Shown in pieces: positions 1 to 64,000 of a stretch of DNA of 64,000 nucleotides. The position numbers were made by a program, and so were the translations under genes. Source of the stretch: Acidobacteriota bacterium (lineage in GTDB: Bacteria > Acidobacteriota > Blastocatellia > RBC074). The stretch spans positions 643 through 64,642 of the forward strand of contig JAHBSF010000012.1 of the NCBI GenBank assembly GCA_019639255.1, given 5' to 3'. The first letter of the stretch is position 1. The number at the start of each line of letters is the position of its first letter. The notes beneath the pieces were generated by a model. It had not been told where the DNA came from, searched no databases, and saw only the letters and a list, made by a program, of their open reading frames with translations.

Positions 1-172
1 GCGTCCTGCCGTCAGCGCCGTAAACGACTCCGCTTACGGTCAGCCTTTCCCCGGGTTCGTCTTTTGATGTAATCGTGATTTTTGAAGAAGCATTGGCCTC
101 AGCAACCGTCGGCGCCTGCATCTCTACAGGCAGTAACCACAGAAAAACAGGGAACAGGAAAATCAACTTCAT
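1..172 (-). CDS. secreted protein, N-terminal fragment running off the left edge
   Basis: Not in the ORF track (open at the edge, under 60 aa). The reverse-strand ATG at 172 reads [57 protein letters not shown] with no stop down to position 1. This is a Sec-like signal peptide followed by a beta-sandwich-like GERLTVSG motif. Confidence 0.45.
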
Positions 173-258
173 AACTACCTCCATTGATGGATGGAACACG
201 CCGAATGCCTGGAATCGTACCCTTCCGTTTGTTCCGTTTGTCCGGTTTGCTCAGTTAC
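133..258. repeat. palindromic GATAACGGAAC-family element R0 (degenerate)
   Basis: The right arm at 221-258 contains CCGTTTGTTCCGTTTGTCC. The left half at 133-172 aligns, with short deletions, to the family's half sequence. Confidence 0.4.
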
Positions 259-355
259 AACATCCGTCGGTCTTTCGGCGGCGCTTCGGCTCAATTCCCT
301 AACACAATCTTTTAGACAGCGCTCGAGCGAGATTTCTTCCGTAAATTTATCGACT

Positions 356-481
356 CAGAATACAGAACACACGAAATGAAACTTAAATTGCGGAGAACTT
401 GAATATTTTCGTCTATTCCGACTTTTTTCGTTTGTTCCGTTATCTCTCTTTTTTGTCTAAATGTCGTGTGGAGTGATTTAG
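356..481. repeat. family element R1 (core 356-449 plus tail module)
   Basis: ...CACGAAATGAAAC...CTTGAATATTTTCGTCTATTCCG..TTTCGTTTGTTCCGTTATCTCTC, followed by the tail TTTTTTGTCTAAATGTCGTGTGGAGTGATTTAG. Confidence 0.8.
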
Positions 482-555
482 CAAGGTTTGCCGAAATCAA
501 CCGAAATCTGTACTATCTGACCTTCCGCTGTTTGCCGAATCAAGGCAGGTATTGT

Positions 556-1143
556 GTGACATCATTGGGTCTTCCCCTTGACGAATTCATTCCGCAACCC
601 GACGTGCAGGAACGTTTCTCAATCAAAGTGCACGCTCCGGCAGCGACGGTTCTGGATACGGCGTGCAACTTCGATATGCAATCGCCGCGGCTCGTAAGAA
701 TGATATTCCGTATGCGCGAACTCCTTATGCGCGCTTCCGTCGCGCAGAAACGCAAGCCGCAGGGGTTGCTGGAGGAAACCCGCGCGCTCGGTTGGGGACT
801 GCTTGCACAGACGCCCGGACTGATTATTTGCGGCGCAACGTGCCGGCCGTGGGAAGCCGACGTTACATTTACGCCCATTGCACCGCAGGAGTTCACCGCG
901 TTCGCCGAACCCGATTGCGTGAAGATCGCCTGGAGCCTGGAAACGGAATCCATAACGCCGGAAGTCACGGTGCTTTCACAGGAAACCAGGGTCGTTTCGA
1001 CGGATGCGCAGGCGAGGCTTAAGTTCCGCCGCTATTGGCGATGGGCGCGATTCGGCATAATCGCCATCCGATTGCTGCTGCTTCCAGCCGTGCGCCGTGA
1101 AGCCGAGAAACGATGGAGAAAAAGCGGCAGGCCAAGGCAGTAA
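556..1143 (+). CDS. hypothetical protein (function unknown, possibly SRPBCC-like)
   Basis: ORF 466..1143. The first 16 nt (466-481) lie in the tail of a repeat element. There is an in-frame GTG at 556. No diagnostic motif was recognised. Confidence 0.45.
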   Translation: MTSLGLPLDEFIPQPDVQERFSIKVHAPAATVLDTACNFDMQSPRLVRMIFRMRELLMRASVAQKRKPQGLLEETRALGWGLLAQTPGLIICGATCRPWEADVTFTPIAPQEFTAFAEPDCVKIAWSLETESITPEVTVLSQETRVVSTDAQARLKFRRYWRWARFGIIAIRLLLLPAVRREAEKRWRKSGRPRQ

Positions 1144-1302
1144 CTCTGTCGCAGTTATTACTGAAAATTCACACGTGATCTGAACGCCGCTGGGAGGCGC
1201 TTGACAGGGCTTTTGCTGCAGCGCCTTACATGACAGAATACGCCGGAGTCGGTGGTGAAAGTCTCGACGACTCGCAATAACAGGGTTCAAAAGGGTGGAC
1301 GA

Positions 1303-2082
1303 ATGGAGCACAGTATAGACGACGCAGAGATGGCGCAGCACGAGGCAACAGCAGCCGGCGATACGCTGGAGGATTCGATGCGCCGCCTGCGGATGAGGTT
1401 AAATGCGGAGGAACCCGCAACTACCACGCCCGCAGAAATTGCATCGCAACCGGCGGGCGAGGACTTGTCTCAGGAGGTACGCAGGCTCGGACGCGAGTTG
1501 TTCCGCGCAAACCGCGCCGCCGAGCGCAACCAGGAGTTGTTTGAGCAGGCGCTGGCCGAGATCGCCCGCTTGTCGGAGAGACTCTCCGAAATGCCCACAC
1601 TCGACGCTGCGATTCAGGCGGCGAGGTTCGACGCGAAAGCCGATCTTTGCCGGGACCTGCTCGGCGCTGCGGATTCGGCCGCAGCAAGCGTCGAGGCTGC
1701 GGATGAACTGATGAATAGACTCGCATCCGAAGCCGTGGAAGTCGGAGGATTGCTGTACAGATTCGGCGCTGTGCGGCGCTTGCGCGAGAGTTATGATTCG
1801 GCGCGCGAGGCCATTGAAGACTGGAGCAACGGAGAAAGACTGTTGGCAGACAGGCTGCACTCAATACTTGCGTCGGCTGGAGTGCGGGCGATTGCATCGC
1901 TCGGGCGGCGATTCGATCCGCAGCTTCATCGCGCGGTCGGCGTCGAATACGATGACTCGTATGAACCCGGCGTAATCGTAGCGGAGGAGTTGCGCGGATA
2001 CACGCTCGAAGGCAGAATCCTGCGCTACGCCGAAGTAATCGTCGCAAAAGAAGGCGCGCCGGACGCCGGATATGATGGGTAA
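1303..2082 (+). CDS. grpE: GrpE-like nucleotide exchange factor
   Basis: ORF 1252..2082 with an ATG at 1303 preceded by GGGTGGA. The N-half is helical and the C-terminal GrpE-type beta domain reads RRFDPQLHRAVGVEYDD..GVIVAEELRGYTLEGRILRYAEVIV. Confidence 0.75.
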   Translation: MEHSIDDAEMAQHEATAAGDTLEDSMRRLRMRLNAEEPATTTPAEIASQPAGEDLSQEVRRLGRELFRANRAAERNQELFEQALAEIARLSERLSEMPTLDAAIQAARFDAKADLCRDLLGAADSAAASVEAADELMNRLASEAVEVGGLLYRFGAVRRLRESYDSAREAIEDWSNGERLLADRLHSILASAGVRAIASLGRRFDPQLHRAVGVEYDDSYEPGVIVAEELRGYTLEGRILRYAEVIVAKEGAPDAGYDG

Positions 2083-2109
2083 ACCAATCGGGAAGGGGTC
2101 AAAATCAGC

Positions 2110-3816
2110 TTGGGCAGAGCGATAGGGATTGATCTGGGCACGACGTATTCGCTGGCTGCGGTGGTAGAAAACGGGCGTCCGCGTGTATTGTCGCGCGGCG
2201 ATGAGCGGCTCGTACCATCGGTTGTAGGACTGGCGGAGGACGGGCGTGTGATAGCAGGACAGGCGGCGCTTAACCAATACGTTCACGCGCCGGAGCGAAC
2301 CGTGCGTTCGATAAAGCGCCGCATGGGGAAGAGCGAGGGCGTGCGGCTTGGAGATCGCGATTATCTGCCGGAAGAGATTTCGGCCTTTATTCTCGCGCAT
2401 CTGAAGGGGCTTGCCGAGGAATCGCTCGGCGAGAGTGTGGACTCGGCCGTGATCACGGTTCCGGCCTACTTCGACGACGTTCAGCGGCAGGCCACAAAGC
2501 GCGCGGGCGAACTAGCGGGTTTTGAGGTGCTGCGAATCCTGAACGAACCGACTGCCGCCGCGCTCGCCTACGGACTCGAACATAAGCACGAGCAGTTTTT
2601 GCTCGTATACGACCTGGGCGGCGGAACATTCGACGTCTCGGTCGTCGAGCAGCAGGAAGATGTGCTCGAAGTGCGTTCGAGCCACGGCAACGTCAATCTG
2701 GGCGGCGACGATTTCGACGAACGCGTACGGCAGCACCTTCTTGCGCATTTGTCGAGCGAACATCGATACGATTTTTCATCCGACCGCCGGGCGATGGCGA
2801 GGCTCGCGCGTGCGGCCGAGTCGGCGAAGATCGCGCTGTCGGCTGCGCCTTTTGCGCGGGTTGCAGAGGAATTTCTTGCGCGCTACGACGGGCGCATCGC
2901 GCACCTGGACCTGGAACTCGGCCGCAGTGAGTTCGAGGAAATGATTGGGGATCTGCTTGTCTCGACGATGAATTCCATCGAACGGGCGCTCGCGGATGCA
3001 AAGATTAACGCCGATCAGCTCAACCGGGTTCTGCTCGTCGGCGGATCGACGCGCATACCGCTCGTTTCCGAGCTTATCCACACTCACCTTGGAATCGAGC
3101 CGTCGATCGAAATCAATCCGGATGAAGCCGTAGCGTTGGGCGCAGCAGCGCAGACGGCGCTGATACGAGGCGAGGAATTGCAGGCAATGCTTATCGACGT
3201 ATCGCCTCACAGCCTCGGCATCGCCGTAGCGGACATCATATTCGATCAGATGGTGCCCGGCGGATTCAAACCCATAATCCGGCGCAATACCACGATTCCA
3301 ACAACGTTGGCTGAAGTTTTCTATACCGTCACACCGAATCAGGATACCGTCGAAATCGAGGTCTACCAGGGTGAACATCCCGTAGCGGCGGAAAATACGC
3401 ATCTCGGCAGTTTTCGACTTTCGGGCATCCCGCCGGCGCCCGATCCGCAACGGCCGCGCGAGGTAGTAGTCGAATTCAGTTACAACCTCAACGGCATAGT
3501 CGAAGTAACGGCAAGGGACAGGCGCGGCGAACGTCGGGAACAGATGACGGTTCGCACGACGGGCCGCGCGAAATCAAAGTTTGAAATTGTGAAAACAGCG
3601 ACGAAAAGATTCGATCCGGTGCTCACAGCCGAAGCCGAGCGCGCCCTGGAATCGGCGCACAAGCTTGAATTGAAGCTTTCAGCAGAGGGCAGACCTGAAG
3701 ACGCGGGGCGATTGCACCGTATGCGCTTGCAGCTTGAAGAGGCGCGCGCCGGCGACGACGAAGCTGTGTTGGAACAACGCCTAAACGATCTGGACGATCT
3801 GCTTTACGATCTTTGA
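2110..3816 (+). CDS. atypical short Hsp70-family ATPase (DnaK/HscC-like, 568 aa)
   Basis: Hsp70 ATPase motifs are present: GIDLGTTYS, DLGGGTFDVSVV and LLVGGSTRIPLV. The C-terminal region is shorter than in canonical DnaK and unlike it. TTG start 28 nt after the grpE stop. Confidence 0.85.
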   Translation: MGRAIGIDLGTTYSLAAVVENGRPRVLSRGDERLVPSVVGLAEDGRVIAGQAALNQYVHAPERTVRSIKRRMGKSEGVRLGDRDYLPEEISAFILAHLKGLAEESLGESVDSAVITVPAYFDDVQRQATKRAGELAGFEVLRILNEPTAAALAYGLEHKHEQFLLVYDLGGGTFDVSVVEQQEDVLEVRSSHGNVNLGGDDFDERVRQHLLAHLSSEHRYDFSSDRRAMARLARAAESAKIALSAAPFARVAEEFLARYDGRIAHLDLELGRSEFEEMIGDLLVSTMNSIERALADAKINADQLNRVLLVGGSTRIPLVSELIHTHLGIEPSIEINPDEAVALGAAAQTALIRGEELQAMLIDVSPHSLGIAVADIIFDQMVPGGFKPIIRRNTTIPTTLAEVFYTVTPNQDTVEIEVYQGEHPVAAENTHLGSFRLSGIPPAPDPQRPREVVVEFSYNLNGIVEVTARDRRGERREQMTVRTTGRAKSKFEIVKTATKRFDPVLTAEAERALESAHKLELKLSAEGRPEDAGRLHRMRLQLEEARAGDDEAVLEQRLNDLDDLLYDL

Positions 3817-3860
3817 GGCTTTACCTTCGCTGAGCACACGTTTCGAGCCTGGAATCCATT

Positions 3861-3988
3861 GAGATAACGGAACAAACGAAATGAAGCGAAAATTACGGAA
3901 TGGTTGAATATTTCCGTCTGTTCCGTCCATTTTCGTTTGTTCCGTCATCTCTCTTGTACACCCCGATGTCGTGTGAATCGATTTTCAG
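3861..3988. repeat. family element R2 (core 3861-3954 plus tail module)
   Basis: GAGATAACGGAACAAACGAAATGAAGCG...TTTCGTTTGTTCCGTCATCTCTC, followed by the tail ..CCCGATGTCGTGTGAATCGATTTTCAG. Confidence 0.9.
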
Positions 3989-3996
3989 GTACAGGC

Positions 3997-6285
3997 ATGT
4001 CACAGAAGAAGCGCAAATCGAAAAAGGGTTCATCCGCAGTATCGCCGATCGAACTGCTCCGTACAGCCGATAGCCGGATTGAGCGCGGCGAGATAGACGC
4101 GGCCTTCGACGACATCAACAAAGCAGCGCGCGAGCTTGCGCCTCGGCCTGCACCGCCGGGCAAAAAGATCTCCGTCCCGCCGCACATCGTCGCCGCCAGG
4201 CAGGAACTCGGGCGGCTGCGCGCCAGAGCGTTGGCTGCGCGCGCACGCACGTGCAGCGACCCGCACCTTGCGGCATCGCACCTGAAGGATGCCGTCGAAT
4301 CCGATCCGGCTGCGGTCGGATACCGCATTGCACTCGGCGCCGCCCGCCTGCAGTCAGGAAAGCTCGCAGAGGCATTGCTTGCCTTCGCCGAGGCACGGAA
4401 GTCCTCACCGGATCATCCGCTGCTTGCGCGTGCATTCGCCATAGCATCGGCGTATGAAAACTCGGATAGCAGCGCCATTGCCTCAACCGGCTCGCAGCTT
4501 TTGGAAGGTCTTGCGCAAGCAATGCGCGGCGAGTGGGCGTCTGCGGGAGAAACGCTGGGTTGTCTGCCGCAGATTTCGAGCCATCCTTCGAGGCGCGAAG
4601 CCGCGCAACTGGCGACCCAGCTTTACTACAGCGGCCTGATTGCCGCACTCGACGGACGCATACGCGAAGCCCTCGGCGATTGGGCCGAAGCAGCCCGTCT
4701 GTCTCGCGAGCACGCGCTCGGACTGCCTTGGGTCAAGCGGCTTGTCGAAGATCTGCGAAACATTGCCGCCGACTGCGCCCCGGAAAGCGCGCGCGAATGC
4801 TGGCGAATGGTGCTTTCGTTATCGCCCGGCGACCGGGAAGCGCAGGCGCACCTCACCGCCGCAGACCGGGCGCAGGCGCTCGAATACTGGCGCGCCGATC
4901 GCACGCTCGAGGCTGCGCGAATCTGGGAGGCGATTCTAAAAGTCGCGCCGGAAGAGCACGGTATACGTCGCAATCATGCACTAGCTTTAGAAAAGCTTGA
5001 GCTTACCGCCGATGCCGCCCGCGAGTGGAAGATCCTGGCCCGCGAGCAGCGGCGCCGCCTGAAAAACTCGCCCCCGGAAGCCGAATCCATGGAACGCCTG
5101 ATCGTGCTCGAAAAGCACCTCGTCAAACTGATGATCACGGCTGCAATCGATCCGGGCGACATATTCAACGAAATCGAAGCAACGACGAACATCGCCCCGG
5201 ATAACGACGAACTGGCGTTGTGGGCTTCGGAGACGCTGCTTGAAATCGGCCGGGTTCAGCCGGCGCTCAGACACCTTGATGCGATAGAGAAACGCAGGGG
5301 CGCCTCTGCTGGCCTGCTGCTGCGCAAGGGCATACTGCTCGACATCCTCGAGCGTCACTCCGAAGCTCGACATATATTTGATCGTGCGTTCAAGCTCGAA
5401 CCCGACAATCCCATTGTTCGAAATACCATGCTGCTTTTTCTGGGAGAGGAGGCAGTGCGCGCCGCAAACCGCCGAAACCTGCCGCAGGCCGTGGCATACT
5501 GCGAGCGGCAACTTTCCATCAACCCTGATTACGCAGCCGCGCTTGCGCACCTCGGACATCTATATTACAGCCTCGGCCGGGAAAAGGATGCCAAAAACGC
5601 CCTGTCGCGCCTTGCGGCGATCGAGCCCCGCACCGCCGAGCGCCTGACCGCCGCCGGAACCATATACCTTCATGTCGGCGTCAAAAAGGAAGCCGCCGCG
5701 CTTTTCAAGGAAGCTATGTCGCTTTCGCCCGACCCCGAAACAATAATCAACATCGGCGACGCTTATTGCGATCGCAGAATGTGGAAAGAGGCGATGCGGT
5801 ATTATGACATTGCGGTTCAAAAGGGCGCCAATCTGGAGTTGCTGGCCCATGTCATTATAAGCCTGTTCGAAAAAGGTCGAAAACGCGAAGGCCAGAAGTA
5901 TCTGGACGAAGCATTCCGGCGCGATCCGGAGCATCCGTTGCCGTATATGATCAAGGGAATTGATAAGGTTTCTTCGCTTTCCCCTATAGATATCATTTTC
6001 AATCCCGGCGTGCTTAAGGAAGCCATCGAGATATTCGAAACCGCCGAAACCAAGTGCATCGGACATCCGGAATATTCCAAATACCTGGAAAGCATTCGCG
6101 ACCTGCGCGCCCATGTCGCCGCTCATCCGATGCTGCAAGCAGCGACCGGAGACGCCGAAGATATATTTGGGTTTCCGTTCGATGAAGATGACCTGGATTT
6201 CCTGTCCGGCGACGACTCGGCCGAGGATTTCAACGCCTTCATCGATCGACCGCCTCGTCGCAAAAAACCGCGCCGCCGCCGTTGA
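3997..6285 (+). CDS. large TPR-repeat protein with basic N- and C-terminal tails
   Basis: ORF 3904..6285. The first 31 codons are repeat-element sequence and an ATG sits at 3997 (MSQKKRKSKKG). Many TPR-like helical repeats (e.g. AVAYCERQLSINPDYAAALAHLGHLYYSLGREKDA). Acidic then poly-basic C-terminus (PPRRKKPRRRR). Confidence 0.7.
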   Translation: MSQKKRKSKKGSSAVSPIELLRTADSRIERGEIDAAFDDINKAARELAPRPAPPGKKISVPPHIVAARQELGRLRARALAARARTCSDPHLAASHLKDAVESDPAAVGYRIALGAARLQSGKLAEALLAFAEARKSSPDHPLLARAFAIASAYENSDSSAIASTGSQLLEGLAQAMRGEWASAGETLGCLPQISSHPSRREAAQLATQLYYSGLIAALDGRIREALGDWAEAARLSREHALGLPWVKRLVEDLRNIAADCAPESARECWRMVLSLSPGDREAQAHLTAADRAQALEYWRADRTLEAARIWEAILKVAPEEHGIRRNHALALEKLELTADAAREWKILAREQRRRLKNSPPEAESMERLIVLEKHLVKLMITAAIDPGDIFNEIEATTNIAPDNDELALWASETLLEIGRVQPALRHLDAIEKRRGASAGLLLRKGILLDILERHSEARHIFDRAFKLEPDNPIVRNTMLLFLGEEAVRAANRRNLPQAVAYCERQLSINPDYAAALAHLGHLYYSLGREKDAKNALSRLAAIEPRTAERLTAAGTIYLHVGVKKEAAALFKEAMSLSPDPETIINIGDAYCDRRMWKEAMRYYDIAVQKGANLELLAHVIISLFEKGRKREGQKYLDEAFRRDPEHPLPYMIKGIDKVSSLSPIDIIFNPGVLKEAIEIFETAETKCIGHPEYSKYLESIRDLRAHVAAHPMLQAATGDAEDIFGFPFDEDDLDFLSGDDSAEDFNAFIDRPPRRKKPRRRR

Positions 6286-6299
6286 AAGGAGATTACCCG

Positions 6300-6635
6300 G
6301 TGCTCGATCCGTTAAAGGATGATCCATACCGCATACTCGGCGTTGCGCGATCCGCAACCGAGATTGAAATCAGACACGCGTATTTCACCCTCGTACGCCA
6401 ACATCCGCCGGAACGCGACCCCGCCGGTTTCAAACGCATTCGCGCCGCCTACGAAAAACTCCGAAATGCAACCGACCGGGCGCAAACCGATCTGTTCCAG
6501 ATTGAAGATCATATCCCCGCACCGCCGCCCGCCGCCGCCCGAAAACTTGAACCTCCCGCACCGGCCGCGATCCGGTCCGATCTGTCGGCGCTCGAAGCCT
6601 TTCTTCTGTTCGAAGATGCGCTTGCCCAACCTTGA
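6300..6635 (+). CDS. small J-domain protein with non-canonical HPP in place of HPD
   Basis: AAAGGAG then GTG at 6300, overlapping the TPR stop region. The J-domain helix II/III pattern is DPYRILGVARSATEIEIRHAYFTLVRQHPPERDP...FKRIRAAYEKL. The codons at 6402-6410 read CAT CCG CCG (H-P-P). Confidence 0.7.
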   Translation: MLDPLKDDPYRILGVARSATEIEIRHAYFTLVRQHPPERDPAGFKRIRAAYEKLRNATDRAQTDLFQIEDHIPAPPPAAARKLEPPAPAAIRSDLSALEAFLLFEDALAQP

Positions 6636-6656
6636 TACGAAAGCATGCGCCGGCAA

Positions 6657-6784
6657 GTGATGTAACGGAACATACGACATGAAACCAAAATCACGGAAAA
6701 GTTCAATATTTTCGTCTGTTCCGTCTTTTTTCGTTTGTTCCGTTATCTCTCTTTTTTGTCTCAATATCGTATGTATTGATTCAA
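6657..6784. repeat. family element R3 (core plus tail module)
   Basis: GTAACGGAACATACGACATGAAAC...TTTCGTTTGTTCCGTTATCTCTC, followed by the tail TTTTTTGTCTCAATATCGTATGTATTGATTCAA. Confidence 0.85.
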
Positions 6785-8661
6785 CCGCGTCTCTCGCACC
6801 CGGCATTTCCAGTTCCCTTCCCGCAGCGGTTGCGCAATCTTCCGGACAGAAGGGGAAAGAAGTTCAGCAGTTCGCCATTGATCTCATCAAGGATGCGGGC
6901 GCGCAGGCTGCACAACTCGAAGACCAGAAATCTGCCGCGCAAATCCGTATCGCAGCAGCCGAAGCCCTTGCTCATCACGACCGCGACGCTGCGGGCGACC
7001 TGTATGGCAGCGCATTCGACGCCGCACTCGAATGGTATCGCACGGTAAAAGATCTGACGCGCGACCCCGTTACGCGCCTCACTACGGTTTCACCCGAGGA
7101 TTTCTGCCGCGACATTATCCGCCGCATCACGGCATTCGATGCCGACCTCGGACGCGCCGCTTCCGCTGCATTCGACAAAGAACTCGATAAACCAGCGAAA
7201 GCCGACGCAGCACAGCAAACACGTCGCCTCGGTCTCAGATCGCATTTCGGCGATTCTGCATTTTCAAATGAAATCATGAAGGCAAGTTCAATGCTCCGCG
7301 CGGACCAAAGGGGAGCAATCGAACTTGCAAAGAAATTGCTCGCCCAACGGTTCGTTTGGCAGGGACACGAGTTTCTATGGATACTGGCGCGGCAGGACCG
7401 CAATGCCGCCGATGAATTATTTCTGTGGCTGCTCGCCAACCTGCTGGAAGATAAATACGCCGATCCTTTTCAGTTGCAGGTGCTCGCGGTTTACCCGTTC
7501 GGCAACAAAATGTTTGTGCTCACAGACGGGTTCAATCATATCGGCGGACCGAGTTTCATTCCCGGGCGGATTCGGGAAGCGCGAGACCCCGGAAGCGAGC
7601 GGATTCTGATCGACTGGTTCATAGAAGTCTCTCACGCAGTTTTGCTGCGAATTGCGTTGCAGGATCTTACCGGTTATTCCGATCAAGCCAACCGCATCGG
7701 GGCCGCCGCGTATATTGCTCAGTGGCTGGAACCGCACGTAACCCGAATGCGGCCCGACCTGATGCCATCCTGGCGCGAGATTTCCGCACGCCTCTCCGCT
7801 CGCCTGCAGCCTGAACAGGCAGCCCTGATCGCATCGCTTCCCGGCAGGGAGGCAAAGTTGATTGAAGAGTTAAACCTCGAATCGCGGCTTGAACCCGAAG
7901 ACGCCCGCACGAGGATCAAACGCTTGATGGATGCTGCAGGCAATGAACGCGACGCGGCAAGGGCGGACTATCTGTATCACTCCGCCGCCGCAGAAGCCGA
8001 CCGCATAGGCGACAGATCTCTTGCGCTCGAACTTGCGGAGAAAATCTCTTCGCCCGAATTTCGCCTGCAAACCAGGGACTGGATTTTTTTCAACGCCTCT
8101 TCGCAGGCGATCAGGGAAGGCAGACCTGAAGCCGCTCGCAGGGATGCAGCCGAAATATCAGCTCCGGATGAGCGCACGAGCCTGTATTGCGCGCTCGCTC
8201 GCGCCGCGCTCGCAGAGAAGGACAAAATCGGCGCAGGCCAGTTGCTGGATGAAGCCGAAACCCGCGCGCTCGATGCTCCAGACTCTCCGGCAAAAGTACG
8301 CGCGCTTGTGATGATCGCCGTTTTGTTCGGTCGCTTCGATGCGTATCGCGCGTTTCAAGTAGTTTCCACCGCAGTTGCAACAGTAAATGAAACGCCGGAA
8401 TACAGGACCAGCGATGCAAAGCCGTCGCGCAGCATCAGTCACGCTGCGGGGCGCAAATACGCACTGGTTCATCAGGCGGAGGACGCAAACCTCGATGCGG
8501 CGCTTGCAATGATCGCACAGAAGGATTTCGACGGTGCGATACAGCTTGCACAGACCCTTAAGGACCTTCGACTCAAATTGTCTGCGACGATCAGGGTTGC
8601 AGCATTTGCGCTGCTCCCGGCTCGATCAAATCCCTCACCGGAAAAGCCGCCGGAGAAATGA
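6679..8661 (+). CDS. all-alpha repeat hypothetical protein (660 aa)
   Basis: Long ORF with coding-like composition. The only canonical in-frame start in the first ~190 codons is the ATG at 6679, inside repeat copy R3. No family was recognised. Confidence 0.55.
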   Translation: MKPKSRKSSIFSSVPSFFVCSVISLFCLNIVCIDSTASLAPGISSSLPAAVAQSSGQKGKEVQQFAIDLIKDAGAQAAQLEDQKSAAQIRIAAAEALAHHDRDAAGDLYGSAFDAALEWYRTVKDLTRDPVTRLTTVSPEDFCRDIIRRITAFDADLGRAASAAFDKELDKPAKADAAQQTRRLGLRSHFGDSAFSNEIMKASSMLRADQRGAIELAKKLLAQRFVWQGHEFLWILARQDRNAADELFLWLLANLLEDKYADPFQLQVLAVYPFGNKMFVLTDGFNHIGGPSFIPGRIREARDPGSERILIDWFIEVSHAVLLRIALQDLTGYSDQANRIGAAAYIAQWLEPHVTRMRPDLMPSWREISARLSARLQPEQAALIASLPGREAKLIEELNLESRLEPEDARTRIKRLMDAAGNERDAARADYLYHSAAAEADRIGDRSLALELAEKISSPEFRLQTRDWIFFNASSQAIREGRPEAARRDAAEISAPDERTSLYCALARAALAEKDKIGAGQLLDEAETRALDAPDSPAKVRALVMIAVLFGRFDAYRAFQVVSTAVATVNETPEYRTSDAKPSRSISHAAGRKYALVHQAEDANLDAALAMIAQKDFDGAIQLAQTLKDLRLKLSATIRVAAFALLPARSNPSPEKPPEK

Positions 8662-8675
8662 CGAAACACACGAAC

Positions 8676-8965
8676 TACAGCGGTTTCGAATTGGTGTTCA
8701 GCACTCTGCCAATTAAGTTCTTTGAGTTTTTTTTTTTTTTTTTTTCAGCCGCGGAGTTCGAAGATCTGTAGCCCAGCGGCGAAGCCCTGGGAGAGTGCTC
8801 AGCCCCGGAGGGGCGGAAGATCTTTCGCCCTTTCAGGGCTCGGACGTTTTTCTCCTGCTGACCTGGCGCTCACGCACCAGGCTACAGATCTCTCGCCGCT
8901 CCGCGGCTGAAAAACTCAGAGAACTTAATTGGCAGAGTGCTGAACACCAATTCGAAACCGCTGTA
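8676..8965. mobile_element. 290-bp element with 50-bp terminal inverted repeats (MITE-like long hairpin)
   Basis: 8677-8726 (ACAGCGGTTTCGAATTGGTGTTCAGCACTCTGCCAATTAAGTTCTTTGAG) is the reverse complement of 8915-8964 with one mismatch. There are nested inner pairs: CAGCCGCGGAG (8746-8756) with CTCCGCGGCTG (8900-8910), and AGATCTGTAGCC with GGCTACAGATCT. Confidence 0.7.
8727..8745 (+). repeat. T19 homopolymer tract inside the long inverted-repeat element
   Basis: Counted directly: 19 consecutive T. The mirror position on the right arm has only A5 (8910-8914). Confidence 0.95.
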
Positions 8966-9005
8966 AATATCGAAACAAAAGAAATAAATAAACGGAAAGA
9001 ATGGA

Positions 9006-10640
9006 ATGAACTGGACCCAGGTCTACGACCCGCTCGGCAACCTTCTGCTTTCAACTCTGGTCGCATCGCTCCCGGTTGTAGTGCTGCTGGGAATGCTGGC
9101 GTTTTTTCACGTTCGCGCGCACATAGCGGCGATTGCAGGTCTCGGTGTTTCCCTCGCAATAGCGATTGCGGTTTACGGCATGCCGCCTTCAACCGCAGTC
9201 GCCGCTGCGCTCAACGGCGCCGCGTTCGGCTTGTTTCCCATAGGATGGATCGTGCTTTCGGCGATCTTCGTTTATGACATCACGGTAGCAACGGGCAAGT
9301 TTGAAATCGTAAAACAAACGATCGCGGGCCTCGGCGACGACCGCCGCGTGCAGGCGCTTCTGATTGCGTTCAGCTTTGGTGCGTTCATAGAGGGCGCGGC
9401 CGGTTTCGGTACGCCCGTCGCAATTTCGGCCGCGATGCTAATTGGATTAGGGTTCAGGCCGCTTCTGGCCGCGGGCGTTGCATTGATAGGCAATACGGCG
9501 CCCGTGGCCTACGGCGCGATCGGCACTCCCATCATCGCGCTTGCGCGCGTAACGGGCCTGCCCATCGAAGACCTCAGCGCAATGGTAGGCAGACAGTTGC
9601 CGTTTTTTTCACTGATCGTGCCGTTCTGGCTCGTATGGGCTATGGCCGGGTTCAAGGGCATGCGCGAGGTATGGCCCGCGTGTCTGACATCGGGCGCCAG
9701 TTTTGCACTGGTGCAGTTTCTGATCAGCAATTATCACGGACCGTGGATCGTGGATATTGCGGGCGCGATTGCGTCGATCCTTTCACTGGTTGTTCTATTG
9801 CGCTTCTGGCAGCCGCGCAGGATATGGCGGTTCGAGGGCGAGCAGGAAAGGGATGCGGCGGAACGGCAGCGCAGTATTCCGTCCAGACGCGATGCGGTCG
9901 CAGCGTGGATGCCTTGGGTGATCCTCTCTGTGCTCGTATTTTTGTGGGGACTGCCGCAGGTGAAGGCGTTTCTGAACGGGATCTCGGCGCCCGAATTTCA
10001 CGCGCCGTACCTGCACCGTGTAGTAATGCGCGCACCGCCCGTAGTTGCGCAGCTCAAGGTTGAAGAAGCGGTATTCGTATTCAACTGGCTGTCGGCTACT
10101 GGAACGGCGCTGCTGTTGACGGGAATACTCTCGGGATTATGGCTCAGGGTGACGCCTCGCCGACTTGCGGAGATTTTTGGGGGAACGTTCAAGAGGGCGC
10201 GCGTATCGCTTCTGACGATTGCAGCAATGCTGGCGCTTGGGTTTACAACGCGCTACGGCGGGCTCGACTCTACAATGGGCCTTGCATTTGCGAGCACGGG
10301 ATTTTTGTTTCCGTTTTTTTCACCGATGCTGGGATGGCTTGGTGTAGCGCTTACCGGGAGCGATACGTCGTCGAACGTGTTGTTCGGCAACCTGCAACAG
10401 ATCACGGCCGAGCAGTTGGGCATCTCTCCGGTGCTTGCCGCAGCATCGAACAGTTCCGGCGGCGTGATGGGCAAAATGATCGACGCGCAGTCGATCGTGG
10501 TTGCGAGTATGGCTACGCGGCAGCACGGGAAGGAGGGCGAAATACTACGGTACGTATTCTTTCACAGCGTAGCATTGGCGGCGCTTGTCGGAGTGCTGGT
10601 GTTTGTGCAGGCTTATGTGTTTCCGGGAATTGTGCCGTGA
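9006..10640 (+). CDS. L-lactate permease family (LctP/LldP/GlcA) transporter
   Basis: 544-aa polytopic membrane protein. The N-terminus [25 protein letters not shown] and the overall sequence are typical of the lactate permease family. Confidence 0.8.
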
Positions 10641-10672
10641 TGGCGAAGATACGCCGCAGAAAGCAACGGGAA

Positions 10673-10803
10673 GAGAGATAACGGAATAAACGAAAACTAC
10701 GGAAAGAAAACCCGACTATGCTTCTTTCCGTAGTTTTCGTTTATTTTCGTTTGTTCCGTTATCTGTCTTTTCTGTCCCGATGTGGTGTGAAGTGGTTTAA
10801 ATG
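10673..10803. repeat. family element R4 (core plus tail module)
   Basis: GAGAGATAACGGAATAAACGAAAACTACGGAAAGAA / TTCTTTCCGTAGTTTTCGTTTATTTTCGTTTGTTCCGTTATCTGTC, followed by the tail ..CCCGATGTGGTGTGAAGTGGTTTAAATG. Confidence 0.9.
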
Positions 10804-10811
10804 AATTGGAG

Positions 10812-10886
10812 GGCGAGTAGTGGGATTTGAACCCACGACCTCTTGATCCACAGTCAAGCGCTCTAACCGACTGAGCTATACCCGCC
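10812..10886 (-). tRNA. tRNA-His: tRNA-His (anticodon GUG)
   Basis: The reverse complement folds as a cloverleaf: acceptor GCGGGTA/TACTCGC, D arm GCTC-AGTCGGTTA-GAGC, anticodon arm CTTGA-CTGTGGA-TCAAG (GTG), T arm GTGGG-TTCAAAT-CCCAC. An encoded extra 5' G(-1) opposite discriminator C73 is a tRNA-His hallmark. CCA is not encoded. Confidence 0.9.
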
Positions 10887-10969
10887 GCAAAGAGCAAAGG
10901 CTATACTCTTCGAACCGCACAAGAAACGAAATCATACAAGTCCGGGATTAACGAGTCAAGGCGGTCGAA

Positions 10970-11383
10970 ATGGGGCAGAGGAATTGGGTTGTAATCGGTC
11001 GCGAAATCTACTACGGGATAATAACACACGCACGGGACGAAGCGCCGCGTGAGTGCTGCGGACTGATCGGAAGCCGAAGCGACGGCGAGCAGACGCGGTA
11101 TCCGCTCCACAACCTGGCCCACGATCCGACGCGCGAATACTTCGCCGCCCCCGAAGATATCTTCCGGGCGATGCGTGAAATGAGAATGCGACGTGAAAGA
11201 CTCATCGCCATATATCATTCGCATCCGCGCGGCGAGGCGCGTCCCTCTGCAACGGATCTTGCCATGGCCTTTTATCCCGAAGCCGTATATCTGATCGCTG
11301 CGCTTGAACCCGAAACAGAGTTGCGCGCATTCCATCTGCGCAGCGGAACTCCGGTTGAACTGAGCTTGCAGCTCAAAGATTGA
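10970..11383 (+). CDS. JAB/MPN (JAMM) metalloprotease domain protein
   Basis: Complete JAMM motif: E..CCGLIG and HSHPRGEARPSATD (HxHx7Sx2D). Confidence 0.8.
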   Translation: MGQRNWVVIGREIYYGIITHARDEAPRECCGLIGSRSDGEQTRYPLHNLAHDPTREYFAAPEDIFRAMREMRMRRERLIAIYHSHPRGEARPSATDLAMAFYPEAVYLIAALEPETELRAFHLRSGTPVELSLQLKD

Positions 11384-11576
11384 ATCGGTCAGCATTCCAT
11401 ATTCCAAGAACTTGACAGCGGACGGATCACACCATTAGAGTTGCCGGGAACAGCGACAAGAAAGCGCCCCTTGCAGCCCCGTCATAATGAATTATCCGGC
11501 CCCGCGCGGCGCCCGAATCAACCCGTGGCGTCAACCAGGCAAATCGCGCTAATCTCAAATGATTACAGGAGAATCG

Positions 11577-13355
11577 ATGAAATCAACACTTGCCATGAAG
11601 AGAAGTGTGAAGTTGGGTTTGGCTGCGCCGGCGTTGCTGCTGCTTTGCGGTGCGGCGCTTATTGCGACGACAGTCAGGGCTGAAGCCTCGCAGCAGGCGG
11701 TGACACTGGTGAGCGCCGCAACGTTTGCTTCGGACGGGACGCTTGCGCCGGATGCTATAGCCGCCGCTTTCGGGCAATTCATTACGCAGAACAATCAGGT
11801 ATTCGTAGCCCCGGGGCTGCCGTTGCCGACCACGCTCGGCGGGGTTACGGTAAAAATCAACAACGTAGCCGCACCGCTTCTGTTTGTTGCGCCTACACAG
11901 ATCAATCTCATAATTCCGACGGGAGCAGAAGACGGACCTGCGACGATCGTAGTTGAGAATTCGGATGCATCGACTTCGAGCGGTATGTTCACAATCGTGC
12001 GCAGCCATCCGGCGATTTTTATGGCAAGCGTCGAGATGCGATCGGCCTCTGCGCAAACCACTAAAGACGGGATCAGCTTTCTCTTCACATCCAACGCCGA
12101 CGGCACGCTGCGGGATGTGGATGCAGGTAGTGCGGCGGAACCCAACTTCCTTATACTTTATGCAACCGGACTTCGTTATGCCCCGGCCGATAATCCCGCA
12201 GACGAAAACGGTATTGCCGAGGGAATAAGCGTGACGTTTCTGGGCGTACCCGGGCAGGTTGCCTACGCCGGTCCCGCGCCCGGTTTTGAAGGGCTCGACC
12301 AGGTTAATGTCATCATTCCGAGGGAACTGGCCGGTCTCGGAATCATCGATGTAAAGATCCTGATCGAAGGCGGACTGCGCGAAAGCAACTCCGTCCGGAT
12401 TCGCCTCGGTGGGCAGCGGCCGCCGGTTATGCTTACGAGGATCAATCCGGATGAAGTCGTCACCGGAGCCCTCACCGCCGACGACCAACTGGAAGTCGTC
12501 GGGGACAATGTTTACTTTCTGGACGCATACTTCTTCGATACCGACGGCGCAAACGTCAATGTGGTCATCGACCTGCGCTCGCCCGCACCGGGAACGCCCG
12601 AAGGCGCGCCATTGTTTGATCCGGCGATCTTTCTGTATCGCATAGTCGACGATCGGCTTGAATTCGTAGCCATAGACGACCAAAGCGGAGGCATCGGCAC
12701 GCCTGACTTTTTCCCATCAGGCACGCAATGTCTGGTCGATCCATACGACAACAATAATGCGCTGTTGATGACCGTGCTGGCGCAGCCGGGCAGATATGCG
12801 CTGATTGTAAGCTCATCCGACTTTGATCCGCTCGGAGTCGGAAGCTATACCGTCGAATTACGCCCAAACCGTATGCAACCCATAGCATACGGGGCCAACA
12901 TTCAGGGCAGCATAGATACTACGGATATACAGACCTCGGCCGGCGCATACATTGACATATTCGCATTCAACGGCAATCAGGGCGATCGCGTTGAGGCGAC
13001 GATGACATCGCAGAGCGGCAGCTTCCTGCTGCTGCAAACCAATGACGGCGAAGTAATCGATTTCAGCGATCAGAATTGCATGTTGCCCGGCACAACGGCC
13101 CGGATTACACACCTGTTGCCCAGGCAGGGCACCTACATCGTCATAGCCTACAGCCCGACGCTCAATACAACCGGCCCCTACAACTTTTCCTTGCAGCGAT
13201 TGGCCAATTTCACCGGGGAGGCGCAGGCCGGAGCCAACCGGGGCCGGGACAGAAACAGAATTTTTTACGAAAAACGCGATCCAAACGGGACCTTTCGGGA
13301 GTATACTCCGGGAACCCTGGTCGAGCGTGCGGCCAGACGGAGGATATTGCATTAA
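11577..13355 (+). CDS. secreted protein with an N-terminal Ig-like domain and two pre-peptidase-C-terminal-like domains
   Basis: AGGAG then ATG at 11577. Signal peptide MKSTLAMKRSVKLGLAAPALLLLCGAALIATTVRAEA. The segment SAATFASDGTLAPDAIAAAFG...GGVTVKINNVAAPLLFVAPTQINLIIP matches, from memory, an acidobacterial secreted-protein family (TIGR03437-like). Confidence 0.65.
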   Translation: MKSTLAMKRSVKLGLAAPALLLLCGAALIATTVRAEASQQAVTLVSAATFASDGTLAPDAIAAAFGQFITQNNQVFVAPGLPLPTTLGGVTVKINNVAAPLLFVAPTQINLIIPTGAEDGPATIVVENSDASTSSGMFTIVRSHPAIFMASVEMRSASAQTTKDGISFLFTSNADGTLRDVDAGSAAEPNFLILYATGLRYAPADNPADENGIAEGISVTFLGVPGQVAYAGPAPGFEGLDQVNVIIPRELAGLGIIDVKILIEGGLRESNSVRIRLGGQRPPVMLTRINPDEVVTGALTADDQLEVVGDNVYFLDAYFFDTDGANVNVVIDLRSPAPGTPEGAPLFDPAIFLYRIVDDRLEFVAIDDQSGGIGTPDFFPSGTQCLVDPYDNNNALLMTVLAQPGRYALIVSSSDFDPLGVGSYTVELRPNRMQPIAYGANIQGSIDTTDIQTSAGAYIDIFAFNGNQGDRVEATMTSQSGSFLLLQTNDGEVIDFSDQNCMLPGTTARITHLLPRQGTYIVIAYSPTLNTTGPYNFSLQRLANFTGEAQAGANRGRDRNRIFYEKRDPNGTFREYTPGTLVERAARRRILH

Positions 13356-13544
13356 CAATCGTCGAGTGACGTTGTCCCATCCCTCGGATTAACGGTAAGC
13401 AGGAACGGATGAGAGATGACGCAAAAACCGGGATTGAACCTGACACTGGGGGAAGGCAGTTGCTTTCCGCAGTATTGTCTTGATCCCGATTGCTGCGTCA
13501 TCCCTTTTTCGTTCGTTTTTTGGTTCGGGAAAGGAGATCGGTTC

Positions 13545-14771
13545 ATGCTGCAACTGGATTTGCGAGTCAGGAGGACCGTGATTGTAGCGCTGGCAGTTTG
13601 TCTGAGCGCCGCGGCGTGGTTTGCACCACTGCCCCGTATCAATGCCGCCGATCACGGAGATGCGCCGCTTGCGTCGCTGGACCGATCGGCGGATATAGGC
13701 GATACATACGTGTTTCGGGACCCCAACGACAACAACCGGATCGTTTTGATTCAGACCGTGCAGGGCTTCATCGCCCCTCAAGAGGCTGTGAATTTCGGCA
13801 TATTCGATTCGAACGTGAGATACCGGTTTGAACTCGAAACCACGGGCGATCCGCTGTTTGATTACTTCATCGACGTTACCTTCTCGCCGAAAACCGGAAC
13901 ACCGGCTACGCCGCAATCGGCATTCGTAACGTCGAACTTCTTTACGGGATTTTCAGCGCCGGCAACGGCAGCCAATCTGGCTCCGACGCCGCCCGCGCCC
14001 ACCGTAACGACCGATCCGGGCACCGGCATTTCGTTTTACGCCGGAGTATCGGACGATCCGTTTTTCTTCGATATTCCGGCCTTTGCGCGTTTTGTAGCCT
14101 CGGTAAATGCGGGCGCACCGGATCCCTCATTTTTCAACCGCGCTCGCGACAGTTTCGCGGGCTACAATACATTGACGATCGCCGTATCGGTGCCGGTTGC
14201 ACGGATACAACCGCTGCTGTCCGGAGCGGCGAACAATTCGCTCGGCGTCAACGCCCGCACGGCGCGTCTGAGCGCGGCCGGAACGCGCATACCCGGGCGT
14301 TTCCCCACGCCTCCAACCTACACGAATGTAGATCGTGCGGGTATTCCGGCAGTAAACGTCGCGCTGATTCCCTTCCCGCGCAAAAACGAGTTCAACCTTG
14401 CTACGGGGCTTGACGATGCGCGCGGAGTATTTGCCGGCGACATCGTCGCGACGCTTACGAGGTTCGGCACCAACGCAACCAACATCGGGATACTCGCAAG
14501 CGTAGCCGTTGTGCAGGGAGATTTTCTGCGTCTCAATCTAGGCCTTGCCAACACCGGACCGGGCGGCGGCAACAATGCGGGCGCGGGCTTCCCCAACGGG
14601 CGCAGGCTCGTTGACGATGTAATCGACACGATTCTTTTCTTTATCGCGAACCAGAATGCACTGGGGGATAACGTAAACGCCAACGACGTGGCATTCCGGG
14701 ATACGTTCCCCTTTGTCGGCGCCGCGCAGCAACCGCGCGACTCCGGTGTTGACGACAATACGCGCAACTGA
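13545..14771 (+). CDS. DUF4331 family secreted protein
   Basis: AAGGAG then ATG at 13545. A signal peptide is followed by the mature N-terminus ADHGDAPLASLDRSADIGDTYVFRDPND, which is characteristic of DUF4331. Confidence 0.7.
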   Translation: MLQLDLRVRRTVIVALAVCLSAAAWFAPLPRINAADHGDAPLASLDRSADIGDTYVFRDPNDNNRIVLIQTVQGFIAPQEAVNFGIFDSNVRYRFELETTGDPLFDYFIDVTFSPKTGTPATPQSAFVTSNFFTGFSAPATAANLAPTPPAPTVTTDPGTGISFYAGVSDDPFFFDIPAFARFVASVNAGAPDPSFFNRARDSFAGYNTLTIAVSVPVARIQPLLSGAANNSLGVNARTARLSAAGTRIPGRFPTPPTYTNVDRAGIPAVNVALIPFPRKNEFNLATGLDDARGVFAGDIVATLTRFGTNATNIGILASVAVVQGDFLRLNLGLANTGPGGGNNAGAGFPNGRRLVDDVIDTILFFIANQNALGDNVNANDVAFRDTFPFVGAAQQPRDSGVDDNTRN

Positions 14772-14798
14772 CCGCACCCCCCGGAGAGAACGCGGAAA

Positions 14799-16172
14799 AT
14801 GCCCGGAATGAAGCCTAAATCGCCGGAAAACAGAGCTTCGTTTCGTGCATTCCGCGTTCTTTTCCGTTTGTTGCTCCCTGTGCTTGCTGTATCGTGCGGC
14901 GGCGAATCCGCAATCCGGACGACGGATGGGGAAATTCCGGCGGCCACACGTATAGAGTCCGAAGCAGATGCATCGGAAGCTACGATAAGATTTCTCGAAG
15001 ACCGCATCCGGCGCGATCCGGACGATTTCATATCGGCGAACAAACTCGGCGGCTACTACCTGCTGAGGCTGCGCGAAACCGGAAATACGGATTACCTGCG
15101 ACTTGCGCGCCGAACCGCAGATATATCCCTGCGTGCAATTGCTGCACAACAGAATCCCGGAGGCCTTGCGCTGCTTGCGCAGGCTGCGTTCGCCGAACAC
15201 GATTTTGAATCCGCGCGCCGCTGCGCCGAACAACTTGTAAAAATCGATCCCCGAAAAAGCTATCCATATCAACTGCTCGCCGACGCTCTGCTCGAACTCG
15301 GCGACTATGATGCGGCGGCAAAAATAATCGCCGAAATTGAGCGCAGCCCTTCAATAGACGACGGCGGCGCGCTCAGGATTGCACGAATGGCCGCGCTGCA
15401 CGGGCAAACCGCTCGCGCAAGAGAGTTCTACGGCGCAGCGCTTGCGCTTTCGCTCGAAGTGGTACCTCCGTCGCGCGAGGGCGTAGCGTGGCGGCGCTGG
15501 CAAATCGGCGAACTGGAGTTCAACGCGGGCCGCTACGACGCGGCTGAAAGGCATTACCGCGATTCGCTAGAGACGTTCCCGAACTACTATCGCGCGCTCT
15601 CCGGACTCGGCCGCGCGCGCGCCGCGCAGGGTGATGTTCCAAACGCAATTGAATTTTACGAACGTGCTGCGCGGCTTGCGCCCGAACCCGCAACCTTGGC
15701 CGCGCTCGGCGATTTGTACGAACTGACGGGCCGCAGCCGCGAAGCGCAGGCGCAATTCGATCTTGTTAAAAAACTGGGGCGCATAGGCGAGGCTGCGGGT
15801 TCGGTTTATAACAGGCAGCTTGCGATTTTTTTCGCCGATCACGACATCAACGCCGAGGAAGCATACGAACTGGCAAGACGCGAATACGAAGTTCGGCGCG
15901 ACATATACGGCGCAGATGCCCTTGCCTGGACCGCGCACAAAGCCGGCAGAGCAGATAAGGCCGGCGAGGCGATTCTTGATGCATTGAAGCTGGGCACGAA
16001 AGACTCGCGAATCTTTTATCACGCGGGTATGATTGCGCGCGCTGCGGGCAACCCGGTGGAGGCAAAAAAATATCTTGAACGCGCGCTGGCACTCAGCCCG
16101 CAATTCGATCCGCGACACGCACCCGTTGCACGACAGGCGCTCGAAGCGCTGAAAGCAGATAACGGAATGTAA
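14799..16172 (+). CDS. TPR-repeat lipoprotein
   Basis: Possible lipobox LAVSCGG followed by multiple TPR repeats (YRALSGLGRARAAQGDVPNAIEFYERAARLAP...). The last codons GAT AAC GGA ATG TAA duplicate the repeat-arm word GATAACGGAA. Confidence 0.7.
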   Translation: MPGMKPKSPENRASFRAFRVLFRLLLPVLAVSCGGESAIRTTDGEIPAATRIESEADASEATIRFLEDRIRRDPDDFISANKLGGYYLLRLRETGNTDYLRLARRTADISLRAIAAQQNPGGLALLAQAAFAEHDFESARRCAEQLVKIDPRKSYPYQLLADALLELGDYDAAAKIIAEIERSPSIDDGGALRIARMAALHGQTARAREFYGAALALSLEVVPPSREGVAWRRWQIGELEFNAGRYDAAERHYRDSLETFPNYYRALSGLGRARAAQGDVPNAIEFYERAARLAPEPATLAALGDLYELTGRSREAQAQFDLVKKLGRIGEAAGSVYNRQLAIFFADHDINAEEAYELARREYEVRRDIYGADALAWTAHKAGRADKAGEAILDALKLGTKDSRIFYHAGMIARAAGNPVEAKKYLERALALSPQFDPRHAPVARQALEALKADNGM

Positions 16173-16185
16173 AAGAATGAAGAAA

Positions 16186-16308
16186 AAGATAACGGAACAA
16201 ACGAAAATACACGAAACAAACAGATCAAACGGAACAAGCGCAGTGACCCGGATGATCCGATCCCTTTTCGTTTGTTTCGTGTATTTTCGTTTGTTCCGTT
16301 ATCTCTCC
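16186..16308. repeat. family element R5 (long-loop copy)
   Basis: AAAGATAACGGAACAAACGAAAATACACGAAACAAAC ... GTTTGTTTCGTGTATTTTCGTTTGTTCCGTTATCTCTCC. Confidence 0.9.
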
Positions 16309-18576
16309 TTCCCCGCTTCAAGGTTACCCGCCATCGCGATTCTCTGTTGCGCCACTCTCGCCGTATTTGCGCATCCCCTCGGCAATTTCACCGTGAATCA
16401 TTACGCGCGCATCGCTGCCGCTCCCGAACGCGTGCAGATACGCTACGTGGTCGATCTGGCCGAAATACCCACGTTTCAGGAAGCGCGGCTTGCGGATCTG
16501 GACGGTGACGGGATGCTGTCGCAATCGGAGTTGAACGCTTATCTGTCGCGCGTGGCGCCGGATTATATAAACGGCCTGAGCCTTAAGGCGGGCGATCAAA
16601 CGATTGCGCTTTCGGTTTCGGCGCAATCCATTACGCTCGTGCCCGGCACGGCAGACCTGCCCACGATGCGCCTTGTGTTCGATCTTGTGGGCGTTGTCGG
16701 CGAGACGGATCAGCAAACGCGATTTCGGTTCGAGAACGGAAACGGGCGCGACCGTGCAGGGTGGTATGAACTGGTGGTAATTCCGCTGCCGGGCGCTGCC
16801 GTCTTCAACAGCACGATTTTCGGCAACGGCGTCACCGACGAATTGAAAGCGTATCCGGAAGACCTGCTGATGGCGCCGCTCGCCGAACGCGCAGGACAAT
16901 GGCATACGGTGCGGGGCGCAATTCCCGAGGGAGCGCAGCCGTTGAAACTGCGCGACGGCCGCACGGTTGCAGCCGCACGCGACCGGTTCGCCGAACTGAT
17001 TGCGGCGCCGCAACTGACGTTCAGCGTAGCTCTGCTCGGCGCTCTAATAGCGTTGTTTCTCGGCGCAGGCCACGCATTGACTCCGGGTCACAGCAAGGCG
17101 CTTGTGGGCGCGTATCTGATAGGCTCGCGCGGAACGGTCAAACACGCGGCTTTTCTCGGCCTCACGGTGACGATTACGCACGTAAGTTCGGCCTATGCGC
17201 TGAGCCTGCTGCTCATAGGCTTCAGCTTCCTCGCGCCTGAAAAAATACAGATCATTCCTGCAATCATCTCAAGCCTGGTAATTCTCGGCATGGGATTGAC
17301 GCTTTTTGTGCGCAGACTGCGCGCCGCAATCGAAGGAACGCAGCACTCTCATCACGATCATCACCACGAGCATCACCACGAGCATCATCATCATGATCAC
17401 CATCACGATCACCATCACGATCACCATCACGATCCCGGGCACTCGCATTTGCCTCCGGGCGCAGGCGGCGAGCCTGTCACTTGGCGGAGTCTGCTAGCGT
17501 TGGGAGTTTCGGGAGGGCTGCTGCCCTGTCCGTCGGCGATACTGGTCGTGCTGGCGGCAAACGCGCTCGGGCGCGATCTTTACGGATTGCTGCTCGTTTC
17601 GGCGTTCAGCCTCGGACTTGCGGGCGTGCTTACCGGGATCGGCATCGTATTCATAAAAGCTGGAGGTTTATTGAACGTATCATCGCGCACAGGGCGGCTG
17701 GGCCTGGTGTTGAAGTCTTTGCCCGTGGCAAGCGCAGCGTTCATAGCGGGAATTGGAATGCTGATGTTGTACCAGGCGCTCGATTCTGCAGGAGTAAACG
17801 CCGCGAGTCTTTTTGGGGAACCGCAATCGATTGCTGAAGGTGCGGGGACGGCGTCTATGTTGTCGGTGCTGGGAGTTGGTCTGGTGCTCGGGCTCAAACA
17901 TGCCGTAGAAGCCGATCATCTGGCGGCAGTTTCTGCAATCGTGAGCGAGGGCAGAAGCCTGCTCGGTTCGTCGCTTGTGGGCGGAATGTGGGGACTGGGA
18001 CACACGATCGCACTACTGATTGCCGGCATGATTGTGATATTGCTGAAAGTACAGATACCGGAGCGCGTGGCGTTGGGGCTCGAATTCTGTGTAGCGATTA
18101 TGCTTATAGGACTCGGCGTCAACGCACTTTTGAAGGTGCGACGCGGCGCCCGCCTGCACTTTCACACGCACAGGCACGGCGACATAGTGCACTCGCATCC
18201 GCATATGCACGAGGGAAATGAAGCCGATCATACACATTCGGAGAAAGCCGCCCCTCACCACCGAGTAAATCGGGGGCTGCGCCCATTGCTCGTAGGGCTC
18301 GTGCACGGTATGGCGGGCAGCGCGGCTCTGATGCTGCTTGTAATTCCGACGATTCCGTCTCCGGCGCTTGCGCTCGTATATATCGCCGTATTCGGCATCG
18401 GGTCGATAGGCGGGATGATGGCTATGAGCACGCTCGTCGGGCTTCCGATGCATCTTACGGCGCAGCGGTTCAGGCGTGCGCATATTGCGGTAAGCGCACT
18501 CGCTGCGCTCTTCAGCCTTGGCTTCGGAATCTTCCTTGCCTATGAAATCGGTTTTGTCGAGGGATTATTGAGATAA
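16252..18576 (+). CDS. three-module Ni/Co transporter fusion: periplasmic N-terminal-His/EF-hand domain, RcnA-like half with poly-His loop, NiCoT-like half
   Basis: Predicted signal cleavage VFA/HPLGNF. EF-hand loop DLDGDGMLSQSE (16495-16530). GAGHALTPGHSK (RcnA-type). 30+ residue His-rich loop. LKHAVEADHLAAV (HX4DH NiCoT signature, 17899-17919). The start is uncertain: ATG 16252 or TTG 16291, both inside repeat R5. The TAA stop lies inside repeat R6. Confidence 0.7.
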   Translation: MIRSLFVCFVYFRLFRYLSFPASRLPAIAILCCATLAVFAHPLGNFTVNHYARIAAAPERVQIRYVVDLAEIPTFQEARLADLDGDGMLSQSELNAYLSRVAPDYINGLSLKAGDQTIALSVSAQSITLVPGTADLPTMRLVFDLVGVVGETDQQTRFRFENGNGRDRAGWYELVVIPLPGAAVFNSTIFGNGVTDELKAYPEDLLMAPLAERAGQWHTVRGAIPEGAQPLKLRDGRTVAAARDRFAELIAAPQLTFSVALLGALIALFLGAGHALTPGHSKALVGAYLIGSRGTVKHAAFLGLTVTITHVSSAYALSLLLIGFSFLAPEKIQIIPAIISSLVILGMGLTLFVRRLRAAIEGTQHSHHDHHHEHHHEHHHHDHHHDHHHDHHHDPGHSHLPPGAGGEPVTWRSLLALGVSGGLLPCPSAILVVLAANALGRDLYGLLLVSAFSLGLAGVLTGIGIVFIKAGGLLNVSSRTGRLGLVLKSLPVASAAFIAGIGMLMLYQALDSAGVNAASLFGEPQSIAEGAGTASMLSVLGVGLVLGLKHAVEADHLAAVSAIVSEGRSLLGSSLVGGMWGLGHTIALLIAGMIVILLKVQIPERVALGLEFCVAIMLIGLGVNALLKVRRGARLHFHTHRHGDIVHSHPHMHEGNEADHTHSEKAAPHHRVNRGLRPLLVGLVHGMAGSAALMLLVIPTIPSPALALVYIAVFGIGSIGGMMAMSTLVGLPMHLTAQRFRRAHIAVSALAALFSLGFGIFLAYEIGFVEGLLR
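17395..17430 (+). repeat. 3 x 12-bp in-frame tandem repeat (GATCACCATCAC) encoding (DHHH)n
   Basis: Read directly. Each unit carries a GATC site. It sits within the His-rich coding stretch at about 17344-17450. Confidence 0.9.
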
Positions 18577-18663
18577 CGGAACAAACGAAATGAAACGAAA
18601 AAGACGGAAACATTCAACTTTTTCGTCTTTTTCGTTTCATTTCGTTTGTTCCGTCATCTCTCT
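18570..18663. repeat. family element R6 (near-perfect 37-bp stem)
   Basis: GAGATAACGGAACAAACGAAATGAAACGAAAAAGACG - 17-nt loop - CGTCTTTTTCGTTTCATTTCGTTTGTTCCGTCATCTC. One mismatch. Confidence 0.95.
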
Positions 18664-18667
18664 GGAA

Positions 18668-19201
18668 TCAGAAGCCTTCCATAATCGCGGTCAGGACGCT
18701 GCGAGCAAAATCGCGCGCCAGGCGGTCTGTGGCCGGCCCCTCTTCATTGAAAAACGACTGTGGGTCGCCGGTCACTTCGTATTCTGCGCGAAAGACGTAA
18801 TTCTGGTTATCGAACAGGATTTTGTTTTTCGTCTGATCGCGCAAGGTGAGCCCGACTATCAAGGTAACCTCTACAAGGCGCGCACGGCCTATATCGTCGA
18901 GCAGCACGGGCCTGAAGAAGAAGTTTCTGATCGTGCCGAGCATCACGGCGTCTGCGCCCTCGGGCGAAGACGTTACTCGCAGCGAACGCGACCGCCGAAG
19001 GGCTTCGTCGATCATTGCGGAGGTAAAACGCTGCTCCACCTTGTAGCGCAGACTGGGATTCTGGAACGGCGGAATTGCGAGCGTTTTGATGTGCTTCGGC
19101 AGCGCATCGCCGCGACCTGCCGGTTTGTAGCATTCACGATAACCGCCGCAAACAAGCAGCAGCGCAACGAGCATTACCAGTTTCAAACCACGCATGATCA
19201 A
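18668..19201 (-). CDS. lptE: LptE-like LPS-assembly lipoprotein
   Basis: Small lipoprotein (LLLVCGG lipobox) immediately downstream of leuS, matching the conserved leuS-lptE synteny of Gram-negative bacteria. Sequence similarity itself was not verified. Confidence 0.55.
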   Translation of the reverse strand: MIMRGLKLVMLVALLLVCGGYRECYKPAGRGDALPKHIKTLAIPPFQNPSLRYKVEQRFTSAMIDEALRRSRSLRVTSSPEGADAVMLGTIRNFFFRPVLLDDIGRARLVEVTLIVGLTLRDQTKNKILFDNQNYVFRAEYEVTGDPQSFFNEEGPATDRLARDFARSVLTAIMEGF

Positions 19202-19216
19202 CTTTTCCGGCCCCTC

Positions 19217-21808
19217 TTATCTCGCAACGACGTTAACGAGACGCTTCGGCACGACGATGGTTTTGACCACCTGACGGCCGTCTAGCCGCGCCTGCAGCCG
19301 ATCGTTTGCAAGCGCCATTTCGGCCAAAGAATCGTCATCGACGTCGGCTGGCGCAATCAATCGGGCTACGAGCTTGCCGTTCAACTGCACCGGGATTTCC
19401 ACTTCTTCGTCTTTTGCGAGCGCCGCGTCGAACTCCGGCCACTCGCTCGCCACAAGTATCCCCTCACCGCCGAGTGCTTCCCACAATTCCTCGGCTATGT
19501 GCGGAGTAAACGGCGCCATCAATTTGACGAGCGCAAGCAGTCCTTCCCTGATCGCAAACCTGTCTTCAACTGCTGCTTCGCCGTTCAATGCACCCTCAAA
19601 TGCGTAAAGTTCGTTGGTCAGTTCCATCAAAGCGGCGACTGCGGTGTTGAAATTCATTCGCTCGCCTATGTCGTGCGTAACGCGGCGAATGGTCTGATGC
19701 GTCTTGCGGCGCAAGGCCCGGGCCGAAGGTGAAAACTCGCCATCAAAAGCGCCGTCGAGTTTATCGCACCACCTGAAAACCAGACGCCATACGCGGTTGA
19801 GAAAACGTGATGCCCCCTCGGCTCCGGCCTCGCTCCATTCCAGATCCTTTTCCGGCGGCGCGGCGAAAAGCATAAACAGGCGCACGGTGTCCGTGCCGTA
19901 GACGCGAATCATTTCGTCCGGATCCACGGTATTTTTCCTGGACTTCGACATCTTCTCGATGCGGCCCGTTTCCACCTCGCGCCCGCAGAAGCTGCACTTC
20001 CCGTCTACAACTTCGTTCGGATATATGTAGTCGTGCTCGGGACAGCGGAAACTGGCAAGGCAGACCATTCCCTGCGTCAACAGTTTCTTTACCGGTTCGT
20101 CGAATTTCACAAGCCCCATATCGCGCATGATCTTGGTCCACAACCGCGTATAGATCAGGTGCAGCACCGCGTGTTCTATGCCGCCGATGTACTGATCCAC
20201 CGGCATCCAGTAATCTACAACCTCTGGATCGAAAGCGGCTTGCTCGTTTTGCGGATCGCAATACCTGAAGTAATACCAGGACGAATCGACGAAGGTATCC
20301 ATCGTATCGGTATCGCGGCGGGCTTCACCCTGGCATTGTGGACACGTTGCACGCGTGAACGTGGGATGTTCCGCCAGCGGCGCGCCCTGAGTATTGAAAT
20401 CCAGATCCGAGGGCAGTTCCACGGGAAGTTGATCTTCGGGCACGGCGACAATTCCGCATTTCGGGCAATGTATGAACGGCAACGGCGTGCCCCAGGCGCG
20501 CTGACGCGATACGCCCCAGTCGCGAATCTTGAAGTTGGTCTGCGGAGCGCCGAAACCCCGCGATTCGGCGTATGCGGTCATATCCGCAATCGCCTCAGGA
20601 ACTGCAAGCCCCGTATAAGGGCCGGAATTGATCAGCACGCCCGAGTCGTCTTTCGCTGTAAACGGCGCTTCAACCGGCGCGTCGTCGGGTTCCGAAGCTC
20701 CGGAGAGTTTGATTACGCGGCGTATGGGCAGCGAGTATTTGCGCGAAAACTCGAAATCGCGTTCATCGTGCGCCGGTACGGACATGATGGCGCCCGTGCC
20801 GTAACCTGTGAGCACGAAGTTCGCCGTCCAAACGGGCAAATGCTCGCCGCTGAAAGGGTTAACAACGAAAAATCCCGTTGCAACCCCCTGTTTTTCCACC
20901 CCTTCGCTGATGCGGTCTTCGCGCGCCACGGCGCGCTGGCGCTCGGTGAATTCGCACAGTTCGTTTCCCGCGCGCCCTTGCGCGATCCACCCGTCGATTA
21001 GTTCGTGTTCCGGGGCCAGTATTACGGCGTTTGCGCCGTAAATGGTGTCGATGCGCGTAGTGAAAACGCGGATTTTGCGCGACGGATCGTCGGCGAGTGC
21101 AAAATCCACTTCAGCGCCGCGGCTGCGTCCGATCCAGTTGCGCTGCATCGCCAGCACGCGATCGGGCCAGAAGCCTTCGAGCGCGTCCAGATCCTCCAGC
21201 AGTTGATCGGCGTAATCGGTGACGCGGATGAACCACTGTTCGAGCTCGCGCATTTCGACCGGAGTGTCTTCGTGCCGCCAGCAGAAACCGCCCTCGGCCT
21301 GTTCGTTCGCAAGCGAAGTGTTGCATTTTACGCACCAGTTTACGGTGGCATTCTTTCGATAAAGCAGCCCGCGCTTCCACATCTGGATGAAAAACCACTG
21401 GTTCCAGCGGTAGTATTCGGGTGTGCAGGTAGCGATTTCGCGCCGCCAGTCGTAATTGAAGCCCATGCGCTGCAACTGCGTACGCATCGTGTCGATATTT
21501 TCGAATGTCCAGCGGTCGGGCCGCTCGTTGTTTTTTATTGCGGCGTTTTCCGCCGGCATGCCGAAAGCGTCCCATCCCATCGGATGAATGACGTTAAACC
21601 CCTTCATCCGCTTGAAACACGAGAGGGCGTCGCCTATCGAATAATTTCTTACGTGTCCCATGTGAATGCGGCCCGAGGGGTAGGGCAGCATTTCCAGACA
21701 GTAAAATTTCGGGCGCGAGGAATCCACCTCGACATTGAATGTTCCTGCTTCCGCCCAACGCTTTTGCCGGCGCGGTTCAATCTCTTCGGGAAAGTATTTT
21801 TCGTTCAT
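19217..21808 (-). CDS. leuS: leucyl-tRNA synthetase
   Basis: HMGHVRNY (HIGH) and KMSKS motifs, about 860 aa. The ATG at 21808 (MNEKYFPEEIE) is preferred over the ORF maximum at 21916. Confidence 0.95.
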   Translation of the reverse strand: MNEKYFPEEIEPRRQKRWAEAGTFNVEVDSSRPKFYCLEMLPYPSGRIHMGHVRNYSIGDALSCFKRMKGFNVIHPMGWDAFGMPAENAAIKNNERPDRWTFENIDTMRTQLQRMGFNYDWRREIATCTPEYYRWNQWFFIQMWKRGLLYRKNATVNWCVKCNTSLANEQAEGGFCWRHEDTPVEMRELEQWFIRVTDYADQLLEDLDALEGFWPDRVLAMQRNWIGRSRGAEVDFALADDPSRKIRVFTTRIDTIYGANAVILAPEHELIDGWIAQGRAGNELCEFTERQRAVAREDRISEGVEKQGVATGFFVVNPFSGEHLPVWTANFVLTGYGTGAIMSVPAHDERDFEFSRKYSLPIRRVIKLSGASEPDDAPVEAPFTAKDDSGVLINSGPYTGLAVPEAIADMTAYAESRGFGAPQTNFKIRDWGVSRQRAWGTPLPFIHCPKCGIVAVPEDQLPVELPSDLDFNTQGAPLAEHPTFTRATCPQCQGEARRDTDTMDTFVDSSWYYFRYCDPQNEQAAFDPEVVDYWMPVDQYIGGIEHAVLHLIYTRLWTKIMRDMGLVKFDEPVKKLLTQGMVCLASFRCPEHDYIYPNEVVDGKCSFCGREVETGRIEKMSKSRKNTVDPDEMIRVYGTDTVRLFMLFAAPPEKDLEWSEAGAEGASRFLNRVWRLVFRWCDKLDGAFDGEFSPSARALRRKTHQTIRRVTHDIGERMNFNTAVAALMELTNELYAFEGALNGEAAVEDRFAIREGLLALVKLMAPFTPHIAEELWEALGGEGILVASEWPEFDAALAKDEEVEIPVQLNGKLVARLIAPADVDDDSLAEMALANDRLQARLDGRQVVKTIVVPKRLVNVVAR

Positions 21809-21899
21809 CAGTCCATTAAATCCTGTTTTATCGGCGAACTGCGCGCCCGCCGCACTTGCGGTCGTCGTCTCCGCGAAACGCCACAAGATAACAAATTCA

Positions 21900-21993
21900 G
21901 AGAAAATACGAAACAAACGAGATGAAAGGAAAATTAGAGATAAGTTGAGTATTTCCGTCTGATCCGTCTTTTTTCGTATGTTCCGATATCTTC
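21900..21993. repeat. family element R7 (diverged)
   Basis: GAGAAAATACGAAACAAACGAGATGAAAGG...GTTGAGTATTTCCGTCTGATCCGTCTTTTTTCGTATGTTCCGATATCTTCC. Confidence 0.75.
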
Positions 21994-22139
21994 CTGCGCC
22001 GGGTTATAATCTTTCGGGCAAAAAAATCTGTAATTACTTTAGCCCGGGCAACGTCTTAAGCCTGTTGTCGCTCAAAGCGATAAACGGTGTAGTCATATTT
22101 TTCTAAGGTTTAGTCTCAAGAGGGTTTACTAATACTTTT

Positions 22140-23408
22140 ATGGCAAGTCGCATTTCGTTGAAAGCACTCTCGATAATCCTGCCTCTGGCGGCGCTCGGCG
22201 CCTATACCGGATACCGCGTATATCAGACGCTGAAATCCGAGTCGCAGCCGTCGGCAATGGGGCGGGGCGGGCCCGGCGGACCGCGCGTTCAGACGGTGCA
22301 AACGGATGTGGTGGTGCGGGGAAGGATCGGAGAATTTGTAACGCTCACGGGGCCGCTGCGCGCAAAAGAAACGGTGGATGTGAGTCCGCGTATCGCAGGC
22401 CGCGTGACGGAGTTGAAGGTCGACACCGGACAGATGATCGAGCGCGGCGCGCTTCTGGCCCTGATCGAGGACGACGAACTGCAACAACAACTCGACCGTT
22501 CGCGCGCAAGCATCGCGGTGGTCGACGCCACGATCGCACAACGCGAGGCGGAACTGGCCAACGCCAGGGCGGAACTCGACCGCCGCAAAAACCTGGTCGC
22601 AGACGGGCTGCTCGCGCAATCGGAGCTCGATGCGGCCGAGATGCGCTACCGCGTCACATTATCTCAACTCGAACTTGCGCGCGCGCAAAAGCGGCAAAGC
22701 GAGGCCGAGCAGCGCGAACTGACGATACGCCAGGGCCAGACGCGCATCAATGCGCCTATTAGCGGCGTAATCGCCCGGCGTCAGGTAGATCTCGGCGCGC
22801 TTGTGACGCAGGCGACGCCCATAGTTACGATAGTAAACATATCGACGATGATCATGGACGCCAATGTCACCGAGCGCGACGTGGCGCGAATAAAACTCGG
22901 ATCGCAGGCGACGGTCATTATCGACAGTCTCGGCGGGCAGCCTTTTTCGGGGCGCGTGATGCGTATTGCTCCATTGCTGGACCCGCAGACGCGCAATGGT
23001 CGTGTAGAGATAGAGATTCAGAATCGCGGCGGGATACTCAAGGGAGAGATGTTTGCGCGCGTGGAACTCGATCTCGGTTCATCGCGCGAAACCATTCTGA
23101 TTCCGCGCGACGCGCTGATTTATCGCGGCGATCAGCCCGGCGTATACGATATAGAGAACGGCGCGGCGCGCTTCCGGGCGGTGGAAACCGGACTGACGCA
23201 GGAGGACAAGGTTGAAGTCCTCGGCGGTCTCGAAGCCGGCCATACTATCATCACGCGCGGCGCCAATCTGCTGAAGGACGGCGACAAGGTGCGCGTCCTC
23301 AATGCAGGCGGTCAGGGCGCTCAGGAAGGTCAGGGTGGTCCCCGGGGGCAGGGCGGACCGGGAGGGCCGGGGGGTCAGGCAGGTCAGGGGCCGCAAAGAG
23401 CAAACTGA
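22140..23408 (+). CDS. RND efflux periplasmic adaptor (HlyD/MFP family) with a Gly/Pro/Gln-rich tail
   Basis: Membrane anchor, coiled-coil hairpin, and beta-barrel segments typical of MFPs. It lies immediately upstream of the RND pump. The C-terminus reads GGQGAQEGQGGPRGQGGPGGPGGQAGQGPQ. Confidence 0.85.
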   Translation: MASRISLKALSIILPLAALGAYTGYRVYQTLKSESQPSAMGRGGPGGPRVQTVQTDVVVRGRIGEFVTLTGPLRAKETVDVSPRIAGRVTELKVDTGQMIERGALLALIEDDELQQQLDRSRASIAVVDATIAQREAELANARAELDRRKNLVADGLLAQSELDAAEMRYRVTLSQLELARAQKRQSEAEQRELTIRQGQTRINAPISGVIARRQVDLGALVTQATPIVTIVNISTMIMDANVTERDVARIKLGSQATVIIDSLGGQPFSGRVMRIAPLLDPQTRNGRVEIEIQNRGGILKGEMFARVELDLGSSRETILIPRDALIYRGDQPGVYDIENGAARFRAVETGLTQEDKVEVLGGLEAGHTIITRGANLLKDGDKVRVLNAGGQGAQEGQGGPRGQGGPGGPGGQAGQGPQRAN

Positions 23409-23526
23409 CGCCTCGTATGTGCGCGCCGGACCCGACCGTAAGATGCGGACGGGCCGCCGGCGCACCCAGGGCTTTGAATTACAAAGGGAATCACGGGAAT
23501 CATACTATCAAGGAAAGAAATAAGCG

Positions 23527-26500
23527 ATGAAGTTGTCCGAAATCTCCGTAAATCGCCCTATTACAATTTATATGGTCACCTCGGTGCTGGTGCTGCTCGG
23601 GGCGATTTCGTTTACGCGATTGCCTGTAGACCTGATGCCGGAGATACAGAATCCCACGCTTACGGTCAGAGTAGACTATACGGGTGTTGCGCCGGAAGAA
23701 GTCGAAAACCTTGTGACGCGGCCGCTTGAAGCGGCGCTGACCTCGGCGCCCGGCGTATACCGAATCAACTCGACATCGAGCGAGGGAACGAGCAGCGTTC
23801 GCGTAGAGTTCGACTGGAGCGTAGACATCGACGAGGCGGCGAACGAGGTGCGCACACGCGTTGACCGCGTGCGCGGGGCATTGCCCGAAGGCGCGCAACC
23901 GCCCGCCATTTTCAAATTCGACACCAACCAGTTTCCGATTATGTTCCTAGCGGTATCGGGCAATCTCGATCCGCGCACGATGCGCACTTTCCTCGAGGAA
24001 GACATTCAACCGCGCATTGAACGCGTACCGGGCGTTGCCGCCGTCGATATTCGCGGCGGGCTGCGCCGCGAAATCCACGTAACTCTCGCCAATGAAAAAC
24101 TGCGCTCCTACAACCTGCCCGTCGCCACCGTGGTAAACGCTCTGCGGCGCGAAAACCAGAATCGCCCCGTTGGACCGATGACCGAAGGCAGATACGAAGT
24201 GCTGCTGAGATCGCAGGGCGAGTTCCGAAACGTGGACGAAATCCGCAATGTCATAGTTGCGACGCGCAACTCGGTCCCGGTCTATCTGCGCGACGTAGCT
24301 CAGGTCGAAGACACTCACGAGGAAATCCGCCAGATCGTCCGCATCGACGATAAACCCGGCATACGTTTCTCCGTACGCAAACAATCGGGCGCAAATACGG
24401 TTGAAGTTGCATCAAATGTACGCGCTGAAATAGATCGCATACAGAAGGCATTCCCCGACATCTCGGTATGGCCGCTGATGGATTCGTCGATCTTCATCCA
24501 GCGCTCGATCAACAATATGCGCACGGCGGCCATATCCGGATCGATTCTGGCCGTGATGATTCTGCTGCTGTTTTTGCGCAATCTTCGCAGTACGCTCATC
24601 GTATCCGTATCCATTCCCGTTGCGGTCATCGGCACGTTTGCGCTGATGTACTACAACGATTTCACACTCAACACGATGTCGTTCGGCGGACTCGCGCTGG
24701 GCGTCGGCATGCTTGTAGACAACGCAATCGTTGTACTTGAGAACATATTCCGACACCGCGAGGGCGGAGCCTCGCACCGCGAGGCGGCAATAGCGGGAAG
24801 CAGCGAGGTCACTTCGGCGATAATCGCATCTACGCTCACTACCGTAGCGGTGTTCGTGCCTCTGATATTCCTGCGCGGTATGACCGGAATTATGTTCCAG
24901 CAGTTGTCTTACGTCGTCACCTTCGCGCTCGTATGTTCGCTTATGGTGGCGCTGACGCTGATTCCGGTACTGTGTTCGAAATATCTGCGCGTGCGCATGC
25001 CCGATCCGAAATCGCATCCGATACAGAACCGCATACTTTCCCTGAGCGGGCGAATGCTTGAACGCCTGGACGACAATTATCAGCGCGCAATCCACTGGTC
25101 GCTCAATAACCGCAAAACGGTGGTATTTTCGGCCGTGCTGCTGTTTGGCGCGAGTATGGCGCTGGTGCCGCTGATCGGCTTCGAGATGATGCCGGAGACC
25201 GACGAGGGCGAGGTTCGCGTCAACATCGAGCTGCCCTCGGGTACAAGAGTAGAAGTAACCGATGAGTTGACCAAAAAGCTTGAAACGATAGTAAGACGAG
25301 AGGTGCCGGAAATCGACCGCATGCTTACCGAAGTCGGCGGCGGCGGATGGATGAGCTCGCAGACGCATACATCCGAACTTCGCCTTCAGCTTGTGGACAA
25401 GAGCCAGCGCACGCGCACGAGCCAGGAGATTGCCAATTCGCTGCGCACCAAAGTCAATATTCAACCCGGCCTCATAGTGCGGGCGCGCGCCGGAAGCAAC
25501 AATCCGATGATGAGGCGCGGCATGGGGGGCGGCGCCGGCGATCGCGTCTCGGTCGAAATCAGGGGCCACGACATGCAGATGTCGTCCGATCTGGCGAAAA
25601 CCATCAAGGACATCATCGAGAGCGTGCGCGGAGTGACCGAGGCAACCGTAAGCAGGCGCGAGGGTATGCCGGAGATGATCGTTTCTGTAGATCGCGCGCG
25701 GGCTGCGAGTCTTGGCCTCAACGCCTCCGATATCTCCAATACGCTCGAAACCGTAATCGGCGGCGTACGCGCTACACAGTTCCGTCAGCGCGGCGATGAA
25801 TTCAATATTCTCGTGCGGCTCAACGAAGCCCAACGCGCCGACATTACAAAACTGAGCGATGTGCCCGTAGTTACACCAAGCGGGCTGGCGGTCCCGATCG
25901 GAAGCCTTGTGAAGGTCGAACGGCGCGAGGGGCCGGTATCGATCGAGCGCCAGGATCAGGAGCGCATCGTGCGCGTATCGGCCGGTTACGCGGATCGCGA
26001 TCTCGGTTCGATTATGGCCGATATAGACCGGGAATTGACCTCGCTTGTGCTGCCCGCCGGGTTTTCTCTCAACTACGGCGGCGAGTACGAAGAGCAGCAG
26101 AAATCCTTCAAAGAACTCCTGTTTGTGCTGATTCTCGCCATCACGCTCGTTTATATGGTGATGGCCGCGCAGTTCGAATCCATGCGCGATCCGCTGATAA
26201 TCCTCTTCTCCATACCGCTTGCCGCAATCGGCATAACGCTCGTGCTGTTTCTTACAAACACCACTTTCAACATTCAGGCCTTTATTGGCGTGATCATGCT
26301 TGCCGGCATCGTGGTCAACAACGCCATCGTGCTGATTGATTACACCAACCTGCTGAGGCGGCGCGATAACCTATTGCTGCGCCACGCGGTGGAACTCGCC
26401 GGTCGCAGGCGTCTGCGCCCGATCCTTATGACGACTCTTACCACCGTACTCGGTCTTGCACCGATGGCTCTCGGCCTAGGTGACGGCGCCGAAGTACAGG

Positions 26501-26676
26501 CGCCGATGGCGCGCGTAGTTATCGGCGGACTGCTGACCTCGACGCTTATAACGCTCGTATTCATTCCGACGATCTACACGATGATCGAGGAACGCGGCCT
26601 GCGCCAGGAACAGAAGGTTACGGATACCGAGCCGGAAGGCGTGGTCGAACCGCTGCGCCCGATCGGAGCGGATTAA
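23527..26676 (+). CDS. RND efflux transporter permease (AcrB/HAE1-like)
   Basis: 1049 aa with a 12-TM RND architecture. N-terminus [39 protein letters not shown]. Confidence 0.95.
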
Positions 26677-26754
26677 AAACGAAATAAGATGAAAACTACG
26701 GAAAACGTCAATATTTCCGTAGTTTTCGTTTCATTTCGTTTGTTCAGTTATCTC
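26677..26754. repeat. family element R8 (left outer arm missing)
   Basis: AAAACGAAATAAGATGAAAACTACGGAAAACGTCAATATTTCCGTAGTTTTCGTTTCATTTCGTTTGTTCAGTTATCTC. Begins right after the RND pump stop. Confidence 0.85.
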
Positions 26755-28179
26755 GGTTTTATAGAACAGATGCATCTGCTGATTGCGAGGGCCGCCGTGC
26801 ATTTGCCGGTGAACTTTGAAAAACCGGCCGTGCAGTCCATATTCCATTGAACGCAGCGGCCTGTAGCCCAGCGCGGGGAAGTCCCCCGCCGTGAGTCCGA
26901 ACCATTTCGGCCCCGTATCTCCGTCCCAGAACACGAGCGTTTGCGGCGGCAGGCTTTGAATATATTCGATGTTCTTTTCCCGGTCGGATGTCAGGTTAAG
27001 GCGATCGACAATTCCGCACCGCAGTCGTATGCACATATAGACCTGGCTGAATACCAGTCGCTCAACCGGCAACTGCTGGGTTTCAAACCATCCGGCCATT
27101 TCATCTATAGCCACGGCGTCTCGGGAATACCTGTCTCCGTCCACATAGAAAAACGCAAATAGCGCCGACAATGCGAGCACCATCGTAGCAGCCGTGCGCC
27201 GGCGCAACCAGTGTAGTTCTTCCCATCCGGCAAGGGTGATCAGGACAATTGCTGGCGAAACGCATACAAGGTATCGCGCATATCCGGCTGCGCCGAACCA
27301 TCCATTCGCAAACATAACGGCGTGCAGCGCAAGCAGAAACAATACGGCTGACACGCCGGTTAAAAACCTGCGGCGCAGCAGCAGACTCCGGATGCCCAGC
27401 AGGAACAGCGGCAATAAAACAGGTCCGACAATGAGGGGCAGAATATAGAGATACCACCACCAGGGCCCGCGCCCGTTTGCAGCGCTCGCCGCCCCCCAGT
27501 CGCGCGGCCAGTTGTTGGGTATCCACATCGGGTCGCCCGTAATGAGCCACGCCGCACACCACCACAACACCGCACCCGCAGCCAGAATCAACACATCGGG
27601 AATCCTGAGCATCCACCTGCGCGCGCTGCGCCGATCCAACAGCACCCACAGTCCCCACAATATTCCGATAAACGCGCCTTCCGGCCGTACCAGTATCAGC
27701 AGCGAGGCGGCAAGCGCGCCAGTTCGGAGATGTCCCTCTTCGTGCCATTTGAGCGCAGTGACGAAAATCAGCGCAAACAGCGGCTCGGTCATCGTCGTCG
27801 AACATATGAGCAGATAAGCGGGCTGTATGAACAGGAGCGGAATGGCGAGTTCCGCCCGGTCGAGTCTGAGATGCACTGCAAGTCGCCAGGTTTGACGCGC
27901 GGTCGCTATGCACACCGCAACGGTGAAAAGCTTGGCAGCCGGATAACCGAACATCGACGGAAACGAATAAACCAGCGTGAAAAGTGGGCGCGCCCAGACA
28001 TTGACGAAATAACTCGGCTCCTGCCAACCCCATTGTGCGAGCAGGAAATGATACCCGGCGTCCTGCTGATCCCCGTCCCGATACAGCACTGCGAGGGCCG
28101 CGCCTGCCGCCGCCGCCGCCGCAAGCCACGCAGTAGCGCGCCGGTGCTGCTCCGGCCGTATGCTGTACCAGTAGTGCAT
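26731..28179 (-). CDS. polytopic membrane protein, GT-C-type glycosyltransferase-like (ArnT/PMT_2-like)
   Basis: Many TM helices with an acidic first loop (YRDGDQQDAGYHF). The family call is tentative. The last 9 codons (KTEITEQTK, then stop) are repeat R8 sequence. Confidence 0.45.
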   Translation of the reverse strand: MHYWYSIRPEQHRRATAWLAAAAAAGAALAVLYRDGDQQDAGYHFLLAQWGWQEPSYFVNVWARPLFTLVYSFPSMFGYPAAKLFTVAVCIATARQTWRLAVHLRLDRAELAIPLLFIQPAYLLICSTTMTEPLFALIFVTALKWHEEGHLRTGALAASLLILVRPEGAFIGILWGLWVLLDRRSARRWMLRIPDVLILAAGAVLWWCAAWLITGDPMWIPNNWPRDWGAASAANGRGPWWWYLYILPLIVGPVLLPLFLLGIRSLLLRRRFLTGVSAVLFLLALHAVMFANGWFGAAGYARYLVCVSPAIVLITLAGWEELHWLRRRTAATMVLALSALFAFFYVDGDRYSRDAVAIDEMAGWFETQQLPVERLVFSQVYMCIRLRCGIVDRLNLTSDREKNIEYIQSLPPQTLVFWDGDTGPKWFGLTAGDFPALGYRPLRSMEYGLHGRFFKVHRQMHGGPRNQQMHLFYKTEITEQTK

Positions 28180-28205
28180 AACTGAAAATCGTACGTCAGC
28201 AAAAA

Positions 28206-28290
28206 GGCTACGGAACAAACGAAATGATACAAAAATTACGGAAAAGTTGGATATTTCTGTCTGTTCCGTGTTTTTTCGTTTGTTCCGTTT
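28206..28290. repeat. family element R9
   Basis: GGCTACGGAACAAACGAAATGATACAAAAATTACGGAAAAGTTGGATATTTCTGTCTGTTCCGTGTTTTTTCGTTTGTTCCGTT. Confidence 0.85.
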
Positions 28291-28297
28291 TTCGGAT

Positions 28298-29503
28298 TTA
28301 ATCGACGAGCACGCTGAAGTGTCTCAATCCGACCGAAACAGCATCGCCGGGGTGAAGCCCGAAATGCCGAGCGTCCCATTTCGTCCGCAGCGCTTTGATA
28401 ACGATCCCGGAGCGCGCACTCGAACGCTGAAGCGAACCGGTCTGAAACTGCGAGCGCGCCTCGGAAATCGAACTCAATTCACCCTTGCCCGTCAGCCGCA
28501 CCATTACGGCTTCGGATGCGCCCGTGAACGATACATCTACGATTTCGCCCCTACCGAGCGGATACGGAGTTTCGGGCGTCGATGCAGGAGTCGAAAGCAC
28601 TACATCTTCGGGCCTGAAAACAACCTTCACCGGTCCGGGATTTACCGAATTGTATCGAATCGGCAGCAGTCGTTCGGGATCGAGTTCTATGGCGCCGGTG
28701 TGAGCGATCGCGGCAACAACGTTGGCGGCGCCGAGGAAAGTGGCGACGAATTCCGTTTTCGGTTCGTTATAAACCTGGTCGGGCGTACCCGTCTGTTCGA
28801 GCCGGCCGCGATTGAGGATTGCGATGTGATCTCCGAGCTCCATCGCTTCTTCCTGATCGTGGGTGATGAAAAGCGCGGGAACGCGCAAACGGCGCAGCAG
28901 CGCGCGAATGTCGCGCCGCAGACCGACGCGCGTTTGCGGATCGAGCGCGCTGAAAGACTCGTCAAACAGCAGCACATCGGGTTCATAAGCCAGCGCGCGA
29001 GCGATCGCCACCCGCTGTTGCTGTCCGCCCGAAATCTGCCACGGATATTTGTCGCGATGCTCGGCCAACCCGATCAAGACCAGCATCCGGTCGGTGATTT
29101 CGGCGCGCTTGTGCGACTTGACTCCGCGTATTCTCAACCCGAAGCCGATGTTTTCGGCTACGGTCATGCGAGGGAACAGCGCGTAGTTCTGAAAGATGAC
29201 GCCCACGTTGCGATCGCGCGCCCTGAGGCGTTCAACGCTGCGTCCGTGCAGAAAGATCTCGCCGCCGTCGGGGTGTTCGAGCCCCGCAATCAACCGCAGC
29301 GTTGTGCTTTTTCCGCTTCCCGAATGTCCGAGCAGCACGAGGCTTTCGCCCTCGGCTACGGTAAAGCTCACGTCGTCGAGCACCCGCTCGGCGCCGAAGC
29401 TTTTTGTAAGATTGCGGACCGTCAGCGCGGCTTCAAGATCGGGCGTGTGATCGGCGAACGCCTTCATTTCGGGGAATATTGAAACCATTGTCTGTCTCGC
29501 CAT
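28298..29503 (-). CDS. cysA: sulfate/thiosulfate ABC transporter ATP-binding protein
   Basis: Walker A GHSGSGKST, signature ISGGQQQRVAIARAL, Walker B LLFDE. Adjacent to the sulfate permease and binding protein. Confidence 0.85.
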   Translation of the reverse strand: MARQTMVSIFPEMKAFADHTPDLEAALTVRNLTKSFGAERVLDDVSFTVAEGESLVLLGHSGSGKSTTLRLIAGLEHPDGGEIFLHGRSVERLRARDRNVGVIFQNYALFPRMTVAENIGFGLRIRGVKSHKRAEITDRMLVLIGLAEHRDKYPWQISGGQQQRVAIARALAYEPDVLLFDESFSALDPQTRVGLRRDIRALLRRLRVPALFITHDQEEAMELGDHIAILNRGRLEQTGTPDQVYNEPKTEFVATFLGAANVVAAIAHTGAIELDPERLLPIRYNSVNPGPVKVVFRPEDVVLSTPASTPETPYPLGRGEIVDVSFTGASEAVMVRLTGKGELSSISEARSQFQTGSLQRSSARSGIVIKALRTKWDARHFGLHPGDAVSVGLRHFSVLVD

Positions 29504-29548
29504 AGGCCGCCTCGCGCGGGCGCCGCATCAATACTGAGGGCGCGCCTA

Positions 29549-30382
29549 TTACCGTCCAAGTCGTTTTCGGAATACGATGATCATCGAAAAAATCGCAAAA
29601 CTGATTATCGCCAGCACCGCCGCGATAGCGTTTGCGCCCTCGATGTCTCCCTCGTTGAACTTCGTGTAAATGTAAAGCGGCGCGGTTTGCGTCTTCATCG
29701 CAAGATTGCCGCTCACCATTATCGTCGAACCGAACTCTCCGATCGAACGCGCAAAAGTAAGCAACGCGCCCGTGATTATTGCACCTCGGAGGCTCGGCAA
29801 CACCACATAGCGGAACGTCTGCCATCTTGTAGCGCCGATGGTTTCCGCAGCGTCTTCGTAGCTTGTATCCAGATTGTCGAGCGCCGGTTTGATTACTCCG
29901 AATGCAAGAGGAAACGTAACGAATATGTTTGCAAGGATGATTGCGGAAGTCGTGAACATCACCTGGATGTCGGTATGTTCGAGAAACTGCCCCAGCAATC
30001 CGCTGCGCCCCCAAAGCAGCAGCAACGCAAATCCGGCTACGGCCGTCGGTATGGCCGTAGGCAGACTGATGATTATTGTAAGCGAGGAATCGCCCGGGAA
30101 TTCGTATTTGCTGAGAACGTAAGCCGCGATTATGCCGAACACGACGTTGCAGGCGGTAGCAACGCTGCTCGTCATAATGCTCAGCTTCAACGAAAACAGT
30201 GCTGCCGGGTTTACGAGCGCCTCCCAGAAATGCACCGGCCCCTTGCTCAGTCCGAAGATGAATATCGACGCAAGCGGTAGTATCACGAGCGGAAGCATCG
30301 CCGTGACTACAACGCCTACGCCGATGGGCCGCGCCAGATCGGTCCGCCGCGCAACAGCCTGAAGATCCTTTTTCCGCGCCAT
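29549..30382 (-). CDS. sulfate ABC transporter permease (CysT/CysW type), single copy
   Basis: 277-aa six-TM ABC permease lying between cysA and the Sbp-like binding protein. Confidence 0.8.
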   Translation of the reverse strand: MARKKDLQAVARRTDLARPIGVGVVVTAMLPLVILPLASIFIFGLSKGPVHFWEALVNPAALFSLKLSIMTSSVATACNVVFGIIAAYVLSKYEFPGDSSLTIIISLPTAIPTAVAGFALLLLWGRSGLLGQFLEHTDIQVMFTTSAIILANIFVTFPLAFGVIKPALDNLDTSYEDAAETIGATRWQTFRYVVLPSLRGAIITGALLTFARSIGEFGSTIMVSGNLAMKTQTAPLYIYTKFNEGDIEGANAIAAVLAIISFAIFSMIIVFRKRLGR

Positions 30383-30405
30383 AATTCAAAATCGGGGGCA
30401 AACAA

Positions 30406-30533
30406 GCGAGATAACGGAACAAACGAAATAAGACGGAAACTACGAAAATATTCACCTTTTCTGTAATTTTCGTTTCATTTCGTTTGTTTCGTCATCTCGC
30501 TTTTTTGTCACAATGTCGTGTAGTTTGATTTAG
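30406..30533. repeat. family element R10 (core 30406-30500 plus tail module)
   Basis: GCGAGATAACGGAACAAACGAAATAAGACGGAAACTACG...TTTCGTTTCATTTCGTTTGTTTCGTCATCTCGC, followed by the tail TTTTTTGTCACAATGTCGTGTAGTTTGATTTAG. Confidence 0.9.
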
Positions 30534-31585
30534 TTCGCAATCAGGATGCGTTGTTTCCAGACCGATTCAACAATTTCCGGATAGGCCCGCTCCCAGCCGC
30601 CGAATTCGGCTACGGTAAACGGCATCGCAATTCGCGCAAATCTCGGCTGCTGATCATTAAGATCTTCGTCGGTTACAGCGCGAAAATAATGCTTCACCCA
30701 GGCGCGCTGAGCCGTTTCGCTCCACAGATACCTTGCAAAGAGTTCCACGAGTGCGTATTTCGCGGGCGTCATCCCGTGATCGATTATGACTACAGGATGC
30801 TCGCTCAGGATCGTGGCCGGCGGGGCGACGATCTCGCAGGGAATTTTTTTGTCCTGGAGTTGAAGCGCTTCGAGTTCGTAGGTCACAAGCGCATCGCCCT
30901 CGCCGCGCTCGAACTGCGTGCGGGCCTCGCGCGCAGAGCCCGGCGTTGCGATGACGTTTTTCCATACCGAACGCAACAATTCAAACGCTTTCGCATCGTC
31001 GGGGCGCCCGGTTCGCCGCCGCGATTTGACTATTTCCGATCCGTATATCGACAGCAGAGCCCACTGCCCCGCTCCCGAAGATATCGGATCAGGATGCAGA
31101 AGCTTCACGCCCGAACGCGCAAGATCCGAATAATCCCGGATCTTTTTCGGATTGCCGGGACGAACCACTATCACCATCGGCGTACGGTTAACGATTCCTG
31201 CGTTCGGCAGCGTGCGCCAGTCGGAGCGTGTAGCGCCGCCGGCAAGCAATCGCGCCGCATTGCGATCTATTGCCAGTATCGCAAGATCCGCCTCCACGCC
31301 CGACAGGATCTGATTCGTGGCGATTTCCGACGCGGCGAAAGATCCCTCGAAAGTTATTTTTTGCCCGGTCTTTTTCTCCCATTCCGCCTCAAAGGCAGGG
31401 AAGATTTCGCTTCTGAGCGGCTCCTGCGCGACGCTGAACCCGTAAACCGTGATCGTAGCCTCGCGCGCGGTAAACGAACTGCGCCTGCACCCAGGCGATC
31501 CAATGGTCAGGATCAGTATTAATGAAAGGATCGAACCTGAGACAACCCGCCGATCGATAAACCTGCCGCTCGCCACTCGCCCCAC
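30530..31585 (-). CDS. cysP: sulfate/thiosulfate-binding periplasmic protein (Sbp/CysP family)
   Basis: Collinear similarity to E. coli Sbp from memory (..GVEADLAILAID.., ..VVRPGNPKKIRDYSDL.., ..HPDPISSGAGQWA..). Confidence 0.85.
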   Translation of the reverse strand: MGRVASGRFIDRRVVSGSILSLILILTIGSPGCRRSSFTAREATITVYGFSVAQEPLRSEIFPAFEAEWEKKTGQKITFEGSFAASEIATNQILSGVEADLAILAIDRNAARLLAGGATRSDWRTLPNAGIVNRTPMVIVVRPGNPKKIRDYSDLARSGVKLLHPDPISSGAGQWALLSIYGSEIVKSRRRTGRPDDAKAFELLRSVWKNVIATPGSAREARTQFERGEGDALVTYELEALQLQDKKIPCEIVAPPATILSEHPVVIIDHGMTPAKYALVELFARYLWSETAQRAWVKHYFRAVTDEDLNDQQPRFARIAMPFTVAEFGGWERAYPEIVESVWKQRILIAN

Positions 31586-31956
31586 CTCCGTGCTACGGGT
31601 AATCCGATGCTGCGATCGTAGTAGTGAAGCCCTCAGGCTGTCTTAAAGCAATAGTCAGGGCGAATGCCTGCTGGATGGATTTCCGGTAGAACCGACTCGA
31701 ATGCCCCCGAATGCCGACAGAGTAGTCGCTCAGGGCAGTTTGGTGTGATCGCATTCGGGGATAGTAATTTGATTCTGCTTTTTAGTTCCCTAACCGGATC
31801 TCAGGCACTCGTTCGATCGTCGGTGTCAACGCTGCATTGAACGTCGGTAAACTATAATTGAGAGCCGCAAATGATGCCGCTCCCCGGCGACACCTTATAC
31901 ACGCTCACCTGAGTGTTGTCAACGCGCCGGATGATGCTGCAAAGCGCCCGTTGCCC

Positions 31957-32655
31957 TCAAAGATGGATGCCGCATTCCAGCTTCTTTTCCCCATCCCATC
32001 TGCCCGATCGTTCGTGCTCGCCCGCAGAGGTGCGGCGCGTACACGGCGCGCATCCGATCGATGTGAATCCGTCATCGTAAAGGGAATTATAAGGAAGGCG
32101 ATTACTGAAGATGTAATCCCATACGCGCTCGCGCGTCCAGCCCGCAATCGGATTGATCTTAACCATCCTGCGGCGCTCGTTCCATTCCACTACGCCGATG
32201 CCCTCACGCGTGGGAGATGCATCGCGCCGCAACGCGGCAATCCACGCATCGTAAGGCGCCAGCGCCGAAGCAAGCGGCTCGACTTTCCTCAGACGGCAGC
32301 ACAAATCCGAATCGCGCGAGTGAAGCCGCTCGCCGTATATCCGGTCCTGCTCCTCTACGCTCAGTTCCGCGCGCACTTCAATGATGTTGACGCCGAGGCG
32401 TGCGCGCACTTCTTCTTTCAACCTGTCCGTCTCGGCGAACTGATAACCGGTTTCGACGTAAAGTACGGGCGTAGCCGGCGCAATCCGCCGCAAATGATCC
32501 AGCACCACTACACCCTCTACGCCGAAGTTCGACGTCATTACCAGGCGCGGAGCAAACTCTGCGACCGCCCATTCAAGTATCCGATCTACCGATTCGCTCT
32601 CGAATTCACGCGCCCACCGTGCGATCCGTCCGGCGCTCGGCGATATCCGCTCCAT
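31957..32655 (-). CDS. cysH: phosphoadenosine phosphosulfate (or APS) reductase
   Basis: PAPS-reductase fold motif MTSNFGVEGVVVLDHL and the C-terminal ECGIHL. The latest possible canonical start is 32655, so the gene overlaps sirC by at least 50 nt. Confidence 0.85.
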   Translation of the reverse strand: MERISPSAGRIARWAREFESESVDRILEWAVAEFAPRLVMTSNFGVEGVVVLDHLRRIAPATPVLYVETGYQFAETDRLKEEVRARLGVNIIEVRAELSVEEQDRIYGERLHSRDSDLCCRLRKVEPLASALAPYDAWIAALRRDASPTREGIGVVEWNERRRMVKINPIAGWTRERVWDYIFSNRLPYNSLYDDGFTSIGCAPCTRRTSAGEHERSGRWDGEKKLECGIHL

Positions 32656-33307
32656 AGTCGCGTTCATGCTTCTCCCTCCATTCACCCAACAGATCCTCTA
32701 TAATTTGAATCGCCTGTTCCCGCCGCCCGGCGCGCAGCAGCTCAATCGCATCCGATTCGACGAATTCCCGCAATACGTCGCGCCGCTTTCCAAAATCCGG
32801 AATCAGCTTTTTTGCGATCTCGCGCATCTGCGAAGCGAGTGCGAGCAACTCGCCGTACTCTTCTCCGATCAATTCGCCGATCTCGCGCTTTACGCGCTGC
32901 GCCAGTACGGGCGAACCGCCACCGGTAGAAATACCAATCTGCAACTCCCCACGAACAACGAGCGCAGGCGTTATGAAATCGCACAATTCGGGATCATCGA
33001 CTATGTTGCACAAAACACCGCGCGCCCGCGCCGCAGCAGCAACCACTTCGTTAATCGCTCGATTATTCGTCGCGCCTATCACGAGCATCACGCCGTCAAT
33101 ATCGCCTGCATCGAACGATTTCAGCCTGTGCTCTATCCGGCGCTCATTCGCGAGTCGCAAAAGCTCAGGCGTAAGATCCGGGCTGACGATGCGAACGCGC
33201 GCGCCCGCTTCCAATAGCTGTACGGATTTGCCCTCTGCTACTGCACCGCCTCCGACTACGAGCACAGGCCGGTTCACCAGATCCATATGTGCAGGGTAGT
33301 AACGCAT
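32606..33307 (-). CDS. sirC: precorrin-2 dehydrogenase / sirohydrochlorin ferrochelatase (siroheme synthase N-domain type)
   Basis: Rossmann motif VLVVGGGAVAEGK. Located between cobA and cysH. Confidence 0.75.
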   Translation of the reverse strand: MRYYPAHMDLVNRPVLVVGGGAVAEGKSVQLLEAGARVRIVSPDLTPELLRLANERRIEHRLKSFDAGDIDGVMLVIGATNNRAINEVVAAAARARGVLCNIVDDPELCDFITPALVVRGELQIGISTGGGSPVLAQRVKREIGELIGEEYGELLALASQMREIAKKLIPDFGKRRDVLREFVESDAIELLRAGRREQAIQIIEDLLGEWREKHERDYGADIAERRTDRTVGA

Positions 33308-33312
33308 AAGAA

Positions 33313-34137
33313 TCAACGAAGCCTGGAGAAAACGACGTCAGCATTCCCAGCATTCAGCGTCTTCGCTTCAGTGTATTCCGCGGTCATTTTTTCCTCGAAC
33401 CAGGCAAGCCGCTCGCGCAGTCCCACGACCGGCCCTACGACAATGATCGCGGGCGAGGATATGCAATCGCGCTCGGCGTGCGCAGCCATTTTCCCGAGCG
33501 TGCTTATGCACACCTTCTGCCGGTCGTAAGTCCCCCATTGCACTATCGCTACCTTGTCGTCTGCTGCGCGGCCGTGCGCGACGAGTTTCGCCGCAATTTC
33601 GCGCAGGTGGGATACGCCCATAAAAAACACTATCGTATCTACTCCGCGCGCCAGATGCTCCCACCTTATCGACGACTGCGGCTTGGAAGGATCTTCGTGG
33701 CCCGTTACAAACGCTACGGAACTGCTCACTCCGCGATGCGTGACCGGTATCCCGGCGTAAGCGGGAACCGAGGTGCCCGCAGAAACACCCGGAACGATTT
33801 CCAATGCGATGCCTTCGGCTGCAAGAGCGTCGGCTTCTTCTCCGCCGCGCCCGAATATGAACGGATCGCCGCCCTTCAAGCGAACGACGCTTTCGTATTC
33901 CCGGGCTTTTGTTACAAGCAATCGGTTGATTTCCTCCTGCTTCCAGCCCGCGCCGCCTCCGCGTTTTCCCACGTCTATCAGTTCTGCGTAAGGCGGGGCG
34001 TGATCGAGAATCTCGGGGTTGACCAGATAGTCGTAGATGACGCAATCCGCCATTGCCAGACAATCGCGGCCCTTTAGCGTCAGCAGTCCCGGATCTCCCG
34101 GCCCCGCTCCCACCAGATAAACGCGCGCGTTTTTCAT
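33313..34137 (-). CDS. cobA: uroporphyrinogen-III C-methyltransferase
   Basis: [21 protein letters not shown]-dependent tetrapyrrole methylase motif. ATGA overlap with the cysC stop at 34134-34137. Confidence 0.9.
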
Positions 34138-34706
34138 CGCACCGCCCTCGCGCGTTCGAGGAGTTGCAATTCTTCCAGCCGGGACAGTATTTTCGCCGCG
34201 CTTTCCTCAACCGTCTCCCGGTCGCTTTCTACAACTACCTCCGGCCTGACGGGCTCTTCATACGGATCGGAAACGCCCGTAAACTGCTTGATTTCTCCCG
34301 CAAGCGCCTTTTTGTAAAGTCCCTTTACATCGCGCGCGATCAATGCATCCAGCGAGGCTTTGACGTAAACCTCGACAAACGCGGCGCCGTCGGCCTCGAC
34401 CGAAGCGCGCACCTCGTCGCGTATCTCGCGATACGGTGAGATCGCCGCAGCGATCACGCCTACACCGTTGCGTGAAAGCAGCCGGCTCACGTATCCGATA
34501 CGGCGTATGTTTGCATCCCTGTCTTCTTTTGAAAAACCGAGTCCCTTGCTGAGATTGGTTCTGACTTCATCTCCGTCGAGAACCTCTACGGCAATTCCGC
34601 GCAAGCGCAATTGCGGTACGAGGGCCTCTGTGAGCGTGGTTTTTCCTGCGCCCGACAATCCCGTAAACCAGAGTGTAAATCCTCTCTCCACCTGTTGCTG
34701 CGACAT
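34134..34706 (-). CDS. cysC: adenylylsulfate (APS) kinase
   Basis: [18 protein letters not shown]-loop and overall APS-kinase sequence. The ATG at 34706 (MSQQQVERG) is preferred. Confidence 0.9.
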
Positions 34707-34763
34707 CTTTGTTCCTGCTTCCCCTTCCCTTTTCCCGTTAACCCGATAAGCGTGAGACGGCAA

Positions 34764-34891
34764 GAGAGATAACGGAACAAACCAAATAAGACGGAAAAGA
34801 CGAAAATATTGAACTTTTCAGTAATTTTCGACTCATTTCGTTTGTTCCGTTATCTCTCTTCACTGTCCCGAAGTCGTGTTGTTTGATTTAG
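34764..34891. repeat. family element R11 (core plus tail module)
   Basis: GAGAGATAACGGAACAAACCAAATAAGACGG...CATTTCGTTTGTTCCGTTATCTCTC, followed by the tail TTCACTGTCCCGAAGTCGTGTTGTTTGATTTAG. Confidence 0.9.
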
Positions 34892-34896
34892 GTTCA

Positions 34897-36054
34897 TCAG
34901 GCTGCTGCCAGCCCCTCGATAAGCACCCTTGCAACTTCGGGCCGCGTAAACTCGCCCGGTGGAATTTCGCCGCGCGAGAGCAGTTCCCGCACTCGTGTGC
35001 CGCTGAGCGCTACGTGATGCTCCGACGCATGCGGGCAGGTCTTGGCCGACGCCATACCGTCGCATTTACGGCAAAAAAACGTGTTGTCGAAAAACATCGG
35101 CGTTATTCCAATCGCACCCGGCTCGAACTCGCCGAATATGTTCTGCGCGTCGTAGGTGCCGTAGTAATTCCCCACGCCCGCGTGATCGCGCCCGACGATG
35201 AAATGCGAGCAGCCGTAGTTCTGGCGGATTATCGCGTGAAAGATCGCTTCGCGCGGCCCAGCGTACCGCATCGCCGCGGGCAGTACGGCCAGGAGCGTCC
35301 GTGCAAGTGGGTAATAGTTTTCGATAATCACTTCATAGGCGCGCATGCGCACTGAAGCCGGAATATCATCGGATTTCGTTTCGCCCACTATTGGGTGGAG
35401 CACCAGTCCGTCTACGGTTTCGAGCGCGCACTTCTGAATGTATTCGTGCGCGCGATGCACGGGATTGCGCGTCTGGAAGGCGACGATGCGACGCCAGCCG
35501 CGTTCGGAAAAAAGCGCGCGCAGTTCCCGGGGCGAATATCTGTAAGGGGAGAACTGCGCGCCGTGGGGGTGCTCGACAAGATTGATGCGGCCGCCGAGCA
35601 GGTATTCGCCCTGCGCGTACAGCGCCTGCACGCCCGGATGTTTTTCTTCGGTTGTTCGGTAAACTTCTGCGGCTTCGCGAGTTTTGTCGTATGTGTAGAT
35701 TTCCGACAGATGCAGCACGGCGGCGAGACTTCCGTCCGATGAACGCAGCGCAACATCATCCCCGATATTAAGGCGCGCGCGTTCTTCGGCCGTGACCGAT
35801 AGCGTAACCGGGATGGTCCATACCAGTCCGTTTGCGAGACGACGACCGTCGCGCACCGCCAGATAATCGGCTTCGCCCATAAAACCTTCGAGGGGCGAAA
35901 ACGCGCCGTTGGCGATAAGTTCAATATCGGCAAGTTCGCGGGCGTTGAGCGCAAGCGAGGGCATGCGCGAGGCGTCGCGCAGCAGGCTTTCGCGGTGTGC
36001 ATCTCTTGCGGTTCGATCTACAAGGCTCCCGCCGTGGGGGGCTATCAGACTCAT
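34897..36054 (-). CDS. sat: sulfate adenylyltransferase (ATP sulfurylase)
   Basis: QTRNPVHRAHEYI and GRDHAGVGNYYG motifs. ATG at 36054 with GAAGGAG upstream. Confidence 0.9.
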   Translation of the reverse strand: MSLIAPHGGSLVDRTARDAHRESLLRDASRMPSLALNARELADIELIANGAFSPLEGFMGEADYLAVRDGRRLANGLVWTIPVTLSVTAEERARLNIGDDVALRSSDGSLAAVLHLSEIYTYDKTREAAEVYRTTEEKHPGVQALYAQGEYLLGGRINLVEHPHGAQFSPYRYSPRELRALFSERGWRRIVAFQTRNPVHRAHEYIQKCALETVDGLVLHPIVGETKSDDIPASVRMRAYEVIIENYYPLARTLLAVLPAAMRYAGPREAIFHAIIRQNYGCSHFIVGRDHAGVGNYYGTYDAQNIFGEFEPGAIGITPMFFDNTFFCRKCDGMASAKTCPHASEHHVALSGTRVRELLSRGEIPPGEFTRPEVARVLIEGLAAA

Positions 36055-36571
36055 GACGTTTTTCTGCTCCTTCTCGTGCGCGGCGTGGGCCTGAGCGTGA
36101 TGCCGCGCCAGTTGATTTCTATTTTCCAGCCGATGGAATTCAGTTGCAGGCTCATGAAATTGCCTCCGCATCGACAAAGCTCGCACCATTGCGTGCGCCT
36201 GTGAACGATGAGCAACTTCGGCCGTTAATGGGCCGAATCAGTTAACTGAAATTTCGGGAAGTTTTGCGAAGCGCAGGCTTCACGCGGCTAGCTACAACAA
36301 CAGGTGTGACAACAACAGGGAGCGAAAGAGGAGGGGGAAGCGGTCTGAGCGGAGGAGGAAGTCTGGCCGAAGGCGCGGGAGTTGTCAGAGGATCGTTCGC
36401 CTGAAGATCCTCCCCAGGCATCTGCCCGGTTATTTAATCGACTGAATCGACTTATCATCGTTACCTCACTTTACGCGGTACATACACAAACAAACGTTCG
36501 AGTCTTATACACAGACGATTCCTCGCTTGTCAATAGCGTTGAATCAAACCCCGCGGCTTCGGGGAATAAAA

Positions 36572-36666
36572 GAGAGATAACGAAACAAACGAAATGATAC
36601 GAAAATTACGGAAAAGTTGAATATTTCCGTCTGTTCCGTCTATTTTCGTTTGTTTCGTTATCTCTC
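36572..36666. repeat. family element R12
   Basis: GAGAGATAACGAAACAAACGAAATGATACGAAAATTACGGAAAAGTTGAATATTTCCGTCTGTTCCGTCTATTTTCGTTTGTTTCGTTATCTCTC. Confidence 0.95.
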
Positions 36667-36740
36667 TGTCTGTTCTCAGTTACGCGGAAATGGTCGATAA
36701 TACCCGACGGCAGTTCCCAATCCGTACAAGGAGCAAAACC

Positions 36741-38849
36741 ATGAAACGATGGATGAGGCATGCGTTGCCGGCCACGATTGCATTCTGTTTGATAACCCTC
36801 GGAGCCGCCTCGGCGCAGGAGCGCGAAGACCGAACGCTTCTGCCGTGGGCGGCTATGCGCGCAATCATCAATGAAACATCGGGCGAACGCGCGCTCCACC
36901 ACGTGCTCGAACTTACGCCGTATCCGCGAGTCCGTCCCCGCTCCGAATACGAAGGGCACTTTCGCGAAAGCGCAGCGATGGCCGACTTCGCGCGCGAATA
37001 CGGCTACAGCAGCGTGGAAATCGAATCCTTCCCCTCCGGGGGCCGGCTCTGGCAGCCCACGCAGGGCGAGCTATGGATGGTCGAACCTGAAGAGCGCAAA
37101 CTCTACGATATATACGATGTCGCCATTTCGCTCGCTCCCAACAGCGAATCGGGGGATGTAACGGCCGAGGTCGTCGATGTAGGCGCAGGCGCGCGCGGCG
37201 AGGATTTCGCCGGAAAAGACGTAGCGGGGAAAATCATTCTCGGCTCCTCGGGCACAAATACGCTTCAGCGACTCGGCGTATTCGAGCGCGGCGCCGCGGG
37301 TGTTGTCGGATACAACTCGCTGCGCGCCGACAGCTATCCGGATCAGATACTCTCGCAGAGTATCGCCAATGCCCCGGAAGGGCGCAAAACCGGCTTTGGA
37401 TGGGCGATTGCTCCGCGCGTTGCCCGGGAAATATCGGGTATTCTTGCGCGGGGACAGCGAGTAGTGCTGCGCTCCGTGGTCAAGGCGGAAACCTTCCCCG
37501 GCGAACTCGAAGTCGTACACGCCACAATCAAGGGCGACGGCAGCACGAATCAGGACATCATGATTTCGGCGCACCTTTATGAAGGCTACATAAAGCAGGG
37601 CGCCAATGACGACACGTCGGGCTGCGCAATGACTTTGGAAATGGGCCGCGCATATATACGCCTGGTAAAGGAAGGGAAACTTCCGCCGCCCAAGCGAACC
37701 ATACATTTTCTATGGGTGCCCGAAATAAGCGGCACAAACGCGTGGCTCAACAAACACGAAGACATTCGGAAGCGCCTGATTGCGGATCTGAATTTCGATA
37801 TGGAGGGCATAAGGCTTTCGACGAGCGGCAGCCACTGGGTGCTGCATCGCACGCCGGATACGTTTCCGACCTATCTGAACGATGTTGGCGCATCCGTGAT
37901 GGAATTCGTCGCAGAACTCAACCGCGAACGCGTCCGCTATCGCGCTAACGGCTACAGATTCACCCTCCCCGTCGTCGCGCCCAACGGCAGCCAGGATCCG
38001 TTTTATATAAAGATCGACAAACACTACGGCGCAAGCGATCACGTAACCTACATGCAGCACGGCATCCCGTCGCTTATGTTCATAACGTGGCCCGACATGT
38101 GGTACCACTCCTCGCACGATACGCCGGACAAGCTGGATTCGACGATGCTGAAGCGCGCGGCCGTCGTAGGCACTGGCGCGATGAGCGTACTGGCTTCGGC
38201 GAGTGATGAAATGGCGCTCAGGGTAGCGGGTGAATCGCTTTCGCGCGGAGCGGAACGCATGGGCGAAGCGCATCGCAAGGGTACGGCTTATCTCGCCGAT
38301 GCAACCACCGGGCCGGCCCTGATGACGGCTTACAAGGAAGCGCGCAACGCAATCCGGCATCAGGCTGAAGTTGAAACAGCGGTAGTGAAATCGGCAGCAG
38401 TGCTCTTTGATAATCCGGTTGAAGGTGAAAAGAAGCTTGCGGGACTTGCGGCGCTCGTCGCTGCGCGTGCTGCTGCCCTTCAGAATGAGGCATCGGCTTT
38501 TTACCGCTTGCGCGCGGAGCAGATGAAGGTTGCGGCAAGCGAACCTGCTGAGACTGTGGAAGAAAAAGAAGCTGCGCAGTTGGTTGTACAGCGCGTAGGC
38601 GGCGCGGGTCGCGGAGGCGGCCGTGCTGCGGGGTCCGCCAATCTGAGCGCCGGTGATCAGGCATCGCTGCGCAAGCTGCCTCAGCATATGGGCGCGGAAC
38701 TGAACATACTGCTGGGGCGGCAGAAATCAGTAATGGAGATACGGGATTTTCTTTCCGGCGAGTTCGAACCGCTGCCGCTTACGGATCTGATGGAATATAT
38801 TCGCGTGCAGGAAAAACTCGGCTCCGTCAACGTGTCGCGAAAGCAGTAA
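36741..38849 (+). CDS. M28-family peptidase with PA domain (secreted)
   Basis: AAGGAG then ATG at 36741, followed by a signal peptide. Metal-ligand region GANDDTSGCAMTLEMGRAY is typical of M28. Confidence 0.7.
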   Translation: MKRWMRHALPATIAFCLITLGAASAQEREDRTLLPWAAMRAIINETSGERALHHVLELTPYPRVRPRSEYEGHFRESAAMADFAREYGYSSVEIESFPSGGRLWQPTQGELWMVEPEERKLYDIYDVAISLAPNSESGDVTAEVVDVGAGARGEDFAGKDVAGKIILGSSGTNTLQRLGVFERGAAGVVGYNSLRADSYPDQILSQSIANAPEGRKTGFGWAIAPRVAREISGILARGQRVVLRSVVKAETFPGELEVVHATIKGDGSTNQDIMISAHLYEGYIKQGANDDTSGCAMTLEMGRAYIRLVKEGKLPPPKRTIHFLWVPEISGTNAWLNKHEDIRKRLIADLNFDMEGIRLSTSGSHWVLHRTPDTFPTYLNDVGASVMEFVAELNRERVRYRANGYRFTLPVVAPNGSQDPFYIKIDKHYGASDHVTYMQHGIPSLMFITWPDMWYHSSHDTPDKLDSTMLKRAAVVGTGAMSVLASASDEMALRVAGESLSRGAERMGEAHRKGTAYLADATTGPALMTAYKEARNAIRHQAEVETAVVKSAAVLFDNPVEGEKKLAGLAALVAARAAALQNEASAFYRLRAEQMKVAASEPAETVEEKEAAQLVVQRVGGAGRGGGRAAGSANLSAGDQASLRKLPQHMGAELNILLGRQKSVMEIRDFLSGEFEPLPLTDLMEYIRVQEKLGSVNVSRKQ

Positions 38850-38850
38850 A

Positions 38851-38942
38851 GAGAGATAACGGAACAAACGAAAATAGACGAAAATTACGAAATAGTTGGA
38901 TATTTCTGTCTGTTCCGTGTTTTTTCGTTTGTTCCGTTATCT
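38851..38942. repeat. family element R13
   Basis: GAGAGATAACGGAACAAACGAAAATAGACGAAAATTACGAAATAGTTGGATATTTCTGTCTGTTCCGTGTTTTTTCGTTTGTTCCGTTATCT. Confidence 0.95.
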
Positions 38943-41774
38943 GAATTCATTCAGCCAGTTGAGCACAACGTGGAACTGGCGCGGTGAAACTCCCTGCTCG
39001 TTCCTGACCATAAGGAAGCGGCGTCCGTCGCCGGCCACATCGTAACTGGTCAGAAACCGCCCTTCTGCAAGCACGCGCGGTTCGCCGAGTTTGATTTCAG
39101 CTCCGATTGTATTTACACCAACCGCGTATAGCCGGGTCTGCCAACGGTAATACAATTCACTTCCGTCGGGCGCCCATACGGGATTCATTCCCCCGCCGCG
39201 CGAAACCGGCACGCGGGCGCCGGGGCTTGTAGCGGGTTGAATGTAAATTTCAGGCCGGCCGGATTCATCCGAAAAGTAAGCCAGCCAGCGGCCGTCGGGA
39301 GAGTAGCGCGGGGTTGATTCGGTAAACGGCGAAGCAATAAGCGGAGTCGCCTCTCGCCCGGACAGCGAAAGCGAGAACATATCGGTTTGTAATCCGATCC
39401 CGCCTTGTGCAAAGACCAGATGATCGCCGCGAGGATGAACCGTATACGGCAGCACGCGGTACTCGTTCGTATGCAGACGCTCGGGATCGCGAACGCTGCC
39501 CACTTCCTGCGAATAAATGGCCCAGACTCCACCGCGGTTCGATGCGTATATCACGCGATTGCCGTCCGGAGTCCAGACCGGAGAATGGTTGTCGCTCTCG
39601 AAAGTCAACCGGATGCTTCGGCCGCCCGGGATTTCTATGATCCAGATATCGCGTTCGATCTCGACTGCGATCCTGCGCCCGTCGGGCGAAATGCGCGGTG
39701 ATCGGAAATCGCCTCGACGGTCCAGCGCCGGAGTCGTTTGTCCTCGACGATCGACCCATACCAGCAGGTTGTCGCGCATCGCCGTATTCGGCAGGTAAAC
39801 GAGCGTGCCGTTGCGGGCGATTTGAAAATTCGGGAACTGGTGCAGACCGTCCAGAACCGGTACGGCGTCGCCCAAAGCCCGGCGCGCTCGCAAATCGAAA
39901 GGCTGAATGAAGAGCTGCCCTGCGCGAGCAAAACACAAATCTCCGGTCGGAAGCATTCTCACCCCAATTGCATCCCCGAGTTCCAGCAAATCTTCCATCT
40001 CTCCGGTAGCCAGGTTCAGCAGCGCGAGCGTGATTCCTTTCGTGAATTGACGACTGAACAGCAGGCTCGCTCCGCCTTCTACAAATTGCGGGCGACGATG
40101 GGCGATCTCATTGCGTGCGGCGTCGGGTTGCGTCAGCACGCCCGGCCGCCCGCCCCCGGCAGGCACGCGCGACAACCCTGCATCGGATGAAGTCATGATG
40201 ATCGTGCCGTCCTCGCCCCATACGCCCTCGATAGCGCGCGGACAATCGTCGCAAATCGTCAGCGCCGCTCCGCCCTCGATCGGAATCTTTTTCAGTTTGC
40301 TGTCGACGAAAAAAGCGATCCAGCGGCTGTCGGGCGAAAAAAACGAGCGCTGCCCGCCTTCCGTTCCCGGCAGCGGACGCGCGTCAAACTGATCGAGTGA
40401 GCGAAGAAACAGCCTCGGCCCGTCGCCCAGATTGCCGCCGTAAACCAGATGCCGCCCGTCGGGGGATAACGCGGCTGTCGAAAGCTCCGCCTGCGGTTCA
40501 GCAGGCTGAATTGCATATCGCGCGTTTACCGGCGCCGCAACCTCAACCGCAAAAAAACGGTTCCAGATAAATGCGCCTGAAAGGGCAGCTACAATCAACG
40601 AAAGCGCAGCGATAACCAGGCGGGCGCTGATGCGTCTGCGGGCCCGTATTACGGCGCTTCTGATACGGCCGGAACTGCGCGGCGTGCTGTCGCGCGATTC
40701 ATACAGCAGCGCAACGACTTCGCGCATGGTCTGAAAACGCGAGCGTCGCTCTTTTCGCAGACACTTTCCGATCAGCCGCGCCAGCAGATCCGGCGTCTCC
40801 GGTTTGAGATCCGAAACCGTAGGCGGATCGACCTTCAGAACTTCGCTGATGATCGCCGCATAGCTGTCGCCCTGAAATGGACGCTGCCCCGTCAGCGCCT
40901 CATACATTACGACGCCGAAACCGAAGATATCAGCCCGCTGATCCACCGCCTCGCCGCGCGCCTGTTCCGGAGACATATAGGACGGTGTGCCGAGTATCTG
41001 TCCGGCGCGCGTGAGTCCTTCGCGCTCGGAATCCCCGGTATCTGGATCTGCGGCCGGAGTCGCTGCCTTATCCGCAGGGCGATCGATTCGCGCCAGTCCG
41101 AAATCCAGCAGCTTCGGCGCTCCATCGTGCGTGATCATGACGTTGCCGGGCTTAAGGTCGCGATGCGTAATCCCGTGTTCGTGCGCGTGTGCAAGCGCGT
41201 CGGCCAACGGCAGGAACCATTCGTAAAAGCGCGGCAGATCCAGACCACCCTCCGGTATCAGCGCCGAAAGCGGAGCGCCGTCTATATACTCCATCGTTAT
41301 GAAGCTGCAATCGTCGATTTCCTCTACAGAATAAACCGTAGCGATATTCGGATGGTTGAGCGTGGCAGCGGCGGAGGCTTCGGTTTTGAGCCGCTGCAAC
41401 CAATGAGGATCGGCGGCGAAGGTTGAGGAAAGCGTCTTGAGTGCAACGGTGCGACCGAGCCGGGTATCGCGCGCGAGGTATACTTCGCCGATGCCGCCGG
41501 CGCCCAGATGCGTTTGTATCTGATATGGACCGAGTTTCCGGCCCACGAGCGTTACGGTCTTTCCAGGATCAAACAGTTCCGCAGCGGCCGCACCCAGCGG
41601 CTTGTCTACCAGGTTACTCTCGCCCTCGCTCGCGCGCAGCAGCGATTCGACCTCGCGGCGCAGCTCTTCGTCTCCCGAACATGCTACCTGCAGGTACGAC
41701 TCGCGCGCCTCGCCGTCAAGCTCGCTTGCCGCGTGGTAGATCTCGCCTACCTGTTCCCAACGTTCCGGCGTCAT
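38937..41774 (-). CDS. Ser/Thr protein kinase with TM segment and C-terminal TolB-like beta-propeller
   Basis: HRDLKPGNVM, DFGLAR and GTPSYMSPEQ motifs. C-terminal repeats of the SPDGR.(I/L)A(F/Y) type. The TAA stop is supplied by repeat R13. Confidence 0.85.
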   Translation of the reverse strand: MTPERWEQVGEIYHAASELDGEARESYLQVACSGDEELRREVESLLRASEGESNLVDKPLGAAAAELFDPGKTVTLVGRKLGPYQIQTHLGAGGIGEVYLARDTRLGRTVALKTLSSTFAADPHWLQRLKTEASAAATLNHPNIATVYSVEEIDDCSFITMEYIDGAPLSALIPEGGLDLPRFYEWFLPLADALAHAHEHGITHRDLKPGNVMITHDGAPKLLDFGLARIDRPADKAATPAADPDTGDSEREGLTRAGQILGTPSYMSPEQARGEAVDQRADIFGFGVVMYEALTGQRPFQGDSYAAIISEVLKVDPPTVSDLKPETPDLLARLIGKCLRKERRSRFQTMREVVALLYESRDSTPRSSGRIRSAVIRARRRISARLVIAALSLIVAALSGAFIWNRFFAVEVAAPVNARYAIQPAEPQAELSTAALSPDGRHLVYGGNLGDGPRLFLRSLDQFDARPLPGTEGGQRSFFSPDSRWIAFFVDSKLKKIPIEGGAALTICDDCPRAIEGVWGEDGTIIMTSSDAGLSRVPAGGGRPGVLTQPDAARNEIAHRRPQFVEGGASLLFSRQFTKGITLALLNLATGEMEDLLELGDAIGVRMLPTGDLCFARAGQLFIQPFDLRARRALGDAVPVLDGLHQFPNFQIARNGTLVYLPNTAMRDNLLVWVDRRGQTTPALDRRGDFRSPRISPDGRRIAVEIERDIWIIEIPGGRSIRLTFESDNHSPVWTPDGNRVIYASNRGGVWAIYSQEVGSVRDPERLHTNEYRVLPYTVHPRGDHLVFAQGGIGLQTDMFSLSLSGREATPLIASPFTESTPRYSPDGRWLAYFSDESGRPEIYIQPATSPGARVPVSRGGGMNPVWAPDGSELYYRWQTRLYAVGVNTIGAEIKLGEPRVLAEGRFLTSYDVAGDGRRFLMVRNEQGVSPRQFHVVLNWLNEFR

Positions 41775-41826
41775 ACAAACAAGAGACCACGAAGCAAGCG
41801 GGAACTCACGGATATTTATTTCCCGC

Positions 41827-42411
41827 TCACTTTTCGATTTCCCGCTTCAACCATGCGCGTGCAAGCGTCCAGTCGCGGCGGACCGTGCGTTCGGAGGTTT
41901 TCATTACTTCGGCGATTTCGGCTTCGGTCAATCCGCCGAAGTAACGCAGTTCAACTACCTGCGCCTGACGTGGGCTGAGTTCGGCAAGCGACTGCAATGC
42001 TTCATCGAGCGCCACGATCTCGGCGCTGCGATCCGGCGCCGCGTCTATCGCATCGTCGATCGTGACTACGATTGCCCCGCCCCCGCGCTTTTCGCTTCCG
42101 CGAGCACGCGCCATATCTACCAGCACCCGCCGCATCGCCATTGCAGATACGCCGAAAAAATGCGCCCGGTTCTGCCAGTTGACGCGGCTTGAGTCTATCA
42201 GCCGCAGATATGCTTCATTTACGAGTGCGGTAGTTTGCAGCGTGTGATCGGATCTCTGGCGGCGCATGTATGACCGTGCGAGCCGGCGCAATTCCTGATA
42301 CACCAGGGGCATCAACTGATCCAGCGCCGTGCGGTCGCCGCCGTTCCAGGCAAGCAGCAGCCCGGTGATCTCCTGCTGGGATTTGCCGGTCATCGCGCCT
42401 CCATCGGGCAT
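41827..42411 (-). CDS. ECF sigma factor (kinase-associated subgroup)
   Basis: ITGLLLAWNGGDRTALDQLMPLVYQELRRLA and the region 4 sequence LSPRQAQVVELRYFGGLTEAEIAEVM. Directly upstream of the Ser/Thr kinase. Confidence 0.8.
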   Translation of the reverse strand: MPDGGAMTGKSQQEITGLLLAWNGGDRTALDQLMPLVYQELRRLARSYMRRQRSDHTLQTTALVNEAYLRLIDSSRVNWQNRAHFFGVSAMAMRRVLVDMARARGSEKRGGGAIVVTIDDAIDAAPDRSAEIVALDEALQSLAELSPRQAQVVELRYFGGLTEAEIAEVMKTSERTVRRDWTLARAWLKREIEK

Positions 42412-42454
42412 TCTGCCCCGTGATGCCCTGAATTCCTATATCAAACCACATGAA

Positions 42455-42549
42455 GAGAGATAACGGAACAGACGAAATAAACGAAACAAACGGAAGTGTA
42501 TATTCTTTTTCGTTTGTTCCGTATATTTTCGTTTGTTCCGTTATCTCTC
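42455..42549. repeat. family element R14
   Basis: GAGAGATAACGGAACAGACGAAATAAACGAAACAAACGGAA..TTTTTCGTTTGTTCCGTATATTTTCGTTTGTTCCGTTATCTCTC. Confidence 0.9.
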
Positions 42550-45165
42550 TTCCCTGCTGAATGTAACGCGGCGCCAGACCGAAGCCTCACCGTCACGCTC
42601 GATCAATTCCCTTACAGCCGACCAGCAAGCTGCGTACAGCGCATGCATTTCTTCGCTCGATGACACGCGCGCCAAACGTCGCTCGATTTCATCAACAGGC
42701 AGCTTCGCGCGCGACATTGATCTCGTATACTTCGGCCCCTCACCCGCAAAATGAATTGCCAATCCTTCGGCAAGCCAGCGCGGCGCGCGCCCGCCGCCCA
42801 TAGCTTCGATTACCGCATGAGCATATTCGTGCCGGAGCGTCTCCATCAACACGCCCCTTCTTTTAAGCACTTCCAGCGGCTGCAATGCAATGCGGTCGCC
42901 GCGCGTCGCCGCCGCCGTATATCCCGGCAACCCCGTGTCGGCTATGTATTCGGCGGTAGACGCGTGCACGTGCACCTCGATTCTGCCGCTGTCCTTCCAC
43001 GGCAATCCTGCGGCGCGTACCCTGCGGATGATATCCTCGCGCGACTCATCGAGAGTCTTCAAAATCAATTCGACATCGAAATCGGCGCCGCTGCGCGACG
43101 TTGTAATCAGAAAATGCCGGTTGCCGATCCGCGCTCGCGCCTGCTTGCGATAAACGACGTTCTTCAAGCCTGCATTTTCGATCCGATCAATACTGGCGAT
43201 CCTGGCCGCCGGAAAATAATGTGCAAGTATTCGTGTGAAATCCGCGCCCCTTCGCGCCGCCGTATGAGATCCGTCCTGACAAAGTCCCAGCCCGTGTCCG
43301 AACCCGCTGCCCCGGAAATGAAACTCGGCTCCAGCGCGCACGACCTCAAACTTCGTGCTCTTGATCAAATGCCAGCCAAGCGCCCTGCCGACGATCATCT
43401 TGAAATCCCAGCCACGCACTCGCCGCCTCTCGGCGCCCTCTATCGTCAGCCACTTCACCCTTCCGCTTGCATCGCGCTCTGTGACCTCTATTCCTTCAAT
43501 CCTTGCACCTGCATCCGTTCTCGGATCGGTCCTCAAGGCCCGCGCCAGATCCTTTGCCGATATGCGGTCCAACCATCGGCGGGCGTCGCTCGCCGTGCAG
43601 TACTCATCGCGTATACCGCGCACGCTGTTTGACGATGCGCTTCCCCATACCGCCTCCGTATCGGAAGTAGCGCCGCCGCACGAAGCGTGAAAATAACTTT
43701 CTACGGGATTGTTTTCGTCATCGGTAAGAACCGTCCCTGCGGTTTGCTCAACCGCCTCGCGCACTGCATCCCGTACGGATCCGTCTACGTATCTTTGACA
43801 GTGAGTAGTGCTGCAATAATCGTATCCATCGCCCGCGTGCCTGCCGCCATTGAATAACGCATAGCCGCGCGCAACGACGGCCAATGCCTTGAGCGCCTCG
43901 ATTTCTGTTTCGGTTCCGGCTTCGGCCGTAACGACTCCGCGCAAATACTCATCCACCGTCATTTCGAGTACGAGATCCCTGCCGACGATCCTTACCCTCA
44001 CTGACCTGCCTTTCGTGCCGGGAACTGCATTCGAAACAGCCGGATGATGCTGCGCATCGATCAACGCTTCTATTATTGGACGCGCAACACGCGCGGCAAC
44101 CGCGCCCTGCGAGCGTTTGAGAAACACAACCACGCCCGCTGTTATCTGCTCGGGACGCGGATTTGGTCCCTCGCCCAAAAAGGCGACGAACCAGCCCTGC
44201 GTGCGAAAACCGTTGCTGGATGTAGAAGTGCCCGTTTTACCAAAAACCGACCAGGCATTACCTCCCTGTGAAGCAACGGGCCAGGGGCCGGCCGAACTTG
44301 CCGTGCCGTATTCCACTGCGCCGCTCATACCTTCCAGGATCGCCACTCTGTGCTGCCCGGAAATCGCAAGCGTGCGAACGGGTTCGGGCTGCAAGCCTTC
44401 GTTCGAATGAGGGCGGTATAGGCGCCCGCCGTTTACAAGCGCCGAATACGCCGAAATCATCTGCACGGGAGTGACGAGCAGTTTTTCGCCATCGCCCAAT
44501 GCTGTTTGTTCCGTCAATTCCCCATCGGGCAACCTGCCCGGAATTTCATCGGCCCAATCGACTCCCGTTCGCTCGCCGAAACCGAACGAAGCAAGTGTGG
44601 ATTCAAATGCGCTCGAGCTTAACCGCGAGCCTGCGCGCGCGAAATAATCGTTGCAGGAGTATGCAAGCGCCCGCCGCAGATCAAACGGCACGGTGCTTCG
44701 TTTGTGAGAACATTCGATGGAAAAATCTTCGCGCACATACCGTCCGCTGCACAGATGGTGCGTGCTGGGAGTGAGAATGCCGGAACGAAGAGCAGCCAGC
44801 GCAGTAAAGGGTTTGATCGCCGATCCGGGAGGATGGGCCTGACCAGATGCAAGACGGGGATTGACGACCGCACGCAGAAACCCGGTTTGAGGATCGATTA
44901 CAAGTATCGCGCCTTCGCGCTCGCCGAGCGCTTCTGTTGCAACCCTCACGAGGTCGCCGGCGGCAGGCGCCGAAGGGAGCGATTCGTTTGCCGGAGATTG
45001 CGTTGGTCGATCGCTGCACGCGGCACACAGCACTGCGATCGCCAGAAAACAGCAACGGAATAAATGAAATAATCGGAATGGAACGGAACAAACAGAAACC
45101 GAAAAACATTTCGCGTATTCCGTCTCATTCCGTTTATTCCGCGGTTGATGCCCTTTTGTTTTCAT
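42541..45165 (-). CDS. three-domain fusion: PBP transpeptidase, SpoIID-like domain, MA-clan Zn-peptidase-like domain
   Basis: SxxK (GSAIKPF), SxN (YSCNDYF) and KTG (FGKTGTS). SpoIID signatures (CSTTHCQRY, FHASCGGATSD). HEYAH plus PRWLAEGLA at the C-terminus. ATG 45165 overlaps the upstream stop as ATGA. Codons about 8-38 are repeat R15 and the TAA stop is in R14. Confidence 0.7.
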   Translation of the reverse strand: MKTKGHQPRNKRNETEYAKCFSVSVCSVPFRLFHLFRCCFLAIAVLCAACSDRPTQSPANESLPSAPAAGDLVRVATEALGEREGAILVIDPQTGFLRAVVNPRLASGQAHPPGSAIKPFTALAALRSGILTPSTHHLCSGRYVREDFSIECSHKRSTVPFDLRRALAYSCNDYFARAGSRLSSSAFESTLASFGFGERTGVDWADEIPGRLPDGELTEQTALGDGEKLLVTPVQMISAYSALVNGGRLYRPHSNEGLQPEPVRTLAISGQHRVAILEGMSGAVEYGTASSAGPWPVASQGGNAWSVFGKTGTSTSSNGFRTQGWFVAFLGEGPNPRPEQITAGVVVFLKRSQGAVAARVARPIIEALIDAQHHPAVSNAVPGTKGRSVRVRIVGRDLVLEMTVDEYLRGVVTAEAGTETEIEALKALAVVARGYALFNGGRHAGDGYDYCSTTHCQRYVDGSVRDAVREAVEQTAGTVLTDDENNPVESYFHASCGGATSDTEAVWGSASSNSVRGIRDEYCTASDARRWLDRISAKDLARALRTDPRTDAGARIEGIEVTERDASGRVKWLTIEGAERRRVRGWDFKMIVGRALGWHLIKSTKFEVVRAGAEFHFRGSGFGHGLGLCQDGSHTAARRGADFTRILAHYFPAARIASIDRIENAGLKNVVYRKQARARIGNRHFLITTSRSGADFDVELILKTLDESREDIIRRVRAAGLPWKDSGRIEVHVHASTAEYIADTGLPGYTAAATRGDRIALQPLEVLKRRGVLMETLRHEYAHAVIEAMGGGRAPRWLAEGLAIHFAGEGPKYTRSMSRAKLPVDEIERRLARVSSSEEMHALYAACWSAVRELIERDGEASVWRRVTFSREER
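45052..45143. repeat. family element R15 (diverged, lies inside the 5' end of a CDS)
   Basis: GCAACGGAATAAATGAAATAATCGGAATGGAACGGAACAAACAG...GTATTCCGTCTCATTCCGTTTATTCCGCGG. Confidence 0.6.
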
Positions 45166-45911
45166 TTCTCATCGGAGACTCGCCTGAGGGCGCCGATTGT
45201 GAGCAACCACCCGATGAAAATCATCAATCCGGCTGCCGCAAGCCGCGCCGTGAGTAATCCGATTTCGAGCCCCGCACCGCCATACTGTGTTTTAATTCCA
45301 ACCAGCGCCCATACGATCGAGCCGAATACAACAAGCAGCGACACGTATACCACCAGCACCCGCGGGGCAAAAGCACTGACGAAATGGAGTCCCAGCGCGC
45401 GGAATGCGCTCGTCACCCCGTCGCGCGATGCTGCGATCCACAACCGTACGGCCAGCAGCGGAGCCGCAAAATAAAGCACTAGCGCCCTCACCCATGGCAA
45501 CAGGTACTCCAAAACAAATCCGCTGTTGTCGTACTGATTCTCGCCGCGCCACCAGTAGGCGATCAATCCCAGCAAAAGCACCGCAAGTATCGCGAGCAGC
45601 GCCGGAGGCAGGCTCACAACCAGGAGCTTTCCCGTATCTCGCAGCGCGCCCCGCAGCACCGCCGCGGTCGATTCCGCCGCTCCCGCGTAACGCACGCCTA
45701 CCGCCTGAATGAAAAAGAAAAACACCAGGGCCGCCGCCGGCAGCGAAAAAGTCAGCAACAGATCGATAATCGTCGCCTCGCGCGTCGTTATGAAAACATA
45801 AACCGCGCCTATCATCGCCACGTAAACGGCCAACGCCGCAATCACGGCTCCTGCGCGCACAGCCATCGCCCGCATTGCACCGCCAATCGCGCTCAATACG
45901 CTTTTCAGCAT
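45162..45911 (-). CDS. polytopic membrane protein, unknown function
   Basis: 249 aa with about 6 hydrophobic helices. GGAGG lies upstream of the ATG at 45911. Translationally coupled to the PBP fusion gene. Confidence 0.5.
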   Translation of the reverse strand: MLKSVLSAIGGAMRAMAVRAGAVIAALAVYVAMIGAVYVFITTREATIIDLLLTFSLPAAALVFFFFIQAVGVRYAGAAESTAAVLRGALRDTGKLLVVSLPPALLAILAVLLLGLIAYWWRGENQYDNSGFVLEYLLPWVRALVLYFAAPLLAVRLWIAASRDGVTSAFRALGLHFVSAFAPRVLVVYVSLLVVFGSIVWALVGIKTQYGGAGLEIGLLTARLAAAGLMIFIGWLLTIGALRRVSDEK

Positions 45912-45952
45912 CGGTCACCTCCTCCCAAATCATACGAATTTGGGAGATAAAA

Positions 45953-46023
45953 GAGAGATAACGAAACAAACGAAATGAGACGAAAATCACGGAAAAGCTG
46001 AATATTTCGGTAGTTTCCGTTAC
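45953..46023. repeat. family element R16 (right arm truncated)
   Basis: GAGAGATAACGAAACAAACGAAATGAGACGAAAATCACGGAAAAGCTGAATATTTCGGTAGTTTCCGTTAC. Confidence 0.85.
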
Positions 46024-49000
46024 TTTCCCTCCTGCTTCCTGTCCATAAACGTCAACCGCCCGCCCGATGTGTTGGATTGAACCGTAGGCTGATACATCAA
46101 CTCGGCGCGCGCGGGCGCGATGCGAAACTCCCCCGGCGTAATTACACGCAAGGCATACTGGAACGTCGAATTTCCACTGAAATAATCGACGAAAATAGCG
46201 GTTCGCGCATCGCGGAACTCGCGCGCGCTGTACCAGTCGCTCCACTTCCCTTCCGAATAATCGAGGTTGATGCCGCTTACTCGCTCTACCTGCTCGCAAC
46301 CCGCAGGTATCGGGTCTTCGATCATCAGGTATTGCCCGCGCGCGCCCTCCACGCGCAAACGCGATACGATCAGATCGCCCGATCGCAACTCGCCCGTAAG
46401 CGGTTCCACAGCCCATCGGGATTTTCCGCCGCTTTCCGTCACATTCAGCCTCAGGTACTCGCGAGTCAGCTTTAACTCCGGTGTAGATTGCGCGGCAATA
46501 TTATCGTCCTTTGTGAAGTAATCGAGCGTAGCGGATACATAAAGCGCCCCTCGCCCCTGCTTGACTACGCGAATCGTGTTGGCGCCCGCAATGTCAGCGC
46601 CCTTGCGCCCGATTTCAAACGTAGTGCCCTTCGTTGCATCGGCTGACGTGACTGTGCCGTCCATCACCATCTCGCCGTTGAGATAAACCTGAATCGTGTA
46701 GTCGGGCGCGAGTTCCCTGCTCACTTTCATATAATCGGTCAGCCCGAGCAGCGCAAATGCGGTTTGTTTCGTCGAAGCCCAGTAATAACCGCGCGAACGA
46801 TTTGCTACCAGCCAGCGTGCGAGCTTAGGCAGCAACGGGCTTTCGGGCGTAAGTGCAGCGAGGGCTTTCAGTCCGAATGCTGTCGCTTCGATATCGTTTT
46901 GCACCGAGAAGTCGAGCATCGGTCGGCGCTGCGATTCCCAGTGCGCATTGAAATCATTCACCTTTGCGAGCTTCTCAAGTTCCGCCGCAACCTGGCGCGC
47001 GCGGTCCGCGTCGTTTCGCGCTTTGAGCGCGAGCGCAAGCAGCGCCCGCCCGTAAGGCTGCAACTCCTGCCTGCGCGCAAACAGGTCGTTGATGTATTTT
47101 GCGTCGGCCTCTCCGCTTGTCACGTAGGCATAAACCAGATAGGCGCGATCTTCGGCGTCTATGCCGCGCCCGCGTTCGTTTTTGCCCGCATCGAGCAGTG
47201 TGCGTATGCTTTCGCGTCCGCGATTGATTCTCCACGATTCGACGGCAAACCCCGCGCGGCGCGCCTGCGCAAGCCCGTCAATCACGTAAGCCGTCATAAA
47301 CGGATCTGTCTGATCGTCCTTCCACCAGCCCCATCCGCCGTCGGAATGCTGATATGCATAAAGCCGATCCAGCCCCCGTTGAACCTTTTTGTCCAGATCG
47401 TTCGTCGCGCGAAGCGAAGTAGTGTTGACCTCCTTGAGCGTCTGCGCAACTACGACGTTAGGCAGAAAACTCGACATCGTTTGCTCCGTACAGCCGTAGG
47501 GAAAACTCGTCAGGTAATCGAGCGCGCCGAAAAGCGTACCGGCTATGGAAGGAGCGGCTTCGATCCTGAGCGTCCTGGCGTGACTGTTTGCATTCGCGGG
47601 CATTTCGAGCGTGAGTGTGCGCTCGCCGCTCTCGCCCGTAAGCGTTTCGGTCGCACCCCGGGTTTCCTTGAGACCCGCCGGAACTACGGGCAGCGGCAGC
47701 TCCACTGCATCCGATTCGGCGTCGGTAAGCGCCTTTGCGAGCAGCTTGATTTCGCCTGCCTGCGCTGCGGATATCCGCCAGTTAATACGCTGCTCTCCCT
47801 GTTTCGAAACCGTAACGGTTTGCGTCGGTGAATCGAGCAACTGCCCGCCTGCAACTTCAAGAGATATCCGCGTGGATTTGTCCGAGTCCAGATAGTTATG
47901 CACTATGCCGGACAGCGTCACCGTATCGCCCTCGGTTGCAAAACGCGGTGTTTCCAGTCTCAGTATCAGATCCTTGCGCGATAGCACCTTCGATACCGCG
48001 CCGCCGACCCTTGTACCGGCAGTCACGGCGCGAGCCGTTGCGCGCCACGTCGTAAGGTTGTCGGGCAGATTCACTTTCACCGTAGCCCGACCGTCCGCAC
48101 CTGTAACGAGGTTGGCCTGCCAATGCGCCGTATCCCTGAAGTCCTTACGTATGGTCGGCTCGGCATACTGCGCTTCATTCTTGAAATCCGCGAGTTGAAA
48201 CCCGCGCCTGCGCCCGGCGAGCTTTACCGCTTTTTCCGCCGAATGCCCGGTGAAGTTGTAACTCGTCGAAAAATACGTATTGACGCGGTTGTAGCGCCTG
48301 CCGTAAAAAGCGCGGCGAATATCGCCGGAATTTTCGGGCCTGATGCTGTAAATCGCCTCATCGACTACACCGAGGCTGACCTCGGCGCCCGGCACGGGTG
48401 CACCGTCCGCTCCGCGCGCAAGCACGGTGTAAGACGCCACGTCGCGCGGTTTGTATTCCTTCTTGTCGGCGAGTATTTCGATGCTCAGGAATTTGTCGCG
48501 CGCGGGTACGGCGAGCATCTTGTCGCTTGTGTACATTTCGCCGTCCCTGACGTATGCAACACTCAGGTAAACATTCGGAGCATATCGTGCCTCGATCGGT
48601 ACTTCTATCATCGCTGCGCGCCCGGCCGAAGAAATGTGGCGGGCGGTGATAACGCCTGCGAGTTCGGTAGTGACGAGCAGGTGCGCCTTGTCGGTGGGCA
48701 ACATTGCGAGCACACGGGCCGTATCGCCGGGCTGGTAGGATTTCTTGTCCGGTATCAGCTTGATCGAACCGTAATCCTGATAGGCGAAATCAGACCATTT
48801 ATCGCTGCTGTCGGCTACCCACATGTAACCGCCCAGAGACGCTACTTTCTTTCCACCGTCATCCACGATCGTTCTTATCTGAATGCTGCCCGTAACGGGA
48901 ACCTTGAAATCGTAACGGCTCTCGCCCTGAGCGTCGGTCGTCGTTTCACCGGTTGCGATTTCGGTTTCGCGCAGTTTGTAGTCGTAGCGTTTATATTTGC

Positions 49001-50900
49001 CGTCGCCGTCGATTTCTTCGCGCACCCAGGTCTGCTGAATGAACTGCAAGGCGACTTTTGCGGAAAGAGGTTTGCCTTCATAGTCCGATGTGCGCACGCG
49101 TATACGCGCGGTATCGCCCTGGTAATAAACGTAACGCTCGGGATCGGCCGCGGCGACGATATTGCCGCGCGTTCCCACGAAACTTGCGCGCCCGTCTATG
49201 GATCGGCGCGATGAATCGGTGACCTGCGCTTCGAGGCGGTATACGTAATCGCGCGGCGCTTTCGCGTCAGGAGGAGGTACGGTGAACTCGACTTCGAGTC
49301 GGCCTTGCGCATCGAGCCGCGCTTCGCCGTCCTTCACCATATCGTTTCCGTATCCGTAGTAACCGCTTTCTTCATCGTCTTCGCCTGCGCCTATGCCGTC
49401 GTCTTCCGGAGTCCACCACCAGTGGTAATAGCGAGAGCGGTAGATGTAATACTGCACATCGGCATTGGCGACGGGCGCGCCGAAGAAGTAATTCGCCTCG
49501 ATCGAGAATTTTGTTTTCTCACCGACGGCAACGAACTGTTTCGGCGTTTTTACAGTGACCTTGTATTCGGGTTTTTTGTATTCGGAAACTTCGAAGTATT
49601 TCCCCGCCTGCGCCTCGCCCGCACGCGCAACTATGCGATAACCGCCCAGAGGCGCGCCGGCCGCGATGTCTACTTCGCCGCTGAAGCTGCCGCGCGGCGA
49701 TAGCGGCAGATCCTTTTCGTAGATCTTGCCGTTTTTCGGGTCTTCTATTGAAACGGAAACCGTACGCGCAGCCGGCAATTCATATCCTGCGTCGCCCAAT
49801 TGCCTGAGAATGCCCTTGAAATAAACCTTCTGAGCGGGCCGATAGATGGGCCGGTCCGTGTAGATGTAACTCGTGAGTTGCGATTCATCGCCCTCATCGC
49901 CGTACCAGCCGAAGTAATAAGGTTCGAGGTCGGAGATTGCGAACCGATCATCGCCCGCAGCCATAATGAGATAACCTTCAGAGGTCGTTGAGTCCTGCGC
50001 TTCCTCCGGATCTGTATCCTCTGCGGGCTGAGCAGGAGTTTCACTCTTCTGGCGCTGAATCTTCGTCCTGAACATGCCGCTCGGATCGGTTTGACCCGAA
50101 GCCAGAAGTTTGCGCTCCTTTACCACCTCGACGCGCAGGTTTGCTTGCGGCTCGCCCGACTTGCGATCTACGGCAAAGACGAGCAACTCGCCGCTCGGCG
50201 CGGTTTTCGTCAGAACGGTAAGGTCGGTGACTACGGCGACGGTGTAGGCGCGAAGATCTCCGTTGACGGCTTCCACAAGGTAAACGCCTGCCGGTTGGCG
50301 GTCGAGCGGGACGTTGCGCGAATCCCATTCGCTTTCGAGAGGCGTGAGCATTTCGCGCCAGCTCGATACCATCTGATCTGGATTGAGCAGCGGCACGCGT
50401 GCATAGTCGGCCTGATTCAGCGCACGACGTTCGCCCCCGCGATATTTATCGTTGAATGCCACGCGGGAATCGTGGCGGAGCTGGCGCCTTATGTATTGTT
50501 TGAATCCGACGTAGATCGAGCTTTTGAACGATCGCACGCGTTCCAGGAATGAGGGAGTGCGGCGATAGGCGGTTGAAACTGCGCTTTTTTCCTCCTCGCC
50601 CATCCTGTGCGGATCGCTGAGCTGCTTGAAGAAAGCGAGCGGATCGCGCACGCGGTAAACCCGGAAATCCAGATGATCCACGCCCTGATAGCTTATCCAT
50701 ACGCGGGGCCGGTCATTCGGACCGTAGGTGCGATTGGTCGAAAGGGTGAAAGTAGGTTTTACCGATGGACTCGGCAACGGCACGGTGTCGGGGTGGCCGC
50801 GGTCGATCTGCGCGCGCGGGTGCAGGGTTGCAAACATCCCGGCCAGTCCGAACGCAGCCAGATAGATGACCGTTGCAAACCATAGTTTCCGGGTTTTCAT
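46020..50900 (-). CDS. bacterial alpha-2-macroglobulin family protein with intact thioester
   Basis: 1626 aa. Thioester motif GCTEQ (CTEQ codons at 47481-47492, minus strand) in the context FPYGCTEQTMSSFLPN. Confidence 0.9.
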   Translation of the reverse strand: MKTRKLWFATVIYLAAFGLAGMFATLHPRAQIDRGHPDTVPLPSPSVKPTFTLSTNRTYGPNDRPRVWISYQGVDHLDFRVYRVRDPLAFFKQLSDPHRMGEEEKSAVSTAYRRTPSFLERVRSFKSSIYVGFKQYIRRQLRHDSRVAFNDKYRGGERRALNQADYARVPLLNPDQMVSSWREMLTPLESEWDSRNVPLDRQPAGVYLVEAVNGDLRAYTVAVVTDLTVLTKTAPSGELLVFAVDRKSGEPQANLRVEVVKERKLLASGQTDPSGMFRTKIQRQKSETPAQPAEDTDPEEAQDSTTSEGYLIMAAGDDRFAISDLEPYYFGWYGDEGDESQLTSYIYTDRPIYRPAQKVYFKGILRQLGDAGYELPAARTVSVSIEDPKNGKIYEKDLPLSPRGSFSGEVDIAAGAPLGGYRIVARAGEAQAGKYFEVSEYKKPEYKVTVKTPKQFVAVGEKTKFSIEANYFFGAPVANADVQYYIYRSRYYHWWWTPEDDGIGAGEDDEESGYYGYGNDMVKDGEARLDAQGRLEVEFTVPPPDAKAPRDYVYRLEAQVTDSSRRSIDGRASFVGTRGNIVAAADPERYVYYQGDTARIRVRTSDYEGKPLSAKVALQFIQQTWVREEIDGDGKYKRYDYKLRETEIATGETTTDAQGESRYDFKVPVTGSIQIRTIVDDGGKKVASLGGYMWVADSSDKWSDFAYQDYGSIKLIPDKKSYQPGDTARVLAMLPTDKAHLLVTTELAGVITARHISSAGRAAMIEVPIEARYAPNVYLSVAYVRDGEMYTSDKMLAVPARDKFLSIEILADKKEYKPRDVASYTVLARGADGAPVPGAEVSLGVVDEAIYSIRPENSGDIRRAFYGRRYNRVNTYFSTSYNFTGHSAEKAVKLAGRRRGFQLADFKNEAQYAEPTIRKDFRDTAHWQANLVTGADGRATVKVNLPDNLTTWRATARAVTAGTRVGGAVSKVLSRKDLILRLETPRFATEGDTVTLSGIVHNYLDSDKSTRISLEVAGGQLLDSPTQTVTVSKQGEQRINWRISAAQAGEIKLLAKALTDAESDAVELPLPVVPAGLKETRGATETLTGESGERTLTLEMPANANSHARTLRIEAAPSIAGTLFGALDYLTSFPYGCTEQTMSSFLPNVVVAQTLKEVNTTSLRATNDLDKKVQRGLDRLYAYQHSDGGWGWWKDDQTDPFMTAYVIDGLAQARRAGFAVESWRINRGRESIRTLLDAGKNERGRGIDAEDRAYLVYAYVTSGEADAKYINDLFARRQELQPYGRALLALALKARNDADRARQVAAELEKLAKVNDFNAHWESQRRPMLDFSVQNDIEATAFGLKALAALTPESPLLPKLARWLVANRSRGYYWASTKQTAFALLGLTDYMKVSRELAPDYTIQVYLNGEMVMDGTVTSADATKGTTFEIGRKGADIAGANTIRVVKQGRGALYVSATLDYFTKDDNIAAQSTPELKLTREYLRLNVTESGGKSRWAVEPLTGELRSGDLIVSRLRVEGARGQYLMIEDPIPAGCEQVERVSGINLDYSEGKWSDWYSAREFRDARTAIFVDYFSGNSTFQYALRVITPGEFRIAPARAELMYQPTVQSNTSGGRLTFMDRKQEGK

Positions 50901-50902
50901 AA

Positions 50903-51784
50903 CTACCTTTCTCGCTTTCCGTCATCAAGAAACTTCAATCTGTAAAAACCGAGGAAGAAGGGATTGTCCTCAAGCGGGCGCCATCGCCGGTTCGGATGCC
51001 TGTCGAGTACGGCAAGACGCACTTTTTTGATTGCGCCGTCGTCATCCGGCGAAGCGCCCGTGTGGTATACGACCCAGTCGGATGCTCCCTCGCCGCTCCA
51101 TCGCGCATCGCCGAGGAAGATCATCACGTGATAGGGAAAGCGCTGCACCCAGGGCTGATGAAAAAAGAGCAGATCTCCCGGCTCGGCCGCGCGGCGATTG
51201 CGGCCTATAAAAATGGTGTTGAAGTTTTTCAACGTGCGCGCATCGGCGTACTCCGAAAACCGGCCCCCGGCAAGATCGCCTGCATTAAAAGAACCGTAAT
51301 CGGTGCGAAAGATTTTTTCGCCCAGCGGATTGCGGTCCAGAGTCCAGGCGCGCACGTCGGGAGCTACGGGATCGGTAAATCCGCCGATTGCCTTTATCCA
51401 CGGGCGGTCGTGGCGTCGCAGCGCTTCGCGTATAGAGAACCGCACGAGTCCCGCACAATCCTGCTGCTGTTTTTGCCACGCCGGGCTGATTTCCTCGAAC
51501 TGGTTTTCGGCAATTGCGGTCATCCAACGTCTGAAGTTTGCGCGATCGTCGTAGGATTTCAATTCGACCGCGTCGGGGAATCCGTCCTCGTCGCTGTCGG
51601 CGTCAGCAGGTGGAGCAGGGTTGGACACGCCCGGCGCCGCTCGCTCGGCGCGTGTGCGCCCTGCCGCGCTGCAACTCGTGAGCGTCATTGCGAGCGAAAG
51701 CAATAATCCGACAACAATAAATAATATGGGACGAGAAGACCGTTCGGCCGGGGGCTTACGGGATACAGTTTGAGTGATTCTCAT
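50903..51784 (-). CDS. lipoprotein, DUF1175 (YfaT)-like
   Basis: Possible lipobox LTSCS. It ends 2 nt before the A2M start. The DUF1175 assignment comes from remembered A2M-operon context and sequence flavour and is not verified. Confidence 0.45.
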   Translation of the reverse strand: MRITQTVSRKPPAERSSRPILFIVVGLLLSLAMTLTSCSAAGRTRAERAAPGVSNPAPPADADSDEDGFPDAVELKSYDDRANFRRWMTAIAENQFEEISPAWQKQQQDCAGLVRFSIREALRRHDRPWIKAIGGFTDPVAPDVRAWTLDRNPLGEKIFRTDYGSFNAGDLAGGRFSEYADARTLKNFNTIFIGRNRRAAEPGDLLFFHQPWVQRFPYHVMIFLGDARWSGEGASDWVVYHTGASPDDDGAIKKVRLAVLDRHPNRRWRPLEDNPFFLGFYRLKFLDDGKRER

Positions 51785-52070
51785 ATCCTGATCTTCTCCG
51801 CCGTTTGGTGACGCGCGTACTATATCAGACCCCGTGCGCACCAAGAAGTTCCTGCACAATCGAATCGTGGGCGGTTGAAAATTTAACCGCCCGGGGAAGG
51901 GCGTTCCCTTGCAGTCTTACAGAACTATTACACACGGCCGGAAAAATCCCTGTTAGGATTGTTTGGGTCGGCAGTCCCGCCGGATTTCACAATCGGCATT
52001 CGAATGAATGCGCACAAATCTTTTCAGAACCGGAACTTTTTGGCTAAAGGCTGTGAACGAGAGGGCCACG

Positions 52071-52940
52071 ATGAGTAATGAAATTATAATGGATATCAGA
52101 CGTATGGGCTTCAACTGGGGCGTTACGCTCTTTCTGGCGGCCTTTCACGTCCTGGCGGTAGTAGCCCTCTTTAACTTCACCTGGTCGGCGCTGGGCGTCG
52201 CTGTATTTATGTGGTGGGTGGCCGGAAGCCTCGGAATAGGGATCGGCTACCACAGGCTGCTGACCCACCGCGGCTACAAGACGCCGAAGTGGCTTGAATA
52301 CTTTCTGACCATCTGCGGGACGCTGGCGCTCGAAGGCGGATCGATTCCGTGGGTGGCTACGCACCGCGTCCATCATATTTATACCGAGCGCGACGGCGAC
52401 CCGCATTCGCCGCGCGACGGATTCTTCTGGTCGCACATGGGCTGGATCATCAACGGCCGATCGCTGCATCGCGAAACGGAATCCACGGCTCGTCACGCGG
52501 CGGATCTGGCGCGCGATCCCTTCCACGTATGGATTTCGCGCTGGCATTTCGTCCCGCAGATCTTCGTCGGCCTTATCCTGTACGCGCTGGGAGGCTGGCC
52601 GTTTGTGCTCTGGGGCGTCTTTATGCGCGTCGTTTTTTCGTGGCACGCGACGTGGTTTGTAAATTCTGCGGCTCACGTATGGGGCGGCCGCAGGTTCAAT
52701 ACGCGCGACGATTCGCGAAACCTCTGGTGGGTAGCCCTGATCTCGTTCGGCGAGGGCTGGCACAACAACCATCACGCGCATCCGTCCTCGGCGCGCCACG
52801 GTCTGGCCTGGTATGAATTCGACGTAAACTGGTACGGCATACGATTTTTACAAATGCTCGGCCTCGTCAAATCGTTGCGCGTCGCCGAACTGCCGAAGGG
52901 CAAACCGGGCTTGGACGACAACTTGAGCAAGGCGGCCTGA
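52071..52940 (+). CDS. acyl-CoA/acyl-lipid delta-9-type fatty acid desaturase
   Basis: Three His boxes: HRLLTH, HRVHH, HNNHH. Confidence 0.9.
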
Positions 52941-52944
52941 AGTA

Positions 52945-53049
52945 GAGAGACAACGGAATAAACGGAAACAGACGGCATAGACGGAAGGAATCCAATCGGC
53001 ATTTTCTTATCGTCTGTTCCGTCTGTTTCCGTTTATTCCGTTGTCTCTC
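52945..53049. repeat. family element R17 (variant arms with matched substitutions)
   Basis: GAGAGACAACGGAATAAACGGAAACAGACGG ... CCGTCTGTTTCCGTTTATTCCGTTGTCTCTC. This is a perfect 31-bp inverted repeat. Confidence 0.9.
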
Positions 53050-53076
53050 TTCCCTGTTTGCACGAAAATATGGTCG

Positions 53077-54003
<927 letters not shown>

Positions 54004-54004
54004 T

Positions 54005-54715
54005 ATGTCCGTAGTACTTATAGTTGAAGACGAAGTTCACCTGGCCGAAGGATTGCGGTTCAATCTCGAAGCCGAAGGCTACGAGGTTCATATCGCCGCT
54101 GACGGAGAAACCGCGCTCGACCGACTGCGCACGTCGCCCACACGATACGACGCTGTATTGCTCGATGTAATGCTGCCGGGCAGGGACGGATTTGAAGTTG
54201 CGGCTGAGTTGCGGCGATCGGGGATTTTCGTTCCGATTCTTATGCTTACTGCGCGCGGACGGGCTGAAGACGTGCTGCGCGGCTTTGAATCCGGCGCAGA
54301 CGATTATCTGCCTAAACCGTTTGAGCTGACAATTCTGCTTGCGCGCCTCGGCGGACTGCTTCGCAGAAGGGAATGGTTGACGCATACTTCCGAACCGCAC
54401 GCAAAGCCGGGCCGCTTCACGTTTGCGGGCAAGACCATCGACTTCGAAGCGCTCGAACTCCACTCCGGCGAACGCACCGTAAAGCTGACCCTTATGGAAG
54501 CGGAATTGCTTCGATACCTGATCGGCCGCGAGGGAAAGGCAGTATCCAGACAGGCGCTTTTAGCCGATGTATGGGGAATGCGCGAGGATACCGATACGCG
54601 CGCCATCGACAATTTTATTGTCCGGTTGCGCCGGCATCTGGAGGACGATCCGGTATCGCCGCGCCACCTGCTGACGGTGCGCGGCGTCGGATACCGGTTT
54701 GTCGCCGAACCTTGA
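54005..54715 (+). CDS. OmpR/PhoB-type response regulator
   Basis: Receiver domain (VLIVEDE...DAVLLDVMLPGRDG) plus a winged-helix C-terminus (LLTVRGVGYRF). Confidence 0.9.
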   Translation: MSVVLIVEDEVHLAEGLRFNLEAEGYEVHIAADGETALDRLRTSPTRYDAVLLDVMLPGRDGFEVAAELRRSGIFVPILMLTARGRAEDVLRGFESGADDYLPKPFELTILLARLGGLLRRREWLTHTSEPHAKPGRFTFAGKTIDFEALELHSGERTVKLTLMEAELLRYLIGREGKAVSRQALLADVWGMREDTDTRAIDNFIVRLRRHLEDDPVSPRHLLTVRGVGYRFVAEP

Positions 54716-54773
54716 AGACAATATTTCCGTCTATTCCGTCTTATTTCGCTTGTTCCGTTATTTCTGTTTTATG
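54716..54773. repeat. family element R18 (right half only)
   Basis: AGACAATATTTCCGTCTATTCCGTCTTATTTCGCTTGTTCCGTTATTTCTG. Starts directly after the response-regulator stop. Confidence 0.75.
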
Positions 54774-55820
54774 CTCGGCGAAGCGTTTGAGCTTCATGTT
54801 CAAAGTCTGAACGCGCAATCCGAGCAGTTGTGAGGCCCGCGTCTGATTGCCGTGCGTTTGCCGCAGCGCGGTTTCGATCAGACTACGCTCGAAATCGTCT
54901 ACCATCTTCGGCAGATCAACGCCGCTTGTCGGAATTGCCTTCAGCGTTGCATAACGGATGCGCGAAGGCAGCAGAGATTCGTCTATCTGGTGCGGCGGCG
55001 TACACGCCACGGCGCTTTCCAGCGTTGCATCGAGTTCATCTATATTGTTTTCCCAGGGGTACTCCATCAGTACCTTCATCGCGCCCGCAGCAATCTCGTG
55101 CGGTCCCTTGCCGAGCCGTCTAACAATGCGATCCAGCAGATGATTTACCAGGTACGGAATATCCTCGCTCCGGTCACGTAAAGGCTTGATGGCGAAACTC
55201 GTCGGACGCAGCATCTCTACAAGCCCATAAGCTATGCGGTTTTCCGCGCGTATGTCGGCCGGATTCCACGTCGTAGCGAAAATCAGCCTCGGTCCCGAAG
55301 TTTTGCCCGACCGGGCGCGCCAGCGCTGCTCCTCAAGGTGCGCGGCAAAACGCTGCTGCAATAGCGGCGGCAGACTCGTCAGTTCGTTGACGAATATCGT
55401 CCCGCGGTGGCAGTTCTCAATCACGCCGCGCGCGCCGAACAACAATGTGTGCAGCGCATCACTTCCAAGACTATGTGCGTTGACCGCAAAAAAAGGTTGC
55501 GCCCACTGTTCGCTCGCCTGGTGCAGCACGCGTGCAACCTGCTCCTGGCGCAATCCCCGCTCTCCGATAAGCAATGCCGGCTGAGCCTGCGCCGCCTGCA
55601 CGCTTATGAACTCCTTGAGCGCAACGACGTTGGGACTAACCCCGGAAAAACACTCGTATTGATTCAGTGACAGTATGCGCGGAGCGCCCACAAGCGAAAG
55701 CGCCTTCCGCGGCTGCATTGCGGGACGTGCGCCATTCAAATCTACTGCTTCGTTCGCCATATACTTCTTCTCGAACTCTCTGTGACTGAAATTAAGGATG
55801 TCACTTCCCAACTGCATCAA
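54741..55820 (-). CDS. sigma54-activator (bEBP)-like regulator with degenerate AAA+ motifs and a Fis-type HTH
   Basis: Collinear with the NtrC central domain, but Walker A is GERGLRQE (canonical GESGTGKE), Walker B is FVNE (canonical FLDE), and no GAFTGA loop is present. PLRDRSEDIP is retained. C-terminal HTH GNQTRASQLLGLRVQTLNMKLKRF. The last 8 codons come from repeat R18. Confidence 0.75.
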   Translation of the reverse strand: MMQLGSDILNFSHREFEKKYMANEAVDLNGARPAMQPRKALSLVGAPRILSLNQYECFSGVSPNVVALKEFISVQAAQAQPALLIGERGLRQEQVARVLHQASEQWAQPFFAVNAHSLGSDALHTLLFGARGVIENCHRGTIFVNELTSLPPLLQQRFAAHLEEQRWRARSGKTSGPRLIFATTWNPADIRAENRIAYGLVEMLRPTSFAIKPLRDRSEDIPYLVNHLLDRIVRRLGKGPHEIAAGAMKVLMEYPWENNIDELDATLESAVACTPPHQIDESLLPSRIRYATLKAIPTSGVDLPKMVDDFERSLIETALRQTHGNQTRASQLLGLRVQTLNMKLKRFAEHKTEITEQAK

Positions 55821-56114
55821 CCTGCATTAAATGGAACCAGCCTGTTTGTCCTGTATCCAATTTGTGTGCCGGAATCCTGATCCGGCTTAACTCAAGAGGA
55901 ATCTGAAATTAGCTGTTCGGCATACTCCATCTGCTCCCGTCGTATGTCCGCTTTCGGGATGCCCGAATCCCAATTCCGGAACCCAATCGGTGCGCGCAAC
56001 CCGTATGCTCTGCCTGACTCTTGCTGCACCCATTGACCATCGGGCGGATGCCCCCCCCGGCTATTTCCCAATACCCGTAGTTACGTCTAACCGGCATGAA
56101 AGTTCCAGGATCTA

Positions 56115-56157
56115 TTAAAAAATTAAGCGGGCTTCCCCGGATAAGGGGAAGCCCGCT
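56115..56157 (-). terminator. Rho-independent terminator of the sigmaE/anti-sigma/DUF4097 operon
   Basis: Perfect 13-bp stem AGCGGGCTTCCCC (56126-56138) with GGGGAAGCCCGCT (56145-56157) and a 6-nt loop. On the minus strand it is followed by TAATTTTTTAA. Confidence 0.8.
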
Positions 56158-56192
56158 ATGGAACTTATCGTGAGGTCAGGGGTTATTGCGTA

Positions 56193-56951
56193 TCAGCGGC
56201 GGCGGATCTGGACTCCTCCGTTGACGCTGGTGATTGAAATCGGAGCGCCGCCCGCGCCTATTGCGCCGGAGAGTTCTCCGCGTTTGACTTCGCCCTGCAC
56301 CGTGAGCGGAAACTCGCTGTTTATCGAACCGTTGACCCCGCGCACTTCGAGCTGCGCGTTTAACGCCGAACCGAACCCGAGTTCAACCCCGCCGTTGACG
56401 CTCGATACCTTCAGACCCGAATTCCCGAGGTGATCGAGCGAGATTGATACGCCGCCGTTGACGCTTTTAATCTCCGTAGCGCTGCCCGCCTGATCGACGC
56501 GCACGCGGCCGTTGATGCTGGCAATCGATATGTCGCCGCCTATGGCGCCGACGGTGATTCCGCCGTTTACGGAACTGATCCCGAGATTGACATCGCGCGG
56601 CAACCGCAGCCTGACCCGGTGATTTACCCATTCGCGGCGGCGGCCCCGATCGTGTTGATCTTCGGTGCGTATGGTGAGCCTGTTGTCGCCTTCCTCGATT
56701 ATCAACGGTCTACGCACGAGCGCCTCGCGATCCGACGCCCTTATGGTGATATCCAGCTCGGCCGTCTCCGCGCCTTCGAGCGTCTCTATCGTCACCGCGC
56801 CGTTGATCCCTTTTATCGTCACCTGCGCGCCCGATGTAAGCGGCACCGAGCGGTTTATCTGCTCGCGCACCTCGCCGCCCTGAATCATTTCTTCGAGCGA
56901 CGGAAACCACGCCCCCGCCATAGCCAGTATTAAAACCGCCAAAAGTTTCAT
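56193..56951 (-). CDS. DUF4097 (putative adhesin / LiaG-like beta-helix) protein
   Basis: Signal peptide followed by reiterated (V/I)NG(G/R/S)(I/V) turns (VNGGITVG, INGRVRVD, VNGGVSIS, VNGGVELG). Confidence 0.6.
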   Translation of the reverse strand: MKLLAVLILAMAGAWFPSLEEMIQGGEVREQINRSVPLTSGAQVTIKGINGAVTIETLEGAETAELDITIRASDREALVRRPLIIEEGDNRLTIRTEDQHDRGRRREWVNHRVRLRLPRDVNLGISSVNGGITVGAIGGDISIASINGRVRVDQAGSATEIKSVNGGVSISLDHLGNSGLKVSSVNGGVELGFGSALNAQLEVRGVNGSINSEFPLTVQGEVKRGELSGAIGAGGAPISITSVNGGVQIRRR

Positions 56952-57035
56952 ATCTTTATTTCCTCCTGCCGGGTAAGTGTCAACCAACGCCGCAGGGTTT
57001 CAACATCGGCAAAAAAAGTATTCGGACGCCGGCGG

Positions 57036-58403
57036 TCATCTCCGCCGTTCGTTGATTGCTTTCTTCAACACGATGCTTCCGCTGTAACCGGTTGTAATGA
57101 GTTCGGCTCCGCCCGCTCCGGCCGCGCCGCGCAGCGTGCGGACATCACCCAGATTTGCGCCCGGGGCAAGCTGGATCGGGAACTCGGTATTGATCGTTCC
57201 GTTATAGGTCTTCGCCGTCAGATTGAATCCGCTGTCGCCCGGCAGCACGGCGACGATCTCGCCGCTGAAGCTCTCGAAGTGATACCGCCCGTCATCCTGC
57301 AATCGCCCCTGAAACGATATGTTCCCGCTCGTGGTTTTGGCGGTGATTTCCCTGCTGTCGGTCTCCTTCAGGGAGATGTCCCCGCTTGTCGTGCCCGCGT
57401 CAATGCGGCCGCTTACGCCCGTCAGAGTAATTTCACCGTTGATGGCCGTTGCACGTACACCCTGTTGCGCATTGCGCACGATCAGATCGCCGTTGAGTGT
57501 ACTCGCCGTCACCCGCCCGCGCGCGTTCTCTACCGTTACGATGTCGCTGAGGCTTTCAGCCTGCACCGCTCCGGCAGCATCGATGACCGTTACGGGGCCG
57601 CTTGCGGTGCGTGCAGCCACGCGTCCGGCGGATTTTTCGATGCGTATGCCGCCGCTTGCCGAGGTGAATGCCGCATCCGCCCGCACATCCACACCGCGGA
57701 TCGAGCCGCTCGCGGTATTGGCGTTCACCGAGCCTTCAGTCGCCTCGACCAAAACCTCCCCGCTGAGGGTGTTAATCACGAGCGCGCCGCCTATGCGTCT
57801 GGCCGTAATGTTGCCGCTCGCGCCGGTCAGCGTGGTGGCCCCGCGCACATCGTTGACCGTAACAGATCCATCAGTAATGCGCGCCGTCGCCTGGGCTACG
57901 GGGCCGACTACAACTATCTCGCCGCTGACCGAAGTAAGCGAATTCAGCACGGCCGATCGCGGGACCCTGAGTTCGTAATCCACGGACACATCGACCCTGG
58001 GCTCACGCCGCCCGGCTCTCATCTCCATCCTGCGATCACCTACGCGAACATTTGCACCGTTCTGCTGCGAAGCGTTCGGATATACGGTTTTGATATGAAT
58101 CGCCGATGGCTGCGCGCTGACTTCTATGCGTACCTGATCCGGATCCGCGCCTCGCGCCGCACGTTTGACCCCGTCTACACGTACGCGGTTCTCATCCCAG
58201 CTCGTTACGCGAATACGCCCGCTTATATTGGTAACGCTTACTACGCCGCCCGGCGTCAAATCCCAGGTCTCGTGCAGATCCCCGCTTTGAGCCCCCGATA
58301 CACCGGCGACCATTGCTCCCCCGACCGCCGCACACGCTACAACCAGGCTCAGCATCCATCCGATCCCATTATTATTTCCCTTCTTCCCGCGCACCTTCCG
58401 CAC
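57036..58403 (-). CDS. DUF4097 domain protein (larger paralogue)
   Basis: Same repeat pattern (SGEIVV, DGSVTV, SGNITA, SGEVLV, SGSIRG, SGGIRI ...). Confidence 0.6.
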   Translation of the reverse strand: MRKVRGKKGNNNGIGWMLSLVVACAAVGGAMVAGVSGAQSGDLHETWDLTPGGVVSVTNISGRIRVTSWDENRVRVDGVKRAARGADPDQVRIEVSAQPSAIHIKTVYPNASQQNGANVRVGDRRMEMRAGRREPRVDVSVDYELRVPRSAVLNSLTSVSGEIVVVGPVAQATARITDGSVTVNDVRGATTLTGASGNITARRIGGALVINTLSGEVLVEATEGSVNANTASGSIRGVDVRADAAFTSASGGIRIEKSAGRVAARTASGPVTVIDAAGAVQAESLSDIVTVENARGRVTASTLNGDLIVRNAQQGVRATAINGEITLTGVSGRIDAGTTSGDISLKETDSREITAKTTSGNISFQGRLQDDGRYHFESFSGEIVAVLPGDSGFNLTAKTYNGTINTEFPIQLAPGANLGDVRTLRGAAGAGGAELITTGYSGSIVLKKAINERRR

Positions 58404-58458
58404 CTCCGAACATCTTTTTGTTCAATTCAGAAACGCAAGCCTTTATCTCTCTGGTTAC

Positions 58459-59274
58459 CTACCTGAGCGCGATTTCCTGCATCAGTTCCACCTTGCGGGC
58501 GTAGGCGGCAAGCAGAAACTGCCTGGCAGCCGGATCGCCCGGATCCTGGCGCATCGCGCGGCGGCTCTTCGCAATGGAATCGTCGATCAATGCAAGGCTC
58601 GACTCGTACTGCGCAATCACGCCGGCGTCGAGTTGTTGCTTGCGCTCGGCAATCGCACGGTCGAGTAATCTTATAGCACCGGCGTATTCACGCTCGGCGC
58701 GCCCCACCTGTACTCGAATCATCTCGTCATCGGTCAACTGCTTCGCCTTTGCCGGCCTGACGGGCGCCGGCCTGCCTGCTGCCAGCAACGCCGAGGTCCC
58801 GGCCGCATCCGGCGCCGGAACCTGAACCGGATCGGGCGCGGGAGTCGACGCCGGATCGGCAACTGGTGAGGGCTGCACTCCAGTCCTCAAATTTCCGCCA
58901 TCGCGCCGGCTGGTAAAATAGATCGTGGCGCTCACCGAGAGTACAATCAAAGCTAGCGCACCCGCAGCCTGCCGCAGCACTGCGGGCTGCAACAGCCACC
59001 CTGCAAGCAGGCTGAAGCTCCAGCGTGATCGGTATTCCGGCGAGGGGGTGCTTTCCTCGGTGTGTATGCGCTCGCGTATCGCGTCCCACATCGCAGCGGA
59101 CGGCTCGACTTCGGGGTAGCGCGAATACACTTCCATCTCGCGCGCAAGCGCAGCCTCGAAGCCGCGACACTCTTCGCACCCGGAGAGATGTGCGCGCAGT
59201 TCCAGAGCGCGGCGCGCGTCGAGTTCACCGTAAAAAAGCTCTTCGAGTTCCGGTTGCATACGTTCGCAGTTCAT
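58459..59274 (-). CDS. zinc-finger anti-sigma factor with one TM segment
   Basis: N-terminal H-x3-C-x2-C motif (AHLSGCEECRGF), a central TM helix, and a position directly downstream of the ECF sigma gene. Confidence 0.65.
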   Translation of the reverse strand: MNCERMQPELEELFYGELDARRALELRAHLSGCEECRGFEAALAREMEVYSRYPEVEPSAAMWDAIRERIHTEESTPSPEYRSRWSFSLLAGWLLQPAVLRQAAGALALIVLSVSATIYFTSRRDGGNLRTGVQPSPVADPASTPAPDPVQVPAPDAAGTSALLAAGRPAPVRPAKAKQLTDDEMIRVQVGRAEREYAGAIRLLDRAIAERKQQLDAGVIAQYESSLALIDDSIAKSRRAMRQDPGDPAARQFLLAAYARKVELMQEIALR

Positions 59275-59287
59275 AATTCACCTCTGC

Positions 59288-59362
59288 GAAATAAGACCGA
59301 ACATACTAAAATATTCACTGTTTTGTAATTTTCGTTTCATTTCGTTTGTTCCGTTATCTCTC
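59288..59362. repeat. family element R19 (left outer arm missing)
   Basis: GAAATAAGACCGAACATACTAAAATATTCACTGTTTTGTAATTTTCGTTTCATTTCGTTTGTTCCGTTATCTCTC. The right half is nearly identical to R10. Confidence 0.85.
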
Positions 59363-59397
59363 GCCTTACGGTTTGTACCGATCTGCTTTGGCTCGGT

Positions 59398-60003
59398 TTA
59401 AGCGCGTTCGGCCAGATACGGCGCAATGCGTCTGCGCATCTCGGCGCGCGCCCGGTGCAGATCGGTTTTCAGCTTCCCTATCGAATATCCCGTAATTTCG
59501 CTTATTTCCTCATAACTCTTTTCGTGAAATATCTTCAGACTGAACACCGTGCGCTTGTCGTCATCGAGCGTTGCAAGCGCCCGCGAAATGGCTTCGTTCA
59601 ATTCCCTGTCTCGCATCATCCCCTCGGGCAGCAGATCCTTCGATTCCAGACGCTGGCTTTCCGGAGTGTCAAGGGGAATATGTTTCTCGTCGCGCCGCGC
59701 CTGCCTCGAAGCCTCGTAAACTACATTGCGCGCTATTCCAAAAAGCCAGGTCGAAAAGCGCGCTTCCTCGCGCAGAGCCTTCAGATTGCGGTGTGCGCGG
59801 ACGAAAGTCTCCTGCGCCAGATCCTCGGCCAGATCCCGATCCTGCACCAGATGATTGATGAAGCTGAGGATCGGACGGCCGTAGCGATTGAAGATGAGGT
59901 GAAAGGCCTCCTCATCGCCATCCTTCGCCCGCGCAACCACGCCCGGCGCCAGCTCTCCAAACGCCATTCCTTTTCGTCCCGCCGTCGCGGTCCCGCTGCT
60001 CAT
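59398..60003 (-). CDS. ECF (RpoE-like) sigma factor
   Basis: Region 2 ([37 protein letters not shown]) and region 4 ([21 protein letters not shown]). Confidence 0.85.
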
Positions 60004-60163
60004 TCCCCTTCAGGCCTTTTTGTTACCGCAGCCGGAGCCGCTCACGTTACAACACCTTTGCGCTTCCCTGTTCTGTTCAGTCAGTGTAATCCGAACCGAA
60101 AAGGTTTCAATACTCCGGCCGGAAAATTGACTCGACCGCACTGCATTGTGATATAAGCCGCCT

Positions 60164-61126
60164 ATGCAACACATTCTGGTAACAGGAGGCGCCGGCTTCA
60201 TTGGCAGTCATCTCGTAGATCGCCTCCTGGCGCAACAAGATACCTGCGTCACCGTCATCGACAACTTCGATGATTTCTATAACCCTTCAATCAAACGCGC
60301 CAACCTCGCCCAGCACGCCGCAAATCCCGGGCTCGAAGTCATCGAAGCCGATATTCGCGATACGGGGAAACTTGAGCATGTGGTTTCGGCCGCGAGATTC
60401 GATGCAGTAGTCCATCTCGCCGCGCGCGCCGGTATTCGCCCCTCGCTCGACCAGGCGCCGCTTTACGCCGAAGTCAATATACAGGGCACGCTCAAACTGC
60501 TCGAACTTGCGCGCCGCTTCAGCCTGCCGCGCTTCATCCTCGGCTCCTCGAGTTCCGTTTACGGCACGCATACTCCATCCCCATTCCGCGAAGACGCGCC
60601 TCTTGCACCGATTTCACCCTACGCCGCGACGAAGGCCTCGGCCGAAATGTTCGCACACGTTTACAGCAGGCTGTATGACATGCAGGTTGTCTGCCTTCGA
60701 TTTTTCACCGTATACGGCGCAAGGCAGCGTCCCGATCTCGCGATACACAAATTCGCACGGCTCATCACCGCCGGACGCCCCATTCCCATTTACGGCGACG
60801 GCTCCTCCGAACGCGATTACACCTACATAGACGACATCATTGACGGCGTTATGGCCGCGCTCAGTTACGACTCTACGCGGTTCGAAATAATCAATCTCGG
60901 CGAATCGCGCACCGTACCGCTGCATTACCTGATCGAACTGCTCGAAGATGCTCTCGGGACAAATGCGGTGATCGAACGATTGCCCGAACAGCCCGGCGAT
61001 ATGCCCCGCACGCACGCGGATATCACCAAAGCAGAACAACTGCTCGGTTATCGCCCGTCAACCGCGATAGAAGCCGGCATCCGCAAATTCATCGAATGGT
61101 TCGAGCGTCAGCCCTTGGGCGCGTAG
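60164..61126 (+). CDS. NAD-dependent nucleotide-sugar epimerase/dehydratase (SDR family)
   Basis: [14 protein letters not shown] Rossmann motif and a YxxxK (YAATKAS) catalytic pair. Confidence 0.85.
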
Positions 61127-62142
61127 TAGCCGTTGCGCGCGCGCGCCGCATAGCCGTTTTTCTTGACGCGCACGGTGATTTTGCGAAACGCGCCGTTGCG
61201 AGCTTCGTTGGAGGAATAGAACCCGAGTATGTATTGCGTTCGCAATTGTTCGGCAAGCGTCGAGAATATGGCGTTCAGATCGGCAAGCGTCTGCTCGTCT
61301 GCGGCGGCGTCGGCCGGTCCGGAGCGCGGACGCGGAAGGAAGAGTTCGCCCCCGGTTTCGGAAGTGAGCGCGGCGAGCGCGCGCTCGGCGGCCAGGTCGC
61401 GTACATTCTGCGATGGCCATACGTTGCCCGTAAACACGGCGAAAATCATGGCGTCGGCGAGTTGAGATTGCGCAAGAGCGGATTTCAGATCCTTGCTGCT
61501 CGTCGTATCTCCACCGTCTGAAATGATGAGAATTATCCGCCGGCCGGGAGCGGTCTTAAGGTGCTCCGCAGCCAGGAAAATCGCATCGTAGAGCGAGGTG
61601 GCGCCCTTTGCGCGAAGTTGCTTCATGGCCGTAGTCAGCAGCGGAACCCGGTTTGTAAAATCCTGCAAAAGCGTGATGTCGGTTGCGAAGGAAAATAGCG
61701 CCGCCTGATCCTGCGGCCTCATTACACGCTCCAGAAACCGCGATGCTGCACGACGCTCGAATTCCAGCCGCGAAGATATGCTCAGGCTCGTATCAAACAA
61801 CATTACCAAACGCAGCGGCGCTTCCGAATCGCGAGCGAAATCCGTTATTTCCTGCGCTACGTCGTCTTCGAAGATTTCAAAATCCTCGCGCCCGAGTTCA
61901 CTCAATGCCCCGCTTTCGCGCCGCGTCACCGTTGTGACTACGGTAACCAGATCGCTCGCTATTCGAATCGTTCCGGCGTCGTCTCTAGGTTCATCCGCAG
62001 CCTTCGGACGCGGAAGCGGAGGTGGAGGAACCGGCTTGACCTGCTTGCCGCCCTTCGGGTCGCGCGTCCGCCCGCTCTGCCCACCCACGGGCAACCCAAC
62101 GAGCGCGACGAAGCAAAAACAGAAAGCGAGATAACGGAACAT
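61108..62142 (-). CDS. secreted VWA-domain protein (acidobacterial VWFA-related family)
   Basis: [35 protein letters not shown], then the VWA core ([12 protein letters not shown] ... [10 protein letters not shown]). The start ATG at 62142 lies in the outer arm of repeat R20 ([16 protein letters not shown]). Confidence 0.7.
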
Positions 62143-62221
62143 ACGAACTGAAACGTAATTTACGGGAAAGTTGATTATTTCCGTTGTTTCTGTCTTTTTT
62201 CGCTTGTTCCGTAGTCTCTCT
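62126..62221. repeat. family element R20
   Basis: GCGAGATAACGGAACATACGAACTGAAACG...GTTGATTATTTCCGTTGTTTCTGTCTTTTTTCGCTTGTTCCGTAGTCTCTC. Confidence 0.85.
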
Positions 62222-62228
62222 ACCATCC

Positions 62229-63563
62229 TCAACCCGCCTCTCCCGCCTGCTTCAGCCAGTCCTGAAACGCCTTCAGTCCGCGCTCGACCTGAATACGATG
62301 CCGATCCGCTTTTCGTTTCACCCGCTTCCTCTCTTCCGGTTCAAGCGGCGGAAGCAGCGCAAACGTCGTGTTCGCCGGCTGAAAATTCCTTGCATCGGCG
62401 TTGGCCAGGTAATTCGCAAGCGACCCCGTAGCCGATTCCCGCGGCGGCGCGATCGCATCCAGCCCGCGAGAGAGCCGCGCTGCGTTTATTCCGGCAATCA
62501 TCCCCGTTGCCATCGCTTCGGTATACCCCTCGATCCCCGATATCTGCCCCGCAAAGAGCACTCGCGGATGCTCGCGCATCTGAAGCGTTTCCCTCAACAG
62601 CCTCGGCGAACATATGTATGTATTGCGGTGCATCTGTCCGAAGCGTATGAATTCGGCGCGCTCAAGCCCCGGTATCATCTGCAACACTCGCACCTGCTCG
62701 CCGTACTTAATATGACATTGAAACCCTACTATGTTGTAGGCGTCCGCCATTAAATTCTCCAAACGAAGCTGCACGGCGGCGTAGGGTTCGCGGCCCGTTC
62801 TCGGGTCGCGCAAGCCCACGGGTTTCATAGGCCCGAAGCGCAACGTCTCGCGCCCGCGACGGGCGAGTTCTTCAATAGGCAGGCAACCTTCAAAAAACTT
62901 CGCTTCATCCTGCATTCCGTCGTGCGGTCGCACGGTTTCGGCCGAAAGCAGCGCGTCACAGAAACGCTCGTATTCGGATTTTGTTAACGGGCAGTTGACG
63001 TAATCGGGGCCGCCCTTGTCGTAGCGCGCGGCTCGAAACGCTACGTCGAAATCTATGGTCTCACCGTCGACCACGGGCGAAATTGCATCGAAGAAATACA
63101 ACCCGCCCTCCCCCGTCAGTCCTGCTATCTCCGCGGCAAGTGCGGGCGAGGCAAGCGGGCCGGCTGCAACAACGGTTATGGCTCCCGCATTTATTGAAGC
63201 AACTTCTTCGCGGCGAAGTTCTATGCGGGGATGTCTGGAAAGAGCCTCTGTAACGGCGGCGGAGAACCGTTCGCGATCTACTGCAAGCGCGCCGCCTGCC
63301 GGAACCGCCGCGTCGGCGGCGATGCGCACAAGGAGCGAAGATCCGGCGCGCAATTCGTCCTTGAGCAGGCGCGGGGCCGTATGCTCCAGGTCGGACTTGA
63401 GCGAATTGCTGCAAACGAGTTCGGCCAGATTGCCCGTGCGATGAGCCCCGGTAGAACGCGCAGGGCGCATTTCATATAGTGTGACGCGAGCGCCGCGTTC
63501 GGCTGCCTGCCAGGCGGCTTCCGATCCTGCAAGGCCGCCGCCGATTATTCGAACTTCCTCCAT
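62229..63563 (-). CDS. trmFO: methylenetetrahydrofolate--tRNA-(uracil-5)-methyltransferase
   Basis: MEEVRIIGGGLAGSEAAWQAAERG FAD motif and overall Gid/TrmFO sequence. Confidence 0.9.
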   Translation of the reverse strand: MEEVRIIGGGLAGSEAAWQAAERGARVTLYEMRPARSTGAHRTGNLAELVCSNSLKSDLEHTAPRLLKDELRAGSSLLVRIAADAAVPAGGALAVDRERFSAAVTEALSRHPRIELRREEVASINAGAITVVAAGPLASPALAAEIAGLTGEGGLYFFDAISPVVDGETIDFDVAFRAARYDKGGPDYVNCPLTKSEYERFCDALLSAETVRPHDGMQDEAKFFEGCLPIEELARRGRETLRFGPMKPVGLRDPRTGREPYAAVQLRLENLMADAYNIVGFQCHIKYGEQVRVLQMIPGLERAEFIRFGQMHRNTYICSPRLLRETLQMREHPRVLFAGQISGIEGYTEAMATGMIAGINAARLSRGLDAIAPPRESATGSLANYLANADARNFQPANTTFALLPPLEPEERKRVKRKADRHRIQVERGLKAFQDWLKQAGEAG

Positions 63564-63770
63564 TGCCCCAATCTCTCCAGTCCAGATTTTTTTTCGTCCA
63601 AGGTGAAATCGGACGATGCAAAATGATAGCAGATACAGATGAAAGATTGCGAAACCGCGAATCCGCGAATTGCCTTTGCGCGCGGTCGCTCATACAATCC
63701 CGATGTATTCCCAACAACCCGACAGTATCCAGACAGGAGCCCGAAAAGGAGCTCAAGAAGGAGAATCCCC

Positions 63771-64000
63771 ATGCCCCTTTTGAAGTACAACGGGCGCCGG
63801 GCGCGGCTCGGCCATTCCGCAGTCATCGCGCTTGCCGCACTTCTTACGGTTTTAAATACCAACCTGATCGATTTCGACGGTTATTTTTCGAACCCTGCGG
63901 AGTCCGCCGCGCCGACCGAACTGCTTTGGGATTCGTGGGGCGTTCCGCATATCTTCGCGCGCAACGATGACGATCTGTTCCGCGCCTTCGGATGGGCGCA
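63771..64000 (+). CDS. penicillin-acylase (S45) family protein, N-terminal fragment running off the right edge
   Basis: AAGGAG then ATG at 63771. Reads MPLLKYNGRRARLGHSAVIALAALLTV...LLWDSWGVPHIFARNDDDLFRAFGWA, which is typical of penicillin and AHL acylases. Open to the window end. Confidence 0.6.
   Translation, partial: MPLLKYNGRRARLGHSAVIALAALLTVLNTNLIDFDGYFSNPAESAAPTELLWDSWGVPHIFARNDDDLFRAFGWA

Follow-up and report, generated by a model that had tools for sequence, protein, structure and literature searches.

A previously undescribed, unusually dense family of hairpin elements in a soil-type Blastocatellia genome

A stretch of a soil-type Acidobacteriota (Blastocatellia) genome carries a previously undescribed family of hairpin elements, which is of a familiar kind (REP/REPIN, Correia or MITE-like) but unusually dense. 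The copies are homologous, as indicated by an alignment of 10 of them that is ungapped across 95 bp, and the element is mobile, since copies are polymorphic between close relatives. They probably represent a palindromic DNA element that is mobile but non-autonomous, and are best read as a new lineage-specific family of such elements, closest to REPINs. The analysis covers a stretch of 64 kb, hereafter the window, together with related loci.

Copy number, density and distribution

With up to three mismatches, the arm GAGAGATAACGGAACAAACGAAA was matched 28 times in the window (0.00 expected from 100 shuffles), and the arm sequences and loop motif given in the original prediction were right. Thirteen copies align at a mean column identity of 86%. 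An nhmmer profile of aligned copies detected 19 clear copies between positions 357 and 62219 (Table 1), as well as weak or remnant matches at 216-238, 8654-8683, 14785-14873 and 45054-45145. With an additional related hairpin at 13403-13510, the total reaches 19 clear and about five old or remnant copies, in keeping with the predicted number of about 21. The summed cores represent 1,704 bp, or 2.7% of the window, a share that rises to 3.3% when tails are counted and to 3.8% once old copies are included, close to the 3% first proposed. The density computed from the 64-kb window is ~297 copies per Mb, and it is sustained on the same contig, where the 9.5 kb past the window hold four further copies.

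All 19 copies lie within the non-coding 9% of the window or overlap genes by stop codons only. Copies are found at all four convergent gene junctions and occupy 19 of the 32 spacers of at least 40 bp, or about 19 of the ~44 gene boundaries, so that a copy "at almost every gene boundary" was an overstatement. Only five of about 90 related loci carry the main family, pointing to a narrow clade and a lineage-specific element; sister species bear different hairpin families, with the related locus L088 having a sister family of its own. No Rfam family reached threshold for the element, broad DNA searches found no similar DNA in plasmid, phage and viral-contig collections, and a literature search gave no match. 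Being homologous, gene-external and polymorphic, these copies support the earlier view of an unnamed dispersed palindromic family resembling REP/BIME, ERIC, Correia or MITE elements.

Table 1. Copies of the element and related hairpins in the window
Position	Strand	Form and tails	Setting	Score (bits)	Relatives and remarks
357..447	+	forward core (loop TTGAATATT on +), degenerate left arm; T1 tail 449-484	between divergent genes	84.1 vs 34.7 (+/-)	
3861..3952	+	T1 tail 3954-3991	3' of dnaK	95.5 vs 50.1 (nhmmer)	
6658..6750	+	T1 tail 6752-6789; T2-type tail left, ~6631-6657	3' of DnaJ-domain gene	91.8 vs 43.8 (nhmmer)	
10673..10766	.	subfamily, own near-perfect inner stem; T1-like tail 10768-10805	lactate permease gene/tRNA gene spacer		hairpin missing in L088
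16187..16306	.	long variant, ~120 bp; 35-nt arms 100% complementary, three ~18-nt units	TPR/NicO spacer		diverged copy there in L088
18570..18661	-	core only	convergent NicO-like/lptE junction		element end coincides with native NicO codons AGA TAA; 24-bp spacer with small hairpin in L088
21901..21993	+	decayed	divergent leuS/HlyD-family genes	82.5 vs 23.1 (nhmmer)	
26677..26754	.	left-truncated	convergent AcrB-family gene/gene of no assigned identity		
28205..28291	+	short tail reaching next gene's ATG (28179)	3' of ABC ATPase gene		
30407..30499	-	T1 tail 30501-30536, includes upstream TAA stop; other tail ends at permease ATG	ABC operon, binding-protein gene/permease gene		common to window and 96% relative; L004 contig ends within copy
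34737..34888	-	152 bp: 31-nt T1 tail, 95-bp core (34764-34858), 26-nt T2 tail	sat/cysC spacer		sole insertion with exact limits; missing in L004 (96% nt), L094 and L006
36533..36666	+	nearest consensus (4 differences); core 36572-36666; T1 tail left, 36533-36571	5' of sat promoter/leader		also in L004
38852..38943	+	core only	convergent M28 peptidase/Ser/Thr kinase genes		
42455..42549	.	subfamily; inner stem repeats outer arm unit			near-identical strain with 1.67-kb IS inside copy
45915..46027	+	right-truncated; core 45954-46027; T1 tail 45915-45952	3' of alpha-2-macroglobulin gene		
52946..53048	.	subfamily, 105 bp; same three consensus departures in both arms; arms 47 nt			
54717..54764	+	right half alone	convergent gene pair		
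59286..59361	-	left-truncated			Logan contig L090 ends within copy
62127..62219	+	decayed	two co-directional genes		
13403..13510	.	hairpin of older, related family (GAGAGATGACGCAA...)			orthologous to L088 4780-4900
14782..14870	.	older hairpin of CGCGGAA-word sister family			orthologous to L088 6150-6240; ~85-90% identical over aligned stretch (by eye)
45056..45145	.	old, decayed copy	5' of PBP gene		position matches L006 copy 6472-6564

Anatomy of the element

The core is an imperfect hairpin of 95 bp. Between two near-perfect inverted ends of 23 nt (GAGAGATAACGGAACAAACGAAA) lie purine-rich inner arms, made of ACG(G/A)AA words of 9-10 nt, around a small loop. In the alignment of 13 copies, the 23-nt ends are almost invariant and the inner part is variable. 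Many copies carry tails of 26-33 nt, which bring the unit to ~150 bp; the predicted size of ~95 bp therefore holds for the core but falls short of the full unit, one insertion measuring 152 bp. The T1 tail (~33 nt) accompanies eight copies and occurs only beside cores, never alone. The core itself occurs in a flip/flop form; neither this feature nor the tails had been mentioned in the original prediction.

Predicted folds of the copies range from -30 to -78 kcal/mol. The copy at 18570, singled out earlier as the best copy (18570-18660, arms of 41 nt at 95%), is surpassed in arm length by 52944-53050 (47 nt) and in complementarity by 16187-16304 (35 nt at 100%). The end GAGAGATAACGGAACAAACGAAA is 83% purine, unable to self-pair and not itself a small palindrome. 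The consensus contains neither GTAG nor CTAC, and CGTC is found only inside the unit, in the inner arm on the right. As the entire unit is an inverted repeat, it has terminal inverted repeats of 10-15 bp or more, and a stop codon is reached in all three frames within 49 nt of either end.

Mobility and decay

The clearest evidence of mobility comes from the sat-cysC site, where tail, hairpin and tail, together exactly 152 bp, are missing from the related locus L004, which is 96% identical across 6 kb. This spacer is short and empty in the outgroup L094 (41 bp); in L006 it is empty of the element (17 bp by gene calls, ~70 bp in another view) and contains a one-armed GCGGAAT run, (GCGGAAT)x4. Since L094 and L006 are also empty, the difference represents a gain in the window lineage. 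At greater distance, L088 (83-88% nucleotide identity) is devoid of the 18570 and 10673 hairpins and carries copies in a spacer that measures 15 bp in the window, indicating gains and losses either way, and the two share old orthologous copies that have persisted. Short-read contigs break within copies.

At the clean sat-cysC junction, TA follows each end (CC-TA-AATC...GGGT-TA-ACGG). The insertion was not simple: the "GG" of the empty site was replaced, and a putative duplication of TA/TAA is at odds with the TGG found there. In two older filled/empty pairs, 7 and 24 bp have been replaced and no direct repeat is present. The earlier remark that there is no obvious target-site duplication holds. 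The window contains no near-identical copy pairs (nearest-neighbour identity at most 89.5%), so that the evidence for recent activity is a single polymorphism, that of sat-cysC.

Within the main family, 74.8% of cells among the 13 copies are paired versus 75.1% in shuffles, and covariation did not exceed that of shuffles, indicating no compensatory change. Between subfamilies and species, pairing reached 92.8% versus 84.9% in shuffles (0/500 reach it) and 38-56% in slid controls, a percentage inflated by the choice of representatives among well-formed hairpins. This choice does not affect the counts of changes on both sides, which amounted to 13 pairs (6.7 expected) and 30 cells (9.5 expected), neither being reached in 500 shuffles. 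Because covariation is found between subfamilies and species and not within the main family, the hairpin appears to be needed for propagation rather than kept at each locus: copies decay after insertion without compensation, and propagating lineages keep their arms complementary.

Known systems and a candidate moving enzyme

Like the RAYT-mobilised REPINs of Pseudomonas fluorescens SBW25 (PMC3116915), the element is a symmetrical unit of ~70-110 bp with conserved inverted ends and a variable, hairpin-forming spacer. Many copies consist of a hairpin and a tail, recalling the REPIN intermediate proposed as a hairpin with a single-stranded tail (PMC3116915). Both are extragenic, number hundreds per genome (extrapolated from the window for the element), have no transposase of their own and form lineage-specific families with long vertical persistence. 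The element thus has the two inverted conserved ends, the hairpin-forming spacer and the extragenic confinement of a REPIN; its ends hold no REP, that is, no imperfect palindrome of 20-40 nt with GTAG or CGTC, because these 23-nt ends are purine-rich and not palindromic. It further differs from REPINs in that 74 kb yielded no RAYT and that it covaries only between subfamilies, whereas compensatory changes are common within a REPIN family. Its density in the window, ~300 per Mb, exceeds that of the ~560 doublets of SBW25, whose genome is roughly 6.7 Mb.

Within the same phylum, the TIRtron TIR families of Acidobacteria such as Koribacter versatilis, attributed to a Y1 transposase, are also long, dispersed inverted repeats unrelated to REPs; they are only moderately abundant, some having a GGGGWSAS motif that the element lacks (PMC3733652). 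No TIRYT gene was found linked to the element family. The Correia (CREE/NEMIS) elements of Neisseria and the ERIC/IRU elements of enterobacteria are imperfect palindromes of 100-155 bp, located at gene ends and in operons and co-transcribed; their long hairpins can be processed by RNase III or RNase E, and they are able to provide stop codons or promoters. Correia elements, which reach ~100+ per Mb in Neisseria, are bounded by defined terminal inverted repeats of 26 bp and show a TA duplication as well as an IHF site. From these descriptions the element is set apart by outer ends that are its least conserved part and by the lack of a clean duplication, and no resemblance in sequence is apparent. 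The STRR heptamer repeats of cyanobacteria and their small dispersed repeats, which comprise intergenic tandem 7-nt words and tiny mobile palindromic units that show no target duplication, resemble the element in being intergenic and built of tandem words, but most of them are plain tandem arrays or units of ~25 nt, compared with its hairpins of 95-150 bp with conserved loops. Prokaryotic MITEs are likewise small, non-coding and intergenic, with inverted-repeat ends and a transposase supplied in trans, and are defined by terminal inverted repeats plus a target duplication of 2-10 bp (PMC11602168). The highest MITE density in that census is 123 per Mb, or 1.23% of a Wolbachia genome (PMC11602168), against ~300 per Mb and ~3% here.

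Copying of the element would depend on an enzyme whose gene lies elsewhere in the genome and which recognises the hairpin in its folded, single-stranded form. The most likely candidate, a tentative one, is a HUH tyrosine transposase of the RAYT/TIRYT type, like that of REPINs; the main alternative is a DDE transposase that acts on the element's ends. RAYT-like genes, termed "TIRYT" and flanked by repeated inverted repeats, are known from Acidobacteria (PMC3733652). Pfam searches of 40 of the 43 ORFs of the window, complemented by precomputed Pfam annotations of a further two, bore out the earlier remark: neither the window nor the 9.5 kb beyond (74 kb in total) showed any transposase. A tblastn search of ~0.9 Mb of related loci with an approximate RAYT query, a weak test, yielded no RAYT.

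Alternative explanations

A classical MITE would be an IS deletion derivative whose terminal inverted repeats are bound by a DDE transposase generating a short target-site duplication, for instance TA in IS630/mariner-type MITEs and Correia elements. The entire unit is indeed an extended inverted repeat, the species has DDE IS elements, TA follows both ends at the clean sat-cysC junction, and four of the eight T1 tails end in ...GATT followed by TA. Yet this TA, being its own reverse complement, could just as well belong to the palindrome; the empty sat-cysC site reads CCTGGCGGG, not CC-TA-ACGGG; and the copy at 6658 has TG...CA instead. Conservation drops toward the outermost ends, the tails being missing in about half of the copies, which is the opposite of transposase-binding repeats. 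No parent IS with matching termini was found in plasmid, phage and viral collections or the loci covered, and the inverted repeats (CAGCAAATCCCGG) of the only IS seen (L091 7624-9296), which comes with a duplication of 8-9 bp, are unrelated. A MITE origin is unlikely. Quite improbable too is that the copies are host structures (bidirectional terminators, mRNA 3'-end stabilisers or protein-binding sites) selected at each locus. Their presence at all four convergent junctions, and between the binding-protein and permease genes and sat and cysC, like operon REPs of E. coli, would fit this view, as would the T run that follows many copies and the small native hairpin of L088 in the spacer filled by the 18570 copy. 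The region shows no excess of consensus terminators (24 versus 26.2 expected), so that something else may end transcripts. However, intrinsic terminators (short G+C-rich stem and U tract) were rejected on account of the A/T-rich stems of ~40 bp, transcript folding gave neither strand a consistent advantage, and core orientation relative to transcription is unbiased (five with, three against). Truncated or half copies occur at 26677, 45954, 54717 and 59286, three copies sit between divergent promoters, compensatory evolution is absent among the 13 main-family copies, and 96% relatives differ in presence or absence with the operon unchanged.

Local generation, in which slippage of 7-9-nt words and fold-back synthesis would produce palindromes in place with no transposition, is very unlikely. 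It draws on arms built of tandem 9-10-nt words, on the variants at 16187 and 42455 differing by whole arm units on both sides, on unrelated tandem-heptamer hairpins at other Blastocatellia loci, sometimes in the same spacer, and on the one-armed run of L006. Against it, the ungapped 95-bp homology covers the non-repetitive loop, conserved inner mismatches and tails, and the 152-bp block was gained at once in a spacer otherwise 96% identical. Local generation is thus largely refuted for the dispersed copies, and could still explain new subfamilies. Integron-type attC sites bounding gene cassettes are also imperfect palindromes (~60-140 bp) found at gene ends at high density, but this reading can be rejected as next to impossible: the flanking genes are housekeeping genes on both strands (dnaK, grpE, leuS, lptE, sulfate assimilation genes, an RND efflux pump), syntenic in relatives devoid of elements, no integrase was found, and the ends have no GTTRRRY core.

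Gene ends and possible effects on the host

New copies of this mobile, REPIN-like element enter short spacers and the last few codons of genes. One arm of the 38852 copy supplies the AGA TAA end of the Ser/Thr kinase gene, whose product is 6-8 residues shorter than its homologues, and a truncated PBP gene owes its GAG AGA TAA end to the 42455 copy. Other copies lie at operon-internal sites (binding-protein/permease genes, sat/cysC). A consensus terminator scan called no copy, except for a small GC hairpin in the tail of copy 36572; promoter-like sites were below chance expectation, and only one touches a copy.

Insertions may survive because they do little harm. Since a transcribed stem of ~40 bp can serve as a 3'-end barrier, a terminator or an RNase III site, some copies, such as those at convergent gene pairs and within operons (binding-protein/permease), have probably been co-opted by the host.

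Identification of the repeat family

The dispersed family of palindromic repeats proposed in the original prediction proved to be real. Its left arm has 28 matches on both strands at no more than 3 mismatches and none in 100 dinucleotide-preserving shuffles, and 10 copies, once oriented by their loop, align without gaps across 95 bp. With an nhmmer profile built from these 10 copies, 19 clear copies were detected in the window (range 357 to 62219), together with weak or remnant matches at 216-238, 8654-8683, 14785-14873 and 45054-45145; a related hairpin at 13403-13510 came to light by comparison with a relative. Mean column identity among 13 aligned copies is 86%. The cores total 1,704 bp, or 2.7% of the window (3.3% with tails and 3.8% with old copies), at about 300 copies per Mb, in ordinary chromosomal DNA (~57-58% G+C). 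Four further copies occur in the 9.5 kb past the window in JAHCHF010000015.1 of assembly GCA_026129895.1. Since the window copies lie 4-16% off the consensus and no pair is more than 89.5% alike, the family does not result from a very recent burst of a single master. The earlier description and interpretation were essentially correct, except that the tails make the element larger than the ~95 bp proposed, and that its position at "almost every gene boundary" is better given as 19 of the 32 spacers of at least 40 bp.

The consensus reads GAGAGATAACGGAACAAACGAAA-TGAAACGAAAATTACGGAAAAG-TTGAATA-TTTCCGTCTGTTCCGTCTTTT-TTTCGTTTGTTCCGTTATCTCTC, and the 95-bp profile consensus is GAGAGATAACGGAACAAACGAAATGAAACGAAAATTACGGAAAAGTTGAATATTTCCGTCTGTTCCGTCTTTTTTCGTTTGTTCCGTTATCTCTC. 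The outer 23 nt on each side are nearly invariant and perfectly complementary. The inner arms of the commonest type pair only in part, with identical mismatches recurring between copies, so that an orientation can be defined for the core; the two strands differ by 40-50 bits with nhmmer for most copies. The 5' arm is a series of ACG(G/A)AA words at 9-, 10- and 9-nt spacing. Variants with different inner sequences or added arm units, of 95 bp (10673, 18570, 42455), 105 bp (52946) or ~120 bp (16187), all keep near-perfect stems of 35-47 bp. As read from the consensus, stop codons occur in all three frames within 49 nt of either end. One side of 8 copies carries a tail of about 33 nt, T1 (TTTTTTGTCnCRATGTCGTGTGnAnTGATT), found in the window only beside copies, and the opposite side a weaker, related tail, T2, one form of which resembles T1 without its internal 15 nt. 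When T1 is set at the 3' side, the central 49 bp of copies 354, 3859 and 6657 match the reference in direct sense (82% identity), and those of 30406, 34764 and 36572 only as the reverse complement (82-88%). These opposite orientations relative to T1 define "flip" and "flop" isomers of the core.

Genomic setting and effects on genes

Pfam scans, covering 40 of the 43 predicted genes, point to housekeeping functions, including grpE, dnaK, leuS, lptE, an RND efflux pump, ABC transporters, sulfate-assimilation genes, sigma factors, kinases and a PBP/alpha-2-macroglobulin cluster. None of the genes scanned encodes a transposase, an integrase or a Y1/HUH protein, as anticipated from the sequence alone, and a single tRNA is the only Rfam match in the window at gathering thresholds. 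All 19 copies lie in the intergenic 9% of the window or overlap last codons only. Copies occupy all 4 convergent junctions and 3 of the 5 divergent ones, the remainder being located between co-directional genes. Some copies are intra-operonic: for example, one follows sat and precedes cysC, and in an ABC operon the order is binding-protein gene, copy, permease, ATPase, copy; the gap between the binding-protein and permease genes is wholly taken up by the element and its tails, from the upstream TAA to the downstream ATG. The 344-bp spacer upstream of the lactate permease gene contains a homopolymer of 19 T (8727-8745) flanked by arm remnants (8654-8683 and 8967-9005), and matching remnants occur at 204-240 in L088, a relative 84% identical to the window.

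Several genes end in or at the element. The Ser/Thr kinase (38937..41774) ends in ...EFR*, with AGA TAA provided by the element arm, and is 6-8 residues short of 14 homologues. The PBP (42541..45165) ends in ...REER* (GAG AGA TAA), and its orthologue in the outgroup locus L006 has a longer, unrelated tail. L006 also carries a PDDEXK_3-family gene (PF13366; 319-729) between DUF1175/MagC and alpha-2-macroglobulin that is not in the window. In the NicO-like gene, AGA TAA likewise stands at the element boundary and the codons are native. A contribution of the copy 18570 tail to the coding of the NicO C-terminus was ruled out, as ...GFVEGLLR* is conserved across 20 homologues and the same TTGAGATAA occurs in L088, where the element is missing. 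The chance of a 7-nt identity with the element end at this junction is estimated at ~0.003 (about 25 positions, 2 orientations), and this single case hints at homology-guided integration or a target preference. The last codons of the TPR gene (16148-16172; …CAGATAACGGAATGTAA) match the element end AGATAACGGAA over 11 nt, 15 bp upstream of copy 16187. This sequence also occurs in L088 and may be what remains of an older copy, now forming the C-terminus of the gene.

The longest ORFs of 5 genes (starts 3904, 6679, 16177, 28218 and 62232) pass through copies, and translation of the T-rich 3' arm gives a hydrophobic sequence similar to a signal peptide, as in the NicO-like ORF that starts at 16177. 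Such extensions are present in public gene calls of orthologues (P0121, 781 aa; the VWA protein of related locus L090, 372 aa), so start codons in these MAGs are probably misannotated because of the elements.

Gain, loss and turnover between relatives

The window is 99.2-99.9% identical, depending on the segment, to JAHCHF010000015.1, and 99.96-100% identical to Logan contigs of SRR12908343. Another relative is L004, a 6-kb contig 96% identical to window positions 30424-36630, whose sat-cysC spacer is without exactly 152 bp present in the window. The filled site reads GAACC-TAAATCAAAC...[31-nt T1, 95-bp core, 26-nt T2]...ATCGGGTTAA-CGGG, and the empty site GAACC-TGG-CGGG. The same spacer is short in the outgroups, being a plain 41 bp in L094 and, by gene calls, 17 bp in L006, and in the related loci L010, L011 and L012 it contains a tRNA gene and hairpins unrelated to the window family. 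Short spacers without the window family in more distant relatives indicate that the 152-bp difference is a gain in the window lineage. Copies 36572 and 30407 are common to L004 and the window, since the L004 contig ends inside both. Clean junctions were also sought at two more loci, where the 96% relative is not represented and the best matches are 84% (NicO) and 59% (kinase) identical.

The sat-cysC region displays further variation. Its spacer was independently invaded by different hairpin families in different lineages. The tRNA gene, with anticodon GCA (Cys) by eye, occurs in L009, L010, L011 and L012, whose sat protein is ~80% identical, and is missing from the window, L004, L006 and L094. 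Upstream of the operon are two small ORFs conserved in L094 and the related locus L093: one of 56 codons (36288-36458, minus strand) that ends in ...APCCCHTCCCS* with 6 Cys codons among its last 9, and another at 36051-36155 (minus strand; MSLQLNSIGWKIEINWRGITLRPTPRTRRSRKTS*). Together they look like a putative cysteine-sensing leader-peptide attenuator.

L088, with 83-88% DNA identity, is syntenic with window positions 8965-21918. Copy 18570 is missing there, its place being taken by a spacer of 24 bp that holds a small native hairpin, and the 10673 hairpin is missing as well. L088 has a sister family of its own, at a density comparable to the window (5 hairpins in 13.4 kb; see table), one copy of which stands where the window has just a 15-bp spacer. 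The window family is absent from L088, and the L088 family is found in the window as old copies only. Two old copies, 14782-14870 and 13403-13510, are orthologous in both genomes; copies can therefore persist across ~15% divergence. In the TPR/NicO spacer each genome has its own dominant copy type, which suggests in-place replacement or concerted change.

Copy 42455-42549 is interrupted in GCA_026129895.1 by a 1,673-bp insertion sequence (window 42470-42478; 7624-9296 in its contig L091), with an 8-9-bp duplication (TTTCGTCT), imperfect inverted repeats (CAGCAAATCCCGG/CAGGAATTCCCGG) and a 422-aa ORF showing weak DDE_Tnp_1_assoc/DDE_Tnp_1 and IS4-type matches. The window and Logan contig L092 are without it. 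This strain-variable ORF was discarded as the transposase of the element, as it belongs to an IS4/ISAs1-like insertion sequence whose ends are unrelated to those of the element.

Beyond these genomes, the arm occurs in diverged palindromic copies of at least two Blastocatellia MAGs. An Oscillospiraceae sequence among the matches listed is a chance match and has no palindrome. Of 80 metagenome loci that surround sat homologues (837 kb together with earlier loci), only 1 carries the window family, and relatives whose sat protein is 80% identical have none. No match to the element was detected in PLSDB plasmids, INPHARED phages or IMG/VR contigs. It matches no Rfam family; the E-value mode returned only plant microRNA-precursor scores, all sub-threshold, which reflect a generic long hairpin. 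In the literature searched on palindromic repeats of Blastocatellia or Acidobacteria, the family does not appear, and a search on STRR-type heptamer hairpins yielded nothing useful. The element is thus a real, so far undescribed, lineage-specific family of mobile palindromic repeats that belongs to a known kind.

Maintenance of the hairpin

In 13 copies of the main family, paired positions amount to 74.8%, versus 75.1% in column-preserving shuffles, and double changes do not exceed chance: the arms of an inserted copy drift independently. In a set of 12 representatives, drawn from subfamilies and species variants, 92.8% of cells are paired versus 84.9% in shuffles (reached in 0 of 500), a percentage inflated by the choice of well-formed hairpins. 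The double-change counts, which are not inflated by this choice, show changes on both sides in 13 pairs against 6.7 expected and in 30 cells against 9.5 expected (0 of 500 shuffles in each case). Sliding the partner by 1-3 columns lowers the pairing of these representatives to 38-56%. On the simplest reading, arm complementarity is needed for continued propagation, an indication that a folded single strand is recognised or processed; the hairpin does not appear to be kept by selection at individual loci. G-U versus A-C asymmetry was examined to infer a functional RNA strand, and a role at the RNA level has no specific support since neither strand's transcript folds consistently better. No significant bias in core orientation was seen, whether with respect to transcription (5 with, 3 against) or to the plus strand (10 vs 4).

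Mode of propagation and comparison with known systems

The copies are homologous and dispersed, are gained and lost between relatives, are confined to non-coding DNA and gene ends, and decay once inserted; the palindrome is preserved along propagating lineages, and the element has no coding capacity. It is probably copied in trans. We tentatively regard the REPIN/RAYT model as a better fit than a DDE-type MITE, because there is no clean target duplication, the outermost ends are weakly conserved and the hairpin is needed, and because of long vertical persistence and lineage-specific families. Mobilization as a DDE-type MITE would agree with the one clean insertion in having TA at either end; TA is self-complementary, and TGG stands at the empty site. 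Neither a transposase nor a parent element was found in the window or the 9.5-kb flank, and tblastn across ~0.9 Mb of loci with an approximate RAYT sequence gave no match. RAYT-like "TIRYT" genes with repeated flanking inverted repeats do occur in Acidobacteria (PMC3733652).

Neither the covariation test of the main family nor the consensus terminator scan supports the idea that the element primarily serves the host as a terminator or stabiliser, and consensus scans of the tail revealed no promoter or terminator enrichment. Relative to transcription, the T run comes after the hairpin in 4 copies and before it in 2. Some copies, such as those at convergent pairs and in operons, may plausibly have been co-opted, by analogy with REP and Correia elements. 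In its working, the element is closest to REPINs (PMC3116915) but lacks the REP within their ends and the GTAG tag. Correia and ERIC elements are similar to it in size, in position and in their likely consequences for RNA, but it appears not to share their sequence and has no demonstrated TA duplication.

Word-built hairpins in other Blastocatellia

Long hairpins unrelated to the window family were found at other Blastocatellia loci. Their arms are tandem words of 7-9 nt, such as (GATCGAG)x5, (GAGTGGG)x5, (GGCGACGGG)x3, (TTGTCAG)x4 and (ATTTTGG)x4, and some are present repeatedly in one locus, with the loop conserved. Arm words are ACGGAACAA in the window, GCGGAATAC in L088, and GATCGAG, GAGTGGG, TTGTCAG or GGATTGC elsewhere.

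Hairpins identified in L088 and at other related Blastocatellia loci
Locus	Coordinates	Hairpin	Arm words
L088	2155-2240	sister family	CGCGGAA(T/A)A
L088	4790-4890	sister family	CGCGGAA(T/A)A
L088	6150-6240	sister family	CGCGGAA(T/A)A
L088	7552-7650	sister family	CGCGGAA(T/A)A
L088	10465-10551	sister family	CGCGGAA(T/A)A
L010	7711-7770	unrelated long hairpin	
L010	9316-9390	unrelated long hairpin	
L010	11528-11632	unrelated long hairpin	
L010	15521-15612	unrelated long hairpin	
L012	7647-7720	unrelated long hairpin	
L001	1155-1230	unrelated long hairpin	
L002	5663-5746	unrelated long hairpin	
L037	2496-2579	unrelated long hairpin	

A speculative and rather unlikely extension is that the window family is one branch of a class-wide Blastocatellia system, in which each lineage has its own population of word-built hairpins generated and turned over by a dedicated enzyme. 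Such hairpins would have a tandem array of 7-10-nt words as their 5' arm and its complement as their 3' arm, and their populations would be replaced even in place, in the same spacer. The enzyme, possibly domesticated, would read periodic words on the folded single strand, which would account for the flip/flop core and for junctions at AGATAA that resemble the element's own end. If true, this would be a mechanism outside the REP/RAYT and MITE models. The family on its own opens no new mechanistic question; more novel biology could yet lie behind its more unusual features, namely the periodic-word arms, the flip/flop core, putative in-place turnover between sister species and a possibly wider distribution of word-built hairpins.

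Significance

Dispersed palindromic repeats have received much attention in Proteobacteria, Neisseria, Rickettsia and cyanobacteria and, to our knowledge, hardly any in Acidobacteriota, a phylum among the most abundant in soil. A family is now defined for it, with a consensus, limits, tails and subfamilies, and the comparison of close relatives shows directly that copies are gained and lost. Short-read assemblies of these MAGs break at the elements, as contigs end inside copies; the elements also mislead gene callers by lengthening ORFs, and could be used as strain markers. A census of MITEs in 183,232 genomes reported a highest density of 123 per Mb (PMC11602168); if the 74 kb covered here are typical, the present density (~300 per Mb, ~3% of the DNA) would exceed this maximum about 2.5-fold genome-wide. 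For the biology of the family, these data set the neutral decay of inserted copies against a hairpin strictly preserved in propagating lineages, while the kinase and PBP genes illustrate how the elements remodel gene 3' ends.
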